Source of the DNA: a virus
Lineage: Duplodnaviria > Caudoviricetes
Reading direction: 5' to 3' (one strand)
Length of the DNA: 63,299 bases
IMG/VR virus record: IMGVR_UViG_3300025536_000016
Coordinates: 1 to 63,299 of that record
Position numbers and translations under genes: made by a program. Under the pieces are notes generated by a model. That model was not told where the DNA came from. It made no database searches and saw nothing but the letters and a program-made list of their open reading frames with translations. Numbering within the stretch: position 1 is the stretch's first letter; the number at the start of each line of letters is the position of its first letter. Positions 1 through 63,299 of the stretch are shown here, piece after piece.

Positions 1-112
1 ATCGGAGGCTCTGACGAAAAGGCTTCTGAACAATACTGCTGGTATTTTCTGGGAGCCGATTCCCAGATTCAGGGCATCCCGCATTTCGGGCTTCGGGGCA
101 CCATCGAGGGAT
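1..112 (+). repeat. Terminal direct repeat / circular assembly overlap (copy 1)
   Basis: 1-112 matches 63188-63299 except position 12 (T vs G; TCT/TCG, both Ser). Confidence 0.95.
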
Positions 113-495
113 TCAGAACGAAGCGTCAGGATTTCAAAGGAAAACCGAATTATAAGCTCGATATTTTCCTGAATTCTGACCGGAAATACATCATCCGTTC
201 CGGAATCGAAACAATCTTTACACGAGGGCTTCTTTTGAATCTGACGGAATATCTCTCCTCCGGAAAGGATTTGAAAACTCCTCTGATTATCGGAGTGAAA
301 AGAGGAGAGGGAAACGTCGTTTTCAATCAGACCTTTGGCGATGACGACAAAGTGATTCGGGCAGATTGGGATAAAGACATGAAGCTCCTCCCTCTCATCT
401 GGGAACTTCAAAAAAATCTTGGTCAAAATCTCGATGAAGCGAATTGCGAGGAATTGAGACCGAAGGAAAAGGGAGCGAAGAAAAATGAAAAATAA
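1..495 (+). CDS. Hypothetical protein, 3' part of a gene starting at 63131 and crossing the circular junction
   Basis: Frame 1 is open from base 1 (IGGSDEKASEQYCWYF...) into the 235..495 ORF; in frame with ATG 63131, which has a GAGGATAAAG leader. Confidence 0.85.
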   Translation: MGGSDEKASEQYCWYFLGADSQIQGIPHFGLRGTIEGFRTKRQDFKGKPNYKLDIFLNSDRKYIIRSGIETIFTRGLLLNLTEYLSSGKDLKTPLIIGVKRGEGNVVFNQTFGDDDKVIRADWDKDMKLLPLIWELQKNLGQNLDEANCEELRPKEKGAKKNEK

Positions 496-922
496 TTTCC
501 CAGCACTCGATTTTCTGAATCCGGAATCAGGACTTAAACCCCCTGATTCCGAAATCATTTCGCAAGATAGAGAGGGAAATAAAATCTTCGTCAAAAATGG
601 GAAAGTCTTTCTTAAATTAATGAGCGAGGATAAACCGAGAAATATTGGTTCTCTCTCCGAAAATAAAAAGATTTTTCGATGTGAAAGAAAGAGGAGAATT
701 CATTTGCACCGGATTTCTAATTCTTATGGTTTCAATCGAGAACTTATTGAATCCCTCCCAGAATTGGAAACGATTATTTTATCGGATGAACACGACAACT
801 TTACGGTTCCGGTTTCCCTGATAAAAAACGGCGTGATTATGAATTTCAAAAATTCATCAGATGGAAATCAATATGAGCTTCAATATTTCGTTTCCCTCCA
901 AAAACTAAAAGGACAAAAATAA
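485..922 (+). CDS. Hypothetical phage protein
   Basis: 145-aa ORF overlapping the upstream gene, GGAG upstream. Confidence 0.7.
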   Translation: MKNNFPALDFLNPESGLKPPDSEIISQDREGNKIFVKNGKVFLKLMSEDKPRNIGSLSENKKIFRCERKRRIHLHRISNSYGFNRELIESLPELETIILSDEHDNFTVPVSLIKNGVIMNFKNSSDGNQYELQYFVSLQKLKGQK

Positions 923-923
923 A

Positions 924-1313
924 ATGGAACTCAAAGAACGATTAGAAACTATCATTGAGAAGCAAAGAAAATTTCAGAGATTATGCAACAAGCCCATTGA
1001 TTCAAAAGACCCATTTACCCAATCACTTTTATCTGAAACTTATCTTTTCAAACTAGTCGAGGAAGTGTTCGAGCTCAGGAAAACTTTTCCTTCTGCCCTG
1101 AATGATTCCTCCAAACATCAACCGGAAATCATCAGGGAGGAGCTATTGAAAGAGGGAGCCGATGTGATTCTCTTTTTTATTAATTTCTGTCTCGTCCATG
1201 AGGTCCAAATCGAGGAATTTTTTGATATAATCGAAAAAGTTCAAACCAATAATTTTCAGAAAAAATTCGCAACAATTAAGGAGCTAGAAAATGAAATCTT
1301 TCAGAACAGTTGA
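924..1313 (+). CDS. MazG-like / all-alpha NTP pyrophosphohydrolase (possible dCTPase/dUTPase)
   Basis: EEVFEL...KEGADVILF matches the ExxE...ExxD motif; next to TS homologue and kinase. Confidence 0.75.
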   Translation: MELKERLETIIEKQRKFQRLCNKPIDSKDPFTQSLLSETYLFKLVEEVFELRKTFPSALNDSSKHQPEIIREELLKEGADVILFFINFCLVHEVQIEEFFDIIEKVQTNNFQKKFATIKELENEIFQNS

Positions 1314-1998
1314 CCTTATGCTTCGAGAGCTGATTCCAATGCTTAAGAATCAAAATCCGATTCCCTCCAGACTAGGGAATCAGCACGAGATTCTTAACTG
1401 GAGCTATAAAATCGAAACTCCCTCCCGTCCTTTTTCCTTTCGGGAAATCAATCAGAATTATGCAAGAAATTTTGTGAACTTTATCCTCTCTTTCGACAAA
1501 CCGACTGAGATGCATGAACATCGGCAAAACCTGATGAAAATCAATCCGAAAGTTTCAAGATTTCTTGACACGGAAAAATACGAGGAAATCTTTCCGGAGG
1601 GAAATTCCGTTCTCTATCCCTCGAAATTAAAATCCGGATATTTACCAGCAATCGAGGAATTGAAAAAGCGACCGGATTCCAGACGAGCGATTGTTCCGAT
1701 GTTGACCGAATCAGATTCAAGGCTTCTCGGAGCCCTCGATGGAGGAGAATCAATTACTTTAGAATTTTCGTGCACGGAATCTTTCGCTTTCTTTATCCGG
1801 AATGAAACCTTAAATCTCCATATTAATATGCGGAGTCAAAACATGCTGGGGGTTTTCCCTTATGATTGGTTTCTCTGGGTGAATCTTTTGGAGAGGACTT
1901 GGGTTGAACATTTTCCGAAATTCCAGATGGGCGAAATCTCCTCAAATATCACATTCTGTCATATTTACGAAGAAAAGAAGCCAGAATCGGCTAAATAG
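1291..1998 (+). CDS. Thymidylate synthase homologue, probably dCMP-modifying (hydroxymethylase-like)
   Basis: RPDSRRAIV, catalytic Cys in EFSCTESF, MRSQNMLGVFPYD (Asp at the E. coli TS Asn177 position), CHIYE. Confidence 0.8.
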   Translation: MKSFRTVDLMLRELIPMLKNQNPIPSRLGNQHEILNWSYKIETPSRPFSFREINQNYARNFVNFILSFDKPTEMHEHRQNLMKINPKVSRFLDTEKYEEIFPEGNSVLYPSKLKSGYLPAIEELKKRPDSRRAIVPMLTESDSRLLGALDGGESITLEFSCTESFAFFIRNETLNLHINMRSQNMLGVFPYDWFLWVNLLERTWVEHFPKFQMGEISSNITFCHIYEEKKPESAK

Positions 1999-2087
1999 GG
2001 TTCATAGAATCGAGCCAGATGGCTTTTTATCCCTGAGTCCTTATGATGAGATTCAGGAAAAATTAAAGAATCGAGGATAAACTTAAA

Positions 2088-2597
2088 ATGAATAATCAAA
2101 TCAGACCAACTATAATTCTGGAGGGAATCGACAGAGCAGGAAAAACGACTTTTGCGAATTCCCTGATTGAAGAATTCGGCTTCGCATATTTCCATCCATC
2201 GAAGCCCATAAATCCGGAGGGATTTTTCCAGAGAGAGGAAATCAATTATCGGCTCTCCCTTTTATTTGAAAACTGCATAATTGACCGGAGCCCGATTTCA
2301 CACTTCGCCTACGATAATCGCGTAGATTTTTCTTTCTTCGAGAATTGGAGAATCAACACGGAAATTTATATTTTAATCTTTCTTCCTTCAAACCGGTTCA
2401 TCAGAGAAGCTCATCCGGATAACCAAAGAATGATTACGATAAACGAACGATATAAAATCGTCGCTTCAAAACTTCCTCATCATTGCCATAAAATCGAATA
2501 CGACAATTTTGCGGAATTGAATTCCCTCCTCGACCAGTACAGAGCACATTTTAGAAAATATAATTCCGGAGAACAAAAAGGAGCTTTCCAGAAATGA
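2088..2597 (+). CDS. Deoxynucleoside monophosphate (thymidylate-like) kinase
   Basis: ILEGIDRAGKTT P-loop and IIDRS motif of the TMPK family. Confidence 0.8.
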   Translation: MNNQIRPTIILEGIDRAGKTTFANSLIEEFGFAYFHPSKPINPEGFFQREEINYRLSLLFENCIIDRSPISHFAYDNRVDFSFFENWRINTEIYILIFLPSNRFIREAHPDNQRMITINERYKIVASKLPHHCHKIEYDNFAELNSLLDQYRAHFRKYNSGEQKGAFQK

Positions 2598-3643
2598 AAA
2601 TTTTATTAATTCCCTCTTTTTCAATGCGTTCCTATTCAGAGGAGAAATGGTTCCTCACAAGGGATGCTCACGGCAATCAAGCAGCAGCTTTCTCGAAATA
2701 TCTGAATCAATTAGGACATGATGTAGATGTTTTAATTCCCTCGAAAAATGATTTAGACACGATGCCGAATTTCTTTCAGGATTCCTTTTTGATTCCTGAT
2801 TCATTTTACTCGGTTTCCATTAAAGACCAGAGGCATAATTTCAAATCGAAAGATTTATTGAAAACTCGGTATAATGTGATATTTACGGGGCACATTGAAT
2901 ATGTCGAATTCCTCCGGAAACTTTATCCTGATTCCAGAATCATTTCAGTTTTCACTCATGGACCCCTGATGAATAGAGAATATAAGTTCCGGAACAGGAA
3001 AAATATTCTCCAATCTGATTTGGTTCTCTATAATTTCAGGAAAGATTTAATCGAGGATTTAATCAGGGAATTCGGCGAGGATAAATTCCAGGCTTGTTAT
3101 CGTTATTCTGATGTTTCCTTATCAACCTATGCTTTGGATTTGAAACCGAGAAAAAACACAATCCTGATGCCATCTCGATTAAATGACCGGACGCGTTATA
3201 ATCTCGAAAATCTGAATATATTTTTTAAGAAATTGAAGAATGACGGGTTCGAGATTTACTACACAGACCCGAATGAATCAAGTCTTTTTTTCGAGGGAAC
3301 TTTAATCCATCAGATAAATCGCTTTGAATGGCTTTATCTCCTCCGGAAAATGGACTATATTTTTATTCCCTATGATACGGAAACAACTTTTTCTGCGATT
3401 CAGAATGAAGCAATGCTGATGGGAACAAAGATTATAACCCAAAGACCGAAGCACCATTATTCGAGATTGAGTGTTCATTCTCAGTTGTATTTCGAGGAGG
3501 GAAATTTTGAGTCATTGGATAATCCGAAATTATCCGGATATGACCAGTACGATATGTCAATCGAAGCGAAAAAATCTTTCTCGATTGATTCCAATTACAC
3601 GAACAGATTATTTCTCGGAGGTGAACCAAGTGACTTCTTATAA
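2594..3643 (+). CDS. Glycosyltransferase (GT-B-like), putative DNA glycosyltransferase
   Basis: MKILLIP start, LGHDVDVLIP, C-terminal FSAIQNEAMLMGTKII resembling the GT-B EAM..G motif; context. Confidence 0.7.
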   Translation: MKILLIPSFSMRSYSEEKWFLTRDAHGNQAAAFSKYLNQLGHDVDVLIPSKNDLDTMPNFFQDSFLIPDSFYSVSIKDQRHNFKSKDLLKTRYNVIFTGHIEYVEFLRKLYPDSRIISVFTHGPLMNREYKFRNRKNILQSDLVLYNFRKDLIEDLIREFGEDKFQACYRYSDVSLSTYALDLKPRKNTILMPSRLNDRTRYNLENLNIFFKKLKNDGFEIYYTDPNESSLFFEGTLIHQINRFEWLYLLRKMDYIFIPYDTETTFSAIQNEAMLMGTKIITQRPKHHYSRLSVHSQLYFEEGNFESLDNPKLSGYDQYDMSIEAKKSFSIDSNYTNRLFLGGEPSDFL

Positions 3644-4325
3644 TCCGGAATTTTATAAATCAATCGAAAGAAGCTCTACGATTGGAGCTTTCAAAATCAT
3701 TCCTCTCGTTCTGAAAAATATCAGCGATAGAGGATGGAAAATAAAATCAATTCTTGACGTTGGCTGCGGGACTGGTTCGTGGCTGAAAGTCGCAAAAGAA
3801 TTCGATTCGGAAATCAGGATTAAAGGAATTGATTTTGATGTTCCTCCGGAATCTCTTTTGATAGAAAAAGAGGAGTTTGAAATCGTCAACCTCCGAAGCC
3901 CTTTCTTTATCGGACAATCTAACGGGTATGATTTAACAATCTCCCTCGAAGTCGCAGAACATCTGGAGGAGGAATTCTCCGATTCGTTCATTCAATCATT
4001 GACACGAACGACGGACTTGATTCTTTTTTCTGCAGCGATTCCTCATCAAAAGGGAACGAATCATGTCAATTGCCAATTTCCTTCATATTGGAAAAAGAAA
4101 TTCGTGAAATACAATTTCTTTTGTGTCGACACGATTCGCCCTTTAATCTGGAATGATGAGGATATAAAATTCTGGTACAAACAAAATATAATGATATTTT
4201 ACCGGATGAATAAGGAAAAAGATTTGAGCTTCGGGAAATTGAACGACGGGCTTTATCCTTCATTTTATGGAGCTGATTTAGTTCATCCGGAAATGTTGAA
4301 ACAAGTTATTGAGGAAAAAATATAA
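3630..4325 (+). CDS. Class I SAM-dependent methyltransferase (Methyltransf_23-like)
   Basis: ILDVGCGTG SAM motif, ISLEVAEHL, FSAAIPHQKGTNHVN; GTG start at 3630 after GGAGGTG. Confidence 0.85.
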   Translation: MTSYNPEFYKSIERSSTIGAFKIIPLVLKNISDRGWKIKSILDVGCGTGSWLKVAKEFDSEIRIKGIDFDVPPESLLIEKEEFEIVNLRSPFFIGQSNGYDLTISLEVAEHLEEEFSDSFIQSLTRTTDLILFSAAIPHQKGTNHVNCQFPSYWKKKFVKYNFFCVDTIRPLIWNDEDIKFWYKQNIMIFYRMNKEKDLSFGKLNDGLYPSFYGADLVHPEMLKQVIEEKI

Positions 4326-6392
4326 ATGATTGTAAATCAAGAAAATTTTGAGGAAGCACTTGATTTAATAACCGAGGACGAGTGCGTTGTTGATACGGAA
4401 ACCGAGGGGCTTGATGTCTGGAATAAACACAAGCAGTGCGGGATTGGGATTTGTAATTCGAGATTTGAAACGGCGTATTTTCCGTTTCGACATAAAAATA
4501 ATTTAGAGAAAATGCCGATGCTGAATTTCTTCTCTGATGAAAATGAAATGAATCTCCCTCTCGAATATCTCCCTCGTATTTTTGAACGCCTGAATCGCGT
4601 TAAAACAATAATAGGACATAACATAAAGTTCGACTTAGTCGCTCTTTTGGGAGATGGTTTTCATCTGGAGGAATCCCAGAAAATCGAGGACACCATGGCT
4701 CTCGCGAGATTATATTTTCCGGGCAGATTCGATAGGTTAAATCTGGAAACTGTCTCAATGAAAGTTTTGAATCTCGATGAAAAGTGGAAATCAATCTTTG
4801 TTCAATATTTGAAGAAAAACAAGATTGACCATAACTACGACATGGGAGACCCCGCAATCGTTGGAGATTATTGCGAAAAAGATTGTCTCAACACCGCTCG
4901 TGTAAGAATCTGGATGAGGGATAAAATATCGCGAATGGATATGGATGAGCTTTATCTTCAAGAATCGGCTGTAACGCTTGCTTATTGGGAAATGGAACAG
5001 GTCGGGCTTCCTTTCGATTCTGATTATCTGGAATCGAGAATCCCTCTTTTGAAAGATAAACTTATCCGGATTGAAGCGGATATTCATTTTCTCTGCAAAG
5101 AGCATTATGAGGAATCAGGGAAAAAATACACGAAGTTCGATATTTTATCCAATAACCAGCTCGATGAAGTAATGATGGAGCTCGGAATTGAATCTTTCAC
5201 GAAAACCCCAACTGGGCAGAATCAATGGGATGTTACTAATCTCCTCAGAATCGAACATCCGATTGCAAAAATGATTCTCGATTTCAGGGCGATGGATAAA
5301 ATGCTCGGAACTTATTTCCTCCCTCTCCGAGAATGGAAGGACGGGAGAGTTCATCCGAATATTGTTTCTGCTGGCCCGATTACAGGACGCGGGGCTTGTA
5401 GAAATCCGAATCTCCAGAATCTTTCAAGAAAGAAAATTTTCATCGAGGGAGAGGAACTGAACGAAGAAGCAATGGACGCCGTCCGAGCAATGCTTGGAGC
5501 GAAATCCGGAGTCGAGAATACGGACGTCGTTCAGGGAAAAGCCTTTTCCGGATTGATGGGCTATTCTCAATCGAAAGAGGACGACTCGGAAACCCTTTCA
5601 ACTTCGGAAGTCCGGAGATTATATATTCCTCCGGAGGATTATTATTTTTATACGATTGATTATTCTCAGATGGAAATGAGGGTTTTCGCAGATTATGTTC
5701 AGGATGAATCATTGACGGCGCTTCTGGAATCCTCAGATTTTGATTTCCATTCACACGTCGCAAAAGAAGTCTGGAATACTTCGGAAAAATCCGATTTATG
5801 GAAATTCTACCGAGTTCTCGCGAAACAGATTAATTTCGGTCTGATTTATGGAATCGGAGACGGGAAATTGGCAACTCAGATTCATAAAACAATTGATGAA
5901 GCGAGAATTTATAAAGCGGAATATTTCGCGAGATTCCCGAAAGCCCTCGGATTCATGGAGAAAGTCAAACAGACGATATGCTCAAGGGGCTGGGTAAAAA
6001 ATCGGTTCAATCGGAGATATTATATTGAAGCAGAAAAAGCTTACAAAGGAGTAAATTATCTCGTTCAGGGAACAAGCGCTGATATTGTGAAAAATAGAAT
6101 CGTTGCTTGTCAGAACTTTATTAAAAAAGAAAAACCATTATCAAAATTAGTAGTTCCCGTTCATGATGAGGCTATCTTTTTCGCCCATAAATCCGAACAT
6201 CGGCAAATCATTCCATATTTCAAAGGAATCATGGAGGAAAGATGTATACAAACATTTTTACCGACTTCGGTTGCAAGAGCGAAAACTTCATGGGCTGATA
6301 AAAAAGATATTTGTATCGAGTGTTTTGAATATTTGAAAGAGGAGAAATGTAATAATGACAAATGCGTCAGCTACAAACCAGAATCAGAATAG
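4326..6392 (+). CDS. polA: Family A DNA polymerase (3'-5' exonuclease + polymerase)
   Basis: Exo VDTETEG and GHNIKFD; TGR...PNLQN; motif A IDYSQMEMR; motif B AKQINFGLIYG; motif C VHDE. Confidence 0.97.
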   Translation: MIVNQENFEEALDLITEDECVVDTETEGLDVWNKHKQCGIGICNSRFETAYFPFRHKNNLEKMPMLNFFSDENEMNLPLEYLPRIFERLNRVKTIIGHNIKFDLVALLGDGFHLEESQKIEDTMALARLYFPGRFDRLNLETVSMKVLNLDEKWKSIFVQYLKKNKIDHNYDMGDPAIVGDYCEKDCLNTARVRIWMRDKISRMDMDELYLQESAVTLAYWEMEQVGLPFDSDYLESRIPLLKDKLIRIEADIHFLCKEHYEESGKKYTKFDILSNNQLDEVMMELGIESFTKTPTGQNQWDVTNLLRIEHPIAKMILDFRAMDKMLGTYFLPLREWKDGRVHPNIVSAGPITGRGACRNPNLQNLSRKKIFIEGEELNEEAMDAVRAMLGAKSGVENTDVVQGKAFSGLMGYSQSKEDDSETLSTSEVRRLYIPPEDYYFYTIDYSQMEMRVFADYVQDESLTALLESSDFDFHSHVAKEVWNTSEKSDLWKFYRVLAKQINFGLIYGIGDGKLATQIHKTIDEARIYKAEYFARFPKALGFMEKVKQTICSRGWVKNRFNRRYYIEAEKAYKGVNYLVQGTSADIVKNRIVACQNFIKKEKPLSKLVVPVHDEAIFFAHKSEHRQIIPYFKGIMEERCIQTFLPTSVARAKTSWADKKDICIECFEYLKEEKCNNDKCVSYKPESE

Positions 6393-6849
6393 GCTTTCAT
6401 GGGATGAATATTTTTTCTCTATTCTGGATAAATTGAAAGAAAGAGGAACATGCCCTCGGAGACAATGTTCCGCCCTGATAACGGATGATAAATTTCATAT
6501 TTTATCAACCGGTTACAATGGAGCTCCCTCCGGAATTGATAATTGCATCGAACATCCGTGCGGAGGTCAGGATGACGAAAAGGGAGACACGAGAAATTGT
6601 ATTGCCCTCCATGCGGAAGAAAACGCCGTCCTCCATCTGGAGGGAAATTCAAGATTCGCTCATTATCTTTATTGCACGAATCTCCCTTGTTTTCATTGTG
6701 CAAAGATAATTTCTCAAAGTTCAGTCAAAGTCGTAATCTATGAGGAAGATTATGCGGATAAAAGAGGTCTGGATTTACTAATCAAAAAAGGAACTCTCGT
6801 GTTTCAATATGCGAGAATAAATCGAGGAAGAATACCATGTCAAAATTAA
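6355..6849 (+). CDS. dCMP deaminase
   Basis: TGYNG, HAEENA and PCFHCAK zinc motifs. Confidence 0.93.
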   Translation: MTNASATNQNQNRLSWDEYFFSILDKLKERGTCPRRQCSALITDDKFHILSTGYNGAPSGIDNCIEHPCGGQDDEKGDTRNCIALHAEENAVLHLEGNSRFAHYLYCTNLPCFHCAKIISQSSVKVVIYEEDYADKRGLDLLIKKGTLVFQYARINRGRIPCQN

Positions 6850-7967
6850 CAATAAATCGAGAAAAACTACTAAAGAAATTGAAATTTATCGGAGGGATTC
6901 AAAAGGAACAGGACGCGAAAATCCTGATTCGAGGATTCAGGGACGAGTTATTCGATGGAAAACAACTTGAGTTTATTTCCTATCAGAATAATTTTATTGC
7001 AAAGAATTATTTCATGAATGAGGAATTTTTCAGTTACGACGAGGAGTTTGAATTTATGCTTCCCGTGAAAAAATTCATTCAATTAATTTCCCTGATGAAT
7101 CAGGAAGAAATAAAGATTTCGATTTCACCGACAAAGATTTTAATCGAGTCTGGAAAGTCGAAACATTCAATGAATCTTTCTCTGGAGAAATTTCCGGAAA
7201 TTCATAACGAGATTTCATTCAATGAAATAATCTCCATTAATTCCGAGAAATTGAAGCAGCAGCTTGAAATGACTTCGCTCTCCATGAGTAAAATCGAATC
7301 GGCTCAATTTCAGCTCCGAGCGTTCGAGATGAGGATTACACCGGATTATCTTCAATTCTCCTCTTGTGATGGACGACAAGCCTCAAGAGCACGGCTTCAT
7401 GATGGATTTGAGTTATCAAATGATGAAGAAATAAAAATAACTTTTTCCTTTGAATCATTGGACAAAATTAAATCTTTCCTGATGGACAAGAATTCTGAGA
7501 TTGAAATTTCTCTCTCTCCGTCTTATATTAAATTTAATTCCGGAAAATCCGAGTTATTTATTAACCAAGGATTTTCAAACTTTCCTGATGTAGATAAACT
7601 ATTTTTTGATACTCCAGCAATGAAGGTCGAAATTGACAACGGTGAATTCTCAAGATTATTGAGATTGGTCAAAATCTCTGAGGACGCGCTTAATCAACAG
7701 ATAGTGTTCCGAATGAAAGATAACAGGTTTTTTATCGAACTTCGTTCCTCATTCGGAGAGGGACAGGAATTTTTTACAATTGATTATCCGAAAGAGGAAA
7801 GAAAATTTTCTTTGAACGATAAATCCCTAATTGAATATTTAATGAAGTTTCCGGAAAGAAAATCAAGCCTTAAAATATTTGATGACATTAGATTTCCGGT
7901 AAATTTGCTAATGGAGATGGACAATCAAGATTTTGAATTATCCCTCTTTCCTTTAAGGACTGATTAG
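6837..7967 (+). CDS. dnaN: DNA polymerase III beta subunit-like sliding clamp
   Basis: 376 aa; EKFPEI, SCDGRQAS (cf. ATDGHRLA), NFPDVDKL, terminal LFPLR. Confidence 0.85.
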   Translation: MSKLTINREKLLKKLKFIGGIQKEQDAKILIRGFRDELFDGKQLEFISYQNNFIAKNYFMNEEFFSYDEEFEFMLPVKKFIQLISLMNQEEIKISISPTKILIESGKSKHSMNLSLEKFPEIHNEISFNEIISINSEKLKQQLEMTSLSMSKIESAQFQLRAFEMRITPDYLQFSSCDGRQASRARLHDGFELSNDEEIKITFSFESLDKIKSFLMDKNSEIEISLSPSYIKFNSGKSELFINQGFSNFPDVDKLFFDTPAMKVEIDNGEFSRLLRLVKISEDALNQQIVFRMKDNRFFIELRSSFGEGQEFFTIDYPKEERKFSLNDKSLIEYLMKFPERKSSLKIFDDIRFPVNLLMEMDNQDFELSLFPLRTD

Positions 7968-7980
7968 TCTATAATAGTTT

Positions 7981-8025
7981 CGATGTCTACCAAACATCGG
8001 TTGAAAAATCCGAACCACGAATCGG
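7981..8025 (+). ncRNA. Candidate two-hairpin antisense RNA (C4/CI-like architecture)
   Basis: Hairpins CGATGT-ctaccaa-ACATCG and CCGA-accacgaa-TCGG after TATAAT (7970-7975); loops complementary to TGGTA (8091) and TTCGTGG (8119). Confidence 0.5.
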
Positions 8026-8049
8026 CACATATTATTTTTAGATTTACGT

Positions 8050-8169
8050 ATAGCCTGTAAATTTAAGTTAATGCTTCAAACTTCTAAGGGTGGTACCTCA
8101 GAGGATAAAGAGGTTTGATTCGTGGACTCTTTTGGAGCATTAACTTATTTTTAACAGGCTATGTTTTTT
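8050..8169 (+). terminator. Long hairpin plus U-tract in the leader of the initiator gene (attenuator-like)
   Basis: ATAGCCTGT/ACAGGCTAT and TAAGTTAATGCT/AGCATTAACTTA arms followed by GTTTTTT. Confidence 0.55.
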
Positions 8170-8200
8170 CTACTCTACTTTTTATAGGATAAAAAATAAT

Positions 8201-9034
8201 ATGTCAGCTACAGTCGTAGTCCCGAATCAACAAGATATTGATTTAGACTTTGAATTGGAGAATCTTTCCGAGCCATTCGTAATGATTCCCAATCTCGTTG
8301 CTCAAAATCTTGATATGTCCCTCGAAGCACTCGGAGCTTTAACAAGAATGCTTTCTTATTCAAAGAATTTCAAATTCAAGCTATCTTGGCTCCAGAAAGC
8401 GTGGGGCATCGGGCGTGATAAGCTAAAAAATATCATCAAGGAATTGAAGAATCTCGGATTCATCAAATTCGTTTCAAAAAGAACCCCTGATAACACGAAG
8501 TTCTCCGGATGGAAATGGTTTCTCTCCAATAAACCGGTGTTCAAATCAAAGGGAATCGAAAAGGAAATCCAGAAAGACGGATTTTCAGTATCTCTGGAGG
8601 AAGATAAAAACCAGAGTGACGAGATTTCAGACTCTCTGAATATCAGTAACTCATTAAGAAAGACTAGATTGAAAGATAAGAAGAAAAATAATAAAAAGAA
8701 AACTTTCATCTCTCCGGATTTCGAGTTAACACATGTTCTGATTGAATGGACTCAGAAAACCTTTGAAAAGAAAATCCCTCTCAAAGAATTGATATTTCAA
8801 ACAGATTTATTTATTCAGGAATATTTAGACTCCGGAATCGAAAGAACCTCATGGACACGGTCTTGGATGACTTGGATAAAAAACGCCGTTTCATGGGATA
8901 AGATAAATTATGAAAATCTTGATGAATCCGAGAAAGTTTTAACCCCGCCGAAAGATGTAAATCAATATATTGTGAAAAGACCGAAAGATTGGTGGAAAAC
9001 GAAACCGAAGGCTGAGGAGGAACTGCCGCTCTAA
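8201..9034 (+). CDS. Replication initiator-like protein with N-terminal winged HTH
   Basis: FVMIPN...LDMSLEALGAL...GRDKLKNIIKELKNLGFI; C-terminal WTRSWMTWIKNA; directly upstream of the helicase. Confidence 0.75.
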   Translation: MSATVVVPNQQDIDLDFELENLSEPFVMIPNLVAQNLDMSLEALGALTRMLSYSKNFKFKLSWLQKAWGIGRDKLKNIIKELKNLGFIKFVSKRTPDNTKFSGWKWFLSNKPVFKSKGIEKEIQKDGFSVSLEEDKNQSDEISDSLNISNSLRKTRLKDKKKNNKKKTFISPDFELTHVLIEWTQKTFEKKIPLKELIFQTDLFIQEYLDSGIERTSWTRSWMTWIKNAVSWDKINYENLDESEKVLTPPKDVNQYIVKRPKDWWKTKPKAEEELPL

Positions 9035-9128
9035 TGCTGTTTCCTTCGAGCAGGATGGATTTTCTCCCTCTGGAATGATTCATCCATCGAATCTAAGTTT
9101 TATAGTCAGAAATCGAGGATAAAAAAGA

Positions 9129-11237
9129 ATGAATAAATTAGATGAAATATTGAGTCATCTGAATAATGTTAAGCCGAGAGGAGAGGATTTTACAGCGCAA
9201 TGTCCAATACATGCTGATAGTAAAAATTCTTTCTCGATATTCAAAGCTTATGATGGGAATTATATTCCATTTTGCCATGCTGGTTGTTCCCTTGAGGAAA
9301 TCAGAGATTGGCTTAAATCCCTGAATCTTAATTTCAAATTCAAAGATAAGGGAATAACAAATATTTACCAATATTATTCTCCGGATGGAGAGGAGACATT
9401 TCAATGCTGCCGTTATTTCCCGAAAGATTTTAAGCAGAGAAGAAAATCCGGCGATAAGTGGGTCTGGGATTTGAAGGGCGTAGAATTGACTTTATACCGG
9501 CTTCCGGAATTGATAACCTCTGAAATATCGAGGGCGGTCTTTATTACGGAGGGAGAAAAGGATTGCGATAGATTGATTTCAAATAGCTTGATTTCCGTTT
9601 CTCCTCCTCTCGGAGCAGGGAAATGGAAGGAAACTTATAATAAGTTCCTGAAAGACAGGACGGTGTATATTGTTGAGGATAACGACTCGGAGGAAAAGAA
9701 ATTTGCCGGTCAGAAAGGAGCCCTCAAGATTGCAGAATCCCTCGTCAAAGATGGGCATAAAAATCTAAAAATTATTTCCTTCAAAGAATATCAGGGAATA
9801 AAAGATGTTTCGGATTTTCTGGATTCTCATTCAATGGATGAGCTAAAAGAATTAATTAAAAAGACTCCAAAATTTGAATTCTCCCAGATTGAAGAAAAAC
9901 CAGTAATAAAACCGGAAGCTCATTATCAATTACCCGCAGCTCCGCTTCTCGAATTGGAGATAATAAATTCATGTTTGGCGGATAATACACTTTTCCTCCG
10001 AGCCTATGAGTTTATTGATTTCAATTCTTTTTATCTTCCAATCCATAAAAGAGCCTGGCAAATTGCGACTGCTTCATACGAACACCAAGCTTTCGTTGAT
10101 AAGAATCTTGTCCTCTCGAAAATGATTGATGAGGGAAAGGAATCATTAAGGTTATTCGAGGAGAAATTAACAGGAGTATGTCTTTCGTATTATCAGTTTG
10201 AAATCTATTGTCGAGATATTCAAATGAAATCCCGTCTCCGGAATCTCATTAAATTATCTGATGATTTCTCCCAGAAAGCACGGGAGGCTCCAAGCGAAGA
10301 ATTATTCGAGCAATTTGAACAACAGGTCTTTTCTTTGACAAATTCTCTGGAGGAAAATCCGGACGGAGATTTTGAGGATTTAGGACAGGCGGTTTCTGAT
10401 ACGATTCATAAGGCTGAAAGTTTTACGGGAGAACTTCTCGGAATCTCCTCCGGATATACAGACCTTGATGAAAAGACTTCAGGGCTTCAGAAAGAGGATT
10501 TGATTATTATTGCAGCCCGTCCTTCGATGGGTAAAACTTCTCTTGCGACGGACATCATATCGAACACAATTCCGGATAATCTGAAAGTCGCTTTCTTTAC
10601 TTTGGAGATGTCCAAAGAACAAGTCGTCAATAAAATCATTTCTCAAAATCTGGAGATTCCTGCCCAGAGAATTAAAAAGTGGGATTTATCATTTCAGGAA
10701 AAAGAAGATGTTCAGAATTTCAAAAGTCAGATTTTAGATTCAAATATTAAAATCAATTTCAAACCCGGCATCAACATCGTTCAGATGAAAAGAAGCCTCC
10801 GGAGATTGGTTTCCAAAATCGGACCTCTGGATTTAATCGTAATTGATTATCTTCAGCTCATGGGAACTTATGGAAAATATGAATCCAAAGAAAAAGCGGT
10901 CTCCGATATATCGAAAGGATTGAAGGAAGTTGCTCGTGAGTTCAAGTGCCCAGTAATCGCTCTCTCACAACTGAATAGAAAACCGGAGGAAAGAAAGGGA
11001 GACCATAAACCCATCATGAGTGACTTGAGAGAATCCGGAGCAATCGAGCAGGATGCAGATATTATCATCTTTCTTTATCGAGAGGATTATTACAAAAAGG
11101 ACACGGAAAATCAGGGTGTGACGGAGGGAATTATTTCCAAAAATCGGCAAGGACCGACGGGAAGCTTTTATCTCCAGTTCATCAAGGAATATACTCATTT
11201 TGAGAACTCGACTTTTCAAAATGATGGTTCATTCTAA
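9129..11237 (+). CDS. dnaB: Primase-helicase fusion (Zn finger, TOPRIM, DnaB)
   Basis: CPIH...CHAGC; ITEGEKD, DND, KDVSDF; AARPSMGKT, IDYLQLM, LSQLNR, SDLRESGAIEQDAD. Confidence 0.93.
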   Translation: MNKLDEILSHLNNVKPRGEDFTAQCPIHADSKNSFSIFKAYDGNYIPFCHAGCSLEEIRDWLKSLNLNFKFKDKGITNIYQYYSPDGEETFQCCRYFPKDFKQRRKSGDKWVWDLKGVELTLYRLPELITSEISRAVFITEGEKDCDRLISNSLISVSPPLGAGKWKETYNKFLKDRTVYIVEDNDSEEKKFAGQKGALKIAESLVKDGHKNLKIISFKEYQGIKDVSDFLDSHSMDELKELIKKTPKFEFSQIEEKPVIKPEAHYQLPAAPLLELEIINSCLADNTLFLRAYEFIDFNSFYLPIHKRAWQIATASYEHQAFVDKNLVLSKMIDEGKESLRLFEEKLTGVCLSYYQFEIYCRDIQMKSRLRNLIKLSDDFSQKAREAPSEELFEQFEQQVFSLTNSLEENPDGDFEDLGQAVSDTIHKAESFTGELLGISSGYTDLDEKTSGLQKEDLIIIAARPSMGKTSLATDIISNTIPDNLKVAFFTLEMSKEQVVNKIISQNLEIPAQRIKKWDLSFQEKEDVQNFKSQILDSNIKINFKPGINIVQMKRSLRRLVSKIGPLDLIVIDYLQLMGTYGKYESKEKAVSDISKGLKEVAREFKCPVIALSQLNRKPEERKGDHKPIMSDLRESGAIEQDADIIIFLYREDYYKKDTENQGVTEGIISKNRQGPTGSFYLQFIKEYTHFENSTFQNDGSF

Positions 11238-11290
11238 GTGAAACAAATGTTTCATGAGAGAAACAGATTCCGGAGGATTTCTGATGAAAA

Positions 11291-11470
11291 CTTAGAAAGT
11301 GTTAAAAATTGACAATTTAGGGAAAATTAAATGATTGAAAAAACAAGCACTTATAGAGATGAAAAATCGAGTAATATCATTACATGGATTATGAGTCAAA
11401 AAGCCATCTGACTCGAACTATCGAGAAAGCGTTTTATTTTCAATAACTTATGGACACTATTTTTTGTTTC
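11291..11470. repeat. ~180-bp non-coding element, copy A (homologous to 48154-48332)
   Basis: Colinear shared blocks: AAAGTGTTAAAAATTGACAATT, IHF-like sites, CATGGATTAT, CTCGAACTATCGAGAAAGC. Confidence 0.8.
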
Positions 11471-11510
11471 ATAAAAATAGTCTAAAATTTGATAAATCGA
11501 GGTATAAATT

Positions 11511-11972
11511 ATGACGATAAAAAGATATTTACAACAGGATAAATTAGGGAATATTTCCTCCGGAGAAAAAGAATTTCTCCTCAATCATGTGTGCGATACG
11601 ATGGATAAAGTTCGGGCTCGTTTCGAGGAATGTATCCGCCTGAATTTCGGAAAAAAGAAAGTCCTCTATGTTTCAACAATGGTTTCAATTATTGAAAAAC
11701 ATTTCGTCTGGAATATTTCCGTCCGGATGGGAATGCGTTTCAAATCCTCCAGAGAATTAAAAAAAGTTTCTAATTGGGTTCCGGAGGATAAAAGAAAAAT
11801 TTTTGAATTGATGGATGAATACTATAAATATGTCGGCTCAAAAAATCTGGAATTCGAGAGTCGGCTTGAATATGAAACCTCCGTTCACTTCAATAAAAAA
11901 TTGAGCTATGAGGAAATAGAATCTCTTTACGACGATACGAAAAATAAATTTGAAAATGGGGTAATCGAATAA
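11511..11972 (+). CDS. Hypothetical protein
   Basis: 153-aa ORF with AATCGAGGTATAAA leader. Confidence 0.75.
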   Translation: MTIKRYLQQDKLGNISSGEKEFLLNHVCDTMDKVRARFEECIRLNFGKKKVLYVSTMVSIIEKHFVWNISVRMGMRFKSSRELKKVSNWVPEDKRKIFELMDEYYKYVGSKNLEFESRLEYETSVHFNKKLSYEEIESLYDDTKNKFENGVIE

Positions 11973-12424
11973 TGAGCTACTCTGAATCATGGCTTGATGA
12001 GATTTTGAAAAAAAATCCTCAATTGAAAGTAAAAGAGGATAGATTGATAAATCCTCCGGTTATTCACGCCGCTCCATCTGCTCAACCCAAGGGAATGAAT
12101 AAACTTGAATTGAGATATAGTTATTTTTTACAGAATCAATTTCTCGGAGGAGAAATTATTAAATGGATGCACGAGCCGTTTAATCTCAGATTGGCAAATC
12201 CTAAGTGCCATTATAAAATTGATTTCCTCGTGATAAATCTCCAGATGGAAATTGAGCTTCATGAAACCAAGGGCGAATGGGTAGATGGAGATGCTCTTGT
12301 GAAATTCAAAGTCGCTGCAAAAGAGTTTCCTTTCTTTCGCTGGAAGTGGGTAACAGAGGAACTTGGAGTCTTTGTTTATCGCGAACTCTGGAACGGTTCG
12401 TGGTTGAAAGAATCTCAGAAATAG
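11972..12424 (+). CDS. PD-(D/E)xK endonuclease (DUF1064-like, possible resolvase)
   Basis: MNKLELRY, YKIDFLV, HETKG motifs. Confidence 0.65.
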   Translation: MSYSESWLDEILKKNPQLKVKEDRLINPPVIHAAPSAQPKGMNKLELRYSYFLQNQFLGGEIIKWMHEPFNLRLANPKCHYKIDFLVINLQMEIELHETKGEWVDGDALVKFKVAAKEFPFFRWKWVTEELGVFVYRELWNGSWLKESQK

Positions 12425-12514
12425 TATAATATCTTTTTGAATCTGAGAAAGAATTGAAGTTTAATTCCTCTCTCGGTTTCCCTACCTGATAATCAATTAT
12501 CCTCGATTTATGGT

Positions 12515-12553
12515 AAAAGGGCTTTCAGATGAAATTTATCTGAAAGCCTTTTC
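12515..12553 (+). terminator. Intrinsic terminator-like hairpin
   Basis: AAAAGGGCTTTCAGAT / ATCTGAAAGCCTTTT. Confidence 0.6.
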
Positions 12554-12563
12554 GGGTTGTTGA

Positions 12564-12616
12564 TGTTAAAATTTCACATTTTTTATCTTGAATTAAAATT
12601 CAATCTCAGTTAAAAT
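12564..12616 (+). promoter_or_regulatory. Operator TGTTA-N5-TCACA plus sigma70-like promoter
   Basis: Palindrome 12564-12578; TTGAAT(12588)-17 bp-TAAAAT(12611). Confidence 0.6.
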
Positions 12617-12661
12617 TTTTCATTGGAAGAAATTCCAAGATTAAGAATCGAGGATAAAAGA

Positions 12662-13441
12662 ATGAAAAAAGAATTTATACGAGGAGTTTTAGAGTTAACT
12701 AACGGGCCGATTTCCCTGAATGATTTCGAGAAAACGGAACATCCGGATATTTATAAGCTGAAGGAAAAGGCAGCATTAAGTGGGCATGAGTGGGTTTATT
12801 TCAATGGGTTTGATTATATTGAAATTAATCCTCTCCTCTATGGAGCCTTTCAGGAATTGAACCAGCTTGATAATTTCAATCAATTTGATAATGTTTCCGA
12901 TAAGGAACTTTATGTTGCGAAGAATCACGTCAAGAAATATATTGATGAAGGAAACTGGGTTGACGCGATGCTTTTCATTTCGGAAAGAGTTGGTTTTATG
13001 GTTTATCTGGATAATTTCGATAAAATTCCGGATGACCAGAAATATGATGCTTTTATTAATCTTTATACAAGATGTGATTTCGGTTTCCATCTTTTGAAAG
13101 ACCATTATCGAAAGATATTTGATTACGCGCATCTCTCGAAAGAAAGAGAGGAAAGATTGAATAAATTAAAAGGGAAATTCGGAGAGAAAAAGAAGTTCCG
13201 GATTTTTCACGGCGTTTCCTATGATTTCCCTGTTTATGATTATTACTCGTGGACTTTGAATGAAATGACCGCTCAATTCTTCGCTTATAGATATTCCAAT
13301 TTCGGTGAAATCCTACAAAAAGATATTTTATTCAAAGACGCCGTCGACTACTTATCTGATAGAAATGAGGAGGAGATTCTTTTTTCTCCATCAGATACAT
13401 TTTTGAAACTTATGTTTAGAAACAAGGAGGAGGGAGAATAA
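12662..13441 (+). CDS. Hypothetical protein
   Basis: ATG 12662 after AATCGAGGATAAAAG leader. Confidence 0.75.
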   Translation: MKKEFIRGVLELTNGPISLNDFEKTEHPDIYKLKEKAALSGHEWVYFNGFDYIEINPLLYGAFQELNQLDNFNQFDNVSDKELYVAKNHVKKYIDEGNWVDAMLFISERVGFMVYLDNFDKIPDDQKYDAFINLYTRCDFGFHLLKDHYRKIFDYAHLSKEREERLNKLKGKFGEKKKFRIFHGVSYDFPVYDYYSWTLNEMTAQFFAYRYSNFGEILQKDILFKDAVDYLSDRNEEEILFSPSDTFLKLMFRNKEEGE

Positions 13442-13911
13442 TGTCAGAATTTGTTCATGATATGGGAACTGATTTTCAAGTCTTTCTTGATTCCCTCGAT
13501 AATAAACCAAAATACACGGAGCAGGAGCTTTTGGAAAAGATGGGCTATGAAGCTTATCAATTCACACAGGCATCGAATTTCCTGATTAAATATTCCTCAT
13601 CCATTCAAAAGAGGAGAGTTAAAATCAGGACGATACTTCTTGCGAAACGACCGGATTTAATCCAGAATCCGAAATTAAAAGCCCATCTGGAAAAATGCTT
13701 CGAGGATATAAAATTCAAACCAACAAAAGAGGATATTGATTCTTTTATTGAATTGGAACTCGGAGACATTCATTCCCAGATGCAGAAGGCTTCGGAAAGA
13801 ATGAAAGCTTCTGAAAAACTCCATGATATGTATCAGAAGCAACTTTCGTGGTACCAGTCAGTTTTGAAAAGAGAAACCGCCGAATGGATGGCTTCCAATC
13901 GAGGAACTTAA
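13441..13911 (+). CDS. Helical protein, weak resemblance to UvsY-like recombination mediators
   Basis: TKEDIDSFIE followed by coiled coil; function uncertain. Confidence 0.35.
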   Translation: MSEFVHDMGTDFQVFLDSLDNKPKYTEQELLEKMGYEAYQFTQASNFLIKYSSSIQKRRVKIRTILLAKRPDLIQNPKLKAHLEKCFEDIKFKPTKEDIDSFIELELGDIHSQMQKASERMKASEKLHDMYQKQLSWYQSVLKRETAEWMASNRGT

Positions 13912-13913
13912 TC

Positions 13914-14312
13914 ATGAGAAAATCGAAAATCACTGATATGCCATTACTCGATTTCCTGAAAGAAATTTCTCCGGATGAAGTTATCCTTCATCCTCATCAG
14001 GAAAAATTACTGGACGCGATTTCTGAGGGAAAGAGATTGGTTATAAATCAACCTCGGAGATATGGAACTGCTGTCCTTGATGAATTAATCAGGGAAAGAA
14101 CAAATGGCGAATCGAAATATAGACCAATCGGAAAATATCCGGTTTTCTGTATCGTCAGTCGTAAGGATGGAAAAGTTGTTTCTCATTGGTCATGTGAGGA
14201 ACCCGATGTCGAGGAGTTCAAAAATAGTTCGATTAAAAGAGGGAATCTTGTGGAAGTCTTTCCGCACGATGAATACTGGGAAAAATATAAAAGAGGAGAA
14301 TTCAATAAATGA
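13914..14312 (+). CDS. Hypothetical protein with a degenerate terminase-ATPase-like N-terminus
   Basis: LHPHQEKLL...LVINQPRRYGT; ATG after GAGGA. Confidence 0.55.
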   Translation: MRKSKITDMPLLDFLKEISPDEVILHPHQEKLLDAISEGKRLVINQPRRYGTAVLDELIRERTNGESKYRPIGKYPVFCIVSRKDGKVVSHWSCEEPDVEEFKNSSIKRGNLVEVFPHDEYWEKYKRGEFNK

Positions 14313-15121
14313 AAATCAAGGTTTTAGACAATGGATACGTAAGATTGGTGGAATCTTATGGCAGAGGCGATGCCGGAATCATGGAGGCAGGAATCATCGA
14401 AGCAGCGAGACAATCTACGCAGGGAAATTTCAGGGGCTGGGATATTTGGCACTGCGGGACTTGCGGAAATAATTTCAAATCGAAAATCAATCATGACATT
14501 TCCGGAGGACTCGATGAGTTGAGTTCAAGTTCATTGGTCATCTGTAAACAGAAGAATTGGTCGAATGATGAAAAACTTCTCGGATTTCTTTTTAATAATG
14601 AACCGAAGCATTCGACACCTTTTGAATTTTGCGGATTGATTATTGAAGTTCAAGCTCCGATTTTCGTATTCAGGGAATGGCACCGGCACCGGACTCAAAG
14701 CTATAATGAGATGAGTGCAAGATATGCGCCTCTCCCTGACATGAATTATGTTCCGGATAAAGAAAGATTATTCCTTACTCAGAATGAGAATAAACAGGCT
14801 CAAGCAATATCCGGAAGTAAGCAACTCGATGATAATTATGCAGAAGGATGGTTGAGCGAATTGGCTATTTTATATGAACGTGCTGAAAAGGTTTATCAAT
14901 ATGGGCTTGATGTAGGGATTCCGAAAGAAGTCGCCCGAGTCGTCCTCCCAGTAGGAAGATATTCAAAGATGAGAGCTTCTGCTAATCTCCTCAATTGGTT
15001 GAAATTCTTATCTTTGAGAATGGACTCAAAGGCTCAATGGGAAATCAGACAATATGCGAATGCTGTTGCTGAAATCATTTCAAATGAATTTCCTAAAACT
15101 TGGTCTCAATTCAAAAAATAA
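14309..15121 (+). CDS. thyX: Flavin-dependent thymidylate synthase
   Basis: HSTPFE, WHRHRTQSYNEMSARY ThyX signature, AQWEIRQYA. Confidence 0.95.
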   Translation: MKIKVLDNGYVRLVESYGRGDAGIMEAGIIEAARQSTQGNFRGWDIWHCGTCGNNFKSKINHDISGGLDELSSSSLVICKQKNWSNDEKLLGFLFNNEPKHSTPFEFCGLIIEVQAPIFVFREWHRHRTQSYNEMSARYAPLPDMNYVPDKERLFLTQNENKQAQAISGSKQLDDNYAEGWLSELAILYERAEKVYQYGLDVGIPKEVARVVLPVGRYSKMRASANLLNWLKFLSLRMDSKAQWEIRQYANAVAEIISNEFPKTWSQFKK

Positions 15122-15135
15122 TCCGGAGAAATTCA

Positions 15136-15537
15136 ATGTCAGAAAACTTAGAAAAACACGACCCGATAAATCCCTCTCATTATAAGAAAAATCCCTCTGG
15201 GCTCGAATGTATTCACATTACTCGGCACATGGGATTCAATACGGGAAACGCCGTAAAGTATCTCTGGAGATATGAGGAGAAAGATTTGATTATTGCTTTG
15301 AAAAAAGCAGTCTGGTATTTAGAGGATTTGAAAGAACATCATTATATTTCTGCGATGTTCCCAATCGTCGCTCTGGATGGAGGAATGATTGAGGAGATTG
15401 TTTCCGGATTCCATTCCGAGAATATACAGCAAGCTCTCCGGTTTCTCCTCAATTCCAGATTGCCAATGACTCCTTTGAATCTTCAATATGTAATCGGCTT
15501 GATAAATAAAGAAATCGAGGAATTAGGTAAATTTTAA
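15136..15537 (+). CDS. DUF3310 domain protein
   Basis: DPINPSHY...ECI...GFNTGNAVKYLWR...ALKKAVWYL. Confidence 0.85.
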   Translation: MSENLEKHDPINPSHYKKNPSGLECIHITRHMGFNTGNAVKYLWRYEEKDLIIALKKAVWYLEDLKEHHYISAMFPIVALDGGMIEEIVSGFHSENIQQALRFLLNSRLPMTPLNLQYVIGLINKEIEELGKF

Positions 15538-15538
15538 T

Positions 15539-15877
15539 ATGCCAACGAAAAGAAAAACAAAATATAGTTCATCTCGCTCAATCTCATTGACGGATTTGAA
15601 ATATCGTAACCGCCTGAAAGTCCGTTCAAAGAATCGAGATAATAAAATCGAGGATTTGAGGGAGTGTCCCTCCTGTCATTCAAAATCCGGTTATTATCAT
15701 GAGTCCTTTCATGAATCCATCGAGAGAGAAATAAGTTCTTTCCGGAAAAATTCAAAATCGAAAATCGAGATTGAAGTTAAATCCGAAATCTGGAAATCAA
15801 ATATTTATTTCTGTCTCGAATGCCATACTCCGATTGCTTATCATCGAGAGGAGGAGAAAAAGGAAGAAAACAAATAA
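15539..15877 (+). CDS. Hypothetical Zn-ribbon protein
   Basis: CPSC...CLEC pairs. Confidence 0.6.
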   Translation: MPTKRKTKYSSSRSISLTDLKYRNRLKVRSKNRDNKIEDLRECPSCHSKSGYYHESFHESIEREISSFRKNSKSKIEIEVKSEIWKSNIYFCLECHTPIAYHREEEKKEENK

Positions 15878-15879
15878 AT

Positions 15880-15930
15880 GTTAAAGTTTCACATTTTATT
15901 CTTGACAAGCTATTTCTAATATGAGAGGAT
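15880..15930 (+). promoter_or_regulatory. Operator plus putative early promoter
   Basis: TGTTA-aagtt-TCACA (15880-15894), TTGACA (15902), TG-n-GAGGAT (15925). Confidence 0.7.
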
Positions 15931-15978
15931 GTCTTTCAAGGGAGAGAATCCCAAAATTAAAAATCAAGGATAAAGAAA

Positions 15979-16263
15979 ATGTTAAATCCGGAAAGTGTCA
16001 AAGTGGTGAAAAATGAAATCGAAATCATGAGGAATGAAGTTAAAGAAGGTTTCCGACGAACTCGGGTAATTAATTCGACAACGATACAGGCGACGAATCA
16101 GGGAGTCAATGGTTATGGAGGAAAGGTTTTCTATTATTACATCAGTGTTAAAGATGACGAAGGAAAAGTCACTTGGTCGAATTCTTCCTCTCGATTGAAT
16201 GAAATCCTTTCTTGGTATTCTAAGAGAATCAAGACCCTTAATTCTAAGAATCAAATCCATTAA
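15979..16263 (+). CDS. Hypothetical protein (first gene after promoter)
   Basis: AATCAAGGATAAAGAAAATG leader. Confidence 0.75.
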   Translation: MLNPESVKVVKNEIEIMRNEVKEGFRRTRVINSTTIQATNQGVNGYGGKVFYYYISVKDDEGKVTWSNSSSRLNEILSWYSKRIKTLNSKNQIH

Positions 16264-16266
16264 ATA

Positions 16267-16320
16267 GACCGAAACTCCCTCCTCTGGGAGTCATGGAGTT
16301 AATCTCCATCTGATGAGGTC
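16267..16320 (+). ncRNA. Type II hammerhead ribozyme HH1 (predicted cleavage after 16292)
   Basis: GACC-GAAA-CTCCC/GGGAG-TC^-ATGGAG/CTCCAT-CTGATGA-GGTC: full core and three stems. Confidence 0.92.
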
Positions 16321-16347
16321 AGATTAAAAAATCGAGGATAAAAGAAA

Positions 16348-16782
16348 ATGGAAAAAATTCAGAAAACACGGATTGAAAAAGTCTCGGATTTGAAACCGGG
16401 CGACGTTATTTACAAATTTGAAAGATGGTCTTATGAAAAGAATCTCAAAGCTGAGAAACCTTTACCGGTCATCAATTTTCATCGAATCTTTGTTATCTCA
16501 AATGTTCATTTATCGGAGGGAGGAAAATGGCTTTTCGATTATCGGAAACACGACCGGCTTTCTTCATCGAACGGAGACCACTTGAAAGTCATCAGGGCTT
16601 TGGCGGAAAGAAAAGTTTGTGAGGGCGGAACATTCGGGTGCAATCAGAGAATTCCGGAAAAGGGCGAATTCTTTCATTCGGAAATCTGGAGACTGGACAC
16701 GATTCGGAATTCGGTTTCTCCCTCTTATAATTATTCCGGAGTGATTCTTTACAAAAATCCGGCTTATGATTTGATGCATTAA
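16348..16782 (+). CDS. Hypothetical protein
   Basis: Consensus leader directly after HH1. Confidence 0.75.
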   Translation: MEKIQKTRIEKVSDLKPGDVIYKFERWSYEKNLKAEKPLPVINFHRIFVISNVHLSEGGKWLFDYRKHDRLSSSNGDHLKVIRALAERKVCEGGTFGCNQRIPEKGEFFHSEIWRLDTIRNSVSPSYNYSGVILYKNPAYDLMH

Positions 16783-16805
16783 TCAGGGAGAAAGAATTTT
16801 AATAA

Positions 16806-17075
16806 ATGAGGATAGAAGATTTCAAAAAATCGAAAGAATACAGGGACTACATAGTCCCTCAACATCCGTATTATGAATGCCTCATCTCTCTTAATCGAGA
16901 TGGGTTTTTATGTTATAAATTAATAGTGATTATTAAGAGGGGTTATAATTCGTATTCGATTTATAATCTCTTAAATAGTCCTGATGGTTCAATCCAGATT
17001 AAGCACGATTCTTCCTCGATGACGGATTTGGACGTGTTTAAGTTTCTATTGAATCTCTTTTCAAAAGAGGGTTAA
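16806..17075 (+). CDS. Hypothetical protein
   Basis: ORF within gene run. Confidence 0.6.
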   Translation: MRIEDFKKSKEYRDYIVPQHPYYECLISLNRDGFLCYKLIVIIKRGYNSYSIYNLLNSPDGSIQIKHDSSSMTDLDVFKFLLNLFSKEG

Positions 17076-17080
17076 AAATT

Positions 17081-17314
17081 ATGCCAAATTTAGAAGAAAT
17101 CAAGAATTTGAAATTAAAAACAATTCTGGAAAGTCTTTCCGGAACAGAATGTTTTTCATGTGGTTCGAGGAAGGGGGCGAAGATGAGTCACTGCAGACCC
17201 TGCTACTTTGCGCTTCCTCCGGAAATGAGAAAGAATCTTTATAATCGAGTCGGTTCGGGTTATGAGGAAGCTTTCAAAGAATCCCTTATCTTTCTGGAGG
17301 AAAGGAAGTCATGA
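17081..17314 (+). CDS. Small Zn-finger protein
   Basis: CFSC...CRPCYFALPPEMR. Confidence 0.65.
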   Translation: MPNLEEIKNLKLKTILESLSGTECFSCGSRKGAKMSHCRPCYFALPPEMRKNLYNRVGSGYEEAFKESLIFLEERKS

Positions 17315-17718
17315 AGATAGGCTTTACTTCGCCCAGAGAGGGGGTTTCCTCCGTTCAGATTCGGACTTTAATCCGATTACTCGGATTGTTCGATTTGAAA
17401 GAGGGAGACGAAGTTCACCACGGCTGCTGTATCGGAGGAGATGAGAAGATTCATGAGCTCATCAGAGAATATTATCCGGATGTTTCGATTATTGGGCATC
17501 CTCCGATATTGACGAAATTCATTTCCCAGATAACAGATTTCGACGAGCTCCGGCTTCCTCTGGATTTCCTCCATCGAAACAAGGAAATCGTAAATGAAAC
17601 GGATATTTTAATCGCCCTTCCATCCGGCCCCGAAGTAATTCGTTCCGGAACATGGGCAACTATTCGGTATGCTCTGAAAGGTAGCAAATCAGTTTATATC
17701 ATCAGAGAGGAAAATTAA
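17311..17718 (+). CDS. SLOG-superfamily (DprA/YspA-like) protein
   Basis: KIGFTS, HHGCCIGGD, RNKEIVNETDILIA, SGTWATIRYA. Confidence 0.75.
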   Translation: MKIGFTSPREGVSSVQIRTLIRLLGLFDLKEGDEVHHGCCIGGDEKIHELIREYYPDVSIIGHPPILTKFISQITDFDELRLPLDFLHRNKEIVNETDILIALPSGPEVIRSGTWATIRYALKGSKSVYIIREEN

Positions 17719-17720
17719 TA

Positions 17721-18068
17721 ATGGTTGATAAAATAGCCAAGATAGATAAAAAAGATGAAATTGATTCTCAATCCATCCAGAACATTGAAAATCTCATCAA
17801 AGTTGTCCTATTCACGGGAAAATATCTGAAATTCCGGATTGAATATCATCGAATCGAAGATACACGGGACTACTTCATTTTTACTTTATTCAGGAACGAA
17901 AAGCCGTGGAGAGTAATCGGAGGAGTTTCCGAAACTTTATATTATTTTCTCGGAGCTTATGAGCAGGAATACAATGAAACGGTTGATGTGAATTCCCTCA
18001 AAAAGAGAATGGATAATTATTCCCTGAATCATCAAATTAACTGGTCATCCGAGAAAGTATTTTATTAA
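17721..18068 (+). CDS. Hypothetical protein
   Basis: ORF within gene run. Confidence 0.6.
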   Translation: MVDKIAKIDKKDEIDSQSIQNIENLIKVVLFTGKYLKFRIEYHRIEDTRDYFIFTLFRNEKPWRVIGGVSETLYYFLGAYEQEYNETVDVNSLKKRMDNYSLNHQINWSSEKVFY

Positions 18069-18080
18069 AAGATTAAAAGA

Positions 18081-18536
18081 ATGAAAAGATTAATATTCTT
18101 ACAAAATACATATTCGGAAAAATATCAGGGAAAGGAATTTCCCAGAGACGAATGGTGGAGAGGATTCAAAAAAGGATTGGCTTTCCGGAATCTCGAAAAG
18201 ATATTTGCGATAAATCTCCGGAGAGACATGGTCTGGAATCTCACACCGATTGCGGGAAAGGATTCCTCCTCGATTCTTCCTCCGGATTTTCATTATATCG
18301 AGGACGCAATTATTAAACATAGACCAAAATATGTTGTCGCTTGTGGTCTGAAAGCAATCTCTGCTCTGGATTTGGTTCTGGATAAAAATCTTTTAGGAAT
18401 CACGCATCCGAGCTACAGATTCAATACTGAGGATTATTTTCTCCAATTGAGATTTTTGGTCAATCTCAATCTGGAGGGAAAATATAAGGCTTTTCCCGTC
18501 AAAGGGCAAAAGGAATTAAAACTAACGCAGCTATAA
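18081..18536 (+). CDS. Uracil-DNA-glycosylase-like fold protein
   Basis: IFLQN, WNLTP, PKYVVACG, ITHPS in the order seen in the UDG superfamily. Confidence 0.5.
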   Translation: MKRLIFLQNTYSEKYQGKEFPRDEWWRGFKKGLAFRNLEKIFAINLRRDMVWNLTPIAGKDSSSILPPDFHYIEDAIIKHRPKYVVACGLKAISALDLVLDKNLLGITHPSYRFNTEDYFLQLRFLVNLNLEGKYKAFPVKGQKELKLTQL

Positions 18537-18559
18537 ATCAATAAATCGAGGATAAAAGA

Positions 18560-19180
18560 ATGATTGTAAAATATGGAGATTCAGAGGATAGTCCGGAAAG
18601 AGACGCCCTCATATTGGAGATATTACCGAAAGAGACTTTGATTTCAAAAATCATTGAGCCTCAGATTGAGGAACATCTTTTTGAAGCATTGGCAGAATGT
18701 GTAATGGGAGAACTTCAAATCTTTAGAATGTACCCGAAAAAGATTGGTTCTCAACCCATTGAGGAGAAAATTAAAACATTCGACCCGACGAATAACGAGA
18801 CCTGTTTCATGGGAAAAGGATTCAAATCAAATGATGAGCTTCAGGATGTAGAACTGGTGAAATATCGAAAAGCAATTGGCACCATTCCGCATTATGTCTG
18901 GGGAAACGTCACGCTCCTCGAAATCTGGGGAGGAGACCATTTTGAAGATTATCCGGATATGGTCATTGGCGCGTTTGAATATGCTTTCAGATTGAGAGAC
19001 GAGTGCCCGAAAATAAAATTCTACACGAATCCTCTTTTCAAGAATGAGAAATCAAAAGAGTTCAAATTATCCCAAAAACAAAAGGATGAAAAAGAGTTTC
19101 TCGATGATTTACTGGCAAGAGCTCTGGTATATGGTGTGAAAAGTGTCGAACAGGCTCGGAGAGATAGAAAGAGGAGATAA
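18560..19180 (+). CDS. Hypothetical protein
   Basis: Consensus leader, 206 aa. Confidence 0.75.
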   Translation: MIVKYGDSEDSPERDALILEILPKETLISKIIEPQIEEHLFEALAECVMGELQIFRMYPKKIGSQPIEEKIKTFDPTNNETCFMGKGFKSNDELQDVELVKYRKAIGTIPHYVWGNVTLLEIWGGDHFEDYPDMVIGAFEYAFRLRDECPKIKFYTNPLFKNEKSKEFKLSQKQKDEKEFLDDLLARALVYGVKSVEQARRDRKRR

Positions 19181-19184
19181 TAAA

Positions 19185-20063
19185 ATGGGTTGGGCAAAAA
19201 GAAATCGAAATAAAATCTCTCCGGAAATGAAGCGTAAAATTCTCGGAGAAACAATCAACATCATTTATGATAAAATCCCTAAGGTTAAATGCCAGGGGCA
19301 CTGTCATCCCTTCTGTTCCGCAATCGCAATGGAACCTATCGAGAAAGAGCTCATCGAAGAAAAACACGGTTCTTTCCCTGATGGATATGAATTCCTCGAT
19401 GGAGGAGTAAGGTGCGGAAGTTTAACTTCGGATAATAAATGTTCAATCTATGATAAGCGACCTTTGATTTGTAGATTATACGGCGCAACAAAAACAATGA
19501 TGAGCTGCCCGTTAAATTGTGAAGTCGAGGGAGAACAACTCGATGTCGAGGAAGTGAATCGTTTATTTATCGAAATGAAGTTTCTCAATCTGGAATATTA
19601 TTTCCCGAAAAGAGCAGAAGAATTAATGTCCCTCGTCAATTCCGGAAAGGGTGTTGATTTGGAAAAATATTGTGGAGTCCATCTCTTTAATGTTCCGGAG
19701 GAGTTATGGCGAGATGATATGACGGAAAAGAGTGAACACCGGAAAATCCGGAAAACTCTCGAATCGAAAGCCGGTAGGAAATTGACCGAGAAAGATTTCG
19801 AGCTCCATCAGTTCAAAAAGAAAATAAAGATATATTCGGAGATAAAAAACATTCTGGATAATCCCAATGTTTCAGGGAATCAACAAATCAATCTTTTTAA
19901 TCTCGATGGATGGAAAAAGGATAGAGGAGATAAACCACAAAAGATTGATGATATTCAATCATTCTTCAAAAGTGATTTAATTAAATTGAGTGTTCCGGAA
20001 TTATGGAAACTTCTTTTCGATGAGGATATAAAAGATATTAATCAGGAAGTTTCAGGAATATAA
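19185..20063 (+). CDS. YkgJ-family cysteine-cluster (Zn/Fe-chelating) protein
   Basis: CQGHCHPFC...CGSL...CSIYDKRPLICRLY. Confidence 0.75.
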   Translation: MGWAKRNRNKISPEMKRKILGETINIIYDKIPKVKCQGHCHPFCSAIAMEPIEKELIEEKHGSFPDGYEFLDGGVRCGSLTSDNKCSIYDKRPLICRLYGATKTMMSCPLNCEVEGEQLDVEEVNRLFIEMKFLNLEYYFPKRAEELMSLVNSGKGVDLEKYCGVHLFNVPEELWRDDMTEKSEHRKIRKTLESKAGRKLTEKDFELHQFKKKIKIYSEIKNILDNPNVSGNQQINLFNLDGWKKDRGDKPQKIDDIQSFFKSDLIKLSVPELWKLLFDEDIKDINQEVSGI

Positions 20064-20070
20064 AAATCTT

Positions 20071-20571
20071 ATGAATGAAGAAACAGAAGTAGATTCACAA
20101 GCGATTGAAGAAATAGAAGAATTAAAAATTGATATTCTTCCTCCGGAGAAACCGAAAAAGGTAAAGGGAAACCTAAAGGATAAAAAGACGAGCAAAGGTA
20201 AACCGACTCCGAAGCATATAATCGCTGCAATCATTGGGGCATATCTCTCCGGAAAGTATCAATCGCAACTCGAAATCGCGGACGCCGTAGGGACATCAAT
20301 CTCGAATGTAGAAAACACAATCTCCTCGATTCCGAAAGAATATATTATTCTCAAAGATGAGGCGGTCAATCAGAGAATAGCTTTGAAAGTTGTTGAATTT
20401 ATCGAGGAGGGCTTTGAATCATTGAAACATCTTGATAATCATTTCCGGAATGAAGCATGGTTGATGAATCAGGACGCAGAACAACTCGGAAAGCTTTACG
20501 GAATCAAGGCTGATAAGATACGAATGATTATGGAAGCAATCGAAAGAGCCAATCGTTCCGGAGGAGAGTAA
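20071..20571 (+). CDS. HTH protein (candidate terminase small subunit or regulator)
   Basis: SQLEIADAVGTSISNV helix-turn-helix followed by helical region. Confidence 0.5.
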   Translation: MNEETEVDSQAIEEIEELKIDILPPEKPKKVKGNLKDKKTSKGKPTPKHIIAAIIGAYLSGKYQSQLEIADAVGTSISNVENTISSIPKEYIILKDEAVNQRIALKVVEFIEEGFESLKHLDNHFRNEAWLMNQDAEQLGKLYGIKADKIRMIMEAIERANRSGGE

Positions 20572-20572
20572 A

Positions 20573-20920
20573 ATGTCAGATATTAATCCAGAGAGAAAAT
20601 ATTTTACAGATACGGAAATTTTGAATTATCTCCTCGATTGGATGAGGAGAAATCAATCAGAACCATTCGTTTATGGGCACAGATTAGGTTCTCAGTTAAT
20701 TAAGGTTGGAAGGATGAGAGAGGGAATCAATCTTGAATTATGGAAAGAACATCAGAAAATCATGAAAGAGGTCGAAGAAGCTCAACAAAGAGAAGATATT
20801 GCCAATTTCGTGAAATTTCCTCATTCGATTCAATTGTGTGAATATTGTGGAGGATTTGAAAGGCATAAACCCAAGTGTCCTCGCTTAAAAGAATTAATGG
20901 CTTCAAAGGATGGTAAATAA
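20573..20920 (+). CDS. Hypothetical protein
   Basis: CEYCGG...HKPKCP motif. Confidence 0.6.
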   Translation: MSDINPERKYFTDTEILNYLLDWMRRNQSEPFVYGHRLGSQLIKVGRMREGINLELWKEHQKIMKEVEEAQQREDIANFVKFPHSIQLCEYCGGFERHKPKCPRLKELMASKDGK

Positions 20921-21137
20921 ACATCATGATAAATGATAAGGACTTGAAGATAAAAGACGATTAGGCTCGATTGTAGAGAGGAAGGAATGAAGATTTTAGA
21001 CAGATTAATATTGATTTTTAGGATTTTGGAGAATTTATTCAAATTTCTCTATGATTTTTTCTGGGGCTTGAGTGAAATCATTCTCCAGATTAAAACTTAT
21101 CTGAATCTTAGGAATCCGGAGGATAACCATAAAAAGC

Positions 21138-21374
21138 ATGATAGTTAAATGCACGAATTGTGGAAAAGAGGAGAATGTAACAGATGCTTGGATGGGCGCC
21201 GCCCTTGAATTCGAGCATAATTGGAAGATTCTCCCAGATTTGGAGTTCGCCACTTGCGGAGATTGCAATAAATCTCTGGATGATATAAATAAATTGAGGG
21301 AAATATGCGAAAATATCGGAAAGGAATCAAACAACCTCCAGTTAAATCTCTCAGTTGGGACGAATGGCTCCTGA
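21138..21374 (+). CDS. Small Zn-ribbon protein
   Basis: CTNC...CGDC; GGAGGAT upstream. Confidence 0.65.
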   Translation: MIVKCTNCGKEENVTDAWMGAALEFEHNWKILPDLEFATCGDCNKSLDDINKLREICENIGKESNNLQLNLSVGTNGS

Positions 21375-21504
21375 TAATCATCGCTTTATTGATGTTTATT
21401 TCAGGATTTATTAGAATTTGATACAATATCTCATCTGTGAAAGATATTGAAAAATCAACCACTTAGTTAAAAGGTGCCACCGGAGAGTATCAGAGGAGTG
21501 AAAC

Positions 21505-21756
21505 ATGGAGAAAGTGCAGAAAAGCCCATTCGATTCAAAGGAAGATTATTTGAAATTCATGAGTGAATTTCTTGGAGTATCTGAGGAGAATTCAAAGCTC
21601 AGAATGGAGGATATTAAATTCTTTGAGGAGAGAGGATTTAATTTCAGGGAATCAATAAACCGCTGTCTCGATATGAACTACGGTTTTACAAAGACAGAAT
21701 ATTTTCTAAATCTCCCAGAGGAAAAACAGAATAGTGATAAATTAATTTTAAGATAG
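21505..21756 (+). CDS. Hypothetical protein
   Basis: GAGGAG RBS. Confidence 0.65.
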   Translation: MEKVQKSPFDSKEDYLKFMSEFLGVSEENSKLRMEDIKFFEERGFNFRESINRCLDMNYGFTKTEYFLNLPEEKQNSDKLILR

Positions 21757-21768
21757 GAGGATGAATAA

Positions 21769-21939
21769 ATGTTAAAAAGTCAGGTTAGAAATTATGCAGC
21801 AGCAAATGGTGTTGTTGCGAAATATTCAGGGAGGAGTCGCCAATGGCATTTCTCGAAAAACCGAATCCAAGTCTCCAGAGGGCACAAGGATTTAACACAA
21901 AAGAAATTGGATAATAGTTTCCAAAAATTCAATCAATAA
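21769..21939 (+). CDS. Small basic hypothetical protein (56 aa; not in ORF track)
   Basis: AGGAGG RBS; MLKSQVRNYAAANGVVAKYSG... Confidence 0.55.
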   Translation: MLKSQVRNYAAANGVVAKYSGRSRQWHFSKNRIQVSRGHKDLTQKKLDNSFQKFNQ

Positions 21940-21953
21940 TCGAGGGAAAATCA

Positions 21954-22181
21954 ATGAAAAATAAAATCAAGGAATATAGTGCTTTGATTCATAAAATCAG
22001 GAAGAAAATAAATGATTTTACGAAATCGGTATATCCTGAATATAACGAAATCTTTCATCAGGTTTTCGCGGAGTTTGATTGCCCGACCTCTCCGATAAAA
22101 TTATGTATTTTTGAATTATCGGAGAAAGGTATTCCTGAAAGGTGTCTGTTCTGCCATCTTTCCGTAAATAGAAATAAATAG
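21954..22181 (+). CDS. Hypothetical Cys-containing protein
   Basis: DCPTSPIKLC...CLFC. Confidence 0.6.
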   Translation: MKNKIKEYSALIHKIRKKINDFTKSVYPEYNEIFHQVFAEFDCPTSPIKLCIFELSEKGIPERCLFCHLSVNRNK

Positions 22182-22195
22182 AGAGGATAATAATT

Positions 22196-22492
22196 ATGCA
22201 TCCAGTAACTCCGGTCTTTCCGGATAATATTTGTAAACATCCCAAAAAGGGCGAAGAATCATTCTGTCCTGATTGCGGAGAGGTTTTTGTCGCAGAGAAG
22301 CAGGAGGAATATCAAACACTCCCTGTGATTTATATCGAGGGAGGAAACTCCTGCATCTCGCGTTGGGAATTATCAGAGGAGGAGATAAAGCACATTATCG
22401 AAACGAAATCAATTTATCTCATTCAATCGAATTTCGGTAAAGCAATCGCTCCAATGATGATTTCTTGCTTTCCGGATGGGAGGGAAATATAA
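22196..22492 (+). CDS. Hypothetical phage protein
   Basis: AEKQEEYQTLP...SRWELSEEE; GAGGAT RBS. Confidence 0.7.
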   Translation: MHPVTPVFPDNICKHPKKGEESFCPDCGEVFVAEKQEEYQTLPVIYIEGGNSCISRWELSEEEIKHIIETKSIYLIQSNFGKAIAPMMISCFPDGREI

Positions 22493-22494
22493 TC

Positions 22495-23388
22495 ATGATT
22501 CAGGAAATCAATTCAGAACAACTAAATCTTAACCCGAATCGGCTTTATAATAATCCGACCGGATGGTTCAAAGATGGAGATACATATAGCCCGATTCCGG
22601 CTTATTCAAAAGTCCTTGATTCAGGGATTTATTTCATCCAGATAAACGAGGGTGCTTTAGCCTTCACAAAAACGGAATTATCTACGGATGAGATATTCGA
22701 GATTGGTAACACAATTTCAGATAAGGTTTTAATTTCCCTCGATAATTTCTGGGCGAAGGAATCCGAAATCAAAAAGGGAGGAATCACTTATAAGCGAGGC
22801 TTCCTCTTTCATGGGAAACCGGGCTGTGGTAAGACGACGCTCCTAAATCAAATCTCCCAACATTTAATCCAGAGGGACGGAATAGTTATTGTTGGTTCGG
22901 AGCCAAATCTAACAATTGAGGCTTTAACCCAATTGAGGAGAATCGAACCGACGAGAAAGCTCGCTGTATTATGGGAGGACTTTGAAGGATTCCTGAATGG
23001 GTTCGGCGAAGAAAATCTTCTCTCGCTCTTCGATGGTCAACGGCAAGTTGATAATGTGATTCATATCTGCACGACGAATTATCTGGATGATATTCCTCAC
23101 AGATTCAAATCCCGCCCGAGCCGAATTGATGAAGTCATCGAAATTGAGCCTCCGACCGAGGAAGCCCGATTGATTTTCTTGGCTAAATTATTCAAGAAAT
23201 ATGATAAAGAATTCTTTGATGGAGATTATTGGCTGAAGGATACGGAAGGGATGCCATTCGCTCATATCAAGGAACTTTTTATCTCCGTGAAAATCCTCGA
23301 TTATGATTACAAAACCACTCTGGAAAGATTGAAATCAAATATCAATCAGAATGATTCAGACGGGAGCGGAGTGTTCGGAAAGGATTAA
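22495..23388 (+). CDS. AAA+ ATPase (BCS1/FtsH-like single domain)
   Basis: GFLFHGKPGCGKT, LWEDFE, TTNY, RPSRID. Confidence 0.88.
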   Translation: MIQEINSEQLNLNPNRLYNNPTGWFKDGDTYSPIPAYSKVLDSGIYFIQINEGALAFTKTELSTDEIFEIGNTISDKVLISLDNFWAKESEIKKGGITYKRGFLFHGKPGCGKTTLLNQISQHLIQRDGIVIVGSEPNLTIEALTQLRRIEPTRKLAVLWEDFEGFLNGFGEENLLSLFDGQRQVDNVIHICTTNYLDDIPHRFKSRPSRIDEVIEIEPPTEEARLIFLAKLFKKYDKEFFDGDYWLKDTEGMPFAHIKELFISVKILDYDYKTTLERLKSNINQNDSDGSGVFGKD

Positions 23389-23416
23389 TTATTAAATCTG
23401 AGGAGAGATAAAAATA

Positions 23417-23623
23417 ATGTTCAACGGGAGCCCAGCTCAACAAAAATGTGATGAAACCTTAGAGCGATTAAAAGTCGCTCTAAGGGAATATGAGGAGGAG
23501 GGCAATCTTTTCGCAAAGAGTGTCACTATCCGGAGATTTGGGAATGGTAATTTGATGGATTTCGTAATTAATTTTACATCTGATAAAGAATCCCTGAAAG
23601 ACCAAATCAGTAAAAAGAAATGA
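23417..23623 (+). CDS. Hypothetical protein
   Basis: GAGGAG RBS; overlaps terminase start. Confidence 0.6.
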   Translation: MFNGSPAQQKCDETLERLKVALREYEEEGNLFAKSVTIRRFGNGNLMDFVINFTSDKESLKDQISKKK

Positions 23624-25386
23624 GTATATTATCCTCGATTAAACTTCCCTCGATGCTTCGGTTTCAAAAGACCGATGAAGAATTATTCCGTGAATATCAG
23701 GAAAAACAAAAACAAAAATCCATCCCGAAAATGTTTCAGACAGGTGAACCCGAATTAAAGGGATTAGCGAAAGAAGCAAAAGAAAAGATGGAGAAATTTA
23801 TTGCTGAGAATTCCAAATTCGTGCCCATTGTCGAATGGATTGAAAAGAACATGTATAATTGGAAAACTGTCAAGGAATATAAAGGGCAGTTCGATTATAC
23901 TCATGCGAAATTATTGGAGCTTCAAGATTATCAAAAAAGAATCCTGAATCATGTTCTCACTCCAAAGGATAATGGTAAATTTCCCTATCAGACAATAATC
24001 TGGTCTCAACCGAAGAAACACGGGAAAACCCAAATCGCGGCGTGTGTTGGAGGGTGGTGGAGTTGCATTATAGAGGCGCCTAATCTGATTTTAACCCTTG
24101 CGTCGAATCAGGAACAGAGCGCCGGTTTAATCTTCAAATCTGCTCGACCCAGTCTATTTGCCAAAGGCGGCAAAGTTCCCTTTCATACGACTTCAAAGCC
24201 GGAAATTATCCTCCCTAATGGAAGCACCTTTCAGGCAATCCCGAATAACTATGCTGGACAGGCAGGAGGAGATTATGGTTTAACCCTCTGGTCAGAACTT
24301 TGGACATATCGTCTTGAATCAGATTTCAGATTATTCGAGGAACTTCCGCCCGTCCCGACACGATTCAACTCGATTCGATGGATTGAGAGTTACGCAGGAT
24401 TCGAGGATGAATCCAAATTATTAAAAGATGAATATTTAAGAGTTTTTGAAGATACTTCAAAGGATGCAGTCGTTAAATCTCTCTCGAAATTCGGAAATGA
24501 GATTGAGCCCGTGCCAGGTCTGGAGGACATTCAATCTCGCGGGATTCCCTGTTGCTACCATATTCCGAAAGAAAAATTCTTTATTTTTTGGGACCACGAA
24601 ATCCGAGCAACATGGATTGACGATGAAGAAATCGCGGTTCAGAAATCCAACACTCGACACTCGACATTCGTCCGCCTGTGGCAGAATGATTGGCAGAGTT
24701 CTGAGGGAACTTTTATTTCTCCGGAGGAATTGGATGCCTGTAAAACCCTTGACGAGAGAGGAGACCTTTCACCGATGGTCATCGCAATTGATGCTTCTAT
24801 GAGGAATGACACGATTTCAATTGTCGGAGCATCGAAGAAAGAAGTCGAGTTATTCGGCAAAAAGATGGATAGATTCCGATTAAGATATTGCGAAATCTAT
24901 TCTCCGAAAAGAAATAAAAATTCTCCGGAACTGATTGCTCTCGGAGCCCATAAGCACGATGCTGATTTGGAGAAAATCATTATTCCGAAAATCGTCAATC
25001 TCTGGAATATGGGATTAATCCTCGGTTCCGTTTATTATGACCCGTTTCAGCTCCATTCCATCGCGATGAAGCTCCGAGAAATGGGAATCCCTTGTAAAGA
25101 ATTCAATCAGGGAAACATGAGATTATTGGCTGATACTCATCTCTGGAAAATCATCAACGAAAAAAGATTGGATTTATATCCTCATCCGGAACTTGAGGAA
25201 CACATGCTCTCCGCAAAGGCGAAAGAATATGAAAACGAGATGATTCGATTAATCAAGGGAACTGCAACAGAAGCGAAAAAGATTGATGCCGCCGTAGGTT
25301 TATCAATGGCGACTTATATGGCTTCAATCCTGAAAGATATTCCTCCGGATGAGGATGCTTCAGGAAGTTTTTCCTATGTAACGTAA
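23620..25386 (+). CDS. terL: Terminase large subunit
   Basis: LQDYQKRIL Q-motif, QPKKHGKT Walker A, TLWSELW Walker-B-like, IAIDAS, YYDPFQ, KIDAAVG nuclease motifs. Confidence 0.9.
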   Translation: MSILSSIKLPSMLRFQKTDEELFREYQEKQKQKSIPKMFQTGEPELKGLAKEAKEKMEKFIAENSKFVPIVEWIEKNMYNWKTVKEYKGQFDYTHAKLLELQDYQKRILNHVLTPKDNGKFPYQTIIWSQPKKHGKTQIAACVGGWWSCIIEAPNLILTLASNQEQSAGLIFKSARPSLFAKGGKVPFHTTSKPEIILPNGSTFQAIPNNYAGQAGGDYGLTLWSELWTYRLESDFRLFEELPPVPTRFNSIRWIESYAGFEDESKLLKDEYLRVFEDTSKDAVVKSLSKFGNEIEPVPGLEDIQSRGIPCCYHIPKEKFFIFWDHEIRATWIDDEEIAVQKSNTRHSTFVRLWQNDWQSSEGTFISPEELDACKTLDERGDLSPMVIAIDASMRNDTISIVGASKKEVELFGKKMDRFRLRYCEIYSPKRNKNSPELIALGAHKHDADLEKIIIPKIVNLWNMGLILGSVYYDPFQLHSIAMKLREMGIPCKEFNQGNMRLLADTHLWKIINEKRLDLYPHPELEEHMLSAKAKEYENEMIRLIKGTATEAKKIDAAVGLSMATYMASILKDIPPDEDASGSFSYVT

Positions 25387-25392
25387 AATAAA

Positions 25393-25443
25393 TGTCAATA
25401 ATTGACAAATTTTGTTGAATTAATTTGAAAACTATGAGAATAT
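25393..25443 (+). promoter_or_regulatory. Operator plus promoter upstream of the ncRNA region
   Basis: TGTCA-ataat-TGACA (25393-25407), TTGAAT (25415), TG-n-GAATAT (25438). Confidence 0.6.
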
Positions 25444-25489
25444 AGTCTATTCCTTTGAAAAGAAAGGGATATTTGATTTTTGACAATTT

Positions 25490-25612
25490 AATATTTTTTC
25501 ATCTGGGTTGATGAGTCCTAGCTAGAGGGAGGAGAGAATAGGCCTCGTATTTCATTCTTTATCCTCGGCGATTCTTTCTTTCCTGATTCATCAATCCAGA
25601 TGAAAAAATATT
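25490..25612 (+). ncRNA. Long hairpin RNA candidate with anti-RBS sequence in its loop
   Basis: 28-bp arms 25490-25517 / 25585-25612 with two G-U pairs on the + strand; loop holds CATTCTTTATCCTCG. Confidence 0.5.
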
Positions 25613-25617
25613 GATAT

Positions 25618-25746
25618 TCAGGGAGAATGCGGAAAGGTCTACAACTTTAGGACGCTGGTTCAAATCCAGCCTGCGGAGAAATCCAAAGTAGCTCAGATGG
25701 ATAGAGCGGAAGTCTTACCCGACTTTTCAAAATCTTGTCTCCCTGA
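25618..25746 (+). ncRNA. Circularly permuted tRNA-like RNA (YrlA-type Y RNA candidate)
   Basis: T-arm GCTGG-TTCAAAT-CCAGC precedes a loop-closed acceptor stem and D-arm GCTC-AGATGGATA-GAGC; ends pair (TCAGGGAGA/TCTCCCTGA). Confidence 0.8.
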
Positions 25747-25830
25747 TTTAATCGTTATTTTCGGATGGTTTTAGGACGATGAAAAATAAAAGAAAACCAT
25801 CCAAAAAATAAATTAAATCGAGGATAAACG

Positions 25831-26295
25831 ATGAAAAAATTTGAAAAGGCAACGACGTTCGAGCGGAAGGGAAAATTAGCCCCTCCTCCAAAGAACGAAG
25901 AAGTCTGGATGAACGATAAATATCAGGTCAATCTAAGGATTGCAGGGAAAATGGAAAATGGAGATTTGATTCATCTTTCCATTAAACGTCGTGACAAAGA
26001 GGCGATTCATGATTGGAGGGATTTTCAGGAAATCAAGAACATGCTTTGTGGAAAAGAAACTTGTGCACTTGAAATATATCCTCCGGAATCGAAATTAGTC
26101 GACACGGCGAATCAATATCATCTCTGGGTTTTTGATTCCGGAGATTATTTTCCATTCATGTTTCAGATGCGGGTAGTTTCTGAGGATGAATCAATCGGCA
26201 ATAAGCAAAGACCGTTTGAAATCAAACCTCCGGATTTAGTATCTCCGGAAAGGATGAAAGAACTGGTCGAGAAATACAAAAAAGAGTTGGAGTAA
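25831..26295 (+). CDS. Conserved phage hypothetical protein
   Basis: HLSIKRRD...DWRDFQEIKN...EIYP...LVDTANQYHLW. Confidence 0.75.
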   Translation: MKKFEKATTFERKGKLAPPPKNEEVWMNDKYQVNLRIAGKMENGDLIHLSIKRRDKEAIHDWRDFQEIKNMLCGKETCALEIYPPESKLVDTANQYHLWVFDSGDYFPFMFQMRVVSEDESIGNKQRPFEIKPPDLVSPERMKELVEKYKKELE

Positions 26296-26299
26296 AATT

Positions 26300-26383
26300 A
26301 TGGAAAGACGTGGTTTATTTTTAGTCGTGATTTCGGTTTTTCTGGGAATCTTCATTAGCATAGGCTACGTCTTTTCCAGATAA
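26300..26383 (+). CDS. 27-aa single-TM peptide (not in ORF track)
   Basis: MERRGLFLVVISVFLGIFISIGYVFSR; GGAG RBS. Confidence 0.45.
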   Translation: MERRGLFLVVISVFLGIFISIGYVFSR

Positions 26384-26410
26384 TCAATAAATCAATCAGA
26401 GGATAAAAGA

Positions 26411-26929
26411 ATGAAAAATTATAGTATTTACATAGCTGCTTCATGGAAACATAGGCACGCTGTCGAAATGTTAACTTCTCTTTTGAGAAAATCAGGACAC
26501 GAGATTTTCTCATTCGTGGAGAACAATCATCTGGAGGGGCAGAAGGGATTCGACTTCGAGGAATGGGTTAAAACCCAAGATGCCTATGATTCTTTTCAAT
26601 ACGATTCCAAATCAGCCATGGCTGCCGATATTACAATTTATATTGCTCCCTCCGGAAAGGATGCCGCCGCTGAAGTGGGAATGGCTTATTCCTCCGGAAA
26701 AATCATTCTGGGATTATGGGCAAAGGGCGAGGATTTTGGCTTGATGCGAAGGATGTTCGATTCTTGGTTTGATAATCATCAATCATTACTTGAATTCATT
26801 CAGGAATTACGACAGCCAATTTCTGCCGAGAAAGATTATATCGTCGAAAGAATCGAGGAAGCCCATCCTAAAGATTCAAAAAATTTCCCTAAATCTGTCA
26901 TGGATTTACCCATTCAATCAATCTATTAA
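26411..26929 (+). CDS. Nucleoside 2'-deoxyribosyltransferase-like protein
   Basis: IYIAASW, D...ADI, SGKDAAAEVGMAY. Confidence 0.7.
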   Translation: MKNYSIYIAASWKHRHAVEMLTSLLRKSGHEIFSFVENNHLEGQKGFDFEEWVKTQDAYDSFQYDSKSAMAADITIYIAPSGKDAAAEVGMAYSSGKIILGLWAKGEDFGLMRRMFDSWFDNHQSLLEFIQELRQPISAEKDYIVERIEEAHPKDSKNFPKSVMDLPIQSIY

Positions 26930-26956
26930 ATCGAGGATAAAAAGGAAGAAAAAAGA

Positions 26957-27368
26957 ATGCAAGAAACTATAAAAGAATTAGGTAATGATGTTGAAAATCT
27001 GGATGATATGATGTTCGAGGTCATGAATCCGGAGACACTTAAAGAAATGAAGGACACGGAGCTTGAATCAATCATAATTGATTTAGAATATCTTTACAAA
27101 GAAATCGTCAAGCCCTTCTATGAGAATCAGAAAAATGTCATCTCCGAATTAATCCGGAGAAAGGGAGTCGACCATTATTTTCAGGATGAGGAAACCGGCG
27201 CTGTCCTGAAAACCTCTCCGAAAGACGGAACTTTCGTGTCATTTTTCCCTTATCAAATCCAGAGAACACGGTTCTCTGGATGAGGAAGCAAAACAATCCC
27301 TCTCGAATAAGGATGCGGAAGAAAAAGGTTTTATCTTGAAACTGGGAGACCGGAGAAAGAAAAAATGA
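26957..27368 (+). CDS. Hypothetical protein, apparently frameshifted (stop at 27283; +1 frame continues to 27368)
   Basis: +1 frame EEAKQSLSNKDAEEKGF... ends in an ATGA overlap with the next gene. Confidence 0.55.
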
Positions 27369-27712
27369 TAATCCTCATTGGAGATTCAGGAATCGGTTCT
27401 CTCGCCCGGCATATTATTCATTATCTCAGAGCTCATGGTTTCCATCCTGTTTTAAGTTCCGAGGTTCCTGACGCGACTCCTGTCCCGAATTTCGACTCAT
27501 TTAGGAAGATTCTACACAACGCGTTCGGAGGAATAAATCCTCCGGACATTTCGAGAGAAAAATTTCTAATCGAGGAAAAGAAATCCAGAGGAGGAAAATC
27601 TTTTCATCAGGTGAATTCAAATTCATTTTTCAAGAAAGAAAATTATTCGGAGAGGAAATCAAAGATTGATTATAAAAGATTCAATCGGAAATCTCCGAGG
27701 TTCAGATTTTAG
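27365..27712 (+). CDS. Hypothetical protein
   Basis: MIILIGDSGIG start, basic C-terminus. Confidence 0.6.
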   Translation: MIILIGDSGIGSLARHIIHYLRAHGFHPVLSSEVPDATPVPNFDSFRKILHNAFGGINPPDISREKFLIEEKKSRGGKSFHQVNSNSFFKKENYSERKSKIDYKRFNRKSPRFRF

Positions 27713-27836
27713 GGTTGCGGAGTCATTCTCCGCTTGAGCCAAGAATGGAATCAACCAGTGAGAACGGGGTTAGGTGGCTGACTAAATATAATTACCCCGT
27801 CCATTAATTAAATCGAGGATAAAAGAGGATAAAAGA

Positions 27837-28511
27837 ATGAAAAACATCAAAGAAGTTAAAATAGAGATTCCGGAACAAATGAAGCATCTCAAATCGGAGA
27901 GAGGTTTTCCCGTTCCCTTTATCGTTCTGATTGATAATCAGGGAAAAGCCCATTTCAAAATCAATGACGATGAGAAATATAAAAAATGTGTCTATGAACA
28001 ATTGTGCCCAATCTGCGGATTAGAACTTTATGAGGACATGTGGTTTATCGGGGGGCCACAATCGGCTTTTAATCCGGTTGGAGTGTTTATTGATTCTCCC
28101 GTTCATAAAGTCTGCGGGACTTATTCCCTCAGAGTATGCCCCTATCTCGCAACAAAAAATTATAATTCTCTGGATGACGAAAAGACGGAAAAATATCTTT
28201 CCAAAATCAAAACTCCCAAAGCACTTTTTGTTGACCAGACGATGATTCCGGATAAACCGAAGATTTTTATTTTTGCGAGGGTTCCGGAGTTCGGAACTAA
28301 GGCTTCTCCTCATAGCGCTAGTGGCTTTTATCTCGTCCCTCGTCGTCCCTACTTAGAAATAGAGATATGGAATCATGGAGAGGAATTAAATCCATCTGAC
28401 TCGATTGAGAGCATGAAGGAATACAAATCTTATTTGATGAATGATGAAAAATTCCTCATAATCTCAAAATCATTTACTAAATCTCCAGCACACGAGGTTT
28501 CCCAGACATGA
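27837..28511 (+). CDS. Conserved phage Zn-binding hypothetical protein
   Basis: RGFPVPF, CPICG, FIGGP, HKVC...CPYL. Confidence 0.75.
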   Translation: MKNIKEVKIEIPEQMKHLKSERGFPVPFIVLIDNQGKAHFKINDDEKYKKCVYEQLCPICGLELYEDMWFIGGPQSAFNPVGVFIDSPVHKVCGTYSLRVCPYLATKNYNSLDDEKTEKYLSKIKTPKALFVDQTMIPDKPKIFIFARVPEFGTKASPHSASGFYLVPRRPYLEIEIWNHGEELNPSDSIESMKEYKSYLMNDEKFLIISKSFTKSPAHEVSQT

Positions 28512-29371
28512 TTTTAATAGATTTCAATCAGATAATGATTTCTAATGCTTCAATTCTATTTCAGAAAGAGGAGAACAAAGAAAATTTTCCTTTCGATGAT
28601 TTCAGATTCATGGTTTTGAATTCCCTCCGGAAATATAATTCCGAGTTTCGGGAATATGGAAAACTGATTATTTGTTGCGAAGGTGCTTTCAAGGAAAAGA
28701 ATTGCTGGCGCCATGAAGAATTCGAGTTTTATAAATATTCTCGGAGGGAAAAATTCTCTACATTCTGGGGTAAAGTTTATCAGGAATTCGATAAACTGAT
28801 AAAAGAATTTCAGGAAAACATTTATTTCCCTCTGATGAGAATCCGGAATTGTGAAGCTGATGATGTAATAGGGATTTTATCCCTCGAAACATTAGAGAAA
28901 TCGGTTATTATCTCAGCAGACAAAGATTTTCAACAACTCCAGAATAAACCGAATATTTTCCAATACGACCCGCTCGGCAAGAGATGGATTAAATGCCCGA
29001 ATCCGAAAATATTTTTGAAGGAACAAATCATCAAGGGAGATAGAAGCGATGGCATACCGAATTGCTTATCTCCGGATGATTCTTTCGCAAAGGGAATCCG
29101 CCAAAAGACGATTTTCCAGACGAAACTTTCAAAATGGATTTATCAGCGTCCCGAGCAATTTCTCGATAAACAGTGTCAGGAATATTATCAGAGAAATAAA
29201 AAATTGATTTTCTTCCATGAAATACCAGCAGAATATAAAGAAAGAATCCTAAATGATTTCTCCTCTCGAATCCTGAACCTGAGTTCCCAGAGGAGAGAAA
29301 ATCAGATGAGGGATTATTTCAATGAAAACGGGTTTATAAAGTTTCTTGAAAAGATGGAGGACTTTGTCTAA
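28508..29371 (+). CDS. T4 RNase H-like 5'-3' exonuclease (FEN family)
   Basis: ILIDFNQI, EADDVIG, SADKDFQQL, KGDRSDGIPN. Confidence 0.92.
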   Translation: MILIDFNQIMISNASILFQKEENKENFPFDDFRFMVLNSLRKYNSEFREYGKLIICCEGAFKEKNCWRHEEFEFYKYSRREKFSTFWGKVYQEFDKLIKEFQENIYFPLMRIRNCEADDVIGILSLETLEKSVIISADKDFQQLQNKPNIFQYDPLGKRWIKCPNPKIFLKEQIIKGDRSDGIPNCLSPDDSFAKGIRQKTIFQTKLSKWIYQRPEQFLDKQCQEYYQRNKKLIFFHEIPAEYKERILNDFSSRILNLSSQRRENQMRDYFNENGFIKFLEKMEDFV

Positions 29372-29595
29372 TGTATCTGACTCAAAAATTAATTGATGAG
29401 ATAAATAAATCGAGTCTGAATCTTAAAAAGAAAGAGGATTCAATCACGGCGTTAATGAGGATTGAATCCAATCGAGGAGCAAACTTCTCTCCGGAGGGAG
29501 AAGTTCTTTCAGAGTTCTTTATCTGGGATAGAACTGTAGAAGGTCAAGAATTCTGGGTTGAAATAAATGAGGCTATCTTTCTGAAAGTCAATTAA
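29371..29595 (+). CDS. Hypothetical protein
   Basis: FIWDRTVEGQEFW motif. Confidence 0.6.
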   Translation: MYLTQKLIDEINKSSLNLKKKEDSITALMRIESNRGANFSPEGEVLSEFFIWDRTVEGQEFWVEINEAIFLKVN

Positions 29596-29652
29596 ATATC
29601 CCTGATTGACATGAAAGATTTATTTGATTAAATTCTAATCTGAGGTAAAGAA

Positions 29653-30021
29653 ATGTCTCGAACACTGTTGATTATTACATTGATATTTATCCTTTTTTCA
29701 ATCGGATGTCTTACGGTGTCAATAATCCTAATCTATAAAACCATAAAGGAGTTAATGAGGAAAATGGGTACTTTTGAAACAAGAATGCAAGGCGTTTTAA
29801 CGGCGGTCAAGGAAGCAAAAGAACATCTCAAAAATGTTCAGCAAGCTTTTGATGATTATAAAGCGAACAACGAATCCGTGACCGGTTCAGAGGACGAGCT
29901 CCTCGAAATCGAACGGGAACTCGGTCTCGCGCAGGACGCGCTTCCTGATACGGATATTCCGGCGGAAGGGACGGGCGAAACGGGAACGGGAGAGGGAGAA
30001 ACCGACGGCGGCGAAGGTTAA
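29653..30021 (+). CDS. Membrane-anchored coiled-coil protein
   Basis: N-terminal TM helix, coiled coil, acidic Gly-rich tail; TTGACA promoter upstream (29606). Confidence 0.6.
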   Translation: MSRTLLIITLIFILFSIGCLTVSIILIYKTIKELMRKMGTFETRMQGVLTAVKEAKEHLKNVQQAFDDYKANNESVTGSEDELLEIERELGLAQDALPDTDIPAEGTGETGTGEGETDGGEG

Positions 30022-30058
30022 TCGAATCTCCGGATAAAACCGAATAGCGATAATAAAA

Positions 30059-30095
30059 AGTAGCTCTGATTAATTTATAATCGGGCTACTTTTTT
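30059..30095 (+). terminator. Intrinsic terminator
   Basis: AGTAGCTC...GGGCTACT followed by TTTTT. Confidence 0.65.
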
Positions 30096-30139
30096 CATAT
30101 TTTACAAATCTGATAAAAAAGGATTAAAATTCTCACACT

Positions 30140-31828
30140 ATGACGCATCCATTGATAAAATCGAAAAGCTTAGGATTTAATACTTTGAAACAGCAACTCT
30201 CTCTTTCCAAAGATGAGAAATTAATTTTTGATAGTTTTCTGAAAGCTTATCGAGGAGATTACTGGCGAAGTTCAAAAGGATTCCTCGGGCCCCTCATTGC
30301 CCAGAACTCTCAGAAAATGTTCAAGGATAGATTCGTTTCTCGAAATATCATTGGTGAAATCATTAACACAATCTCTGATTCCTTCCTCAAATCTCCGAAT
30401 TGGTATATTGAAAAGGGAGGAGAAAAATTATCGAATGAAAGCGATAAACCGAAAATAAAAGATACTCCGGATAATCCGGATAATCCAGATAATCCGGAAA
30501 CCCCTCCTCCAGATAATCCGGAGGATTCCCAATTGAAGGACACGAAAGACAAGATTGATAAAATCCTCTCGAAATTCTGGGAAAAACAAAATCTTGAGCA
30601 GAAGCTCCAGAAAGCATTTAATTCGAGACTCGTCGCCTCCAGAGGAGGGCTGAGGGTTTATATCCCTAATTCAAAGAAAAAGAATCTCAATAAGTTATCT
30701 CTCGATGATATTAGAACGTGTCTGGATTCCATCAGAATCGAGCACATTAAACCGGAACGGTCGCGAATGATGGATGACGAGGGCGACAAGCTTTCAATCG
30801 TCTCCTACACGAAAAAATTGGATTATGATACGAACGAGGATGCGGAAATAATCGAATTCTCTTTTGTCGATGATAACGGAAAAACCATCATTGGAGTTGT
30901 TTCCGATAAACAGACGGAAACATTCTCGATTGAGGCTCTTGCTTCAACCCCAGTCGAAAATCGAGACACGAAAAAGAAAGATATTTCAACCGGCTTGAAT
31001 CTGGATTCAGAGACAACATTTTTTGAAATCTCCGGAGAACCTTTCGTCTCGGAACAGCTCATGGAGCTATCCGCCTTCCTGAATCTTGTTCTCACTTTGG
31101 CAGCAATTGGAATTTTTGAAACTGGATTTCAGGAAATCATTACAACGAACACTCAATTCAAAACGGAAAAAATCCTCAATGAAAAAACCGGTAAGATGGA
31201 AGATGTTCCCGTAGGATTAGAACGTGGCGGAGCGATGATTCAGAATTTCAAAGGAATTGAAAAAATTGATTTGGAATCAGGGAAAAAGGAAAGACACGAG
31301 CCGAAGGTTACAATTAAAGACCCTGTTCCAATGGAGAATTTCGTTCTCGCGAAACAAATAGCCTATGAATCCTGTCTTGAGGAAGCCGGTCAGCAATATA
31401 AGCTCATCTCCGGAGATGCGATGGCATCGGCAGTTTCGAGGATTCAGGCAATGGCAGGATTTTATCTCCGGATAAAGAAGTTCAAAGCTGATATTGATTC
31501 ATTAGGCTCGTGGGTTCTGACAACGATTTTGAAATTCATCGGATTAAATCCTAAAAATGGTCTGGATGATTTCCGAGTCGTTTTTGATTCCAAGATTGAC
31601 ATTGGCCCATTAACCCCAGAGGAAAAGAATTTTATTATTTCAATGGTGAATAATAAAATCATTTCCAAAGAAACAGCCCGTGTATTATTGAACATTGATA
31701 ATCCTACTTTGGAGAATCTATTGATTGAAAACGAGGAAGCTGCTGCGACTGAAAAGGAAATCGGAAAGGAAAAGAAGCTTCAGGAAATCCGCCCAGCTAA
31801 TTCCGGATTCCCTCCATCGAATCAATGA
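30140..31828 (+). CDS. Portal protein
   Basis: 562 aa, first gene of head module, SRNIIGEIIN, C-terminal IISKETARVLL; PDN repeat insertion at 30467-30499. Confidence 0.7.
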   Translation: MTHPLIKSKSLGFNTLKQQLSLSKDEKLIFDSFLKAYRGDYWRSSKGFLGPLIAQNSQKMFKDRFVSRNIIGEIINTISDSFLKSPNWYIEKGGEKLSNESDKPKIKDTPDNPDNPDNPETPPPDNPEDSQLKDTKDKIDKILSKFWEKQNLEQKLQKAFNSRLVASRGGLRVYIPNSKKKNLNKLSLDDIRTCLDSIRIEHIKPERSRMMDDEGDKLSIVSYTKKLDYDTNEDAEIIEFSFVDDNGKTIIGVVSDKQTETFSIEALASTPVENRDTKKKDISTGLNLDSETTFFEISGEPFVSEQLMELSAFLNLVLTLAAIGIFETGFQEIITTNTQFKTEKILNEKTGKMEDVPVGLERGGAMIQNFKGIEKIDLESGKKERHEPKVTIKDPVPMENFVLAKQIAYESCLEEAGQQYKLISGDAMASAVSRIQAMAGFYLRIKKFKADIDSLGSWVLTTILKFIGLNPKNGLDDFRVVFDSKIDIGPLTPEEKNFIISMVNNKIISKETARVLLNIDNPTLENLLIENEEAAATEKEIGKEKKLQEIRPANSGFPPSNQ

Positions 31829-32021
31829 TAGTTTACAAATAAGATTTTATCAGTTATTTTATCTTTAGATGCCACTTGTCGAGCAAGCCCGACATCTAAA
31901 AATCCTGATAAGTTGTAGGGCAACAAAATCAGAAAGGGAATTTTCGCTATTTGAAATATATCTCTTTTTCTTTTGTCATTTCGTGTAGGGCACTAAATAA
32001 AATCTGAGGAGAAATTGATAT

Positions 32022-32876
32022 ATGATATGCAAAGGTAAGTATTCAAAGAAAGAGGATATTCCGGATGGTTTAGATTCAGAATTTGAATTGCGGAATGGCG
32101 AATACTATTTGAAAGAGTCAGCGATTGATGGAGGAGACGAGATTTTTGCCAGTGGAGCTGTTGCAAACAAAACTCGTGCGATGAATCAATTAAAGACGAA
32201 GAAAGAGGAACTTGAGGATGCAAAGGAAACCATCAAGGAATTAGAGGAGAAAGTTAAATCCTCGAATGTCAAAGATGGAACGGTCCTTTCTCCGGAGGAA
32301 GCGAAAACTTGGAAAGCCTATCAGGAGCTAGGGGCACTGAAAGACGTCAAGAAAATGGTCGAGGAATTTCCCCAATTGACCGAAAAATTGACGAACATTT
32401 CCGAAACGGGTTCTCTGGAGCAATTCTCGAAAGATTCAGGATTAAATCTTGATGTTCTGAAAGATTGGAAATTTGATAAAACAAAAGGTGAAGGAATCGA
32501 GTTCTTTCTCAAGGATGATATTCAGAAAATCAAAGGGGTTGATACGAAAGTAAAAGTCCCAATGGCGCGACTGAAAGAAAAGGATGAAACTTCCGGCGAG
32601 GTCAAAGTCACGGAACATCCCGTTCTCGATGTAGCAAAGAAAAGGTTATCCTATTATCAAGTTGAAGCCTTGACAAAAGCTTCACCAAATCAGGATTCAA
32701 AAATCGTTCTGAATAATTCTCCGGAGGATTCAAATAATATTTACATTCCGAATCTCGGCTCCGGCGGAAATGAAGTAAACAATTCTGGCGACGGCAAAAA
32801 GGAAAAACCTGTTGATACTTTCAATAAGGAAAGGGACTCAAAACCCAGCCCGTTTGACCCGCCAAAAACGACTTAA
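32022..32876 (+). CDS. Capsid scaffolding protein
   Basis: Charged coiled coil between portal and capsid; EDIPDGL...GEYYL start. Confidence 0.65.
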   Translation: MICKGKYSKKEDIPDGLDSEFELRNGEYYLKESAIDGGDEIFASGAVANKTRAMNQLKTKKEELEDAKETIKELEEKVKSSNVKDGTVLSPEEAKTWKAYQELGALKDVKKMVEEFPQLTEKLTNISETGSLEQFSKDSGLNLDVLKDWKFDKTKGEGIEFFLKDDIQKIKGVDTKVKVPMARLKEKDETSGEVKVTEHPVLDVAKKRLSYYQVEALTKASPNQDSKIVLNNSPEDSNNIYIPNLGSGGNEVNNSGDGKKEKPVDTFNKERDSKPSPFDPPKTT

Positions 32877-32902
32877 TTCTTAGATAATGAGGAAATAAAA
32901 TA

Positions 32903-33544
32903 ATGATTCGAGAAACTTTTAAGGATATTTCATTGCCTCCTTTCGTTCACAGTCGTCATAGCTTACAGCGGGATAATGGGCGCCAGATTGATTGGTCACT
33001 TGTGACTAATAGATTCATGAAAGGTGCTTTCGTTGTGACGATGAATGCGGCGGCATTAGCAGCAGCAACTTCAATAACAGTCCTTCCGCTTCCGAAAGCA
33101 CTTAAGGCTGGACAGGTCATTGATTTCGGAGGAGCAAAATTCGCGAGAGTTACGGCTGATACAGCCGCTGGCGAAGTCACGGTTCCGGTAGCAGCTTTGG
33201 GAGTTGCTCTCGGAGGAACAGAAACTTCTTGGCTTGGTGGTCGAGGAGGAAAATTCATTCCTGCGGGAACGGAAATGGATTTATTATCATCAGGGAAAAT
33301 CGTTCCCTCGATTCTCGCAACCGGCGGTGTTACCTGCTACTGCTTACTCGCGACTGATGCTTCAGAGGATATGCCCTCGGATGGAATGGGAGCCTACGGG
33401 GTTTTCGTTGGAGGAAATTTCTTTGAAAATCTCCTACCGGCAGCGATTAAAGCGTCATCGACAACGATTGATTCCAACTTCAAGACGGAATTAAGAGCTC
33501 GCGGTGGCTCATGGCAGTTCTTTCAATATTCAGACAACACTTAA
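32903..33544 (+). CDS. Head decoration / minor capsid protein
   Basis: GGKFIPAGT...GVFVGGNFFENLLP; directly before the major capsid gene. Confidence 0.65.
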   Translation: MIRETFKDISLPPFVHSRHSLQRDNGRQIDWSLVTNRFMKGAFVVTMNAAALAAATSITVLPLPKALKAGQVIDFGGAKFARVTADTAAGEVTVPVAALGVALGGTETSWLGGRGGKFIPAGTEMDLLSSGKIVPSILATGGVTCYCLLATDASEDMPSDGMGAYGVFVGGNFFENLLPAAIKASSTTIDSNFKTELRARGGSWQFFQYSDNT

Positions 33545-33609
33545 AATCTAAAAACTTTTAGGTCTGATTCTATAAAAGATTAAAAGATTATTTAGAGGAG
33601 ATTAACAAA

Positions 33610-34749
33610 ATGGAATTTGATTTGAGGGATGCTATAGCTGCTTTAGATTCAGGTGATGTCTTTGAAACTGCTAACGGCGCCCGACCTGCAAATGATTATC
33701 TGGGAAACAAAATCCTTCCTAATGTCAATATGGATGAATACGACGTGAGCGGAGGCTCATTGACGATTCAAACCACAATGGCCGGACTTCAGGGAATGGA
33801 TTCGGTTCCTGCGGAAGGTGGATATGCGGAAATGTCCACTTATAAAGGAAATACCGGTAAAATCGGAATCGGAGGAGTTATTCCGGAAAGAATGCTTCGG
33901 CAACTCCAGACTTGGATGCTCCGAATGACCGCTGAAAGAAAGGACACGACTTCCTTGATTCAGGAAACCGGAATGAATTTCTATAACAAGATTATCGTTC
34001 AAGCTATCCTCGATAGAGAGGAATGGCTTAAATGGCAAGTCTTGACGACCGGCAAATTGGATTGGACTTTCAATGGAATCAATCTGAAAGCCGATTATGG
34101 CGTGCCTACGACGAATTTCTTGTCCGCTCAAACCGGCAACAATCGTTACGGCGGAACGACTTCTCAACTTTGGGCGGATATTTATAAGCTCTACGAAATC
34201 CTCAATTGGGAGATTTCTGCTTTCTTTGTCCATCCGAAATTGTTAAGAGATATTATGGCTAACGCTCTCGTTAACCAGCTTCAATTCGTTTCCCAGAACA
34301 CGGCGACGGGAGTCTTTTCCTTCACTCGAAGAATCGCAGTGAACGGCGTCAATATCACTTCGCCCGACCCGAGAGACCAGCTGACTTTGATTGCTTATGG
34401 AAAGGAAGGAACGGTTCGCGATTCTTCCAATCTGGAAGGAATCAAGAAAGTTCCTTTCCTTACTCCGGGCGCGCTCGTTGCAATCGGAAAACCCATTGAT
34501 TCTTCAAATGTGTTCATGGTTGCCGGTCAAGGTTCGACAGTTCCTCCGGAATTGGATTCTCCGGTTCGTCTCGGATATGGACACGTCGCTCCGACAACTG
34601 AGGGCGGTGGCAGACCCGGACGCTGGGGTAAAATCTGGGTTCCGGAAAATGAACCGGAAAAAATCTATTCGAGAGGAGTAGATAATTTCTTACCGGTTCT
34701 GGAAGCGGAAAAACGCCTCGCAGTCGCTTCATCCCAATTGATGAGCTAA
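33610..34749 (+). CDS. Major capsid protein (lambda gpE-like)
   Basis: 379 aa; REEWLKWQVLTTGK...ADYGVP; position in head module. Confidence 0.85.
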   Translation: MEFDLRDAIAALDSGDVFETANGARPANDYLGNKILPNVNMDEYDVSGGSLTIQTTMAGLQGMDSVPAEGGYAEMSTYKGNTGKIGIGGVIPERMLRQLQTWMLRMTAERKDTTSLIQETGMNFYNKIIVQAILDREEWLKWQVLTTGKLDWTFNGINLKADYGVPTTNFLSAQTGNNRYGGTTSQLWADIYKLYEILNWEISAFFVHPKLLRDIMANALVNQLQFVSQNTATGVFSFTRRIAVNGVNITSPDPRDQLTLIAYGKEGTVRDSSNLEGIKKVPFLTPGALVAIGKPIDSSNVFMVAGQGSTVPPELDSPVRLGYGHVAPTTEGGGRPGRWGKIWVPENEPEKIYSRGVDNFLPVLEAEKRLAVASSQLMS

Positions 34750-34763
34750 TCCCTTGATGATTC

Positions 34764-34809
34764 GATATTCAGGGAGGGTTTCCCGAAAGGTAAATCTTTC
34801 CTGAATATC
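34764..34809 (+). terminator. Hairpin downstream of the capsid gene
   Basis: GATATTCAGG...CCTGAATATC inverted repeat. Confidence 0.45.
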
Positions 34810-34901
34810 ATCATGAGGAGATAAGGATAAAAGACGATTAGGCTCGATTTATGGAGCCGACTTCCCAGCAAGAATTTAATAAATTGAGGAGAAATTAAGA
34901 T

Positions 34902-35366
34902 ATGTCAGAGGAAAACACAGAAAAAGTTCAAATGGTTGAATTCGAGGTCAAGGAAAATTTTAATGACCCGAAAAATCAGCTCCATTATGGAAGGGGGCTT
35001 TGGCCTCTCGATAAAGAAACCGCCAAAAGATTTCAAAAAGAAGGTCGAGGGAAAATTACAAGCCAAACTCTCCAGAATGAAGCCTTTCTTGAAGCAAAAG
35101 CCGATGCAGAAAAGAAAGAGGAAGATTTTCAGAAATTAACGGCGCCCGGTCAGGGAACGGATTCAACTGATGAGGAATCAGAGGAAGAAACCGGAGAAGC
35201 GACGGAGCTTCCGGAAAACACTCCGGAAAGAGAATTATTAATCTCCGGAGGATTGGACACCATCGAAAAATTAAAGAATGCTTCTGAGGAAGATATTTTG
35301 AAGATTGAAGGCATCGGCGGCGTCAAGGCAACGAAAATCGGTCTTTTCCTTTCTGAATTAAAATAA
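34902..35366 (+). CDS. Protein with C-terminal helix-hairpin-helix
   Basis: ASEEDILKIEGIGGVKATKI. Confidence 0.7.
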   Translation: MSEENTEKVQMVEFEVKENFNDPKNQLHYGRGLWPLDKETAKRFQKEGRGKITSQTLQNEAFLEAKADAEKKEEDFQKLTAPGQGTDSTDEESEEETGEATELPENTPERELLISGGLDTIEKLKNASEEDILKIEGIGGVKATKIGLFLSELK

Positions 35367-35430
35367 ATCTGGAATGGGGGTTACAGATTTTTAATTTTGA
35401 TGAGGAGAGGAAAAAGGGAGCGGGATTTTT

Positions 35431-35850
35431 ATGAAGCAAACTCAGATTGAAGCTCTTTCGGGAGGAGAGTTCACAACTCAGGAGCTAACTTATATCCGGA
35501 GAATCGTAATTGATAAAAGTTTCTCCGAGATAAAAAATCTCGTTCCTCTTTTAACCCTTTTCGATGACCAAGACCCGCCCGTTGTCCTTCCTGATGAGGA
35601 ACAATCAGAAAGAAAGCTGATGAGGTCTCACGTGAAAGTTTATTTTGATAAGTTCCTCGATGGAACTGTTAAAGTAAAGGGCGGAAAACGTGGCTCGGAT
35701 TTCGATAATACACGGGACAAGATGGATTTACGAAGGGAAGTCCGGAGAATGCTCCAGCTTCCGAGTTTGACTGATGAAGAATTGGCGGATTTGGATAGAA
35801 TTTATTTCTCTGAATCCTCGAACTCCGTTCCTTCATCGAGGAGCTTTTGA
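35431..35850 (+). CDS. Putative head-tail adaptor
   Basis: Position and size only. Confidence 0.45.
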   Translation: MKQTQIEALSGGEFTTQELTYIRRIVIDKSFSEIKNLVPLLTLFDDQDPPVVLPDEEQSERKLMRSHVKVYFDKFLDGTVKVKGGKRGSDFDNTRDKMDLRREVRRMLQLPSLTDEELADLDRIYFSESSNSVPSSRSF

Positions 35851-35858
35851 TTAATTAA

Positions 35859-36185
35859 ATGCCTAATCTAACAGAAGCAATATTTACAGAATTGGAAGTG
35901 AATCGAATCCTCGAATTAGGTGAAGATTCGACTTTGAGCGTGAAAAAAGGTTCCGGTTCTTGGTCTGATATTCCGGATGGCTGGTTCTTTGAACAAGTCG
36001 ACCAAAGACCCTCTGGAGGAAAGAAATTTTATAGATTGTCCGTTGCTGATATTGAGGGAACACGTTCCCAGATACTCGCGACTATGGACACTGCGAAAGT
36101 GAATCTGAGGGAATATAAGGTAACTGATAAAGATGCTCCAATCGGAGAAACACGAGAATGGATTATTGAACTTTTACCATTATAA
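35859..36185 (+). CDS. Putative head closure protein
   Basis: Position; beta-rich 108 aa. Confidence 0.45.
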   Translation: MPNLTEAIFTELEVNRILELGEDSTLSVKKGSGSWSDIPDGWFFEQVDQRPSGGKKFYRLSVADIEGTRSQILATMDTAKVNLREYKVTDKDAPIGETREWIIELLPL

Positions 36186-36190
36186 AATTA

Positions 36191-36610
36191 ATGAGAATAA
36201 CCGTTAAAATTCCTCAGAAATTATTGAAAATCAAATCTCGATTCTATCAAGCAATGAATCGGGCTTCTTTGAAAATCGAAGATATTGGCTTAAAGGGAAT
36301 TCAGAATTCCATTAAAAAGAGATGGTTCAGGACGGGAAATTCCCTAAATAAAGTCACTTCTCAGAGGGTTGATGTTTCTCCGGAAAAGAAAGAGATAAAT
36401 TTTATCAGCGGAACTAATTATGATATATTCGGAGAGTACGGAACGGGAAAAAGGGGCTCTTCAAGTCAACCGGAATTTACTCCAAGCGGATGGGTTTATG
36501 GAACTTCGATAATGGGAATGGATTCAAGATTCATGTTTCATACGGGAATCGAGGAAGTGCTTCCGGAGATAAACGAGAAATTTGTTTCTGAAATGATGAA
36601 GGCATTATGA
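36191..36610 (+). CDS. HK97 gp10-like neck/tail completion protein
   Basis: RTGNSLN...YDIFGEYGTG...RFMF. Confidence 0.7.
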   Translation: MRITVKIPQKLLKIKSRFYQAMNRASLKIEDIGLKGIQNSIKKRWFRTGNSLNKVTSQRVDVSPEKKEINFISGTNYDIFGEYGTGKRGSSSQPEFTPSGWVYGTSIMGMDSRFMFHTGIEEVLPEINEKFVSEMMKAL

Positions 36611-37185
36611 AAACTTTAGCCCCGAATACGGGAGAAATCATCAATCAATGTAAATTAATCCTTCAAGGAATTAATTTTGCCGTTAACCCCGACATTGATA
36701 CTGCCGTTCCTCCGAAATATAATGTCTTTCCTGAATGGATAGAATCCTTTGATAATGGGAACAACCCAGACGCCCTTAGAAGCGATTTAGACACCTATTC
36801 AGATGTTGTCGAGGGAGTGAATGTGACACTCGGTCGAGTCAATTCTTGGTTAATAGATGAATTATCAATAACTTCCTCTGATATTCCCTTAAAATCGAAT
36901 ATTCTGAACGATAAACAGCCGAGAAAAAAAAGAGTCGAAAGATTATTAAGATTGTTCTATTTTTATCAATACAAGGGCGACGGAGTGACTTATGTCCGGA
37001 GGGTTATTGATTTAGCGAGAGAAGCTTTCAATAAACCCGCTCTTGGATTCTCAGAACCGAAGTCGAATTTTATCGAGTCGGTTTCTGATTTACAAGTTCC
37101 CTTAATATCAGAGGGAGATTTCAACGGCATCATCGCTTATATTCGAGGGTGTCAATTACGGGTAACCACAATAGAGCCAAGGTAA
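36607..37185 (+). CDS. Putative tail terminator
   Basis: Position before the major tail gene. Confidence 0.45.
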   Translation: MKTLAPNTGEIINQCKLILQGINFAVNPDIDTAVPPKYNVFPEWIESFDNGNNPDALRSDLDTYSDVVEGVNVTLGRVNSWLIDELSITSSDIPLKSNILNDKQPRKKRVERLLRLFYFYQYKGDGVTYVRRVIDLAREAFNKPALGFSEPKSNFIESVSDLQVPLISEGDFNGIIAYIRGCQLRVTTIEPR

Positions 37186-37218
37186 AGCTGGCTAATTTTA
37201 AGATAGGAGTAAAAAATT

Positions 37219-37992
37219 ATGTACGGTTCATTTCAGGGAGAGATTTTCTTAGCTGAAAGAAGTGTCGGTGGCAATCCGGTTTTACCTTATGAAAGTATTG
37301 GCGATGCCAATGTTTTCGATGTAGGAAACTCGGTTGACAAGTTAACGGTAAAGGAATCAATTTCCGGATTCAGAAAAACGGCGGTCTCCGTCATCACTGG
37401 TCAGGAAAACACTTTTACCATCAATTTCAGGGATATTAAGCCCATCAATTTCGCAATCTTGGCTCTCGGATTGGTCATTGATGTTGCGGGTTCTACGGTC
37501 ACAAATGAGGCTTTTCCAACGGGGCTCGCGGTCGGCGATGTTCTTTTCCTCGATAAGCCGGGAAAAGTTTCCGCAATTACTCTGATGGATAATACCGGTT
37601 CTCCGGTAACTCTGGTTCTCGGAACACATTTCGAGCACGATGGTTATGGAAAAATCGTTATCAAATCTTTAGGAGGATTGACCCAGCCTTTGAAAGCTTC
37701 GACTTATACCGTTGTCGCGATTCAGAAAGTTCCGATTCAGATTCAGTCTCCTCCGGAAAGAGCTCTTTTGTTCAATGGAGTCAACACCGCGGAATTCAAT
37801 TCTGATGGCACATTCAAAAGAGTTCGATTGATTTATTATCGGATTCGTTTCAACCCCGTCGAAACGATGAACTGGATTCAGGAATCCGATGCCCTGAGCC
37901 TTCCTGTTACGGGCGATATTCTGGAGGACCCGACAAAAATCCAGAGCTCGACCCAATCGAAAGTCGGCGAATTAATTTATTTGGATGCATAA
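37219..37992 (+). CDS. Major tail (tube) protein
   Basis: FQGEIFLAER...KESISGFRK...LLFNGVNTA; precedes chaperones and tape measure. Confidence 0.75.
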   Translation: MYGSFQGEIFLAERSVGGNPVLPYESIGDANVFDVGNSVDKLTVKESISGFRKTAVSVITGQENTFTINFRDIKPINFAILALGLVIDVAGSTVTNEAFPTGLAVGDVLFLDKPGKVSAITLMDNTGSPVTLVLGTHFEHDGYGKIVIKSLGGLTQPLKASTYTVVAIQKVPIQIQSPPERALLFNGVNTAEFNSDGTFKRVRLIYYRIRFNPVETMNWIQESDALSLPVTGDILEDPTKIQSSTQSKVGELIYLDA

Positions 37993-38109
37993 TCCGGATA
38001 AAAATCTGGGTTCCGAATTCTGTAAGCCATCTTATTCGGAATCCAGAATTTTCATTTCTCAAGATGGCTAAAATCAAATAAAATAAAATAGGTTAGATAG
38101 GAGATAAAG

Positions 38110-38649
38110 ATGGCTAGAAAAGCAGCAAAACCGGAAGAACAAGCCGGATTCGATTCGGGTGAAAATATCCTGAATCCGAAATCAAAAATGATTTTGATTC
38201 AGGGAGAGGAAATCGAAATCAAAAAATGGAATCTTGGGCAATTGACGGAATTAGGAACGGAAATCGCTCAAATGGTTATTACCCTCCAAGATGTTCAGGG
38301 AGACGCCGGCATGGTTATTGCGGTTCTCTCCTCGAAACTTCCCTTTGTGAATAAAGTCGCCCAGATGACTTTGAATAAGGATGAAGAATTCTGTAAAACA
38401 ATTGATGGAGACGAGCTCCTCGATTTATACGAGGCTTGCTCGGAACTCAACAAAAGTTTTTTTCTCAGATTCAAGAATCTGCTACCGGAGGGAATCACAA
38501 ATCTGGTCTCAAATCAAAAGTCGCCGGAAACTTCACAGGAAACGCAGGAAGTAGGGATAACTGGTTTGACCTCGTTGACCGACTTACAAAATCTGGGCAC
38601 CAATTCATCAGAGGAAAAGATTCCGGAGGAAAATATCAAGGAATCCTAG
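38110..38649 (+). CDS. Tail assembly chaperone (gpG-like)
   Basis: Between tail tube and tape measure; T-TTT-TTT heptamer at 38457-38463. Confidence 0.75.
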   Translation: MARKAAKPEEQAGFDSGENILNPKSKMILIQGEEIEIKKWNLGQLTELGTEIAQMVITLQDVQGDAGMVIAVLSSKLPFVNKVAQMTLNKDEEFCKTIDGDELLDLYEACSELNKSFFLRFKNLLPEGITNLVSNQKSPETSQETQEVGITGLTSLTDLQNLGTNSSEEKIPEENIKES

Positions 38650-38843
38650 GCTATGATTTAGACCAATTTGAGTGGTTCTTGGAATCCTCTGAAAGGTCGA
38701 GAGCAATCGAAAGGGCGGAATTCATTGAGGATATGTGCTTAGCAGTAAGAACAGTTCTTGCAAAACCGGAAGAGGTTAAACGCAGTATTGAGAAGGTGAA
38801 AAGGAATGCCTACCAGAGAAGAAAAGTTAAAAGTAGGAGTTGA
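38457..38843 (+). CDS. Tail assembly chaperone -1 frameshift extension (gpGT-like)
   Basis: -1 frame open from the slippery site to 38843 (ILGYDLDQFEWFLE). Confidence 0.7.
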   Translation, partial: FFSQIQESATGGNHKSGLKSKVAGNFTGNAGSRDNWFDLVDRLTKSGHQFIRGKDSGGKYQGILGYDLDQFEWFLESSERSRAIERAEFIEDMCLAVRTVLAKPEEVKRSIEKVKRNAYQRRKVKSRS

Positions 38844-41800
38844 AATCGGGCTCGATGGAGGAGAGAATCTTTCCGAGCTTGAGGACAGACTTGAACGTCT
38901 CAAGAATGTAAATAACACAAAGGTAAAAGCACTTGAATCCGGATTCAATGATTTAGATAAACGCGTAAAAGCGACTAATAAATCAGCCCTCGAATTGGTT
39001 TCAACAATCAGCAAATTAAATCGTGGCGGGGCGGGATTGGATAAACAGACCCAATCCGCCACGAAAGCCCAATTAGCCCAAGAAAAATTAAATATTTCTG
39101 CTCGGAAATTGGAACAGCAGCAACAGAAATTAGATGCTCAGCAGATAAAAATATCCTCCTCATTCGATAGGGCTTCCAATTCTCAGAAACGTGCTGACCA
39201 AGAAACCCAGAGATTAGCAAATTCTCAAAAGAGATTGGAGATTCAAACCCAGAAATTGAATTCTCAATTATCTAATCAGGGATATGATAAGTACTCGAAA
39301 ACAATCTCTCAGATTCAGTCGAATATTGATAAACTGGGGTCATCCATCGAGTCGGCAGGGAAAAAGCTCACAGTCGGTCTTACAGCGCCCATAATCGCAG
39401 CAGGAATCGCATCCTCCAAGTTCGCAGGAGACCTTGAGGAATCAATTGCGGAGATTTCAACAATTGCTCCTCAGATTGACACGAAAAAATTAAATTCCCA
39501 GATAACGGATATTTCGACACGAATCCCAATTGCTGCGAATGATTTAGCCGCCGCGATTTATAATATTTTCTCCTCGATTGATGTTAATCAAGACCAAGCG
39601 GTCGGTTTGGCAGAGATTTTCGCAAAAGGAGCACGAGCCGCAAAAACTGATGTCGACACATTCGGAACAGCAATTCTGGGAGTCATCAATGCTTATAAAT
39701 TGGATGTTTCCCAAGCTTCGGAAGTCTCCGATATTTTCTTTAATACGGTCAATAAAGGTGTCATCAATGGACAGGAATTGGCAACGAATCTGGGGCAGGT
39801 CACACAAAGCGCAAAAAATGCCGGTGTTTCCTTTAAGGATTTGGGAGCCTTTATCGCTGCCGTTACGAAAGAGGGAGGAAACGCCGCTCAGAATGTCAAT
39901 AATCTGAATAATGTCTTTTCAAAGATTGTTACTCCTGATTCTCAGAAAGCATTAGATAATCTTTTAGGAAAAAATTCCACAGTCGATGCTCAAGGGAATT
40001 TCCTCCCAATCATTGATGTTCTGGATAAATTAAAAGCGAAATTAGATACTTTTTCCCAATCGGATAAAGCAAAGGCATTACAGGATATATTCCCAGACCT
40101 CCAAGCACGGACGGGTGTTCTGACATTAATTTCTCAATTGGATTTCCTCCGAGAAACGATGGCTTTGAATGAATCTCAAGCAGGTTCTACGGAAAAAGCT
40201 TATCAGAAAATGGTCGCGACGACAAATGCCCAATTTACTTTATTGAAGAATATTGCGATTGCAGCTCTTGTCTCAATCGGAAATTCTCTCCTCCCTGTTC
40301 TCGTTCCTTTATTCCAGAAATTAGGAGATATTATTTTATATCTCACTGGTCAATTTAATAATCTTTCTGAACCAGTAAAAGAATTTCTCGGAGTGATTGC
40401 TGTCATCGCTGCCGCGATTGGCCCAGTCCTCGTTGTCATTGGAGGAATAATTTCCTTTATTACTCCATTGATAGGAACTCTCGGAACTCTATTCTCCGTT
40501 CTCGGAACAATCGGAGGGGCACTGGTTTCTCTGGGAGGATTCATTTCATCTTTCATCGGTTTAATCGGAACTGCCGGCTTAACGAGTTCCGTAACCGCCC
40601 TCGTTTCCGTTCTCGGAACAACCTTGATTGCTGCTTTAGGTGCTGCAGCGATTGCTCTCGCAAAAGTGATTCTTGCAATCGTTGTGATAACCGCCGTAGT
40701 GGCTGCCGTAGTCGCCGCCGTATCCGCAGCGCTTTATATCCTTTATCGAGTTTGGCAGAAAAATATCGGAGGGATTCAGGAAAAAACCTACGCCGCATTT
40801 AACGCGATTAAAACTTTTGTCATCTCGACTTTTAATCAACTTAAAGCATTATTTTTAGAAATCCTCCCTTATCTCGAACAACTGGTTGAAACGACTCTAT
40901 CGGCGATTGAGGAATTCTGGGCCCTTTATGGAGACCAGATTGTGTCAGTCGCGACAGTCTGGTGGAACTACATAAAAACTTTTATTACGGAAACGATAAA
41001 TATTATCGCAAAGGTTATAAAAGGGGTTCTTCAAATCATCAATGGAGATTGGGAGGGCGCGTGGGATTCGATTGGTTCAATTGTAAATAGCGCGTTCAAA
41101 TTAATTGGCACGATTATCGGAGCGGGAGTCCGGATAATCCTTGAAATGATTTGGGGTTTGATTAAGGGACTTTTTATCCTCTGGGTAAAATTTCAGGAAG
41201 CCGGTACTCGATTGGGAGAAGCCCTCATCAATGGAATCGTCAACGCCGTTAAAAATAACGGATGGGAGATTCTTGCCGCGATTGAACTTGCCGTTCTGGA
41301 TGCTTCACAGGGTTTCCCTCGACTCGGAGCCTATATCGGCGGAAAGCTCTGGGATTCGATTAAAAGTGGTTTCTTTGGAGAATCACAAAATAATCCTTTG
41401 ACGATTACTCCATCAACGACGACTAATCAGGATGGAGGATTATCAATTTCAGCTTCAGCCAGTGCAACGGCGACTCTTACTCCGAGTGCTCCGACTGGTA
41501 AATTCTCCGGAGGCGGAGGAGGAAAGAAACGCGGAGGAGGCGGAGGAGGAGGAAAGGGTTCCAAGAGTAAAAGAGATTTCGAGCCAATTGACGCGAATCT
41601 TTTAGCCCAGAACGAGGCAGCATTAAAACAGGTTGAATCCCAGATTGAAGCAAATATTTCTGCTCTCGATAGAGCACGAGAATTGACTAAATTCTTTGGA
41701 ACGGAAATCGGTTCCGTGTTCAGGATTGAAGGAATCGCAGCATCTGATTATTACGATAAACTCCGGAGAGAAAGAGAGGATAATTTTAATGCCGAGATTT

Positions 41801-43593
41801 TTGATTTAGAGAGGAAGAAAGCCCGTGCGGAATTGATTCTCTCGAAAATGAAGCCCGGAGGTTCTAAAGATAATCAGAGAGATTTTGATAAAGCTCAGGC
41901 AGATGTCACGAAACTTCAATCGGAAATTGATTTGAAGAAAGCGGAGCTGACGAAAGAACAAATCAAATTGAATAATGAGGAATTTGATTCAATCCTCGAA
42001 AAGGCTGCCGCGACTGAGGAATTGACGAGAACATTGTTGGAATTGAACAATGAAACCCGAAAGGTAGGAGATTTCGATTTATCAAAAGAATTCGACTCAA
42101 AATTGGAACAGAACAAGTTGGATTTACAGGGCGCTAGAAGGGCATTAGAGGACGCTCAGTTCCTTTCTACGGATGACCCTATGAAACCCATCCTGATTGA
42201 GCGTTATCAACTCTTAATCAAGAATCTGATAAAACAACAGGAATTAATTGAGTCCATCAAACAGCAGAAAGAATCTCAGCTCGATTTCAATGTCGGAGAG
42301 GAAGAATTAAATAAAATCCTCGATAAAAGACAATCGGCTCTGGAGAATTTGAATCGAGCCCTCGAAGCTTCCGGAGCAGATGAGGATGCTTCCACAAAAG
42401 CGCGTCGCGACCTGATGAAAGCTTATGAGGGAGATATTGATAAAGTTATCGCGAGATTAGAATTTCTTGCGACGATTTTGAAAAATCCCGCGGCGCAGAA
42501 AGCTCTGGAATCCTTCAAACAACAAAGGTCTCAAGATAGAACAGTTCCTTTCTCCGAGAAATTGAGAGATGTTCAAAGACCATTGGAAGATTCGCTTCAA
42601 TCGAGGGATAGAAGATTAGCCGATGTTGAAACTTCCGGAAAATCGGATATTGAGAAACAACTTTCTCGATTGGCAATCATCAAGGAAACAACTGCTGAAT
42701 TATTGAAACAAGCTGATGCTTATGTCGCTCTTGCTCAACAATCAGGGAATCCGAAAATAATCGCTGATGCGGAAGCTGCTCGCGACGCAATCCGGAAAAT
42801 GAGCTTAGAGACTCAGAATTTCTCTACTCAATTGAAGAATACAGCGATTGATGCTTTCGCAACAGGATTCAATAATTTCCTTCAAGATTTGGTCTCGGGT
42901 TCGGTTTCCGCAGGAGATGCCCTTTTGAATTTTGCTGCATCCTTCATTCAAGCGATTCAGCAGATAATTATTCAGATGCTGGCGTTAATGGCGATTAAAG
43001 CAATCCTGAAAGCTTTCGGAATTGATATTCCGATTTCTTTAGGAGGGGCAGGAGCCGGTGGCAAGAAGGATGGAGGAACAGCTGCTTCTCTGAGAGGATT
43101 CGCGGATGGCGGAAACGCTTATATGGGAAACACTCTCATCGGTTCCGGAGGATTGATTCAGGGAGCCGGAGGCCCTCGTTCTGATTCGATTATGACTTAT
43201 TTTCCGGCAGCAAAAACTTTTGGAAGAACGTCAGATACGGAATTCATCCTTGATGCTCAGACAACGAAAAATGTCGGCATCTCGAAATTGAATGCACTTC
43301 TCTCCTCAAAAGGAAGAAACTTTGATAGAATGTTCGGACTGGGTTTTGCTGATGGAGGCGCCGCTTCCGGAGTATCGGACGCAATCGGAGATTCTATTTC
43401 TCAGATTGGAGCTCCTGATTTATCAGGGAATCCGGTCAATGCTAATTTCAATCAATTGAATTATATTGGTAAAAAATCAATCGAGGAAGTTATTGCAGAC
43501 CACGGAATGTCCTCTGATGGAGATAGATTATTCGTTAATCAATTTACTCGAAATGAGGGAAAAATCCGAGCTCGATTGGGGTTGAAAAAATAA
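38806..43593 (+). CDS. Tape measure protein (TP901-like core)
   Basis: 1595 aa; LTVGLTAPI, TP901 core, hydrophobic region, GDWEGAWD repeats, long coiled coil. Confidence 0.93.
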   Translation: MPTREEKLKVGVEIGLDGGENLSELEDRLERLKNVNNTKVKALESGFNDLDKRVKATNKSALELVSTISKLNRGGAGLDKQTQSATKAQLAQEKLNISARKLEQQQQKLDAQQIKISSSFDRASNSQKRADQETQRLANSQKRLEIQTQKLNSQLSNQGYDKYSKTISQIQSNIDKLGSSIESAGKKLTVGLTAPIIAAGIASSKFAGDLEESIAEISTIAPQIDTKKLNSQITDISTRIPIAANDLAAAIYNIFSSIDVNQDQAVGLAEIFAKGARAAKTDVDTFGTAILGVINAYKLDVSQASEVSDIFFNTVNKGVINGQELATNLGQVTQSAKNAGVSFKDLGAFIAAVTKEGGNAAQNVNNLNNVFSKIVTPDSQKALDNLLGKNSTVDAQGNFLPIIDVLDKLKAKLDTFSQSDKAKALQDIFPDLQARTGVLTLISQLDFLRETMALNESQAGSTEKAYQKMVATTNAQFTLLKNIAIAALVSIGNSLLPVLVPLFQKLGDIILYLTGQFNNLSEPVKEFLGVIAVIAAAIGPVLVVIGGIISFITPLIGTLGTLFSVLGTIGGALVSLGGFISSFIGLIGTAGLTSSVTALVSVLGTTLIAALGAAAIALAKVILAIVVITAVVAAVVAAVSAALYILYRVWQKNIGGIQEKTYAAFNAIKTFVISTFNQLKALFLEILPYLEQLVETTLSAIEEFWALYGDQIVSVATVWWNYIKTFITETINIIAKVIKGVLQIINGDWEGAWDSIGSIVNSAFKLIGTIIGAGVRIILEMIWGLIKGLFILWVKFQEAGTRLGEALINGIVNAVKNNGWEILAAIELAVLDASQGFPRLGAYIGGKLWDSIKSGFFGESQNNPLTITPSTTTNQDGGLSISASASATATLTPSAPTGKFSGGGGGKKRGGGGGGGKGSKSKRDFEPIDANLLAQNEAALKQVESQIEANISALDRARELTKFFGTEIGSVFRIEGIAASDYYDKLRREREDNFNAEIFDLERKKARAELILSKMKPGGSKDNQRDFDKAQADVTKLQSEIDLKKAELTKEQIKLNNEEFDSILEKAAATEELTRTLLELNNETRKVGDFDLSKEFDSKLEQNKLDLQGARRALEDAQFLSTDDPMKPILIERYQLLIKNLIKQQELIESIKQQKESQLDFNVGEEELNKILDKRQSALENLNRALEASGADEDASTKARRDLMKAYEGDIDKVIARLEFLATILKNPAAQKALESFKQQRSQDRTVPFSEKLRDVQRPLEDSLQSRDRRLADVETSGKSDIEKQLSRLAIIKETTAELLKQADAYVALAQQSGNPKIIADAEAARDAIRKMSLETQNFSTQLKNTAIDAFATGFNNFLQDLVSGSVSAGDALLNFAASFIQAIQQIIIQMLALMAIKAILKAFGIDIPISLGGAGAGGKKDGGTAASLRGFADGGNAYMGNTLIGSGGLIQGAGGPRSDSIMTYFPAAKTFGRTSDTEFILDAQTTKNVGISKLNALLSSKGRNFDRMFGLGFADGGAASGVSDAIGDSISQIGAPDLSGNPVNANFNQLNYIGKKSIEEVIADHGMSSDGDRLFVNQFTRNEGKIRARLGLKK

Positions 43594-44519
43594 TGTCATA
43601 TTACACAGGCACAGCAACTGATTATCTGGATTTATTGGATATTATCGCCGCGAAAGCCCTCTTAAATGATTGGGTTCTCGTAGAGGATAAAAGACCGACA
43701 ACTCCTCAAATAATCCTCAAGGGTGAAGCGGATTCCGGAACGGATGAAATCTATATTGGTCTTTTGGCTTATGCAAATGATTTGGCTGATTTATATGGGT
43801 TTTATCTTCAAGGATATACGGGTTATCAAGCAGGAGTTGCTTTCCATTCTCAGCAGGGAGCGATTCCGAATATCTCTCCGAATTTTACTCCGACGGTTCA
43901 GCTCTGGAATACTTCGATGCCATATTGGCTCGTAGTCAATAAGAGGAGAATCATTTGTGTCGTGAAGATTTCAACTCTTTATTTTGCTTTCCATCTGGGC
44001 TACATTCTTCCTTATGCCTCGGTCGGGCAATATCCTTATCCTCTCTGCATTGGGGGTTCCAATAATGTCGCTGGGAGATATGACGCCGTAGGAGACCCGG
44101 CAAGTGTTTTTCCGATTACATATCAAAATGGAAATCTGAGATTGAGAGAACAGAACGGCGTCTGGCAGAATTTCTCTAATTTCAGTAATCCGAATAGCTC
44201 GAACACGTGGCTCAATCGGAAAGGAACTTTCCCTTATGCGGAGAATCGAATAAGTAGCTATGTTGGATGGAAAAATGAATTAAAAGTTCCTAATTCCGGA
44301 GGAGATATTTTTAACATTCAACCGATTTTAATATTTGAATCATCAGGTGTAAATAATTCAAAAGGGAATATTTACGGACAATTTGATGGCTTATTCCATA
44401 TCGGAGGATTGGATAATGCTTCGGAAAATACTTTCAATATCGGAGGGAATGATTATATGGTATTTCAAAATATTTATAGAACATCTCCTCAAGATTTCTT
44501 TGCGATGAGGTTAACATAA
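43593..44519 (+). CDS. Virion structural protein (tail-tip region)
   Basis: MSYYTGTATDYLDLL..., YPYPLCIGG; follows tape measure. Confidence 0.7.
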   Translation: MSYYTGTATDYLDLLDIIAAKALLNDWVLVEDKRPTTPQIILKGEADSGTDEIYIGLLAYANDLADLYGFYLQGYTGYQAGVAFHSQQGAIPNISPNFTPTVQLWNTSMPYWLVVNKRRIICVVKISTLYFAFHLGYILPYASVGQYPYPLCIGGSNNVAGRYDAVGDPASVFPITYQNGNLRLREQNGVWQNFSNFSNPNSSNTWLNRKGTFPYAENRISSYVGWKNELKVPNSGGDIFNIQPILIFESSGVNNSKGNIYGQFDGLFHIGGLDNASENTFNIGGNDYMVFQNIYRTSPQDFFAMRLT

Positions 44520-44520
44520 A

Positions 44521-45501
44521 ATGGCTTTTACATCTGGGAGTGCTCCAACAATTCTTGATTTGATTGATGCTTTGAGAGTCTTTGCGGTCGCTCAAGGATG
44601 GACGAATAATCATTATGGTTCTGATGGTTCAGGACAACGGCTCCATCTCTCGAAAGGAAGTTGTTTCGTTAATATCCGAGCTTGTGTCAATGAAACTTTT
44701 ACAGGAAACACGGAAGTTTTTGCAGCATCAAGTGGTTATGGATTATGGGTTAATCTCTCGACTGGATTCACCGGTTCCGGAACTGCTTGGTATAAACAAG
44801 CTGGTGCAAATTATGAAGTTTCCTCTGCGGTGAATAAATATCGTTATTCCGGAATCATGGGAAATAATACTTCCGTCAATTATTGGATTTTCGCTTTCTC
44901 GGATGTAATTTATTTAATCGTTGAAAATCCATCAGGGACTTATCATTGGTTAGGATTCGGAAATATTCAGAAAATCGGAGACTGGACGGGAGGAGCTTTC
45001 CTTTTCTCGAAACACCAAAGAAGCGAGGTTGTCACGACTAAAGTGATGCCATTTTCATATCCGATGTATATCGGTCTTGGTTCCGCCGAGATGCTGATTT
45101 ATGTTTCCGGATTCGATGGATTGACGGGATATGTTTCCGCTTATCCGGTCGGAACGGGAAATTTCATTTCTTATCGGTGCCTCGATGATATTCAATATAA
45201 ATCTGTCCTCTGGGAAGTTCCTCCTAATATCGCGACCGGAAAACCGATTATACTTCCCGTGAGTGCTATTATTCTGAGAGACACGGTATTTTCTTTCACA
45301 ATGCCATTTTCTATTGTTGGTAAATTTCAGGAATTGAATTTTATAAATTATCAGGGATTAATCCCTGCTTCGGATTATGACGACGGGACGGGAGCTCTTT
45401 ATAAGATTTTCCCTTTTCATCAGAAAGCAGACACGACTGCCATTTCAGGAACTCCGAATTCAACAACCGGAACTTTGGGTTTCGCGATTAAATCTAATTA
45501 G
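44521..45501 (+). CDS. Virion structural protein, paralogue-like to the previous gene
   Basis: MAFTSGSAPTILDLIDALRVFA..GW start similar to 43593 gene. Confidence 0.7.
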   Translation: MAFTSGSAPTILDLIDALRVFAVAQGWTNNHYGSDGSGQRLHLSKGSCFVNIRACVNETFTGNTEVFAASSGYGLWVNLSTGFTGSGTAWYKQAGANYEVSSAVNKYRYSGIMGNNTSVNYWIFAFSDVIYLIVENPSGTYHWLGFGNIQKIGDWTGGAFLFSKHQRSEVVTTKVMPFSYPMYIGLGSAEMLIYVSGFDGLTGYVSAYPVGTGNFISYRCLDDIQYKSVLWEVPPNIATGKPIILPVSAIILRDTVFSFTMPFSIVGKFQELNFINYQGLIPASDYDDGTGALYKIFPFHQKADTTAISGTPNSTTGTLGFAIKSN

Positions 45502-45513
45502 TTGATAGGTTAA

Positions 45514-47256
45514 ATGAGCACAATAATTGGGAATATTTTAGATTCTGGATTTATCCTCGATGAAACGGGGCTTACTCCTCAAGTGTCTGAATTTCTGGAA
45601 GCGAATTTTCCCTTTGAGGTCGAAAATCCCAATCTCGCTTATTCAGGTTCCGGAATAACGAGTAATGTTCCAATCAGTGTCGAGTTTCAATCAATCGAGG
45701 GAAATATCCTTGAAACTTTCGGAGATTTATTTTTCAATCGGATTCACGTTGTTCCTGTTAAAATTGATGTAGGGAATCTCGCGAATAAGCAGACGAGAGA
45801 AATCGAGATATTTAATGCTTGGATTCTCGAATCCGCCGATTTGGACGCCGTGACTCCGAATGGAGTTCTTTCCGGAGTTGATTTTGATATTACTCCTCCA
45901 ATCTCATTTCCGCCATTGACGGGATTCTCTTTTGAATTGACAATCAACACGTCAGGGACGCCGGCTTTCAATGGATTTTATCAATTCGATTTTGGTTCAA
46001 AGAGTGCTCCGGACTTAACAGTACTCGGGCGAAGAATTATCCTCTTTCCATTCAGGCACAATTGGTCACAACTACCAAAAGAAGTTCTGGAATATTTAAC
46101 AACGATTCATGAGGGAACTTCGGATATGGAACAGGGAGTTAAACTAAGGCCCTTTCCGCGACGTAGAATCACTTATTTTCATTCACCAATAGAAGATGGA
46201 GACTTGGCGAATATTGCGGATAATCGTTCGGAATTGGAAGCTCTTCTTTATTCATGGATAAATCGAATTTTTGCTCTACCAATCTGGGAGGATGTCTCCG
46301 TTCTCCAGAATGATTTGGCTTCCGGTTCTTTGAATATTCCTCTCTCTACTGTCGGTCTGGATTATGACGAAGGGTCTTATGTGATTCTCTGGAAAGATTC
46401 AAAAACTTTTGAATTGATTGAGATTGAAACCGTCAATTCCGGTTCCCTCGGTTTGGCTCGAGCAACGGACCTAGAATGGAGCCAGGGGGCTTTAATCCTT
46501 CCCGCTCGATTATCACGATTAAACTCGGAAGTCGAGCTCTCTGGCGACACGGAGGAACATTTACAATTTGAAACGGAGTGGATTCTGGAATCAAATCAGA
46601 AATCAACAAATCGAATCGGAACTTATACCGCTTTGAGTTATCGAGGATTTCCCGTGTTCATGGAAACCAATCAATTGGATGATAAAATAAAGATTCAATT
46701 ATCAGAGAAAAATACTCAGATTGATTATGGTCTTTCGACACGGACGGTTATCCGAAAGGGATATAATCCTCGAAGCAGATTTTCAATCTTTCATCTGAAT
46801 TCAAATCGTTCGGAAATTAGTTCTTGGTACGGATTCCTCGAAAATCGAAGCGGAAAATTAAATCCTTGCTGGTACCCGACATGGGCGAGAGATTTTGAAC
46901 TATTAAATGTCGTTGCTTCGGGAGCGACTTCTATGGTTGTTCGAGGAAATAGATTCTCGAATATCTACGGAAAGGATTATGATAATTTTGGATTGAATAG
47001 GAGAGATATTTTAATCCGTTGGAAAGATAAAACCAACTTCTTTGTCCGGATTCTGAGTGCATCTCCCGTAGATGAAAATTCAGAAACTCTTTTATTAAAT
47101 GGAAGTTTCCCGAAAGAACTTCAAGTCGCTCAGGTTGATAGGATTTCTTTCATCCGGTTCGCAAGATTTGAATCAGATAATGTCGAGGTTACGAAGGAAA
47201 ATAATAATGTTTCTCGGTCAACGATAAATCTCCGAGAATTAGTCGCTTCAGAATAA
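45514..47256 (+). CDS. Virion structural / distal tail protein
   Basis: FPFRHNWS...EVLEYLT...RPFPRR; RSGKLNPCWYPTW. Confidence 0.65.
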   Translation: MSTIIGNILDSGFILDETGLTPQVSEFLEANFPFEVENPNLAYSGSGITSNVPISVEFQSIEGNILETFGDLFFNRIHVVPVKIDVGNLANKQTREIEIFNAWILESADLDAVTPNGVLSGVDFDITPPISFPPLTGFSFELTINTSGTPAFNGFYQFDFGSKSAPDLTVLGRRIILFPFRHNWSQLPKEVLEYLTTIHEGTSDMEQGVKLRPFPRRRITYFHSPIEDGDLANIADNRSELEALLYSWINRIFALPIWEDVSVLQNDLASGSLNIPLSTVGLDYDEGSYVILWKDSKTFELIEIETVNSGSLGLARATDLEWSQGALILPARLSRLNSEVELSGDTEEHLQFETEWILESNQKSTNRIGTYTALSYRGFPVFMETNQLDDKIKIQLSEKNTQIDYGLSTRTVIRKGYNPRSRFSIFHLNSNRSEISSWYGFLENRSGKLNPCWYPTWARDFELLNVVASGATSMVVRGNRFSNIYGKDYDNFGLNRRDILIRWKDKTNFFVRILSASPVDENSETLLLNGSFPKELQVAQVDRISFIRFARFESDNVEVTKENNNVSRSTINLRELVASE

Positions 47257-47257
47257 T

Positions 47258-48076
47258 ATGCCAACTTATAATTCATCAGAGATTTCGACCAGAGGAGGAG
47301 AACCCGTTGAATATGTGAGAATCACAATGGGTCAGGATGTTTATCGCTATACGACTTCTCCAATCGAGGAGGAATTATTTTTTGAATTATATTCTCCTCT
47401 CGATTATCAGAGGGATGCTCCGGAATTATCTCCGGAACTTTCTCAAAATCAATTAACGATTACGATGCCGAGAAATATTGATTTTCCCTCGATATTTCAG
47501 AAAGCCGCGCCGAGACAACAGATTTTCATTATCATTTATCGAAAGCACAGAGGAGCTTCCGATTCGGATGCAATCAGTTATTGGCAGGGAGGAATTGACG
47601 GAATATCTTTCAAGGGAGATATTGCTTCGATTATCTGTTCATCTCTGGAAACCCTTTTGAAAAGAGGAGGGCTCCGTTATCGCTTCTTTGCGAAATGTCG
47701 TTTCTATTTGGCTGATGGAAGATGCCCCGTTCCAGCGACTGCGATTACAACGGAAACCGTAATTACATCCGCTTCCGGTTCTCAAGTCTCCTCGCCAGAT
47801 TTCGACGCCCTCCCTGATGGATATTTTAAGTTCGGAGAATTGACGACTCCGGAACTTGAATCCAGATTCATTGTCGACCATGTTGGAGACACGCTCACTC
47901 TCATCGCTCCATTTCCGGAGAGCCCCGTTAACAAACTTTGTAAGGCGTTAGCGGGATGTGATTATACTCCAGAAACGTGCGACTCGAAGTTCGGAGCTTG
48001 GACAGATGACGGGAGAGATTGCGGATGCTTTGATTCTATTCCGGTTGATAATTTATTCCAAACAGGGATAAGATAA
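47258..48076 (+). CDS. DUF2163/BR0599-family baseplate hub protein
   Basis: KCRFYL..C and AGCDYTPETCDSKF cysteine motifs. Confidence 0.82.
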   Translation: MPTYNSSEISTRGGEPVEYVRITMGQDVYRYTTSPIEEELFFELYSPLDYQRDAPELSPELSQNQLTITMPRNIDFPSIFQKAAPRQQIFIIIYRKHRGASDSDAISYWQGGIDGISFKGDIASIICSSLETLLKRGGLRYRFFAKCRFYLADGRCPVPATAITTETVITSASGSQVSSPDFDALPDGYFKFGELTTPELESRFIVDHVGDTLTLIAPFPESPVNKLCKALAGCDYTPETCDSKFGAWTDDGRDCGCFDSIPVDNLFQTGIR

Positions 48077-48153
48077 AGGAACTTTTTATCCTGATTCTCC
48101 ATGAAACAGTTGTATCAGATATGAAACACAAAAATGTGAAATTTTAACAGAAG

Positions 48154-48332
48154 CTTAAAAAGTGTTAAAAATTGACAATTTTCCGAAAATTAAGTAGTTG
48201 AAAATAAATGACTTGTGAATACAAAAATTTGGCTCATATAATCACATGGATTATATCGGAAAAGACGATTAGGCTCGAACTATCGAGAAAGCCTTTTGTT
48301 TTCAATCATTTAGAAGCACCAAATTTTGTTTC
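48154..48332. repeat. ~180-bp non-coding element, copy B
   Basis: Colinear with 11291-11470; extra operator at 48135-48149. Confidence 0.8.
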
Positions 48333-48362
48333 ACAAACTAGTGAAAAATAGAGGGATATTTT

Positions 48363-51300
48363 ATGCCATTTTGGATAATCGCATTGGTCATTTTAGGAGC
48401 GACAATCGCCCTCAATGCTATTATGGCTTCCCGAATAAAACCGGAGAAAAGGAAGGCTGCGGGTCTCGGAGATTTCAATTTTCCTACGGCGCAGGAGAAC
48501 CGAGAAATCGCAGTTGTCGTTGGCACCATTCGGCAAGAATCTCCTAACTCAGTTTGGGATGGAGACCTCCTCACGGTTCCCGTAAAAAAGAAAGTTCCCA
48601 ATCCTGCTTTTTTCGGATTGACGAAAAAGACTATCGAAACTGGTCAATATAGATATTTTGTCGGAATGGCTCTTGTTCTCGGTCAGGGAGATGGCGGAGT
48701 AAAATTAAGAGAATTCCAGATTGATGATAAAGTCGTCTGGTCTGGGAATATTTCCTCCGGAACATTTTCTTTTGATAAATCTCAATTATTCGGAGGAGAG
48801 GAAAAAGAGGGAGGGTACGCCGGCACCTTCGATTATTACGGCGGTTCGTGGTCTCAAATTTATAATTCATATCTTGAGGCTCAATTGGCTGCCGCAGGAA
48901 CGAAAGCTCGGAATTGGAAAGGAGTAACTTATCTTGTTCAAAAAGGCCCGTCATCAGGGAGTGTCGGAGCGAATATTCCAAATGGTTATGTTGGTCTCTC
49001 GGAAAATCTCCGGAAATATTCTTTTGTCCTCGAAAGATTCCCAGACCATTTAGGGCAGACATCTTATTCAATCGTAAATTCTACTGATGCTAATCCAGTC
49101 GAATGGGCTTATGAGCTTTTAATCAATTTCGATTATGGAGCTAATATTCCCTCCTCCCAGATTGATATTAATACTTTCAAAGCCGCTGCACAAACTTGCT
49201 TCAATGAGGGAATCGGGCTTTCCGTTCTTTGGGACACTGACAGAGATATAACAGATGTTCTTCAAGATATAAATGAATTGATTGATGGAGCAATCTACGT
49301 TGACAGAACAACCGGTCTTTGGACTTGTAAATTAGCCCGAGCGGATTATGACATCGAGGATTTATTCGTCTTTGATGATAATAATGTAAAAGAGGAGATT
49401 AATTTTTCCACGAATACTTCAAAAGATGCTCCCTCTCAAATCGTTGTTCCTTTTATTGATAAATCCCAGAATTTCAAAACGAGAGAAGCTGATTTCAAAG
49501 ATTTAGCCCAGAGGAGAAATCAGGCAGCGCCGCTTCAAAAGAAAATTGATTTCTATGGCGTGGCAAACGGAATCGAAGCTTCCCGTCTTGCTTTTCGAGA
49601 AGCACGGGTTTTCGCGTCGAATCTCCGGACGGTTACTTTCAAATCAAATCGAACAGGACATTGGGTTCGACCGCTTTCCGTCTTTCTTTATCGGAGGATT
49701 GATAGAGATACGGGAGATTTAATAGAAGTCGTATTCAGGACAGGGCGCGTCAATGATGGAGAATTAATTGAGGGTTCGATTGAAATTGAAGCTTTAGAGG
49801 ATGTCTTTTCTCTGGGAACTCTCCATTATGACCCGCCCGGTGCTACTTCATGGACAAGTCCGAATGGAGCCCCTGTAGCGGTTGCTACTCAATATCTGGG
49901 TGAACAACCTTATTTTCTTTCAGAGAATCAGATTAAATTATGGGCTTTTGGGAGACAACCGAATGGAGCCCAGAGGAATTTTGATTTCTTTGCGAAAAAG
50001 AGTGCTGATTCAGTTTATATTCCGCAAATTTATTCCAATAACTTTGCAGTTACGGGAACGATAAATTCTGATTATAATCGAACGGGCGCGGTTGATTCCT
50101 CGAATTCCCTGATTATTGCAATCTCTGAGGGATTAGGAAGATTGGCAGCTGCTTCAGCAACGGAAATCGCTTCAGAGGGAAATAATCTTTTTCTTTTCGA
50201 GGATTCCGGAGAGATTTGTGCTTTTCAATCAATTACGGATAATGGAGATGGAACTGTTACCCTGAACAATGTCTGGCGAGGGCTTTATGACACGACAACA
50301 GAAAAACATTTATCCGGAACACGAATCTGGTTCTTTTCCTATGGACAGGCTCTCCCTGAAACCGGAGTTCTTTCGGGAACGACTTATAACGGAAAATTAT
50401 TGACGAATTCCCTTCAAGGTCAACTTCCTGTTGCAAGTGCGACGGCAGCGACATTTACTCCATCGAATCGTCAAGCGCGTCCTCTCCCTCCTCAAGATGT
50501 TCAAATCGGAGGAGTCGCGAATCCGGTCGCAATACCGGCAGCCGGTTCTAATATCTCGATTTCATGGAAGAATCGAAACAGGTTAACCCAAACTCAGATG
50601 CTGAATCAGAATGATGCTTCGGTTACATCTGAAATCGGAGTTTCCATCTCGATTAAAATCTACAATGGAGCAGGAACTTTATTAGCAACAAAAAATAATA
50701 TCTCCGGAACATCTTATAGTTATTTATCGGCTGACCAGACGACTGATGGAGCCGCCGCGGAAACCGCCTTAACATTCGTTATTTATTCAATGAGGAACGG
50801 AGTGTCATCCTATCAGGCTATCCGATTTGCGACTGCAAGGCCGTCTGGGTCTCCTGCAGCGGTTCTTCCTTCATTCACTCCAATCGGAACACCTCCCTCG
50901 CCATCTGACGCGACGACGAATGTTGCGGGAGTTCCGATTTCAGGAACACCGACTTCGACAAATAATACGCTTGTTTATAATTCGACTACGGGTTATCTCG
51001 AATGGGCTCCGGGCACCGGTTCAGGTTCTGCTTGGTTCACTGGTTCAGGAGTCCCAAGTTCCGGAACAGGAGTCAATAATGATTTATATCTGAACACCGT
51101 CAATGGAGATATTTATAAAAAAGTCGCCGGAGCTTGGGGTTCTCCGATTATGAACATTATGGGAATCGCCGGAACTCCTGGCACCGCTGGGGCAACCGGA
51201 GGGGTTTGGTTCAATGGTTCCGGTGTTCCCTCTGGAGGAGTTGGGGCAAATGGAGATTACTATATAAATATCCTCAATGATGATGTTTATTATAAAGCCG

Positions 51301-51944
51301 GAGGAGCATGGGGTTTCCTGATGAATATCAGAGGAGCTCCCGGTTCGACTGGTTCTACTGGCCCGACCGGTTCGACAGGGCCGGCTGGTTCTACTGGAAC
51401 TGCCGGAGCTGATGGAAATAAAATTTACTCGGGTTCCGGAGCTCCATCCGGAGGAACGGGAGTAAATGATGACATTTATATCAGGACTTCAAACTATGAT
51501 TTATATCAAAAGATTTCCGGAACATGGACGATAATCGGAAATATCAAAGGGAATCCCGCGAATGTCCGAGCAACGGTTAATCTGACAACCGCAAGTCTTG
51601 CGAATGGAGCAACAGATTTGGGAGTCGTAACCCTCGGAAAATCATTCAGGATTACGAAGATAGTTGTTGATAGAGCCTGTAGGGTTCGATTATATTCAAC
51701 CTCAGCTCTGAGAAGTGCTGATGCTTCGAGAGCTTTCGGAGATAGAAGTTATGTCGGAACTCAACACGGAATAATCACAGATATTTTATTAGATGCGATA
51801 ACGGGATTATCATGGGTCATGTCTCCGGAGGCAATGGGAAGCAATGTTGATTCTCCCTATATAACGGATGTTTATTATTCCGTTACTAATCTGAGTGGTT
51901 CGACACATACGATAGGCATTGATATAGATAATTTGGTAGAATAA
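48363..51944 (+). CDS. Tail tip / host-specificity protein with collagen-like and GSGxP repeats
   Basis: DFNFPTAQENR, DANPVEW, CKLARADY, RGLYDT; three GSGVPS..G.N.D.Y repeats; Gly-X-Y runs. Confidence 0.82.
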   Translation: MPFWIIALVILGATIALNAIMASRIKPEKRKAAGLGDFNFPTAQENREIAVVVGTIRQESPNSVWDGDLLTVPVKKKVPNPAFFGLTKKTIETGQYRYFVGMALVLGQGDGGVKLREFQIDDKVVWSGNISSGTFSFDKSQLFGGEEKEGGYAGTFDYYGGSWSQIYNSYLEAQLAAAGTKARNWKGVTYLVQKGPSSGSVGANIPNGYVGLSENLRKYSFVLERFPDHLGQTSYSIVNSTDANPVEWAYELLINFDYGANIPSSQIDINTFKAAAQTCFNEGIGLSVLWDTDRDITDVLQDINELIDGAIYVDRTTGLWTCKLARADYDIEDLFVFDDNNVKEEINFSTNTSKDAPSQIVVPFIDKSQNFKTREADFKDLAQRRNQAAPLQKKIDFYGVANGIEASRLAFREARVFASNLRTVTFKSNRTGHWVRPLSVFLYRRIDRDTGDLIEVVFRTGRVNDGELIEGSIEIEALEDVFSLGTLHYDPPGATSWTSPNGAPVAVATQYLGEQPYFLSENQIKLWAFGRQPNGAQRNFDFFAKKSADSVYIPQIYSNNFAVTGTINSDYNRTGAVDSSNSLIIAISEGLGRLAAASATEIASEGNNLFLFEDSGEICAFQSITDNGDGTVTLNNVWRGLYDTTTEKHLSGTRIWFFSYGQALPETGVLSGTTYNGKLLTNSLQGQLPVASATAATFTPSNRQARPLPPQDVQIGGVANPVAIPAAGSNISISWKNRNRLTQTQMLNQNDASVTSEIGVSISIKIYNGAGTLLATKNNISGTSYSYLSADQTTDGAAAETALTFVIYSMRNGVSSYQAIRFATARPSGSPAAVLPSFTPIGTPPSPSDATTNVAGVPISGTPTSTNNTLVYNSTTGYLEWAPGTGSGSAWFTGSGVPSSGTGVNNDLYLNTVNGDIYKKVAGAWGSPIMNIMGIAGTPGTAGATGGVWFNGSGVPSGGVGANGDYYINILNDDVYYKAGGAWGFLMNIRGAPGSTGSTGPTGSTGPAGSTGTAGADGNKIYSGSGAPSGGTGVNDDIYIRTSNYDLYQKISGTWTIIGNIKGNPANVRATVNLTTASLANGATDLGVVTLGKSFRITKIVVDRACRVRLYSTSALRSADASRAFGDRSYVGTQHGIITDILLDAITGLSWVMSPEAMGSNVDSPYITDVYYSVTNLSGSTHTIGIDIDNLVE

Positions 51945-51945
51945 T

Positions 51946-52785
51946 ATGGCATATAATTTAACAAGAACCACGGGTTATGCTTCCAACGTGAACGCGAGTT
52001 TTCGGGCAGGGTGTCAATTAATCCATGATACATTATTAGCCGGAGGATGGATTCAAACTTCCGATACTGGGCAGATAGATATTCCAACAGCAACGGCGCC
52101 CGGTAATGCTTCCGCAGGATATGAGATTTGGCGTTCCAATGAATCCGGAGGAGGGGTTCAGGAAATTTATCTCAGGATTGATTATATCGGAGGAAATTCC
52201 GCTTTTAATCAGATGGGAATTTCAGTTATCACTGGTTGGGCATCGAATGGTTCCGGAACAATTACGACGGGAGCGACGACAAGAACAACGGTCGCTTGGA
52301 ATAGTTCTTTTTCCTCTAGTCCTCAGCCATTTTTTGTCAGTGCAGGAGAGGGATTCTTTACGTGGTGGGGTCAGGGATTCTTTGGAGGAGTGATTGTTGA
52401 TAGATTGATTGATAACGCAGGAAACAAATTGAATGAATTAGGATTCATTTATTTTTATTATCTTAACGCCGTCGGTTATCAGCAACAATCTCAGGCTTCT
52501 AGTTATTTATTGGGAGCTTATACTCAAATAACTACTATTCCTAATTTACCGACGACTTCAAGTTCTCTCCAATTTGGAAGGGCAGGAATTGGTTTCTTTT
52601 TTGTTCAGAAAGCCGGATTCTCGAATCCTCTGAAATCCGCAATCATGAATGGAGCTGCCACTTCCACGATAAGTCAATTATATGATATTGTTCAAATTAA
52701 AATGTATGGAAATTATGTTAATTACATGATAGTTGGGAGTAGTTTCGCAGGAATAAGTAGCACCGCTCTTTTGAGAACATCTTGA
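51946..52785 (+). CDS. Putative tail fibre / receptor-binding protein, paralogue 1
   Basis: Shares IQTxDTGQI, GYEIWRSN, GWxSNGSGT and GFxNP with the next gene. Confidence 0.55.
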   Translation: MAYNLTRTTGYASNVNASFRAGCQLIHDTLLAGGWIQTSDTGQIDIPTATAPGNASAGYEIWRSNESGGGVQEIYLRIDYIGGNSAFNQMGISVITGWASNGSGTITTGATTRTTVAWNSSFSSSPQPFFVSAGEGFFTWWGQGFFGGVIVDRLIDNAGNKLNELGFIYFYYLNAVGYQQQSQASSYLLGAYTQITTIPNLPTTSSSLQFGRAGIGFFFVQKAGFSNPLKSAIMNGAATSTISQLYDIVQIKMYGNYVNYMIVGSSFAGISSTALLRTS

Positions 52786-52820
52786 GGAATTTTGATAATA
52801 AATGGTAGGTAAAATAAATT

Positions 52821-53672
52821 ATGTCAGCACAAACAGTTACGAGAGCTTTAATCAATGATACTGATGCGAATTTCAGATTATGGGGCAAAGCCATTTCTGA
52901 CCAGTTCGCAGCGGGAGGGATGATTCAAACCCCCGATACGGGACAGATAAATTGGGCGACGGTTCTCACTCCGGCGGCAGTTAGCACATATCAGGGATAT
53001 GAGATTTGGCGCTCGAATGACGCCGGAGGAAGTCTCGTTAACTGGTATATGAAAATCCAGTATGGAAGTAATTCAACAGCAGCAAACCAACCTCGTGTCT
53101 CGATTCAATTCGGCTGGGGAAGTAACGGTTCCGGAACATTGACGGGAACGACTAACACTGCAATGACTCCTCAATTGAATACGACCGCGACAACGACTCT
53201 GATGAATTGCAATTTATCAGTCGGCACCGGTTGGCACATTATGGTTCTCGGAACTGTTACGAATAATAATATGTTCTTTTCCGTCGAGAGAACACGAGAT
53301 TCTGCGAATGCTTTCCAGAATGAATTATTAATCGTTGCCCAAGATGCGAACACTTGGAAATCTCAAGTTTTGACTCAAACCGTCGCCTATCCTACGGAGT
53401 CGACAACGGCTGCTGCGATTATTCCTACTGCCGCAAATTCCGTTCAGGGAGGAGTAGTCGGATTAGGGCTTCAATTCGGAAATCGAGGAGGATTTACAAA
53501 TCCCTCGATGAATCTTTTTGGAGTCAATGCAAGTCAATTAGGTTCTGCTCAAACTCAATTGACAATCAATACTTATGGAGCTAATCATAATTATATTTTG
53601 AATCCTCCGAGCATTACCGGTCTCCAATTCGCCGGTATTTCGACAACGATGATTTTACAGAGGTTTGAATAA
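52821..53672 (+). CDS. Putative tail fibre / receptor-binding protein, paralogue 2
   Basis: Same shared blocks as the previous gene. Confidence 0.55.
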   Translation: MSAQTVTRALINDTDANFRLWGKAISDQFAAGGMIQTPDTGQINWATVLTPAAVSTYQGYEIWRSNDAGGSLVNWYMKIQYGSNSTAANQPRVSIQFGWGSNGSGTLTGTTNTAMTPQLNTTATTTLMNCNLSVGTGWHIMVLGTVTNNNMFFSVERTRDSANAFQNELLIVAQDANTWKSQVLTQTVAYPTESTTAAAIIPTAANSVQGGVVGLGLQFGNRGGFTNPSMNLFGVNASQLGSAQTQLTINTYGANHNYILNPPSITGLQFAGISTTMILQRFE

Positions 53673-54022
53673 TGCCAACGGGACAAGATATTCCGACAAC
53701 TCAATTCATGGCTTCTGCGAAAGTGGCGGTTTTCAATGAGTCAATAAGTTATCTGGGATATTACCAGACATATCAGCTCGGAGTCGTAATTCCTCAATTG
53801 ACTAATATTCGAGGGACATTTCAATTCGGAGTTGTGATTCCTCAATTGAATTATAATTATGTTGCTTATGCACTCGGAGTTTATCTTGGTTGGTTCCCTT
53901 ATCCTGATGCTCCCGTTGATTTGATTATTGATGCAATCGTTACTAATAATCCATTGACGACGGGCGAGGAGGTCATTTTAACACGTGGTCAGGATTTCCC
54001 GCGCGGAGACGGAAATCGTTAA
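53672..54022 (+). CDS. Hypothetical virion-associated protein
   Basis: Internal repeat QLGVVIPQL/QFGVVIPQL. Confidence 0.55.
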   Translation: MPTGQDIPTTQFMASAKVAVFNESISYLGYYQTYQLGVVIPQLTNIRGTFQFGVVIPQLNYNYVAYALGVYLGWFPYPDAPVDLIIDAIVTNNPLTTGEEVILTRGQDFPRGDGNR

Positions 54023-54105
54023 ATTTGAATTATTTGAGAAATCAAATATAATCAAGAAGTCAAATTATAATTTGATAAATTAATTTAGAGGAGAATTAAA
54101 AAAGT

Positions 54106-54441
54106 ATGGCGGAAGTTTCAACAGAAGGAAAGACGAAACAGGCTGAGGCTCAAGCATCCTCATCCGGAGGGAATCAGGGTTCAGGGAATGCGAAAGTCGT
54201 TGACCCGAAAGTTGCAGGAGCAGAAGCTTCGGCAAAGAAAGGTTCGGATTCAAAGCCGGTTGATTATGATGAGTATGTCGCGAATCTGAATTCGGAAAAG
54301 AAAGTCGAGGGAGGAGAACAGGTTATCGCTTCCGGTCTCGATAAAGGGCGTCTCGTCAAAGATGACGGCTCGATTGATTATGAATCTCCGAGTCATTTGG
54401 AAAAGCGATTAGGCGGCGAGTTCGACACAATTCCTGAATAG
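54106..54441 (+). CDS. Hypothetical hydrophilic protein
   Basis: GAGGAG RBS. Confidence 0.65.
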   Translation: MAEVSTEGKTKQAEAQASSSGGNQGSGNAKVVDPKVAGAEASAKKGSDSKPVDYDEYVANLNSEKKVEGGEQVIASGLDKGRLVKDDGSIDYESPSHLEKRLGGEFDTIPE

Positions 54442-54515
54442 GAATAATTTTTCATTTGAGGAATCCGGAAAAAATTATCTGGATTCCTCAAACCATCAAA
54501 AGAGAGGATAATTTC

Positions 54516-55265
54516 ATGATTAAAGTTGGTTCCATAGGAAAGGATGTCATTCAATGGCAAGAGTTCCTAAAATTAAGCGGATATAATATTGGTTCATTGG
54601 ATGGGATTTTCGGCTCGAAAGTCGAATCCGCAACAAAAGAGTGGCAAAAAAAGAATGGATTAGAAGCCGATGGAATAGTTGGTTCTAACACGCTCCAGAA
54701 AGCCGGTCTTTCCGTCGTTGCTTCTCCCTCTCCGATAAATTCAAAATATTATCCTCCGAAGCCGGATTTTGCTTATCCGAATTCCACTCGGGTTCGTCAG
54801 TTATTCGGGAATTTCAGTTTCCGGAATAATAAAGGAAAAATTGAAATCCTCGATAACTGGGCAGGAAAGAATGTCGTTAAAGTTCGGATTCCTGAATTAA
54901 TCGGAGTTTATGGAGCTCCGAAAGATGGAATGATTGAGTTTCATAAATTGGGAGAGAATCAGCTCAAAGGGGCTTTCTCTGAAATTGGAGAAAAAGGTCT
55001 TGCCGATAGAATCATTTCATTTGGCGGAAGCTTTTATCCTCGATTCATCAGGGGTTCAGTAACAACTCTCTCCAATCATTCATGGGCGACGGCTTTGGAT
55101 TTGAATGCTCCGGAAAATTGGCTGGGTGAACGTCCCGCGTCAATCGGAGAAAAAGGTTCCCTCCTCGAATTGGTTCCAATCTTCAATAAGTGGGGCTTTT
55201 TCTGGGGCGGACATTATAACAAGCGTCTCGACGGGATGCATTTTGAATTGGCTAAATTACTATAA
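54516..55265 (+). CDS. Endolysin: peptidoglycan-binding domain plus M15 peptidase
   Basis: DGIFGSKVESATKEWQ..NGLEADGIVG; R...SNHSWATALD...DGMHFE. Confidence 0.92.
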   Translation: MIKVGSIGKDVIQWQEFLKLSGYNIGSLDGIFGSKVESATKEWQKKNGLEADGIVGSNTLQKAGLSVVASPSPINSKYYPPKPDFAYPNSTRVRQLFGNFSFRNNKGKIEILDNWAGKNVVKVRIPELIGVYGAPKDGMIEFHKLGENQLKGAFSEIGEKGLADRIISFGGSFYPRFIRGSVTTLSNHSWATALDLNAPENWLGERPASIGEKGSLLELVPIFNKWGFFWGGHYNKRLDGMHFELAKLL

Positions 55266-55281
55266 GAGAGGAAATAAAATC

Positions 55282-55560
55282 ATGGATGGATTAAAAGATA
55301 TTGGCATCAATCTCGGCACGACAATCGGAAAACAAGTTCTCGTTTCCGAATTGAGAAAGAAAGGAAGAAAGCTTGTCGAAAAGGACACGAATAAAACTGG
55401 TTCTGATGATTTCGGAGGGCAAACTCTTCTCGCGGTCGCTGATGCCGTCGAGGCAATCGAATTTACGGAGAATCCGAAATCCCTGATGAATATCGGCAGA
55501 GCTTTTGAAGCAGCAGGTAAAAGGATTCAGGAAGAAGCGAAGAAAGCCGGCGTCCAATAA
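55282..55560 (+). CDS. Hypothetical protein
   Basis: ATG 55282 after GAGGA. Confidence 0.6.
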   Translation: MDGLKDIGINLGTTIGKQVLVSELRKKGRKLVEKDTNKTGSDDFGGQTLLAVADAVEAIEFTENPKSLMNIGRAFEAAGKRIQEEAKKAGVQ

Positions 55561-55604
55561 AAATTTTTCGGTATTTTCAAATGTTTAGAGGAGGAACGAT
55601 TTAT

Positions 55605-55847
55605 ATGTCATTCAATTTATCTTTTACGGGCTCAAAGAAAGGAGTCCTGAAAGCAATCGAGGATGCTCCGGACAACGGGCAACCTCAAGTTCCGGAAGTG
55701 AAAGCACTTCTCAAATCGGAAGTCGAACAGATGCCCGAGAATTCCTATAACAATGGGATTTCAATCACAGCCTCTGGTCATGCGGATAATCAAAATCGCT
55801 ATATGAATATTGAAATCCGGATGGTCAAGCTTTCAATGGAGGAATAA
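55605..55847 (+). CDS. Hypothetical protein
   Basis: ATG 55605 after GAGGAGG. Confidence 0.6.
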   Translation: MSFNLSFTGSKKGVLKAIEDAPDNGQPQVPEVKALLKSEVEQMPENSYNNGISITASGHADNQNRYMNIEIRMVKLSMEE

Positions 55848-55852
55848 AATCC

Positions 55853-56218
55853 GTGCAGGATAATCAAGTTCTCTACACTCTCAGGAACATTCCGCCGTGG
55901 CTTCCGGTCTTGTTCCTGATTGTCCTTTTTGTGATTCTTTATATCATTTATAAAGACCCATTCTTTAAGGATATAATCAGCGGGACTTTAATCGTCGCAT
56001 TTTTGACTTCAATCGGAATTAAATTAGCTCCGACACAGAGTCCGAAACTCGACACTCAATCTGGAGATATTAACATAAATCCGATTCCCAAAAATCCGGC
56101 AACGGAATCATCTCCAGAATCAAAACCTTTGAATGATTTATCAGAGGAAGAAATCCGAAATCTTCACCACGGATTGGAAAATCTGGAAGATAAAGGAAAT
56201 GAATCAGGAACGGAATAA
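55853..56218 (+). CDS. Putative holin (2 TM helices)
   Basis: Two hydrophobic helices near the endolysin. Confidence 0.5.
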   Translation: MQDNQVLYTLRNIPPWLPVLFLIVLFVILYIIYKDPFFKDIISGTLIVAFLTSIGIKLAPTQSPKLDTQSGDININPIPKNPATESSPESKPLNDLSEEEIRNLHHGLENLEDKGNESGTE

Positions 56219-56726
56219 AATACGATTGTGCTCTATTAGAAGGCAATGCAAGGGGGTTGTGGTTATGAATGAGGAAGAACTTATCAGATTGATTTTTAGA
56301 TTTTTGTGGACCATGTTAATTTTCGGTTGCGCAATTCTATTAAGAAAAATAGTTAATCTTTTGGACAATAAAATTGTCTCCTCGATTTTCGGCTTCTTCT
56401 TTCGATGTCTCGGAGTATATGGAGGGATGATGCTCATCGCATGGATTTTTGATGTTTACTTTGGATTCAAGGTGTTTATCATCTCTCCTATCGTTAATTT
56501 TATTTGCTGGTCGTTTCCTTTTGTTTATCTCTCATATCTTTATTTGAATCTGAAAAATCAACCAAAAGAAATTCAAAATACAGATGGAGATGAAATCCCA
56601 AACCCCAAATATTTAAGCAAGGAAATGATTACATTTCACGCGGAGGAATTAATTAAAGCCCTCCAGCTTCAGGATTCGATTATCACGAAAATAAAACGGG
56701 ATATGAAAATGCGTTTTTTGAGGTAG
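56199..56726 (+). CDS. Multi-pass membrane protein (lysis region)
   Basis: Three hydrophobic segments; start uncertain (56199 or 56265). Confidence 0.55.
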   Translation: MNQERNKIRLCSIRRQCKGVVVMNEEELIRLIFRFLWTMLIFGCAILLRKIVNLLDNKIVSSIFGFFFRCLGVYGGMMLIAWIFDVYFGFKVFIISPIVNFICWSFPFVYLSYLYLNLKNQPKEIQNTDGDEIPNPKYLSKEMITFHAEELIKALQLQDSIITKIKRDMKMRFLR

Positions 56727-56736
56727 AATTTCTATT

Positions 56737-57246
56737 ATGACAGCGCTCCTGTTATTTTTATTTCAAGATAGTAGCTCTTTGAGCTCAACTCAGGAATCTA
56801 TGATTGAAAAAATCTTTATTCTCGTGGCTACTGCTGCAATAACTGGAGTTTCCACTTATCTCGCCACTCGTAGGAAAAATGAAGCTGATATTCAGAAGCT
56901 CGTTGCGGAAACAATCAAGACTTATGTCGAAGCAATGAATCAGATTCAGCAAATCAATAAGGAACTTCGTGCCTCCATCAAAGAACTAATGACGGATGTC
57001 GAAACTTGGCATAAATCCTATTTGAAAACGGATGAATTATTATCCGAAGCGACGAGAGGATTGTCAGATTGTTTAGATTCAAAGGATTGTCCCGAATGTG
57101 AGGAACTTTTAACGGAAGCTCTTGATTCCCTCCTCCAGATTCCGCCCCTTTTGAAAAATGTTCCGGATTCAGAACATTTTGCTTCCTCCATCATTAAGCT
57201 AAGCACAGAGATTTCCAGAAAAATAAATCGGAATCTCCCAGAATAA
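56737..57246 (+). CDS. Membrane-anchored coiled-coil protein (holin/spanin-like)
   Basis: TM IFILVATAAITGVSTYLA then RRK and coiled coil. Confidence 0.55.
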   Translation: MTALLLFLFQDSSSLSSTQESMIEKIFILVATAAITGVSTYLATRRKNEADIQKLVAETIKTYVEAMNQIQQINKELRASIKELMTDVETWHKSYLKTDELLSEATRGLSDCLDSKDCPECEELLTEALDSLLQIPPLLKNVPDSEHFASSIIKLSTEISRKINRNLPE

Positions 57247-57250
57247 AAAA

Positions 57251-57303
57251 TGTCAAAATTTAACATTTTCTTTCTTGACATGCTCAAGGAAATATGAGAG
57301 TAT
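57251..57303 (+). promoter_or_regulatory. Operator plus putative early promoter
   Basis: TGTCA-aaatt-TAACA, TTGACA (57275), TG-n-GAGTAT (57298). Confidence 0.7.
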
Positions 57304-57353
57304 GTATTTCAAGGGAATAACCCGAGACTAAAATTAAATCGAGGATAAAGAAA

Positions 57354-57659
57354 ATGAAAGCAAACACACACATCAACAACTTGGTAAATTTCGGACATCC
57401 GGTTCAGGTTTTAATCGACTTTTCGAGAATGAATAAAACGGAATTAAAATCTTTCCTGAAAGATTTGGAAGTCGACATGACGGGAATCAAGGGAGATAAA
57501 TCTTTGGCACTGGCGAGAATCACTTTTCGGGATTTCGTTGCTCAAAGTGGTAAATCAATTGATGGATGGGATTTCTCGGCTGACTTGGCAATCCTGAATG
57601 ATGAATTTGAATCCTATTCCGCGAGATTCGATTATATGGCTTCTCGGAAATACCGGTAA
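57354..57659 (+). CDS. Hypothetical protein
   Basis: Consensus leader. Confidence 0.75.
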   Translation: MKANTHINNLVNFGHPVQVLIDFSRMNKTELKSFLKDLEVDMTGIKGDKSLALARITFRDFVAQSGKSIDGWDFSADLAILNDEFESYSARFDYMASRKYR

Positions 57660-57711
57660 GAACGAAACCTCCCTCCGGAGGTCATGGAGTTAATCTCCAT
57701 CTGATGAGTTC
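57660..57711 (+). ncRNA. Type II hammerhead ribozyme HH2 (predicted cleavage after 57683)
   Basis: GAAC-GAAA-CCTCC/GGAGG-TC^-ATGGAG/CTCCAT-CTGATGA-GTTC. Confidence 0.92.
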
Positions 57712-57739
57712 AGAACCAAATAAATCGAGGATAAAGAAT

Positions 57740-59269
57740 ATGTGCTTAGAAAATCAATTAATCAAAGATTTCAATAAAGGAATCAAAGTTTCGACCCCGT
57801 TATTTTCCATCAATTGCTTCGACCCTGAAATGCTCCTGAAAAATCTTTCGGAAAAATTAGTTCCTATCATCAACGATTTCGGCTCGAAGGAAAGACCCAT
57901 GATTCAATGGGATTGTGTTCGAGGATGGCAGGCAAGAAATAAATCCGCAATCGAAGCAATCGGAATGGCGCTGAATGGCGCGGAATTGGAGGACACATTC
58001 AATCCAGTCTCCTCCCTGAAATTGGCTCAGAATCTGCCGGAGGGTTCGATTCTCTTTCTTTTGAATGGTCATCTTTATTTCAAGGATGATTTTTCTTTTC
58101 TTCAAGCGTTCTGGAATCTCCGAGACACGTTCAAGGCAACGAATCGAGCCTGTGTGATTCTGACGAACTCTTTTATCCTTCCTCTGGAAATCCAGAACGA
58201 CGTTCTCATACTCGACGAGAAGTTACCTGATGAGGAGGATTTGAGGAATATCATCAAGGAATTGGCGGAGGAAAACGAAATCAAATTATCTGAGGAAGAT
58301 ATTGAAAAAGGAGTCGTTGCTCTGAAAGGATTGAGCGCTTTTCCTGCGGAACAATCCGTCGCCCTCTCTCTGGGAAAATCCGGACTGGATATTGAAAATC
58401 TTTGGAGCCGGAAAATCCAGAAAATCAATGAAACTCCCGGTCTCTCGGTTCACAAAGACGGTGCGAAATTTGAAAATCTCGGAGGATTGGAAGAAATCAA
58501 GAATCGGTTCTCTCGAATCATCAAAGGAAAAAAATCTCCAAAAGTGATTGTCTGGATTGATGAAATCGAAAAGGCAATGGCGGGAGCGGGAACGGAATCC
58601 TCCGGAACAACTATGGACCAGCTCGGAGTCCTCCTCAATGAATTCGTAGAAAAGGATTATTCGGGTTCGGTCTTCGTAGGAGTTCCGGGCGCCGCTAAAT
58701 CCGCCCTCGCGAAAGCAATCGGAAATGAGGCTGAAGTGATAACCATCAAATTAGACCTCGGAGAAATGAAAGGACAATTCGTTGGATTATCGGAGGAAAG
58801 AATCCGGACGGGAATGAAAGTTATTGAAGCAGTCGGAGGATTCGGAGGGGCTTTCTTTGTGGCAACCTCGAATGACATCTCCTCGATTAAACCGGAACTC
58901 CTCCGGAGATTCAAAAAAGGAGTCTGGTTCTTCGATTTACCGACACGAGAAGAAAGAGAAGTCATCTGGAAAATTTATTTGAAAAAATATGAATTCGACA
59001 TCAACCTCGTGAAATCAATCAGATTCGACGAAGGTTGGACGGGAGCGGAAATCGAGAACTGCTGCATGACGGCATGGGAGGAAGAAATTTCCATCGAGGA
59101 AGCTTCAAAATCAATCATTCCAGTTTCGGTCTCCGGAAAGGAACAGGTCGAAAGATTGAGGAACGAGGCGAATGGAAAATATTCCTCGACGAATTATGCG
59201 GGGGTTTATAATTCCTCAATGAATGATGTGAAATTCATCCAGCCGAAACGACGAATCGCGACGGACTAA
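57740..59269 (+). CDS. Ycf46-like AAA+ ATPase with Walker B preceding Walker A
   Basis: LGGLEEIK...IVWIDEIEKAMAG...FVGVPGAAKS...FFVATSN...FFDLP...WTGAEIE. Confidence 0.85.
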   Translation: MCLENQLIKDFNKGIKVSTPLFSINCFDPEMLLKNLSEKLVPIINDFGSKERPMIQWDCVRGWQARNKSAIEAIGMALNGAELEDTFNPVSSLKLAQNLPEGSILFLLNGHLYFKDDFSFLQAFWNLRDTFKATNRACVILTNSFILPLEIQNDVLILDEKLPDEEDLRNIIKELAEENEIKLSEEDIEKGVVALKGLSAFPAEQSVALSLGKSGLDIENLWSRKIQKINETPGLSVHKDGAKFENLGGLEEIKNRFSRIIKGKKSPKVIVWIDEIEKAMAGAGTESSGTTMDQLGVLLNEFVEKDYSGSVFVGVPGAAKSALAKAIGNEAEVITIKLDLGEMKGQFVGLSEERIRTGMKVIEAVGGFGGAFFVATSNDISSIKPELLRRFKKGVWFFDLPTREEREVIWKIYLKKYEFDINLVKSIRFDEGWTGAEIENCCMTAWEEEISIEEASKSIIPVSVSGKEQVERLRNEANGKYSSTNYAGVYNSSMNDVKFIQPKRRIATD

Positions 59270-59289
59270 GAATCCGGATTCATTCAGGG

Positions 59290-59319
59290 AGAGAGGAGGG
59301 AATTTTCTCTCCTCTTTTT
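59290..59319 (+). terminator. Intrinsic terminator
   Basis: AGAGGAG...CTCCTCT followed by TTTT. Confidence 0.6.
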
Positions 59320-59355
59320 CCTTTCCCGATACTTGAAAAAATTATTTTCAAAAAA

Positions 59356-59407
59356 TGTGAAATTTTTACATTTTTCTATTGACAAGTAGATTCGACTAGT
59401 TTAGTAT
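59356..59407 (+). promoter_or_regulatory. Operator plus putative early promoter
   Basis: TGTGA-aattt-TTACA, TTGACA (59379), 17 bp, TAGTAT (59402). Confidence 0.75.
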
Positions 59408-59465
59408 TGATTTCAACGAGGAGAAATCCTCAGAGAAAAATTAAAAAAAATCGAGGATAAAGAAA

Positions 59466-59975
59466 ATGGAAAACACGAACGAAATCAAATCAACCGAAAC
59501 AACAAAGGAAATCATCTTTTTAATGGGTTTACCCGCAGCAGGAAAATCGACCGAGGGTCAGAAAGCTTTTGGTTCAACACACACCTTCATTGATTGCGAC
59601 GAAATCAAAAAATCTCATCCTGATTATAATCCGGCAGAAGCTTTCAAAGTTCACGAATGGTCGAAAATGGAAGAAGAAAAAGTTTGGCTGAAAGCCTTGA
59701 CGACGGACGGACAATTTGTCCTCGATGGAACGGGAACGAACGCAGAAAAAATGGTGCGAAGAATCAATCAGGCGAAGGCGATGGGATTCGAGACAAAATT
59801 ATTCTACGTGACATGCACTCTGGAAACCTCCATCCGACGGGCTCTCAAACGGGTTCGCCAGGTTCCTCTCGAAATGATTCAGGAAAAAGCCCTGAACATC
59901 GCGACTTCCTTTGAAATCGTTGCAAAATATGTTGACACGATTCAGGTGGTCGACAACAACACCGACACCAAATAA
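59466..59975 (+). CDS. P-loop kinase (zeta-toxin / AAA_33 / PNK-like)
   Basis: FLMGLPAAGKST, IDCDEIK, FVLDGTG, RALKR.R. Confidence 0.8.
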   Translation: MENTNEIKSTETTKEIIFLMGLPAAGKSTEGQKAFGSTHTFIDCDEIKKSHPDYNPAEAFKVHEWSKMEEEKVWLKALTTDGQFVLDGTGTNAEKMVRRINQAKAMGFETKLFYVTCTLETSIRRALKRVRQVPLEMIQEKALNIATSFEIVAKYVDTIQVVDNNTDTK

Positions 59976-59981
59976 TCCGGA

Positions 59982-60044
59982 GAACGAAACTCCGGAGGGA
60001 GAACCCCTCCGGAGTCATGGATTAAGAATCCATCTGATGAGTTC
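59982..60044 (+). ncRNA. Type II hammerhead ribozyme HH3 (predicted cleavage after 60016)
   Basis: GAAC-GAAA-CTCCGGAGGG/CCCTCCGGAG-TC^-ATGGATT/AATCCAT-CTGATGA-GTTC. Confidence 0.92.
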
Positions 60045-60073
60045 AGGAAAATTAAAAATCGAGGATAAAGAAA

Positions 60074-60355
60074 ATGAAATCGGGCGAAGCAATCGGAATG
60101 GTCAAAGTTGGAAGGATGACTTCTGAGGGAAAATTTCAACCAGCAGAAGATACGGATGGCGGATGGATTGGAAGTGGTCAATTCGCAATCGAATTGGGAA
60201 ATAAAAATTATTATCTTGATTATTTTCATGTCGAGGATGTTTTTAGAAGAACGGCTAATGCAGTTGTTCCGAGATTGAAGAAACACGCAGGATTCGTTCT
60301 GACCTCGATTTCCATCGGTCAAACTCGGGGCTGGGTATTTATCATCTGCGATTAG
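60074..60355 (+). CDS. Hypothetical protein flanked by two hammerheads
   Basis: Consensus leader; stop overlaps HH4. Confidence 0.75.
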   Translation: MKSGEAIGMVKVGRMTSEGKFQPAEDTDGGWIGSGQFAIELGNKNYYLDYFHVEDVFRRTANAVVPRLKKHAGFVLTSISIGQTRGWVFIICD

Positions 60356-60406
60356 AACGAAACCCTCTCCGGAGGGTCTTGGAGTGAATCTCCAACTGAT
60401 GAGTTC
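60355..60406 (+). ncRNA. Type II hammerhead ribozyme HH4 (predicted cleavage after 60378)
   Basis: GAAC-GAAA-CCCTC/GAGGG-TC^-TTGGAG/CTCCAA-CTGATGA-GTTC. Confidence 0.92.
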
Positions 60407-60442
60407 AGATTGAAAAGATGGAGGAAAATTAAAAAAAATATT

Positions 60443-60886
60443 ATGTCACACGTCGCAACTATAAAAATGGAATTCAAGGATTTAGAATGCCTCAAACGGG
60501 CAGCTAAAAAATTGGGTCTGGAATTCAGGGAGAATCAAAAGAATTATAAATGGTACGGGACTCATGTTGGAGATTATCCGGTGCCGGAAGGATTCACCAA
60601 AGAGGACCTCGGAAAATGTGACCACGCGCTCTCCATTCCTCAAACAGAGGATAATTCCGGACGAGCTTATGAAGTCGGTGTGGTCGAAAATAAAACCGGA
60701 AAAGGTTACACTCTCCTCTGGGATTTCTGGCAGGGAGGATTCGGACTCCGGCAGAAAATCGGAGACAACGGAATTCAGCTCCAAAAGGAATACGCCGCAC
60801 AAGTCGCGGAAAAACACCTGAAAATTCAGGGTTATCAAGTCCGGAGAAAGATTCAGGGAAACAATATTTTAGTGGAGGGATATTAA
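60443..60886 (+). CDS. DUF1257 (Ycf35-like) protein
   Basis: MSHVATIKMEFKDLECLKRAAKKLG...YEVGV...LLWDFW...LQKEYA. Confidence 0.8.
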   Translation: MSHVATIKMEFKDLECLKRAAKKLGLEFRENQKNYKWYGTHVGDYPVPEGFTKEDLGKCDHALSIPQTEDNSGRAYEVGVVENKTGKGYTLLWDFWQGGFGLRQKIGDNGIQLQKEYAAQVAEKHLKIQGYQVRRKIQGNNILVEGY

Positions 60887-60888
60887 TC

Positions 60889-61095
60889 ATGGCGAATCAA
60901 AAAGGAGTTATTACGGTCAATATCTCCGGAGAAAAAGATGTCGAGGTCGAAGTCTCGATTTCCGGAATCTCCGGAGGGAAATGCAAAGATATTACTCGAA
61001 ATATCGAACGGGCTCTGGGAACAACGACGAAGGACACGGAAACGGAAGAAATGAAAGGGAGGAAGATTTCAAATGTTAATCAGAATCGAGCCTAA
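60889..61095 (+). CDS. DUF2997-like protein
   Basis: GISGGKCKDITRNIERALG. Confidence 0.78.
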   Translation: MANQKGVITVNISGEKDVEVEVSISGISGGKCKDITRNIERALGTTTKDTETEEMKGRKISNVNQNRA

Positions 61096-61330
61096 TCAAG
61101 ATGGCGAAATCGAAATGAAAATGATTTATTCTGATTCAATGCGCGGGATTCTGGAGGAGGGTTCTTCCTCCATCTCTCGGGCATCTCATGTTGAACCGAA
61201 TCCGGATAATTCTTGGTCAGCGGATATGAGCCCAATCGGAGGAGAATCTTTGAATGGCTTCGAGACACGAGAGGATGCGTTGAAAGCTGAAGTAAAATGG
61301 ATTAATGATAACTATCTCACGAGGGCATAA
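61073..61330 (+). CDS. Conserved hypothetical protein of the DUF1257/DUF2997 neighbourhood
   Basis: ISRASHVEP...WSADMSPIGG...FETREDALKAEVKWI. Confidence 0.7.
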   Translation: MLIRIEPNQDGEIEMKMIYSDSMRGILEEGSSSISRASHVEPNPDNSWSADMSPIGGESLNGFETREDALKAEVKWINDNYLTRA

Positions 61331-61386
61331 AAAGCCCTCCTGCTCGATTTATGGAGCCGAGAAATAGAGGAAAAGAGGATAAAAGA

Positions 61387-61632
61387 ATGATAAAGAAAGT
61401 AAAATGGTCGAGAGTCGAGGATAAGGTGTTCAAATGGTTTTTCATGGGAGGAGAAGTCGCAACGATTTTTCGAGGTCAGGAATGGGTTTTGCTTTTCAAA
61501 AACTCGGACGTTCTCCACAAATTCGGAGATGACCTCGAACAGGCAAAGAAATTCGGAGAGGATTTGATAATCAGGGAAATGGCTTTCTTTCTGACGGGAT
61601 TCTTTCAGGAACTTAATAATGTAAAAATTTAA
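61387..61632 (+). CDS. Hypothetical protein
   Basis: GAGGATAAAAGAATG leader. Confidence 0.65.
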   Translation: MIKKVKWSRVEDKVFKWFFMGGEVATIFRGQEWVLLFKNSDVLHKFGDDLEQAKKFGEDLIIREMAFFLTGFFQELNNVKI

Positions 61633-61670
61633 CATTTCTCATTGACTTCTTATGGAGCCTGTGAGATGAT
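61620..61670 (+). promoter_or_regulatory. Operator plus putative early promoter
   Basis: TGTAA-aaatt-TAACA, TTGACT (61642), TG-n-GATGAT (61665). Confidence 0.6.
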
Positions 61671-61719
61671 GCTTTCAGGGAGAAATCCCAGAGACAGAAA
61701 TAAATTTGAGGATAAAAAA

Positions 61720-62913
61720 ATGACGAATATTCAGAATCAAAATAATAAATCGAAATCAGTTCTTTTCGTTTCCTTGACGGGCGATTTGAACGCTGGCGCA
61801 AAAAGAATCGGAAACAATCCGGAACTCCTGAAACAAATCCCTGATGATTTGATTCCGGACTTGAAATCGAAGTTCGAGAAATATAATCCTTTGACGGAAA
61901 AGGGAATCGAACGAAAAGGGTTGTGCATGGAAAATATCAATCTCTATCAAAAATCTTTGGATGAGATTAAATCCGGATTGGTTACGACTCCGGCGAAAGT
62001 TTTCGACGCCGTTTCCGAAGCAGAAAATGTTGTTCAAAACACCGTCGTTCTGGAATTACACCTCGGCAGACCTTCTTTCGGAAAAGTTGTCAAGAATGAT
62101 GAACTCGAACACGCATACGGGATTGGAGAGGCTCTCCCTGAAACCCTCCGGAGTTGGGCGAAAATCATCGACACGAAGCACCTGAAACCTTATGACGCGG
62201 CTCGGAGCGGATTCATCGGCTGGTTGAAAGCGAAATCAATGCCCTCGGGTTTCCTCGCGAACGGGATGTATTTAGTTCCTCTCTCCCTGATTTCCCAGAT
62301 TGACGAGAAGATTGAAAAATTCCGCGAAGAACAGGACGCCTTCCTCAATGAATTTGAAGCGAAATACGAGGACATCAAACTCGAAGCGAAGGAAAAGAAT
62401 GCGAAGATTTATCGAGAATCAAATTATCTTCCTTTCTCGGAAATCCGGAAATTCTACAAGATTCAGGCAAAATATTTGACCTTGAATGTGCCCGCCGCCC
62501 TCGAAAAAGTCAACAAAGATTTGTTCGAGAAAGAAAAAGAAAAATCCAAACAGATGTGGGCAGACGCTGCAACCGATATTCGGGATGGATTGAGAGCGGG
62601 ATTCAAAGGATTAATCGACCACTTCGTTTCCAAACTCGGAAAGGATGATAAAGGAAAGAAACTGGTTTTTCACGGCTCGACGGTCGATAAACTGAAAGAT
62701 TTCGTTACGACCTTTCAGGATAGAAACTTAACGAACGACTCGGAACTGGCGGAACTGGCGAACCAAGCGAAAGCCCTGATTGAAAACGTCGACCCGAACT
62801 CCATCCGGAAAGATGACACCGTCCGGACAAATCTGGAGGAATCATTCAAAAAGATTCAAGAAGTTTCGGAAACCCTAATCGTTGCGAAAACCCGAAAAAT
62901 CCAGATGGATTAA
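61720..62913 (+). CDS. DUF3150-like helical protein
   Basis: KIIDTKHL...GMYLVP...YLPFSEIRKFY...FQDRNLTNDSELAEL. Confidence 0.65.
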   Translation: MTNIQNQNNKSKSVLFVSLTGDLNAGAKRIGNNPELLKQIPDDLIPDLKSKFEKYNPLTEKGIERKGLCMENINLYQKSLDEIKSGLVTTPAKVFDAVSEAENVVQNTVVLELHLGRPSFGKVVKNDELEHAYGIGEALPETLRSWAKIIDTKHLKPYDAARSGFIGWLKAKSMPSGFLANGMYLVPLSLISQIDEKIEKFREEQDAFLNEFEAKYEDIKLEAKEKNAKIYRESNYLPFSEIRKFYKIQAKYLTLNVPAALEKVNKDLFEKEKEKSKQMWADAATDIRDGLRAGFKGLIDHFVSKLGKDDKGKKLVFHGSTVDKLKDFVTTFQDRNLTNDSELAELANQAKALIENVDPNSIRKDDTVRTNLEESFKKIQEVSETLIVAKTRKIQMD

Positions 62914-62967
62914 TTATCTTTCGAGGAGGGATTAAAACCCCTCCTCTCCCTTGAGGAGACTGAGAAA

Positions 62968-63111
62968 ATGAAAAGTAATTCAAACGCCAACTTCATAATA
63001 ATTTTCATCTTAATCGTTACAACTTTCTTTGTTGGATTTTTTTGGGGTTATAGTGAAGCAAGCGAATCGAATCTTCAGCAGATTAGAAAATTCAACTGTT
63101 ACGAAAAATAA
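62968..63111 (+). CDS. 47-aa membrane peptide (not in ORF track)
   Basis: GAGGAG RBS; FIIIFILIVTTFFVGFFWG. Confidence 0.5.
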   Translation: MKSNSNANFIIIFILIVTTFFVGFFWGYSEASESNLQQIRKFNCYEK

Positions 63112-63130
63112 AATTGAGAGGATAAAGAAT

Positions 63131-63299
63131 ATGCAGAACGAAAAAACACTAGGATTTATTGAACTTCCGATTCCGAAAATGATATTTATCGGAGGCTCGG
63201 ACGAAAAGGCTTCTGAACAATACTGCTGGTATTTTCTGGGAGCCGATTCCCAGATTCAGGGCATCCCGCATTTCGGGCTTCGGGGCACCATCGAGGGAT
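63131..63299 (+). CDS. 5' part of the junction-spanning gene (continues into 1..495)
   Basis: GAGGATAAAGAATATG leader; MQNEKTLGFIELP... in frame with base 1. Confidence 0.85.
   Translation, partial: MQNEKTLGFIELPIPKMIFIGGSDEKASEQYCWYFLGADSQIQGIPHFGLRGTIEG
63188..63299 (+). repeat. Terminal direct repeat / circular overlap (copy 2)
   Basis: Matches 1-112 with one mismatch. Confidence 0.95.

Follow-up and report, generated by a model that had tools for sequence, protein, structure and literature searches.

The DNA of an uncultured phage analysed here (IMG/VR record IMGVR_UViG_3300025536_000016; all of its 63,299 nucleotides are referred to as the window) carries a cassette of five genes at positions 924-4325 which, together with the genes for a family A DNA polymerase (PolA), a dCMP deaminase and the thymidylate synthase ThyX, seems on balance to encode a glycosyl-5-hydroxycytosine replacement pathway. 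Sugar-bearing 5-hydroxycytosine was first described as a DNA base in 2025-26; pathways of this type are reportedly dealt with by He et al. (Nat Chem Biol 2026). They are documented for Escherichia phage RB69, Acinetobacter phage DLP3 (both Straboviridae) and Rhizobium phage RL38JI (Lee et al., NAR 2026, PMC13326640). In these phages, a thymidylate synthase (TS) homologue with the L143E/D169N/N177D substitutions, a TMPK-like kinase and a GT4-like GT-B glycosyltransferase, all homologous to the window proteins, are encoded by three mutually adjacent genes near the DNA polymerase region; the homology of synthase, kinase and glycosyltransferase thus marks the cassette as the conserved synthase-kinase-glycosyltransferase core of such a pathway. 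The fifth gene product, a methyltransferase, is what is new here; methylation of a sugar has not been described for DNA. We propose tentatively, as a possibility somewhat short of probable, that the virion DNA carries O-methylated glycosyl-5-hydroxycytosine, which as a natural base of DNA would be undescribed so far. The original prediction had regarded a methyl-glycosylated base in a phage of this type as unusual; as the kind of pathway has already been published, what is still unusual is confined to the methyltransferase and the phage lineage.

The five contiguous genes of the original prediction were all found, as ORFs on the + strand. The gene for a MazG-like protein (924..1313, +; an inferred dCTPase) overlaps by 23 nt with the gene for the TS homologue (1291..1998, +), which is followed by the genes for a TMPK-like nucleotide kinase of the RB69 gp45/DLP3 gp78 type (2088..2597, +) and for the GT4-like GT-B glycosyltransferase (2594..3643, +). 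The latter two share a 4-nt ATGA overlap and are translationally coupled. The last gene, for a class I SAM methyltransferase (Methyltransf_23), is present as claimed, with a corrected start: its ORF runs from 3471, but because a GGAGG sequence is located at 3617-3621, ahead of GTG 3630, and the homologues start at a position aligned with the GTG 3630/3621 region, translation almost certainly begins at GTG 3630 (3630..4325, +) or at GTG 3621 (the start used in the 234-aa database entry P0074). As had been claimed, the cassette abuts the polymerase gene. PolA (4326..6392, +; DNA_pol_A 2.5e-67; 3'-5' exonuclease domain DNA_pol_A_exo1 6.3e-7) starts at the base directly after the methyltransferase stop codon, and the five genes form one tightly coupled operon up to the PolA start codon. 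Downstream of PolA there is a dCMP deaminase gene (6355..6849, +; Pfam dCMP_cyt_deam_1 5.2e-15; phrog_174 1.9e-36), which was absent from the original list. The separate ThyX listed for dTMP formation was found at 14309..15121 (+; flavin-dependent; Pfam Thy1 1.4e-37). With PolA, a DnaB-primase and ThyX, the window phage differs from the documented 5-hydroxycytosine (5hoC) phages and is not T4-like.

The nature of the modified base is indicated by the TS homologue (Pfam Thymidylat_synt 8.8e-7, above the cut-off; phrog_160 2.7e-17). It was aligned with E. coli ThyA, T4 gp42 and RB69 gp48; the catalytic Cys (C146), R166 and S167 are invariant in this alignment. At positions 143/169/177, E/N/D occur in the window protein (E143 in the motif 'LEFSC', N169 in 'MRSQN') and in RB69 gp48, D/D/D in T4 gp42 and L/D/N in E. 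coli ThyA; N177D goes with dCMP specificity. The window protein possesses, in other words, the substitutions L143E/D169N/N177D that mark flavin-dependent 5-hydroxy-dCMP synthases, and N169/D177 are common to 28/28 of its relatives examined. According to Lee et al., D169N is the diagnostic residue for these synthases, accompanied by L143E/D, and 9/9 of the D169N homologues chosen by Lee et al. formed 5hodC in vivo (PMC13326640). With Asn at position 169 as in RB69 gp48, the predicted base is 5-hydroxycytosine with an ether-linked sugar and not hydroxymethylcytosine, and it is very likely that the window phage uses the 5-hydroxy-C route.

The original prediction had been modelled on T4, i.e., on a folate-dependent dCMP hydroxymethylase, with glycosyl-hydroxymethylcytosine as the product and the methyl group on the sugar. 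The T4 glucosyl-hmC system (gp56, gp42, gp1, alpha- and beta-GT) is similar to the proposed pathway in its succession of dCTP depletion, TS-family dCMP modification, phosphorylation, polymerisation and glycosylation; furthermore, the TS homologue falls into the superfamily of T4 gp42 (PDB 1b49, E 1.4e-4), N177D and an acidic residue 143 are also common to hydroxymethylases, and many database records call its relatives 'dCMP hydroxymethylase'. However, these labels are older than the work of 2025-26, and gp42 retains the D169 that is replaced by Asn in the window protein. The BLASTP score of the latter for RB69 gp48 (86.7 bits/30% identity) is twice that for T4 gp42 (42 bits/26%), and its top PDB matches are 9iqu/9iqc (E 1.1e-18), which belong to the same series as 9iqz, a 'phage HY126 glycosyltransferase'. 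Moreover, the window kinase and glycosyltransferase match proteins of 5hoC clusters and are unrelated to gp1 and BGT. Taken together, hydroxymethylation of the T4 type appears highly improbable. The original prediction was thus supported in part. Its outline holds, with a C5-modified dCTP formed ahead of replication, a sugar transferred by the GT-B enzyme and a non-DNA-type methyltransferase that may act on the sugar, whereas its T4-like hydroxymethyl-C chemistry is probably wrong; in the 5-hydroxycytosine pathway, the sugar would be joined to C5 directly by an ether (C5-O-sugar), without the intervening CH2 group of T4.

The MazG-like protein matched profiles weakly (Pfam PRA-PH E 7e-4, below the cut-off; phrog_671 5.5e-5; phrog_173 2.5e-3). 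Its matches to PDB 2q73/2q5z were weak as well, with the EExxE and ExxD-like motifs aligned, and the pairwise similarity to RB69 gp56 was marginal (E 0.017). It is probably an all-alpha NTP pyrophosphohydrolase and a putative dCTPase. For the kinase, general profiles gave matches at the P-loop level only (Thymidylate_kin 7.1e-5, below the cut-off; phrog_761 2.6e-11). By contrast with the controls, E. coli Tmk (22 columns, P-loop only) and T4 gp1 (Prob 19%), hhalign aligned it with RB69 p045 and Acj9 p087 over 125 columns (Prob 98.4%, E 5e-15). A kinase HMM also matched the ORF beside the TS and glycosyltransferase genes in 24/25 IMG/VR synthase loci, which are of the Straboviridae type. By profile comparison, the window kinase is homologous to the cluster kinase of the RB69 gp45 type (counterparts DLP3 gp78 and RL38J1 gp214), whereas neither T4 gp1 nor E. 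coli Tmk is its homologue; the gp1-like kinase of the T4 model was not borne out.

Sequence matches of the glycosyltransferase were below the threshold (Glyco_transf_5, E 0.0026), whereas its AlphaFold2 model (pLDDT 88.7) clearly adopts a GT-B fold (Foldseek E 9e-10, VIA Z 23.3). Its Foldseek/VIA neighbours, BGluT, PglA, MshA, PimA, BshA and 6kih, are the templates that Lee et al. give for their DNA glycosyltransferases (PMC13326640); AGT was matched as a generic GT-B fold (Foldseek rank 30). In hhalign comparisons, the best-matching proteins were Acj9 p088 (Prob 99.7%, E 4e-26), RB69 p047 (98.1%) and RB69 p046 (97.6%), while the BGT expected from the T4 model gave a Prob of 0.5%. A wide family HMM (A2) matched the synthase-adjacent ORF in 24/25 IMG/VR loci. 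A narrow HMM built from 6 sequences gave 21 matches among 1,704 ORFs, 3 of them to its own family and 18 to synthase-adjacent glycosyltransferases, and no other match at E <= 10; tblastn gave 0 matches in 50,697 phage records. As judged from these profiles, the enzyme is homologous to the 'first' sugar transferase that 5hoC phages encode beside the synthase (RB69 gp46:47, DLP3 gp79), and there is good reason to expect that it glycosylates the 5-hydroxy-C base.

The pairing of kinase and glycosyltransferase extends to other contigs. Homologues of the kinase, the glycosyltransferase (33% identical), PolA (48%) and the methyltransferase recur on a metagenome contig, L003, which is a distantly related second PolA phage contig that keeps the methyltransferase; it ends at the contig edge, and the synthase is unconfirmed there. 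On another contig, L088, the glycosyltransferase-plus-kinase pair likewise adjoins the replicative polymerase, so that this arrangement is seen in three lineages. These contexts bear on a different explanation, in which the DNA contains plain 5-hydroxycytosine and the two transferases have other targets, such as proteins of the virion or glycans of the host surface. It would fit the structural neighbours of the glycosyltransferase, which are small-molecule and glycan glycosyltransferases, and the viral methyltransferase homologues, which are usually found in glycan-type clusters. However, the glycosyltransferase shows specific homology to its counterpart next to the 5hodCMP synthase (24/25 loci), is translationally coupled to the kinase and adjoins the replicative polymerase in the window, L003 and L088. 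We consider such targets unlikely and retain the glycosylation of 5-hydroxycytosine.

The level at which the sugar is added is a separate matter. In the work of Lee et al., single 'first' glycosyltransferases showed no activity on 5hoC-DNA, and the authors leave undecided whether it is the mononucleotide or DNA that receives the first sugar (PMC13326640). It might thus be added, perhaps with the methyl group, to 5-hydroxy-dCMP, the gp45-type kinase serving for the glycosylated nucleotide and PolA inserting the premodified nucleotide. RB69 and DLP3 have in addition a dNMP kinase of the gp1 type that accepts 5hodCMP, their second kinase is always beside the first glycosyltransferase (PMC13326640), and in the window the two genes overlap by 4 nt. 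On the other hand, in all known cases where the mechanism of phage DNA glycosylation is settled, the sugar is added after replication (PMC13326640), and the arabinose additions of the later steps take place on DNA (PMC13326640). Furthermore, as no gp1-type kinase was seen in the window, its gp45-type enzyme may simply be the sole dNMP kinase, although 41% of the genome is missing. This order of events appears rather unlikely, if less so than protein or surface targets, and glycosylation of DNA is preferred.

Compared with RB69, DLP3 and RL38JI, the window cassette is compact (five genes), its glycosyltransferase and kinase are very divergent, and we saw neither arabinose or galactofuranose donor genes nor a second or third glycosyltransferase or a gp1-type kinase. 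Among the 63 window ORFs scanned (13 from the replication end, 1-9034, and 50 others), no Pfam/PHROG family for nucleotide-sugar donor synthesis (arabinose-5-P isomerase, HAD phosphatase and kinase/pyrophosphorylase, or UDP-Gal mutase) was found; as the record is 59% complete according to CheckV, their absence from the phage is not established.

The window cassette also differs from 25/25 synthase loci in its SAM methyltransferase, which is missing from all of them. The best Pfam match of this protein is Methyltransf_23 (4.7e-5), and at E <= 0.1 only Methyltransf_23/25/12/31/11 and FtsJ were matched; no match to N6_N4_Mtase, MethyltransfD12 or DNA_methylase was obtained at this cut-off, in accordance with the claim that it is not a DNA methylase. 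Its profile matched best, among PDB entries, the methyltransferase domain of bacterial Hen1 (E 2.9e-9, ~100 residues). Across 43 sequences of the family, DVGCG (motif I) and E107-x-x-E110-H111, aligned with bacterial Hen1, are invariant, as is H145; the fourth Hen1 metal ligand is not within the alignment. In HEN1, the E-x-x-E-H residues together with a His further on coordinate the metal by which the ribose 2',3'-diol is held (PMC10781085). The protein resembles the RNA 3'-terminal ribose 2'-O-methyltransferases Hen1/HENMT1 in its class I SAM fold, DxGCG motif I and E-x-x-E-H, and differs from them in having no Hen1 accessory domains and in the context of its family, which is glycosyltransferases and not RNA repair. 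GT2 genes are enriched among the immediate neighbours of viral homologues (23/145 vs 4/106 ORFs at least 6 ORFs away; Fisher p 0.0019), which shows a glycan context in general and not DNA specifically. The clusters in which these homologues lie are usually of the glycan type (GT2, hexapeptide acetyltransferases, PglD_N, CmcI-type methylases) and lack nucleotide-metabolism genes nearby, and the best 80 viral methyltransferase loci contain no synthase, kinase or glycosyltransferase homologues. As the gene is also absent from the 25 synthase loci, its link to the pathway rests on two related contigs. That the methyltransferase O-methylates the DNA-borne sugar is a serious possibility, falling just short of probable.

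The 5-hydroxyl of the base itself is another conceivable acceptor. O-Methylation following 5-hydroxylation of a pyrimidine is known from tRNA (ho5U to mo5U). With this precedent, an O-methyltransferase-like class I enzyme encoded directly between the glycosyltransferase and PolA could methylate the nucleotide or DNA, so that 5-methoxycytosine would occupy some or all of the sites and glycosylation would face competition or be replaced. Nevertheless, the two transferases would then compete for one hydroxyl, yet both are kept in L003, and the methyltransferase family is enriched beside glycosyltransferases. The vicinal diol bound by the Hen1 E-x-x-E-H metal site (PMC10781085) is missing in 5hoC, no other O-methyltransferase family was matched in Pfam at E <= 0.1, and the papers listed for 5-methoxycytosine and its variants deal, by their titles, with synthetic or modified RNA, none of these being on phage DNA. 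Methylation of the base is therefore improbable, and the sugar is the preferred acceptor.

In the proposed pathway, the MazG-like enzyme would hydrolyse dCTP to dCMP, and the TS homologue would hydroxylate dCMP at C5 to 5-hydroxy-dCMP with flavin and O2 in place of folate, as its signature residues suggest. The gp45-type kinase and the host NDP kinase would convert the modified nucleotide to the triphosphate, which PolA would build into DNA, and the GT4-like, probably retaining glycosyltransferase would link a sugar to the 5-OH as an ether. As no donor-synthesis genes are visible, the donor would be a host nucleotide-sugar. The Hen1-like, probably metal-dependent methyltransferase would finally O-methylate a sugar hydroxyl, which is the weakest step. 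dCMP deaminase (dCMP to dUMP) and then ThyX would supply dTMP. If this holds true, the methyltransferase would be the first enzyme known to methylate a DNA glycan, be the sugar DNA-borne or nucleotide-borne, and the 3.4-kb cassette, with its five genes, would be a minimal and portable means of hypermodifying cytosine in three layers, with a host nucleotide-sugar and SAM as its sole requirements.

Five ORFs at the left end of the window, a linear record of 63,299 bp with a CheckV completeness estimate of 59% and nearly all of its long ORFs on the + strand, lead gaplessly into the DNA polymerase gene. They encode, all on the + strand, a MazG-like protein (924-1313), a thymidylate synthase (TS) homologue (1291-1998, overlapping the preceding ORF by 23 nt), a kinase (2088-2597), a glycosyltransferase (2594-3643, with an ATGA overlap with the kinase ORF) and a methyltransferase (listed as 3471-4325), whose stop codon directly precedes polA (+ strand, starting at the next base, 4326). 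The overlaps and the polA start thus bear out the five contiguous genes abutting the polymerase of the original prediction, and the separate ThyX that it named is present further downstream of polA (14309-15121). A dCMP deaminase gene (6355-6849), missing from that earlier list, also lies downstream of polA and is followed by genes for a beta clamp, a DnaD-like protein and a primase-DnaB fusion. A GGAGG is present at 3617-3621, the methyltransferase frame has GTG codons at 3621 and 3630, its database entry (P0074) has 234 aa, and its homologues start at the residue aligned with 3630; the true start almost certainly lies downstream of the listed 3471. With 924-6392 as a DNA query, no match was obtained among phage records.

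An imperfect direct repeat of ~55 nt (84% identity) is present at 2035-2092 and 60026-60078. Both copies end in AATCGAGGATAAA, one directly 5' of the kinase start codon, the other in the same position relative to an ORF near 60074, and the repeat is probably a common translation-initiation or regulatory element; a generic promoter scan at the two copies showed nothing special. Beside one copy, towards the right end of the record, ORF 59466-59975 encodes a second P-loop kinase-like protein (Pfam Zeta_toxin 9.7e-15, AAA_33 3.2e-10), perhaps a further kinase acting on nucleotides, polynucleotides or sugar nucleotides. Genes for a CxxCxxCC zinc/iron-chelating domain protein (19143-20063; Pfam 5.7e-5) and an AAA ATPase (22465-23388; 5e-10) are found in the stretch that separates the replication module from the packaging module.

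The original prediction modelled the cassette on phage T4, with hydroxymethylcytosine as the modified base. The TS homologue does not sustain this reading. Its closest solved structures are 9iqu, 9iqc and 9ir2 (annotated as 'thymidylate synthase', 234-238 aa, E 1.1e-18), whereas T4 dCMP hydroxymethylase was matched with an E value of only 1.4e-4. The same PDB series contains 9iqz, 'phage HY126 glycosyltransferase', and the crystal structure of a flavin-containing HY126 enzyme (He et al. 2026) is cited in the available text of the paper on glycosyl-5-hydroxycytosine (5hoC) by Lee et al. 2026 (PMC13326640); 9iqu appears to be this enzyme. In BLASTP, the window protein matched RB69 gp48 with 86.7 bits (30% identity over 210 aa) and T4 gp42 with 42 bits (26% over 116 aa). 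In an alignment of these three proteins with E. coli ThyA (whose numbering is used here), C146, R166 and S167 are invariant, and the three specificity positions vary: at position 143, ThyA has L, gp42 D, and both gp48 and the window protein E; at position 169, ThyA and gp42 have D, gp48 and the window protein N; and at position 177, ThyA has N and the other three D. According to the available text of PMC13326640, RB69 gp48 and DLP3 gp80 produce 5-hydroxy-dCMP with O2 and flavin, D169N is present in all 5-hydroxy-dCMP-producing enzymes of that study, and all nine chosen D169N homologues (from IMG/VR and elsewhere) yielded 5hodC in vivo. A viral-contig search with the single window TS protein revealed no relatives; a search with a TS alignment led to 25 IMG/VR loci, and N169 and D177 are present in 28 of 28 proteins (these 25 plus RB69, Acj9 and the window), although the 25 loci are mostly close mutual relatives and not independent, as many are isolate genomes of Straboviridae size. 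The sequence of the TS homologue therefore points to 5-hydroxycytosine rather than hydroxymethylcytosine.

The same affiliation is seen in the neighbouring kinase and glycosyltransferase. Lee et al. describe a kinase-glycosyltransferase-synthase triad common to three phage groups (in the available text, PMC13326640 Table 1), with the synthase preceded by the kinase and the first glycosyltransferase: gp78, gp79 and gp80 in DLP3, p045, p046:47 and p048 in RB69, and gp214, gp215 and gp216 in RL38J1. The window kinase alone gave only P-loop-level matches, solved structures included, and a word-based homologue search returned nothing beyond itself. If it was aligned with the kinases of two related contigs (L088 from IMG/VR and L003 from a metagenome), the alignment matched that of RB69 p045 and Acj9 p087 over 125 columns (Prob 98.4%, E 5e-15), with the DRxxxS..Y segment included. 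T4 gp1, the kinase expected from the T4-like model, reached only Prob 19%, and the E. coli Tmk control aligned over 22 columns only.

The window glycosyltransferase is a rare protein: three of 5.8 billion proteins were retrieved by word matching, its own entry included, and its profile retrieved 73 of 1.84 billion representatives at E ≤ 1e-3. There were no matches by tblastn in phage records, no relatives in a viral-contig search with the single protein, and only chance-level matches of the profile to PDB sequences. Among 67 aligned homologues, Pfam matches were few: Glyco_trans_1_4 (3), Glycos_transf_1 (2) and Glyco_transf_4 (2). A first structural model from three sequences (pLDDT 53.7) was discarded; the AlphaFold2 model from the 67-homologue alignment reached pLDDT 88.7 and pTM 0.89. 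Its best Foldseek match was tetrahydrobiopterin glucosyltransferase (5zer, E 9.3e-10), followed by PglA, MshA and PimA, and VIA-align retrieved 6kih (Z 23.3, rmsd 3.7, 323 aligned), 9v0l (23.2), 8dqd (23.2), 3mbo (22.8), 7qsg (22.7), 2gej (22.4) and 3c4q (22.3). The modelled fold is thus of the GT4-like GT-B type, and the VIA-align templates are those listed for DNA glycosyltransferases in the available text of PMC13326640. The closest viral model was an uncharacterised protein of Acinetobacter phage KARL-1 (E 6e-12).

At the profile level, the family matched Acj9 p088, the ORF between the Acj9 TS homologue and kinase, with Prob 99.7% (E 4e-26, 283 columns), versus Prob 0.5% for T4 beta-GT, so that the T4 enzyme is no counterpart here either; the two halves of RB69 gp46:47 were matched with Prob 98.1% and 97.6%. 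In hmmsearch, a wide glycosyltransferase profile matched the ORF directly after the synthase in 24 of the 25 loci (the 25th being a 7.8-kb fragment). A narrow profile of six close relatives, run against 1,704 ORFs with a cut-off of E ≤ 10, had 21 matches, namely three members of its own family and 18 synthase-adjacent glycosyltransferases, and no others. The window and synthase-adjacent enzymes also have the N-terminal motif MKIL.IP.FSMRSY...RD in common. Note that the activity of the synthase-adjacent glycosyltransferase is not demonstrated in the available text of PMC13326640, which leaves open whether it acts at the nucleotide or DNA level. Judged by these homologies, the window kinase and glycosyltransferase are predicted partners of a 5-hydroxy-dCMP-type synthase.

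Contig L003 has a similar gene set in the order of the window, with a kinase, a glycosyltransferase (33% identity), PolA (48%), a methyltransferase (37%; here located after PolA), clamp, DnaD and DnaB; its sequence stops just upstream of the kinase, short of any synthase position. The L003 kinase (70-1092) is of the gp45 type (homologous to RB69 p045) and continues into a fused C-terminal domain (~150 aa, without Pfam match), whose ligand could bear on whether nucleotide or DNA is the kinase substrate. In L088 (138,900 bp), a tightly coupled gene run (7362-15807) encodes a dCMP deaminase, a gp45-type kinase (29% identity), a radical-SAM/SPASM protein, a UDG-superfamily protein, a glycosyltransferase (30% identity to that of the window) and a U32-peptidase-like protein, followed by Pol III alpha; neither a TS homologue nor a methyltransferase was found within 10 kb. 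The arrangements in the window, L003 and L088 thus place the glycosyltransferase-kinase pair next to a replicative polymerase in three lineages. U32 proteins are connected with the C5 hydroxylation of pyrimidines in RNA. Such pathways are cited in the available text of PMC13326640 (refs 65 and 66), according to which the RB69 5hoC cluster also has a U32-like 'peptidase', p050. The L088 run may represent a second way of making a glycosylated hydroxypyrimidine in DNA, one that does not depend on a TS homologue.

The methyltransferase belongs to the class I SAM enzymes (Methyltransf_23, with weak NCBIfam matches to small-molecule/sugar methylases and Hen1), and no DNA-methylase family was among its Pfam matches, in agreement with its original description as lacking DNA-methyltransferase motifs. 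At least 1,359 relatives, cellular and viral, were found at E ≤ 1e-3; the family keeps the motifs DVGCG, SLEVAEH, FSAAIP.Q.G..H.N and VHPE. Among solved structures, its profile best fits the methyltransferase domain of bacterial Hen1 (3jwi, E 2.9e-9; 3jwg, 3.2e-9), with which the E-V-x-E-H segment aligns. In HEN1, Mg2+ is bound by Glu796, Glu799, His800 and His860, and the same Mg2+ holds the ribose 2' and 3' hydroxyls (available text of PMC10781085). E107, E110, H111 and H145 are invariant across the window family, and H145 would be the counterpart of the fourth HEN1 metal ligand.

Relatives of the methyltransferase are encoded by 317 viral stretches; in the best 80 of these loci, no homologues of the window MazG-like protein, TS homologue, kinase or glycosyltransferase were found. 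For 75 of the 80 (five had no called ORF over the match and were dropped), the 145 flanking ORFs include GT2 (23), Glyco_tranf_2_4 (9), Methyltransf_24 (8), hexapeptide transferases (5), PglD_N (5), RMNT_CmcI (4) and GT25 (3). In the same loci, GT2 accounts for only 4 of 106 ORFs at least six ORFs away (odds ratio for flank enrichment 4.8, Fisher p 0.0019). The family thus appears to be a habitual partner of glycosyltransferases, which favours a sugar hydroxyl as its target. The methyltransferase HMM matched none of the 25 synthase loci, and the available text of PMC13326640 mentions neither methyltransferase nor methoxy. By tblastn against phage records, only Caulobacter phage Cr30 was found (two records of one phage; 28% identity, 55% of the query). 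This sole isolated phage found with a relative (positions 7878-8495 of locus L092; hhalign Prob 99.3%) carries it in a T4-like replication module, between a gp59-like loader and the ssDNA-binding protein; no window-family glycosyltransferase lies beside it, and its 343-aa neighbour was rejected as a candidate, being outside that family.

Of the modified cytosine, sugar and methyl group originally proposed, the T4 hydroxymethylcytosine chemistry probably does not hold, but the outline of modification followed by glycosylation is retained by the homologies of the TS homologue, kinase and glycosyltransferase. In the proposed pathway, the MazG-like protein (a weak family assignment) would hydrolyse dCTP to dCMP, which the TS homologue, given its signature residues and homology to tested enzymes, would convert to 5-hydroxy-dCMP. 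The modified nucleotide would be phosphorylated by the gp45-type kinase, no gp1-type kinase being in view, and built into DNA by PolA. The glycosyltransferase, homologous to the synthase-adjacent enzymes, would then move a sugar onto the 5-OH, and the methyltransferase, as its context and motif suggest, may O-methylate this sugar. As donor, a nucleotide-sugar of the host is probable, since the window ORFs scanned include no genes for donor synthesis, although 41% of the genome lies outside the record.

In its synthase signature, kinase and glycosyltransferase, the cassette agrees with the features that define the glycosyl-5-hydroxycytosine pathway, and it lacks those of the T4 hydroxymethylcytosine system. 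Recognition of glycosylated 5-hydroxycytosine dates, to our knowledge, from 2025-26 and has been confined to large phages of the T4-like and Pootjesviridae groups. Unlike the published 5hoC phages, the window phage has a background of PolA, DnaB-primase and ThyX and a compact cassette with an added methyltransferase, and no arabinose or galactofuranose genes were found in the window ORFs scanned (record 59% complete). No report of natural DNA with a methylated sugar, or of natural 5-methoxycytosine in DNA, was found in the literature searched, and the preprint of Pyle et al. contains no mention of O-methyl or methylated. However, O-methyltransferase domains are listed among the genes co-occurring with phage 5mYOX clusters (genome mining only; available text of PMC13229309), so that the notion of tailoring enzymes in DNA-glycan clusters already exists at that level.

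A scan of genome contigs returned only L087 (6,615 bp), a copy from the same phage that is 100% identical to the window from ~2490 to 9030 (kinase end through DnaD-like gene). The genome record that holds it bears the title of a Bacteroidetes MAG, the binning of a phage fragment being weak host evidence, and neither end of the window was found in that genome. The strong Shine-Dalgarno sites of the window sit oddly with a Bacteroidetes host.

With 3.4 kb and seemingly no dedicated donor-synthesis genes, the cassette is directly testable in E. coli, and since no phage dNMP kinase other than the gp45-type enzyme is in view, it offers a simple system for the question of whether the first sugar is added to the nucleotide or to DNA. 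If our reading of the cassette is true, an unrelated PolA phage lineage has acquired the synthase-kinase-glycosyltransferase core, and the range of this chemistry is wider. If the methyltransferase methylates the sugar, this would be an extra tailoring step for DNA glycans, providing a new modified base to set against restriction, CRISPR and type IV defence as well as a new DNA-labelling enzyme.

Follow-up and report, generated by a model that had tools for sequence, protein, structure and literature searches.

Hammerhead ribozymes cleave themselves to leave a 5'-OH and a 2',3'-cyclic phosphate end. In RiboJ, an engineered satellite-RNA hammerhead with an added hairpin is placed after a promoter, so that the message of the downstream gene always begins at one defined 5' end, whatever sequence lies upstream; in the case of glmS, the 5'-OH can mark RNA for decay, with RNase J1 involved. 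According to a 2019 review, self-cleavage by the glmS ribozyme in a bacterial mRNA alters the fate of the downstream part via its 5'-OH end, and the roles of bacterial self-cleaving ribozymes are described there as largely elusive. Type II hammerheads have been reported to cluster around single genes in prophages, with the proposal that long phage transcripts are thereby divided into mRNAs of gene length (Perreault 2011, PMC3088659). A hammerhead fragment from A. tumefaciens, cloned and transcribed in E. coli, cleaved in vivo, and in the haloviruses HF1 and HF2 the 5' end mapped for HHphage lies at most 3 nucleotides from the cleavage site (Perreault 2011, PMC3088659). Three type II hammerheads of Desulfovibrio vulgaris cleave both in vivo and in vitro (cyPhyRNA-seq, PMC8782182). 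The idea of mRNA processing that we take up below is not new, as it was proposed already by Perreault 2011 and again in the 2019 review.

In the current work, we describe four hammerheads (HH1–HH4, Table 1) in a 63,299-nucleotide stretch of viral DNA (Caudoviricetes; IMG/VR record IMGVR_UViG_3300025536_000016), here called the window. They share their core, their permutation and their occurrence as close copies flanking single phage genes or short blocks with the prophage hammerheads of Perreault 2011 (PMC3088659; RF02276), but, unlike those, go together with a well-defined promoter–operator module. The pseudoknot between loop I and the 3' tail of the RF02276 type is possible for HH1, whereas it is not evident for HH2 and HH3, and stem II has 4 bp in all four. 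The D. vulgaris hammerheads are likewise of type II, near hypothetical and phage-like genes, with two close together; they are, however, carried on the chromosome or in prophages of a cultured bacterium and their ends have been mapped (PMC8782182), whereas the ends of HH1–HH4 are predicted. HHphage also lies a few nucleotides before the start codon of an early gene, but it has a variant core, needs high salt, belongs to archaeal viruses and sits at a transcript start rather than between cistrons (Perreault 2011, PMC3088659). The glmS ribozyme is more distant, having another fold, depending on a metabolite, residing in a 5' UTR and destabilizing its message.

Table 1. Hammerheads, promoter modules and neighbouring genes in the window
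Feature	Position	Strand	Details
Promoter module 1	15878..15978	+	palindrome, TTGACA 15902-15907, -10-like box, 5' hairpin, ribosome-binding site
Operon 1 first gene	15979..16263	+	94 aa, no family match; upstream of HH1
HH1, type II hammerhead	16267..16320	+	cleavage after C16292, 5'-OH residue 16293
Gene downstream of HH1	16348..16782	+	144 aa, no family match
Promoter module 2	57250..57353	+	palindrome, TTGACA 57275-57280, 5' hairpin, ribosome-binding site
Operon 2 first gene	57354..57659	+	101 aa, no family match; upstream of HH2
HH2, type II hammerhead	57660..57711	+	cleavage after C57683, 5'-OH residue 57684
AAA ATPase gene downstream of HH2	57740..59269	+	509 aa; Pfam PF00004 3.3e-12
Terminator-like hairpin and T run, closing operon 2	59287..59313	+	
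Promoter module 3	59355..59465	+	palindrome, TTGACA-17-TAGTAT 59379-59407, 5' hairpin, ribosome-binding site
Operon 3 first gene, P-loop kinase, Zeta_toxin/AAA_33 type	59466..59975	+	169 aa; upstream of HH3
HH3, type II hammerhead	59982..60044	+	cleavage after C60016, 5'-OH residue 60017; 11-bp stem III
Gene between HH3 and HH4	60074..60355	+	93 aa, no family match
HH4, type II hammerhead	60355..60406	+	cleavage after C60378, 5'-OH residue 60379
Gene downstream of HH4	60443..60886	+	147 aa; weak DUF1257 match below cutoff

Both strands of the window were scanned with a descriptor requiring GAA, an A15.1-U16.1 pair, any residue but G at position 17, CUGANGA and three helices, yielding five matches, all on the + strand, of which four are strong and one is weak; when the window was reshuffled 100 times (first-order), the scan averaged 0.15 matches and never gave more than 1. 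The weak match (31950-32013) has stems of 3/3/4 bp and a CUGAGGA core that overlaps a ribosome-binding site, and it is absent from the matches of a covariance model built from HH1–HH4 and run with filters off. That model scores HH1–HH4 at 76–94 bits, by construction, and its next best match in the window reaches 17.8 bits (E 0.12). Each of the four consists, in order, of a stem II arm, GAAA, the stem III hairpin, C17, the stem I hairpin, CUGAUGA and the second stem II arm, the type II permutation in which stem II is open and loops close stems I and III. Stems II/III/I measure 4/6/6 bp in HH1, 4/6/6 in HH2, 4/11/7 in HH3 and 4/7/6 in HH4, without mispairs, and every core is intact (CUGAUGA, GAA, A15.1-U16.1 and C17 in a GUC context). 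Standard pairs are found everywhere next to the core, in agreement with the acceptance rules as printed in Perreault 2011 (PMC3088659), namely standard pairs at 10.1-11.1, 1.1-2.1 and 15.1-16.1 and short stems without mispairs. At 52–63 nt the motifs are minimal, and no ligand-binding or sensor domain is present in any of them.

The initial annotation had proposed four complete type II hammerheads with these starts and cores, as well as the four 5' ends, and the descriptor scan returned the same coordinates and cleavage positions. It had also pointed to compensatory stem changes (GACC/GGTC vs GAAC/GTTC; ATGGAG/CTCCAT vs TTGGAG/CTCCAA), which hold up: across HH1–HH4, 52/52 cells pair, and 4 of 13 pairs are changed on both sides. 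A search of Rfam, suggested there as a check, came out less cleanly. Sub-threshold RF02276 matches were obtained for HH1 (28.2 bits), HH2 (27.3) and HH4 (28.6), but none of the four reaches a gathering threshold (37 bits for RF02276, which is the curators' cut-off for one model and something other than a structural criterion), and HH3 has no RF02276 match listed, only a partial RF00008 match at 18.2 bits. The low RF02276 scores (27–29 bits) are probably due to stem II, which has 4 bp here compared with a shorter stem and a pseudoknot tail in the Rfam consensus. Judged by their primary structure and pairing, HH1–HH4 are genuine type II hammerheads and further examples of an already known element.

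All four hammerheads lie inside operons in the sense orientation. The gap between stop codon and hammerhead, taken from the ORF table and the sequence, is 3 nt for HH1, 0 for HH2, 6 for HH3 and -1 for HH4, such that HH2 begins directly behind the stop codon and the first base of HH4 is the last base of one; the next ATG follows the hammerhead end after 27, 28, 29 and 36 nt, respectively. HH1, HH2 and HH3 each follow the first gene behind a promoter module comprising a palindrome, a -35 box and a 5' hairpin, and HH4 follows the second gene of operon 3. The palindrome ATGTnAAAnTTTnACAT occurs six times in the window, always on the + strand (0.89 expected). These results bear out three earlier claims on placement: that the hammerheads start within about 7 nt of a stop codon, that they end shortly before the next gene's ribosome-binding site and that three of them follow the first gene after an operator-linked promoter. 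Five homologous promoter modules exist in all, and a hammerhead follows the first gene in only three. The primary transcripts of all five begin with a covarying hairpin, which suggests that the phage may rely on hairpins at its mRNA 5' ends. Operon 2 runs from promoter through 5' hairpin, first gene, HH2 and ATPase gene to a terminator-like hairpin, and because of this order both of its cleavage products would have a hairpin at each end.

The layout is general across phages. Among 141 non-redundant similar hammerheads from 100 other phage contigs, 104 begin between -2 and +3 nt of where a stop codon ends, counting only codons that close an ORF of at least 40 aa, and as controls 16/141 on the antisense strand and 107/2820 random positions lie within -2 to +12. 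A start codon is found 0–40 nt downstream of 133/141 (vs 1071/2820 random positions), the spacing being about 21–28 nt. Stem II has 4 bp in 131 of the 141, and residue 17 is C in 139. The 116 distinct sequences were aligned by fitting them to the model; in that alignment pairing is complete (1506 cells, 100%), compensatory changes affect 11 of the 13 pairs, double-sided changes number 564 (vs 172 in shuffles and at most 67 with the partner slid) and the covariation score is 0.881 vs 0.177 shuffled. In the main text of Perreault 2011 (PMC3088659) the term "stop codon" does not occur and the flush placement is unmentioned.

Conservation of gene context is another matter. Compared with 118 hammerhead-bearing loci, the 85 window proteins gave only remote matches, six loci having one each at 21–34% identity; in some of the 118 the hammerhead is nonetheless almost identical, and loop I and the tail are the same. 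The ATPase has 465 homologues at E<=1e-10, and the initial annotation had suggested looking for synteny in related phages; the hammerhead position is not kept. Our own covariance model, which is narrow and missed a hammerhead detected by Rfam (locus L125), placed none at the ATPase junction of 80 loci that encode homologues of the enzyme (36–45% identity). Rfam, applied to 15 of these 80 loci, likewise found none at the junction. Elsewhere in the 15 loci, one hammerhead and one twister occur sporadically.

In computed folds, stems III and I form as predicted in HH1–HH4 (z -2.5 to -3.7), with energies of -4.5 to -6.4 kcal/mol for stem I and -8.3 to -22.1 kcal/mol for stem III. The minimum-free-energy fold of HH1 is the complete three-way junction; in HH2, HH3 and HH4 a small CUGA/UCAG hairpin replaces stem II and occupies part of the core. 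A pseudoknot between loop I and the 3' tail is reported to be critical for fast cleavage (Perreault 2011, PMC3088659). This pairing extends over 6 bp in HH1 (tail 16322-16327), matched by 0.045 of shuffled tails, and over 4 bp in HH4, matched by 0.155; HH2 and HH3 have 3 bp each, which is not above shuffled tails, and 36/141 family members have at least 4 bp. As predicted from base pairing, such a contact is clear for HH1 only. Unrelated phages share loop I UUAAU and the CAGA tail even as their stems covary, a hint that a different contact may exist.

We consider it reasonably probable that HH1–HH4 are active and cut the operon mRNAs into separate messages with mutually independent decay and translation. 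Each hammerhead would be transcribed within the phage's own sigma-70-type operon mRNAs, fold once about 55 nt have been synthesized and cut itself after C17, 25–35 nt beyond the stop codon of the upstream gene, whereupon the 4-bp stem II would melt and the two halves part. The upstream message would retain its stop codon and end with the closed hairpin of stem III, bearing a 2',3'-cyclic phosphate. On the downstream message, the 5'-OH would sit on the first paired base of stem I, a closed hairpin, after which comes a leader of about 40 nt containing the ribosome-binding site. One transcription unit would in this way yield separate messages, uncoupled in decay and translation. By analogy, this geometry, with the predicted 5'-OH residue as the first paired base of stem I, fits RiboJ-type insulation. 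The resemblance would be functional only, since the phage hairpin is stem I itself and the element lies between cistrons. Either direction of effect on the RNA is conceivable, because a 5'-OH can also mark RNA for decay.

The motifs, their strand and placement, the covariation and the generality of the layout are the observed part of this model; it predicts cleavage in vivo and an effect on stability and expression. The initial annotation had proposed such mRNA processing, and the reading appears plausible: the sense strand, the intra-operon placement, the hairpin-flush ends and the recurrence in 141 relatives speak for it, while the incomplete association with the promoter modules, the restriction of a clear tertiary contact to HH1, the minimum-free-energy folds of HH2–HH4, the scores under the Rfam gathering threshold and the unconserved position beside ATPase homologues speak against it. 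This phage is an unusually clean case, with three operons that have a common promoter, operator and 5' hairpin and are each split by a hammerhead after the first gene; operon 2 is simple, consisting of two genes with a terminator-like hairpin behind them. The regularities of the family (a stop codon flush with the element, a stem II of 4 bp, a closed hairpin at each new end and ~21–28 nt to the following start codon) give a formerly vague idea a testable form, in which type II hammerheads would mark the borders between cistrons and cap the two RNA ends they create without protein. If true, this would account for the frequent type II permutation in phages and offer natural insulator parts; if the processing idea fails, passenger status of the hammerheads becomes more likely.

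Alternatively, the purpose of cleavage could be to reduce or control expression and not to protect RNA. It might expose one product to decay, for example 5'-OH-dependent decay, or might itself be tuned by Mg2+, competing folds or ribosomes that terminate at the stop codon adjoining the ribozyme. With the stop codon flush with stem II in 104/141 family members and at -1 to 6 nt here, a terminating ribosome must unfold the ribozyme, although tight gene packing may alone account for this placement. The competing CUGA/UCAG hairpin in HH2–HH4 and a TCCGGA palindrome just upstream of HH3, able to pair with the first arm of stem III, would provide alternative folds; HH2 and HH3, having no clear pseudoknot, may be slow, and regulated cleavage of phage hammerheads is raised in Perreault 2011 (PMC3088659). 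Both new ends are nevertheless predicted to be flush with stable hairpins, the opposite of an exposed end, and the minimal motifs have no sensor, so that we regard regulation as fairly unlikely. We rate as unlikely, too, that the hammerheads are passengers of little effect at the borders of exchangeable cassettes of gene and ribosome-binding site moving between phages. The mutually unrelated genes flanking HH1–HH4, the near-identical hammerheads in loci whose proteins are at most remotely matched, the 0/80 ATPase junctions, the sporadic presence of two ribozyme classes nearby and the gene identities that vary between hammerhead loci in Perreault 2011 (PMC3088659) agree with such mobility. Against it, every copy is sense-oriented in a transcribed spacer, and the perfect cores and compensatory stem changes, here and across the family, indicate that the RNA structure is under selection; a passenger role would in any case be compatible with processing. 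That the four are inactive look-alikes or chance matches, as their scores under the Rfam cut-off might suggest, is scarcely credible given four strong matches where 0.15 are expected per shuffled window, perfect cores with compensatory changes, and a strand and placement identical to those of 141 relatives.

Tandem hammerheads might also excise RNA whose ends are then joined, by the reverse hammerhead reaction or a host ligase. The piece between HH3 and HH4 would then be a circular, exonuclease-proof mRNA, predicted to comprise 362 nt (60017-60378) and to contain the 93-aa gene complete with stop codon and ribosome-binding site. Because the stem II arms of HH3 and HH4 are identical, the excised RNA ends could rebuild a complete hammerhead with a nick at the cleavage site. 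At other loci, in a comparison confined to the 131 hammerheads whose stem II has 4 bp, the arms of neighbours are cross-compatible in 24/37 pairs, and in 20/33 pairs in which both stem-loops I and III differ, compared with 30% of random inter-locus pairs. This excess is, however, expected from paralogy within a genome, stem II having only two variable pairs, and 13/37 neighbour pairs are incompatible. HH1 and HH2, moreover, are single, scans of 40 of the 85 window gene products against family libraries revealed no RNA ligase, and Perreault 2011 (PMC3088659) sought circular or spliced products and reports detecting none (data not shown there). Joining of the ends is, in our estimation, very unlikely, and it is just as doubtful that the HH3–HH4 RNA is a phage-encoded circular mRNA, that phage type II pairs are circular-mRNA cassettes and that the P-loop kinase upstream of HH3 might act on 5'-OH ends. 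That kinase, for which every NCBIfam match is far under the cutoff, matches Pfam PF06414 at 9.7e-15, has a PHROGs match and resembles zeta toxin in the PDB (E 0.0017).

Direct reading of the sequence at the four positions named in the initial annotation found the type II hammerheads (stems I and III closed, stem II open) that it had described there, here called HH1 to HH4. A descriptor scan of both strands for GAA, A15.1-U16.1, any residue but G at position 17, CUGANGA, and three helices returned five matches in the window, every one of them on the + strand, four strong and one weak; when the window was reshuffled 100 times, the mean was 0.15 matches and the maximum one. The weak candidate (31950-32013; stems of 3/3/4 bp, with a core overlapping a ribosome-binding site) was at chance level and was rejected. 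When a covariance model was derived from the four copies and searched without filters, HH1 to HH4 scored 76-94 bits, as they must by construction, against only 17.8 bits for the next best match; the fifth candidate was not listed even at E 10, and the copy number in the window is therefore exactly four. The compensatory stem changes that had been claimed are real: in the 13 aligned pairs, each of the 52 cells forms a standard pair, and four pairs have changed on both sides. HH1 to HH4 are real type II hammerheads, accurately described in the initial annotation, and are new members of a kind of element known since 2011, when the first natural examples, very common in bacteria, were described (Perreault et al., 2011; PMC3088659). 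A 2026 paper on RNA viruses sets DNA bacteriophage matches aside as previously described.

Coordinates of the hammerheads and of other features in the window and in two further contig loci
Feature	Sequence	Coordinates	Strand	Remarks
HH1	window	16267-16320	+	stems II/III/I 4/6/6 bp; predicted cleavage after C16292
HH2	window	57660-57711	+	stems II/III/I 4/6/6 bp; predicted cleavage after C57683
HH3	window	59982-60044	+	stems II/III/I 4/11/7 bp; predicted cleavage after C60016
HH4	window	60355-60406	+	stems II/III/I 4/7/6 bp; predicted cleavage after C60378
Small P-loop kinase (Zeta_toxin/AAA_33)	window	59466-59975		opens operon 3; immediately 5' of HH3
Thymidylate synthase and thymidylate-synthase-like genes, with possible nucleotide kinase	window	1291-1998, 2088-2597, 14309-15121		
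Type II hammerhead	L125	351-416		Rfam 45 bits, above threshold
Twister-P5 ribozyme	L137	218-277		Rfam 46.5 bits

The initial annotation had each hammerhead starting within about 7 nt of a stop codon, and the measured distances bear this out: from the end of the stop codon to the hammerhead start, they are 3, 0, 6, and -1 nt for HH1 to HH4, the first base of HH4 being the final base of its stop codon. The next ATG lies 27, 28, 29, and 36 nt, respectively, beyond the hammerhead end (ORF table and sequence). Six copies of a 17-nt palindrome (ATGTnAAAnTTTnACAT), all on the + strand, were found where 0.89 would be expected; five sites (12563, 15878, 57250, 59355, and 61619) are clearly homologous promoter modules, and a variant lies at 48134. 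Each module comprises, in order, the palindrome, a TTGACA-like box 7-8 nt on, and a -10-like box after 17 nt, and each also has a short 5' hairpin with a covarying stem and a ribosome-binding site common to all; judged by these shared elements, the set looks like one regulator acting over five operons. HH1, HH2, and HH3 each follow the first gene after such a module, as had been proposed, and HH4 follows the second gene of operon 3. Hammerheads are found after only three of the five homologous modules, the remaining two being without one.

The same layout recurs in other phages. A pattern of core, GUC, and CAG tail retrieved at least 118 stretches from the viral contig collection, a sample that is biased towards hammerheads resembling those of the window. 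Among the matches listed, a stricter descriptor identified 149 hammerheads at 107 of these loci, or 141 at 100 loci once exact duplicates were removed, with two or more copies at 28 loci and as many as eight within about 4.3 kb on L008. On this 67.6-kb viral contig (about 3368-7635, - strand), each of the eight type II hammerheads sits at a gene junction, the densest array seen. Still among the matches listed, 104 of the 141 hammerheads start between -2 and +3 nt from the end of the stop codon of an ORF of at least 40 codons, and in 53 of those 104 the stop codon's last base is itself part of the hammerhead; the corresponding controls gave 16/141 on the opposite strand (within -2 to +12 nt) and 107/2,820 for random same-strand positions. 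A start codon (again of an ORF of at least 40 codons) lies 0-40 nt downstream, mostly at 21-28 nt, in 133/141 of the listed hammerheads, vs. 1,071 of 2,820 random positions. Of these same 141, 131 have a stem II of 4 bp and 139 have C as residue 17, with stems I of 6-9 bp and stems III of 5-15 bp.

Run on the window and 99 of the 118 loci, the covariance model gave 119 matches at E <= 0.001. In their alignment, which is fitted to the model, 1,506 of 1,506 cells pair, and both-side changes occur in 564 cells, compared with 172 after shuffling and at most 67 with the partners slid. Seven loci (L018, L033, L037, L048, L067, L068, and L077) carry a nearly identical hammerhead with a shared loop I (UUAAU) and CAGA tail, whose stems I and II differ from those of the window through compensatory changes. 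Only six of the 85 window proteins gave a match among those listed for the 118 loci, each of them single and remote, and by this protein comparison none of the listed hammerhead loci is a close relative of the window phage.

Processing of mRNA, the mechanism advanced in the initial annotation, is the standing hypothesis for the type II class and is not new: hammerheads have been proposed to cut long phage transcripts into gene-length mRNAs, and the original report describes prophages that often have several hammerheads flanking single genes or short gene blocks (Perreault et al., 2011; PMC3088659). A 2019 review repeats the idea, describing the roles of bacterial ribozymes as largely elusive and in need of more work. 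What is added here is a quantitative picture of hammerhead layout across phages. Motif, strand, placement, and conservation are shown; beyond them, we infer a chain in which each hammerhead would fold on transcription and cut after C17, the residue 5' of the cut, whereupon the 4-bp stem II would melt and the two halves would part. The upstream message would keep its stop codon and bear a cyclic phosphate end one base past the closed stem III hairpin, and the downstream message would start, with a 5'-OH, at the base that opens the pairing of the closed stem I hairpin. Because of its topology, type II would be alone among the three permutations in placing closed hairpins flush with both ends while leaving only a short helix to melt, and such flush hairpins would fit with the 5' hairpin on the phage's primary transcripts. 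We consider it fairly probable that the hammerheads cleave and that the messages of one promoter thereby decay and are translated independently of one another. The window phage offers a clean candidate system for testing this role, operon 2 being a simple unit of promoter, 101-aa gene, HH2, AAA ATPase gene, and terminator-like hairpin (59287-59313).

Evidence against this reading comes from the scores and predicted folds of the four copies, from the two promoter modules that have no hammerhead, and from the unconserved position beside ATPase homologues (below). The Rfam search suggested in the initial annotation was favorable as to family, with type II model RF02276 the best for HH1 (28.2 bits), HH2 (27.3 bits), and HH4 (28.6 bits), but not as to score: against a gathering score of 37, all four copies were under the cut-off and the window had no match at the gathering threshold, HH3, with its long stem III, reaching just 18 bits in a partial match to the type III model. 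The remaining weak Rfam matches at 59282-59457 (Vg1 ribozyme, sraA, ylbH, and others), all far short of their thresholds and within an AT-rich promoter region, were rejected. Folded singly, all four copies form stems III and I (z-scores of -2.5 to -3.7), and HH1 folds as the complete three-way junction; for HH2-4, the thermodynamic model favors a small CUGA/UCAG hairpin over the weak 4-bp stem II. A pseudoknot between loop I and the 3' tail, critical for fast cleavage in the cases tested (Perreault et al., 2011; PMC3088659), would comprise 6 bp in HH1, 4 bp in HH4, and 3 bp in HH2 and HH3, where it is no better than with shuffled tails; at least 4 bp are found in only 36/141 family hammerheads among the matches listed. 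Some other tertiary contact may be present, or some copies may be slow. Elsewhere, cleavage has been shown for a cloned A. tumefaciens fragment, in vivo in E. coli (Perreault et al., 2011; PMC3088659), and for three type II hammerheads from D. vulgaris, both in vivo and in vitro, by cyPhyRNA-seq (PMC8782182). That HH1 to HH4 are inactive look-alikes is extremely unlikely.

Regulated or destabilizing cleavage has a small chance of being the correct account. In HH2-4 the core CUGA is pairable with a conserved UCAG extending over the stem II arm and the tail (57703-57715, 60036-60048, and 60398-60410), and the resulting small hairpin could arise in the downstream product once cleavage has occurred or could compete with the active fold beforehand. 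A TCCGGA palindrome just 5' of HH3 (59976-59996) is complementary to the first stem III arm; pairing between them gives an alternative hairpin that would compete with the ribozyme fold, and it is unused in the HH3 minimum-free-energy structure. A literature search, with subscription journals and supplements outside its range, found nothing on flush stop-codon placement or on a measured effect of phage hammerheads on mRNA stability.

A slightly smaller chance attaches to the hammerheads being passenger elements at gene-cassette boundaries. The genes adjacent to them are unrelated to one another, and most have no family match. Synteny in related phages, to which the initial annotation had looked, did not emerge. 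The window AAA ATPase has 465 homologues at E <= 1e-10, and an alignment of 36 of the 120 listed led to 361 viral-contig relatives, of which 80 loci were kept; by covariance model, none of the 80 has a hammerhead at the ATPase junction, and the weak matches in two of them lie away from it, the one in L168 (28.1 bits) some 1.06 kb upstream and the one in L145 (23.1 bits) some 0.4 kb upstream. The model is narrow, having missed the L125 hammerhead that Rfam detects. Rfam, applied at the gathering threshold to 15 of the 80 loci, found no ribozyme at the junction, and a single type II hammerhead (L125) and a single twister (L137), each about 3.6 kb upstream of the ATPase. Hammerhead position beside ATPase homologues is not conserved, and different self-cleaving ribozyme classes occupy similar phage neighborhoods. 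With none at the junction and sporadic copies nearby, such ribozymes therefore come and go, which agrees with the published observation that hammerhead-associated genes vary in identity (Perreault et al., 2011; PMC3088659). Close relatives bearing the ATPase or the terminase were not found in viral contigs, a terminase search of genome contigs returned only the same phage (L123), and neither the tail gene nor the HH2 region yielded a useful blastn match among cultured phages. Operator-plus-promoter pattern matches in viral contigs L120-L122 were discarded as chance, since these share no proteins with the window.

Circularization of the fragment between HH3 and HH4 is very unlikely. Stem II arms of neighboring hammerheads are cross-compatible in 24/37 pairs among the matches listed, vs. 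30% of random inter-locus pairs, but the neighbors are evident paralogues, which explains the excess, and 13 of the 37 pairs are incompatible, so that the comparison does not discriminate. Spliced or circular products were named as an alternative in the original report, which states that they could not be detected (Perreault et al., 2011; PMC3088659). The P-loop kinase before HH3 could in principle act on RNA 5'-OH ends, though its family assignment is generic. A polynucleotide 5'-kinase identity was not borne out, the PHROGs family so annotated (1.1e-7) being outranked by a generic ATPase family, Zeta_toxin, and AAA_33; zeta toxin was the only PDB match (E 0.0017), and the NCBIfam matches, to shikimate kinase and PSTK, were all sub-threshold. 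The 20 scanned proteins of the replication module, from a total of 85 predicted genes, included no RNA ligase or end-healing enzyme.

The window, a viral metagenome record, has 63,299 nt and 40% G+C, and its long ORFs are all on the + strand (ORF table). Since its ends repeat each other (1-112 at 63188-63299, 99% identity), the phage genome is probably complete, at about 63.2 kb, and circularly permuted or with a terminal repeat; the IMG/VR record classes it as linear and 59% complete. Among the encoded proteins are a terminase large subunit, a major head protein, a family A DNA polymerase, a sliding clamp, a DnaB-type helicase, and ThyX, and no tRNA genes were found in the window. A second, divergent thymidylate-synthase-like gene stands beside a possible nucleotide kinase, and the presence of both this gene and ThyX could be a sign of a modified base in the phage DNA. 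L123, a contig of a metagenome-assembled genome labeled Bacteroidetes, holds this phage too, at 100% identity across 7,764 nt. Because strong Shine-Dalgarno use and TTGACA-type promoters are at odds with Bacteroidetes, this binned host assignment may be wrong. Many genes have a long and conserved ribosome-binding module (AAATCGAGGATAAA) upstream of them, for example at 9110, 16329, 26928, 27810, 57336, and 59448. Finally, copies of another repeat, about 20-40 nt long (core AAAAGACGATTAGGCTCGA), lie directly upstream of structural genes at 20950, 34827, and 48258, with a partial copy at 61327; the repeat may be a late promoter or an RNA element.

What the first reader, a model, noticed from the sequence alone, without database searches (positions are those of the whole stretch)
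58470..58950. AAA+ ATPase with the Walker A and Walker B blocks swapped in sequence
Seen: the order is GGLEEIK, PKVIVWIDEIEKAMAG (Walker B plus helix), GSVFVGVPGAAKS (Walker A, AK for GK), LDLGEMKGQFVGLSEERIR, FFVATSN (sensor 1), FFDLP. Established: Ycf46/classical AAA domains run Walker A, LD.G..VGESE, Walker B, sensor 1. The two blocks are cleanly transposed in one intact ORF with the motifs preserved. Inference: a topologically rewired but probably active ATPase, a rare non-circular permutation in P-loop NTPases.
Basis: partly seen in the sequence, partly recalled or inferred. Interest (0 to 1): 0.75.

Follow-up and report, generated by a model that had tools for sequence, protein, structure and literature searches.

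The report
Phage AAA ATPase with swapped Walker blocks
A phage gene encodes an ATP-driven machine protein in which two internal building blocks of the catalytic core sit in the opposite order along the chain from all described relatives, yet the catalytic residues and apparently the three-dimensional fold are kept, and large numbers of other phages share this rearranged form.

Summary
ORF 57704..59269 (+, 521 aa) reads GGLEEIK, then the Walker B strand and helix (279-319), then the Walker A module (320-381), then sensor 1 and the arginines.

It is not a misassembly. All 339 aligned relatives keep this order, as do 80 of 80 loci from bacterial genomes or MAGs. An independent contig from a run that is probably the source sample carries the gene with no differences.

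Canonical-order relatives exist (Aeromonas phage HJ05, Streptococcus satellite Javan368). They share the N-terminal domain and the neighbouring DUF1257 and DUF2997 genes, so this is a derived branch of Ycf46-like classical AAA ATPases.

AlphaFold2 is confident (pLDDT 93.7). The C-terminal domain superposes on NVL, Rix7 and spastin AAA domains (Z about 16). My coevolution analysis puts the moved strand between sensor-1 strand β4 and β2, which gives the canonical 5-1-4-3-2 sheet.

E287, K332, N390 and R402 are invariant, and D286 is Asp in 335 of 339. The protein is therefore a rewired but probably active ATPase.

Not shown: model coordinates (not available to me), ATPase activity, oligomeric state and biological role. 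No description of this permutation turned up in the papers I could search.

The parts
57704..59269 (+). Whole ORF, 521 aa: permuted Ycf46-like AAA ATPase (the start may be M13 at 57740)
57752..58453 (+). N-terminal α/β domain (about residues 17-250) with no P-loop; looks like a degenerate D1-type AAA domain
   Evidence: AF2 secondary structure. The whole model matches the type II AAA proteins NVL, Rix7 and p97 over both domains (Foldseek E about 1e-13, TMq up to 0.54). It is homologous to the N-domain of canonical relatives (BLAST E 5e-10 against HJ05). The D1-like reading is inference.
58481..58537 (+). GGLEEIK and helix α0 (260-278), in the usual place at the start of the AAA domain
   Evidence: Coevolving pairs L262-A331, L259-A334, F269-S322 and I265-F410 place α0 against α1, β1 and β5.
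58538..58660 (+). Moved module (279-319): Walker B strand VIVWIDE (D286, E287), the loop 291-301 in the place of pore loop 2, and helix α3 (302-316)
   Evidence: Strand-pair coevolution WB-β4 7.07 and WB-β2 3.25.
58661..58846 (+). Walker A module (320-381): β1, P-loop GVPGAAKS (K332, S333), α1, β2, the pore-loop-1 position KGQFVG (356-361), and α2
58853..58873 (+). Sensor-1 strand FFVATSN (384-390; T388, N390)
   Evidence: Top coevolving pairs I288-A387 and V281-G378/G379.
58892..58942 (+). ELLRRF (R401, R402: presumed arginine fingers) and β5 FFDLP
   Evidence: R402 in 339 of 339; R401 in 324 of 339
58946..59218 (+). Helical lid (about 415-505) with GWTGAEIE
60410..60886 (+). Conserved neighbour, DUF1257 (Ycf35)-like
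   Evidence: Pfam E 8.6e-4, below the curated cut-off. The cluster c2/c5 relation is supported by hhalign at 92.8%. Found in 69 of 80 IMG/VR loci by HMM.
60889..61095 (+). Conserved neighbour, DUF2997
   Evidence: Pfam 34.7 bits, above the cut-off of 24.1. Found in 74 of 80 IMG/VR loci and 67 of 80 genome loci.
61073..61330 (+). Conserved small neighbour (cluster c4, 85 aa), no family
   Evidence: 38 of 80 loci
61642..62913 (+). Conserved neighbour (cluster c1), DUF3150-like; the start is probably at 61720
   Evidence: Pfam E 4e-4, below the cut-off. Atlas nearest clusters carry DUF3150 in 13-18% of members. On the same strand in 70 of 81 loci by clustering and in 75 of 80 by HMM.

Best explanation
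The gene encodes a phage member of the Ycf46-like branch of classical AAA ATPases. Two adjacent sequence modules of its catalytic core have changed places: β3 (Walker B) with α3, and β1 (Walker A) with α1, β2 and α2.

The chain now runs α0, β3, α3, β1, α1, β2, α2, β4, α4, β5, lid. In space the parallel sheet still has the order 5-1-4-3-2. Asp286/Glu287 at the end of the moved strand therefore lie beside the P-loop (Lys332, Ser333) and sensor-1 Asn390. The loops at the positions of pore loops 1 and 2 keep their places. Arg401/Arg402 can act on a neighbouring subunit.

What is shown:
- the order along the chain;
- its conservation;
- the strand neighbourhoods, from coevolution;
- a confident AAA-like model.

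What is inferred:
- that all crossovers stay right-handed;
- that the protein hydrolyses ATP;
- that it forms a ring and remodels or unfolds a protein substrate.

It probably works with the small proteins encoded beside it (DUF1257/Ycf35-like, DUF2997, an 85-aa protein and a DUF3150-like protein) as adaptors or substrates during infection. The rearrangement looks like a single old event in a lineage that then spread widely in phages and prophages.
For: Order and homology
-.
- MAFFT places the Walker B module as an insertion before β1 in permuted proteins and between α2 and β4 in canonical ones.

Spread
- 1145 hits at E<=1e-3 among 8000 scored; the 120 listed have 86-98% coverage at 40-100% identity.
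- 1083 50%-identity cluster representatives at E<=1e-30; only the best 150 were seen.
- 342 of 573 candidate stretches in IMG/VR encode relatives, and 355 of 600 in genomes.

Order kept
- 339 of 339 aligned.
- 80 of 80 genome loci.
- 120 of 120 of the canonical comparison set have the usual order.

Junction lengths fixed
- α0 to β3 segment: 15 residues in 326 of 339.
- α3 to β1 segment: 6 residues in 335 of 339.
- α2 to β4 segment: 7-8 residues in 333 of 339.

Fold
- AF2 whole protein: pLDDT 93.7, pTM 0.89, with strand 281-285 at pLDDT about 97.
- AF2 domain alone: pLDDT 92.2.
- VIA-align: NVL Z 16.5, 2.9 Å over 205 residues; Rix7 Z 16.2, 2.2 Å over 194; spastin Z 16.0, 2.4 Å over 194. About 40-50 residues of the domain are left unaligned, which is the size of the moved module, as expected from a sequential aligner.

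Strand placement, independent of AF2 (mean-field DCA on 361 sequences)
- Summed couplings: WB-β4 7.07, β1-β4 3.92, WB-β2 3.25, β1-β5 2.36. All six non-neighbour pairs are <=1.41.
- In the first run on 339 sequences the null 99.9th percentile was 4.33 and the 99th 2.39.
- The two strongest of 24,531 pairs are I288-A387 and V281-G379.
- E289-P328 links the Walker B end to the P-loop.

Catalytic residues
- Conserved as listed.
- Inteins sit in the P-loop and at sensor 1 in five homologues.

Same gene module with both forms
- HJ05, canonical form: ORF67 DUF1257 (2.4e-8) and ORF68 DUF2997 (1.4e-8).
- Tunturi_3, permuted form: gp102, gp101, gp99 and gp96 match clusters c2, c3, c4 and c1.

Single split
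- Permuted and canonical sets separate on one branch, support 1.0, length 1.25.
Against: - I could not obtain model coordinates, so the strand order in the AF2 model was not read directly. It rests on coevolution and on the secondary-structure string.
- DCA used an effective 257-269 sequences, which is few. The WB-β2 signal is moderate (minimum 2.10 in 15 subsamples). The four canonical neighbour pairs were the top four of ten in only 8 of 15 subsamples; the weak one was β1-β5.
- DCA cannot tell contacts within a chain from contacts between chains.
- AF2 was trained on canonical AAA structures and may impose that fold.
- This protein has Ala in place of the last Gly of the P-loop (the family splits Ala 190, Gly 121).
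- The arginine region is RRF instead of RxGRFD.
- No ATPase, oligomer or substrate data exist.
- The tree used only one canonical clade plus Javan368 and is unrooted, so neither the direction nor the uniqueness of the event is proven.
- HMM counts for neighbours in the IMG/VR loci were made with models built from those same loci.
Confidence: 0.78

Rival explanations
1. The moved Walker B module inserts into the sheet of a neighbouring subunit (a 3D domain swap in the ring) rather than into its own chain. The active site would then be built from two chains in a new way.
For: Coevolution cannot separate contacts within and between chains. The module sits on the linker side of the domain, next to the N-terminal domain.
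Against: The AF2 monomer models fold it in cis with pLDDT above 90. The α3-to-β1 segment is a fixed 6 residues in 335 of 339. That suits a step to a strand two positions along the same sheet, but would be short for reaching another subunit (inference).
Confidence: 0.07
2. The upstream hhhhDE is only a look-alike. The domain lacks a working Walker B and is a nucleotide-binding but non-hydrolysing (pseudo-ATPase) scaffold.
For: No activity data exist. The P-loop is slightly deviant in this protein (Ala331).
Against: The block is homologous, not merely similar, to the Walker B/α3 block of canonical relatives (E 1.6e-6 over 32 residues, including WIDEIEK). E287 is in 339 of 339 and D286 in 335 of 339. 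The strand couples most strongly with β4, where Walker B belongs. Sensor 1 and the arginine are invariant, which is hard to explain without hydrolysis.
Confidence: 0.08
3. Assembly or sequencing artefact in this contig.
For: None found. The only run that holds the sequence is probably the sample of origin.
Against: The same order is seen in hundreds of independent assemblies, in a cultured phage (Tunturi_3 gp103) and in a complete Nitrospira moscoviensis chromosome. A Logan contig of 63,217 bases carries the gene with 0 differences at depth 17.
Confidence: 0.01

Closest known systems
Canonical-order phage and bacterial Ycf46-like AAA ATPases (for example Aeromonas phage HJ05 WEV89366, Streptococcus satellite Javan368 QBX09687; JGI label 'SpoVK/Ycf46/Vps4 family AAA+-type ATPase')
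   Same: - About 500-550 aa, with the same N-terminal domain (BLAST E 5e-10 and 2e-6).
- The same signatures: GGLE.. and WIDEIEK in Javan368 (DEVDK in HJ05), VG.SE, VATxN, ELLR, and a DLP turn after β5 in Javan368.
- The same neighbours: DUF1257, DUF2997 and the c4 protein in HJ05.
- Atlas clusters automatically named ycf46 align at TM 0.70-0.79.
   Different: - Walker A comes before Walker B there (120 of 120); here the two modules are exchanged.
- About 23% identity over the shared columns.
- The stretch between α0 and β1 seen in Javan368 is missing.
- The arginine region reads RRF here and RRGRFD in Javan368.
- The DUF3150-like partner was not found within 47500-57000 of HJ05.
Type II classical AAA ATPases (NVL, Rix7, p97/Cdc48, VAT)
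   Same: Best structural matches for the whole model and for the C-terminal domain (Z 14.8-16.5). Two stacked α/β domains. Sensor 1, arginine fingers, and the hydrophobic-Val-Gly motif at the pore loop.
   Different: The first domain here has no P-loop. The second is permuted. Sequence identity is 22-25%. No N-terminal cofactor-binding domain of the p97 kind was seen.
Circularly permuted GTPases (YlqF/RsgA type; recalled from the literature, no call)
   Same: A P-loop NTPase family in which the nucleotide-binding motifs occur in a non-standard order along the chain while the fold is kept.
   Different: There the permutation is circular (G4-G5-G1-G2-G3) and Walker B still follows Walker A. Here both ends of the domain stay in place, two internal blocks are exchanged, and Walker B comes first.

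Membership tests
Classical AAA ATPase domain (Pfam PF00004) | Score above the curated Pfam cut-off | tested here: met
   47.2 bits against a cut-off of 21.2, but in two stretches; the best is 323-374 on profile positions 2-53.
Classical AAA ATPase domain (Pfam PF00004) | Walker A GxxxxGK[ST] | tested here: met
   GVPGAAKS. K332 and S/T333 are in 339 of 339. The last Gly is Ala here; in the family it is Ala 190, Gly 121.
Classical AAA ATPase domain (Pfam PF00004) | Walker B hhhhDE, sensor-1 Asn, arginine finger in the second region of homology | tested here: met
   VIVWIDE, N390 and R402 are conserved. The function of these residues was not assayed.
Classical AAA ATPase domain (Pfam PF00004) | Sequence order: Walker A, then Walker B, then sensor 1 | tested here: not met
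   Walker B (286/287) lies 45 residues before Walker A (332).
Classical AAA ATPase domain (Pfam PF00004) | α/β core with sheet order 5-1-4-3-2 plus a helical lid | tested here: met
   Coevolution gives the neighbours β5-β1-β4-WB-β2. VIA-align Z 16.5 to NVL. Coordinates were not inspected.
Classical AAA ATPase domain (Pfam PF00004) | Ring-shaped oligomer with ATP hydrolysis | not testable with these tools
   Needs purified protein.
Ycf46-like AAA ATPases | Shared N-terminal domain and overall architecture | tested here: met
   BLAST of residues 1-254 against HJ05 gives E 5e-10. Atlas structural rows named ycf46 have TM 0.70-0.79 (the names are automatic).
Ycf46-like AAA ATPases | Colinear alignment of the AAA domain with family members | tested here: not met
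   The two blocks align in crossed order.
Ycf46-like AAA ATPases | Association with DUF1257 (Ycf35) and DUF2997 genes | tested here: met
   Window: DUF2997 above the cut-off, DUF1257 below it. HJ05: both above the cut-off. The pairing of duf2997 with ycf35 in cyanobacteria is stated in passages of PMC4284462. That this association defines the Ycf46 family is my recollection.
Circularly permuted P-loop NTPases | Order explained by joining the ends and cutting elsewhere | tested here: not met
   α0 stays first, and β4, β5 and the lid stay last. Only the internal blocks are exchanged.

The most novel reading that the evidence does not exclude
This is the first natural case in which the ASCE/AAA+ catalytic core is rewired by a non-circular exchange of internal modules, so that Walker B comes before Walker A. 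It arose once from a Ycf46-like ancestor and is fully functional. It has displaced the canonical form in a conserved phage cassette (AAA, DUF1257, DUF2997, DUF3150-like) across at least hundreds, and probably more than a thousand, phage and prophage lineages. That would show that neither the folding nor the mechanics of a ring ATPase depends on the usual chain order of the core strands.
Probability: 0.55. Interest if true: 0.75.

Novelty: new variant of a known kind. Interest (0 to 1): 0.66.

Why it matters
The order of the Walker A, Walker B and sensor-1 elements is treated as a constant of AAA+ and other ASCE P-loop proteins, and motif-based annotation depends on it. A large, evidently successful family that breaks this order while keeping the sheet and the catalytic residues matters in three ways:

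- It is a natural experiment on how far chain connectivity can change in a Rossmann-like α/β fold.
- It is a ready-made pair (permuted and canonical forms in the same gene cassette) for studying folding and the coupling of ATP hydrolysis to pore loops.
- It warns profile-based tools: Pfam sees only fragments here, 47 bits in two pieces against about 100 bits for the canonical relatives.

It also draws attention to an uncharacterised but widely conserved phage cassette related to the plastid and cyanobacterial Ycf46/Ycf35 genes, whose function is still unknown.

Tried and rejected
- **Complex prediction**, two copies of residues 17-510 with alignment A2: no verdict (score 0.01, mark 0.42). It says nothing on oligomerisation.
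- **The search of earlier findings** was not open.
- **Model coordinates** are not in the script box, so strand order could not be read from the model. I used coevolution instead.
- **Strict motif regex**. Of 267 stored proteins it found B<A in 230, missed a motif in 34, and gave A<B in 3. Two of those are the canonical proteins and one (P0102) has a spurious upstream P-loop-like match. The alignment-based count replaces it.
- **Relics of a second Walker B module, or variable junctions**: none in 339.
- **PADLOC**: only generic AAA similarity to IetA on the C-terminal part; nothing for the neighbours.
- **PHROGs**: phrog_8638, unknown function, in 4 stretches.
- **NCBIfam**: only partial hits, far below the cut-offs.
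- **Sequencing runs**: one DNA holder, probably the source sample; no RNA holder listed.
- **Literature**: no paper describing an AAA+ protein with Walker B before Walker A, and nothing on the function of DUF3150, DUF1257 or DUF2997. The phrase search returned only unrelated 'walker' papers. Subscription journals and supplements are outside what I could search.
- **Second IMG/VR scan**: mostly the same contigs again; 22 new sequences.
- **Pfam on cluster c5, c6, c4 and c15 representatives**: no hits. c5 and c6 were tied to c2 and c3 only by hhalign (92.8% and 83.1%).
Full report
**What is there**

The window is an IMG/VR virus record of 63,299 bases. All long ORFs lie on the + strand. PHROG searches find DNA polymerase, a clamp-like processivity factor, primase-helicase, large terminase, major head protein, tape measure, tail proteins and an endolysin. 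It is the genome of a tailed phage.

The finding lies in ORF 57704..59269 (521 aa, P0001).
- GGLEEIK, 260-266
- PKVIVWIDEIEKAMAG, 279-294
- GSVFVGVPGAAKS, 321-333
- LDLGEMKGQFVGLSEERIR, 350-368
- FFVATSN, 384-390
- ELLRRF, 398-403
- FFDLP, 409-413

**Is the order really exchanged?**

phmmer against PDB sequences aligns residues 320-376 with the Walker A to α2 part of VAT and p97. It aligns 364-457 with the part that follows Walker B (α3, sensor 1, lid). Nothing lies between them. Pfam AAA matches in two pieces at 47 bits.

A tblastn search of cultured phage records gave three hits. One is Tunturiibacter phage Tunturi_3 gp103, which has the same order as the window. The other two are Aeromonas phage HJ05 ORF65 and Streptococcus satellite Javan368 ORF2. 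Both have the usual order and match Pfam AAA end to end at 97 and 101 bits.

BLAST of five consecutive segments of P0001 against these two proteins shows the crossing directly:
- 282-311 matches Javan368 315-346 (ILWIDEIEKGLSGA..., E 1.6e-6).
- 321-377 matches Javan368 255-311 (E 1.7e-10).
- The N-terminal domain and everything from 384 onward are colinear.

MAFFT treats the 41-residue Walker B module as an insertion before β1 in the permuted proteins and as an insertion between α2 and β4 in the canonical ones. This is an exchange of two adjacent internal blocks. It is not a circular permutation.

**Not an artefact, and not rare**

- The search for homologous proteins gave 1145 hits among 8000 scored. 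The 120 listed cover 86-98% of the query at 40-100% identity.
- The exhaustive representative search gave 1083 50%-identity clusters at E<=1e-30. I saw only the best 150, all at E<=1e-91.
- IMG/VR holds 342 relatives among 573 candidate stretches. The species-representative genomes hold 355 among 600, a capped list. These are mostly Acidobacteriota, Nitrospirota and Armatimonadota MAGs, plus two copies in the complete Nitrospira moscoviensis chromosome.
- I aligned 339 members: the stored proteins of at most 640 aa, without the duplicate P0002 and the two canonical proteins, plus the ORFs of 80 IMG/VR loci. Every one has the permuted order.
- All 80 genome loci have it as well.
- The junctions are of fixed length. 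No member keeps a second Walker B module.
- A Logan contig of the only run that holds the sequence carries the gene with no differences at depth 17. That run is probably the source sample, so it is not independent.

**Is the fold kept?**

AlphaFold2 on a 149-sequence alignment gives pLDDT 93.7 and pTM 0.89. The elements of the C-terminal domain, in chain order, are:
- helix 263-274
- strand 281-285
- helices 288-297 and 302-316
- strand 320-326
- helix 332-342
- strand 347-350
- helix 360-378
- strand 383-389
- helix 397-402
- strand 407-410
- a helical lid

A second model of residues 250-521 alone agrees (pLDDT 92.2). It superposes on classical AAA domains: NVL Z 16.5 (2.9 Å, 205 residues), Rix7 Z 16.2 (2.2 Å, 194) and spastin Z 16.0 (2.4 Å, 194). 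About 40-50 residues of the structured domain stay unaligned. That is the size of the moved module, which a sequential aligner cannot place.

The whole-protein model matches the two-domain AAA proteins NVL, Rix7 and p97. The P-loop-less N-terminal domain therefore looks like a degenerate first AAA domain. That reading is inference.

I had no access to the coordinates, so I tested the position of the moved strand with coevolution, which does not depend on AF2. The method was mean-field DCA with APC. The first run used 339 sequences and columns 250-475 (effective number 269). The second used 361 sequences and columns 255-415 (effective number 257).

- The two strongest of 24,531 pairs are I288-A387 and V281-G379, that is, Walker B strand against sensor-1 strand.
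- Summed along the best parallel register, the strand pairs score WB-β4 7.07, β1-β4 3.92, WB-β2 3.25 and β1-β5 2.36.
- All six non-neighbour pairs score 1.41 or less.
- The null for random diagonals, from the first run, is 2.39 at the 99th percentile and 4.33 at the 99.9th.
- In 15 subsamples WB-β4 never fell below 4.58, nor WB-β2 below 2.10. The four expected neighbours were the top four of ten pairs in 8 of 15 subsamples; the weak one is β1-β5.

This gives the order β5-β1-β4-WB-β2, the canonical 5-1-4-3-2 sheet. Other strong pairs fit the canonical packing:
- α3 with α2: K317-E375, E313-E375, V309-I367.
- α3 with α4: L307-K396.
- The start of α3 with the pore-loop-1 region: D305-G353, T303-K356.
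- α0 with α1, β1 and β5.
- E289 with P328 of the P-loop.

By the usual handedness rule for β-α-β units, the new connections (β3 to β1, β2 to β4) run in the same direction across the sheet as the old ones. All crossovers can therefore stay right-handed. This is my inference.

**Is it active?**

Activity is not tested. The evidence in favour is conservation and intein position:
- E287, K332, S/T333, N390 and R402 are in 339 of 339, D286 in 335 and R401 in 324.
- The pore-loop position reads [L/F/I/Y]-V-G, with G361 invariant.
- Five homologues carry intein-like insertions exactly in the P-loop (P0170, P0252) or at sensor 1 (P0134, P0138, P0264). One shows a Cys start and an HN|C end. From general knowledge, inteins favour essential catalytic sites.

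**Context and likely role**

In 81 loci (80 IMG/VR loci plus the window), BLAST clustering finds one protein of about 316 aa on the same strand in 70 of them. It is weakly DUF3150-like (E 4e-4 and 3e-4, below the cut-off). Smaller conserved neighbours are also present.

In the window the neighbours are:
- 60410-60886: DUF1257/Ycf35-like, E 8.6e-4, below the cut-off.
- 60889-61095: DUF2997, above the cut-off.
- 61073-61330: an 85-aa protein.
- 61642-62913: the DUF3150-like protein.

Two variants of the DUF1257-like and DUF2997-like proteins are linked by hhalign at 92.8% and 83.1%. HMMs built from these clusters find the following (these models were built from the same IMG/VR loci):

| Neighbour | 80 IMG/VR loci | 80 genome loci, 3 kb flanks |
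|---|---|---|
| DUF3150-like | 75 | 47 |
| DUF1257-like | 69 | 19 |
| DUF2997-like | 74 | 67 |
| All three | 68 | not counted |

The canonical-order AAA of phage HJ05 is followed by DUF1257 (2.4e-8), DUF2997 (1.4e-8) and the small c4 protein. In Tunturi_3 the permuted gp103 is followed by gp102, gp101, gp99 and gp96, which match all four clusters. The permuted and canonical enzymes therefore serve in the same cassette.

Passages of PMC4284462 record a duf2997-ycf35-fed7 cluster in cyanobacteria. Atlas clusters automatically named ycf46, one of them mostly cyanobacterial, align with this protein at TM 0.70-0.79.

My reading is an ATP-driven ring that remodels or unfolds one or a few specific proteins, with the small neighbours as adaptors or substrates. 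This is inference from membership of the classical AAA group. Nothing here shows the substrate. PADLOC gives no link to defence systems beyond generic AAA similarity.

**Origin**

I built a FastTree on 438 shared columns from 70 permuted and 70 canonical proteins. The canonical sample came from 120 canonical-set proteins: the stored hits of 450-640 aa, with the query P0265, plus Javan368. The tree separates the two sets on one branch (support 1.0, length 1.25). This is consistent with a single event. The tree is unrooted and the canonical sample is narrow. No intermediates were seen.

**Comparison with what is known, and novelty**

The protein works like, and descends from, Ycf46-like classical AAA ATPases. 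It fails one defining feature of the family as usually written, the sequence order of the motifs. The only motif-order change in P-loop NTPases that I can recall is the circularly permuted GTPases. That change is of another kind, and there Walker B still follows Walker A.

Seven literature searches found no description of this arrangement. I read passages of five papers only. Subscription journals and supplements were not searchable.

The Atlas mentions Pfam PF30482, which I could not inspect. Curators may therefore already know the family, which is why I hold the novelty claim at about one half.

I rate it a new variant of a known kind. It is of real interest for protein-fold evolution and AAA+ mechanism, and its biological role is still open.

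Noticed in passing
Homologues P0170, P0252 (break near query residue 330) and P0134, P0138, P0264 (break near 379-391): These homologues are 653-896 aa long and carry large insertions exactly in the P-loop or at sensor 1. P0134 reads FIAT|C...VHN|CNS, which is intein-like. The canonical-order P0271 carries Pfam Intein_splicing and HNH_3.
   Followed up: partly
window 1-63299 compared with the Logan contig of run X1: The contig (63,217 bases) holds the gene at 22276-23841, while the window holds it at 57704. The two assemblies therefore start at different points. The genome is probably circular or circularly permuted and near complete, although CheckV estimates 59%.
   Followed up: no
window 59466-59975 (+): A 169-aa P-loop kinase of the Zeta_toxin/AAA_33 type (E 9.7e-15) lies between the AAA gene and the DUF1257 gene. 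It forms no cluster of four or more members among the 80 related loci.
   Followed up: partly
L003 7624-8652 (Tunturiibacter phage Tunturi_3 gp96): It is annotated 'HNH endonuclease' but matches the DUF3150-like partner family at E 1.2e-89. The annotation may be wrong, or the family may contain a nuclease-like part.
   Followed up: no
L183 and L192 (Nitrospira moscoviensis NSP M-1 chromosome): There are two separate copies of the permuted ATPase in one complete bacterial chromosome, presumably in prophages.
   Followed up: no
window 54456-55265 and 56737-57246 (+): An endolysin-like gene, and downstream a 169-aa protein with weak matches to unknown-function PHROGs. The AAA cassette begins right after this presumed lysis region.
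   Followed up: no
P0040 (633 aa) and P0109 (545 aa): Family members that JGI labels 'adenylate kinase family enzyme'. P0040 has an N-terminal extension of about 120 aa before the conserved domain.
   Followed up: no
Atlas rows for P0001: The Atlas assigns Pfam PF30482 to the aligned part of the ycf46-named clusters. That family is absent from the Pfam copy searched here, so its scope is unknown to me.
   Followed up: no
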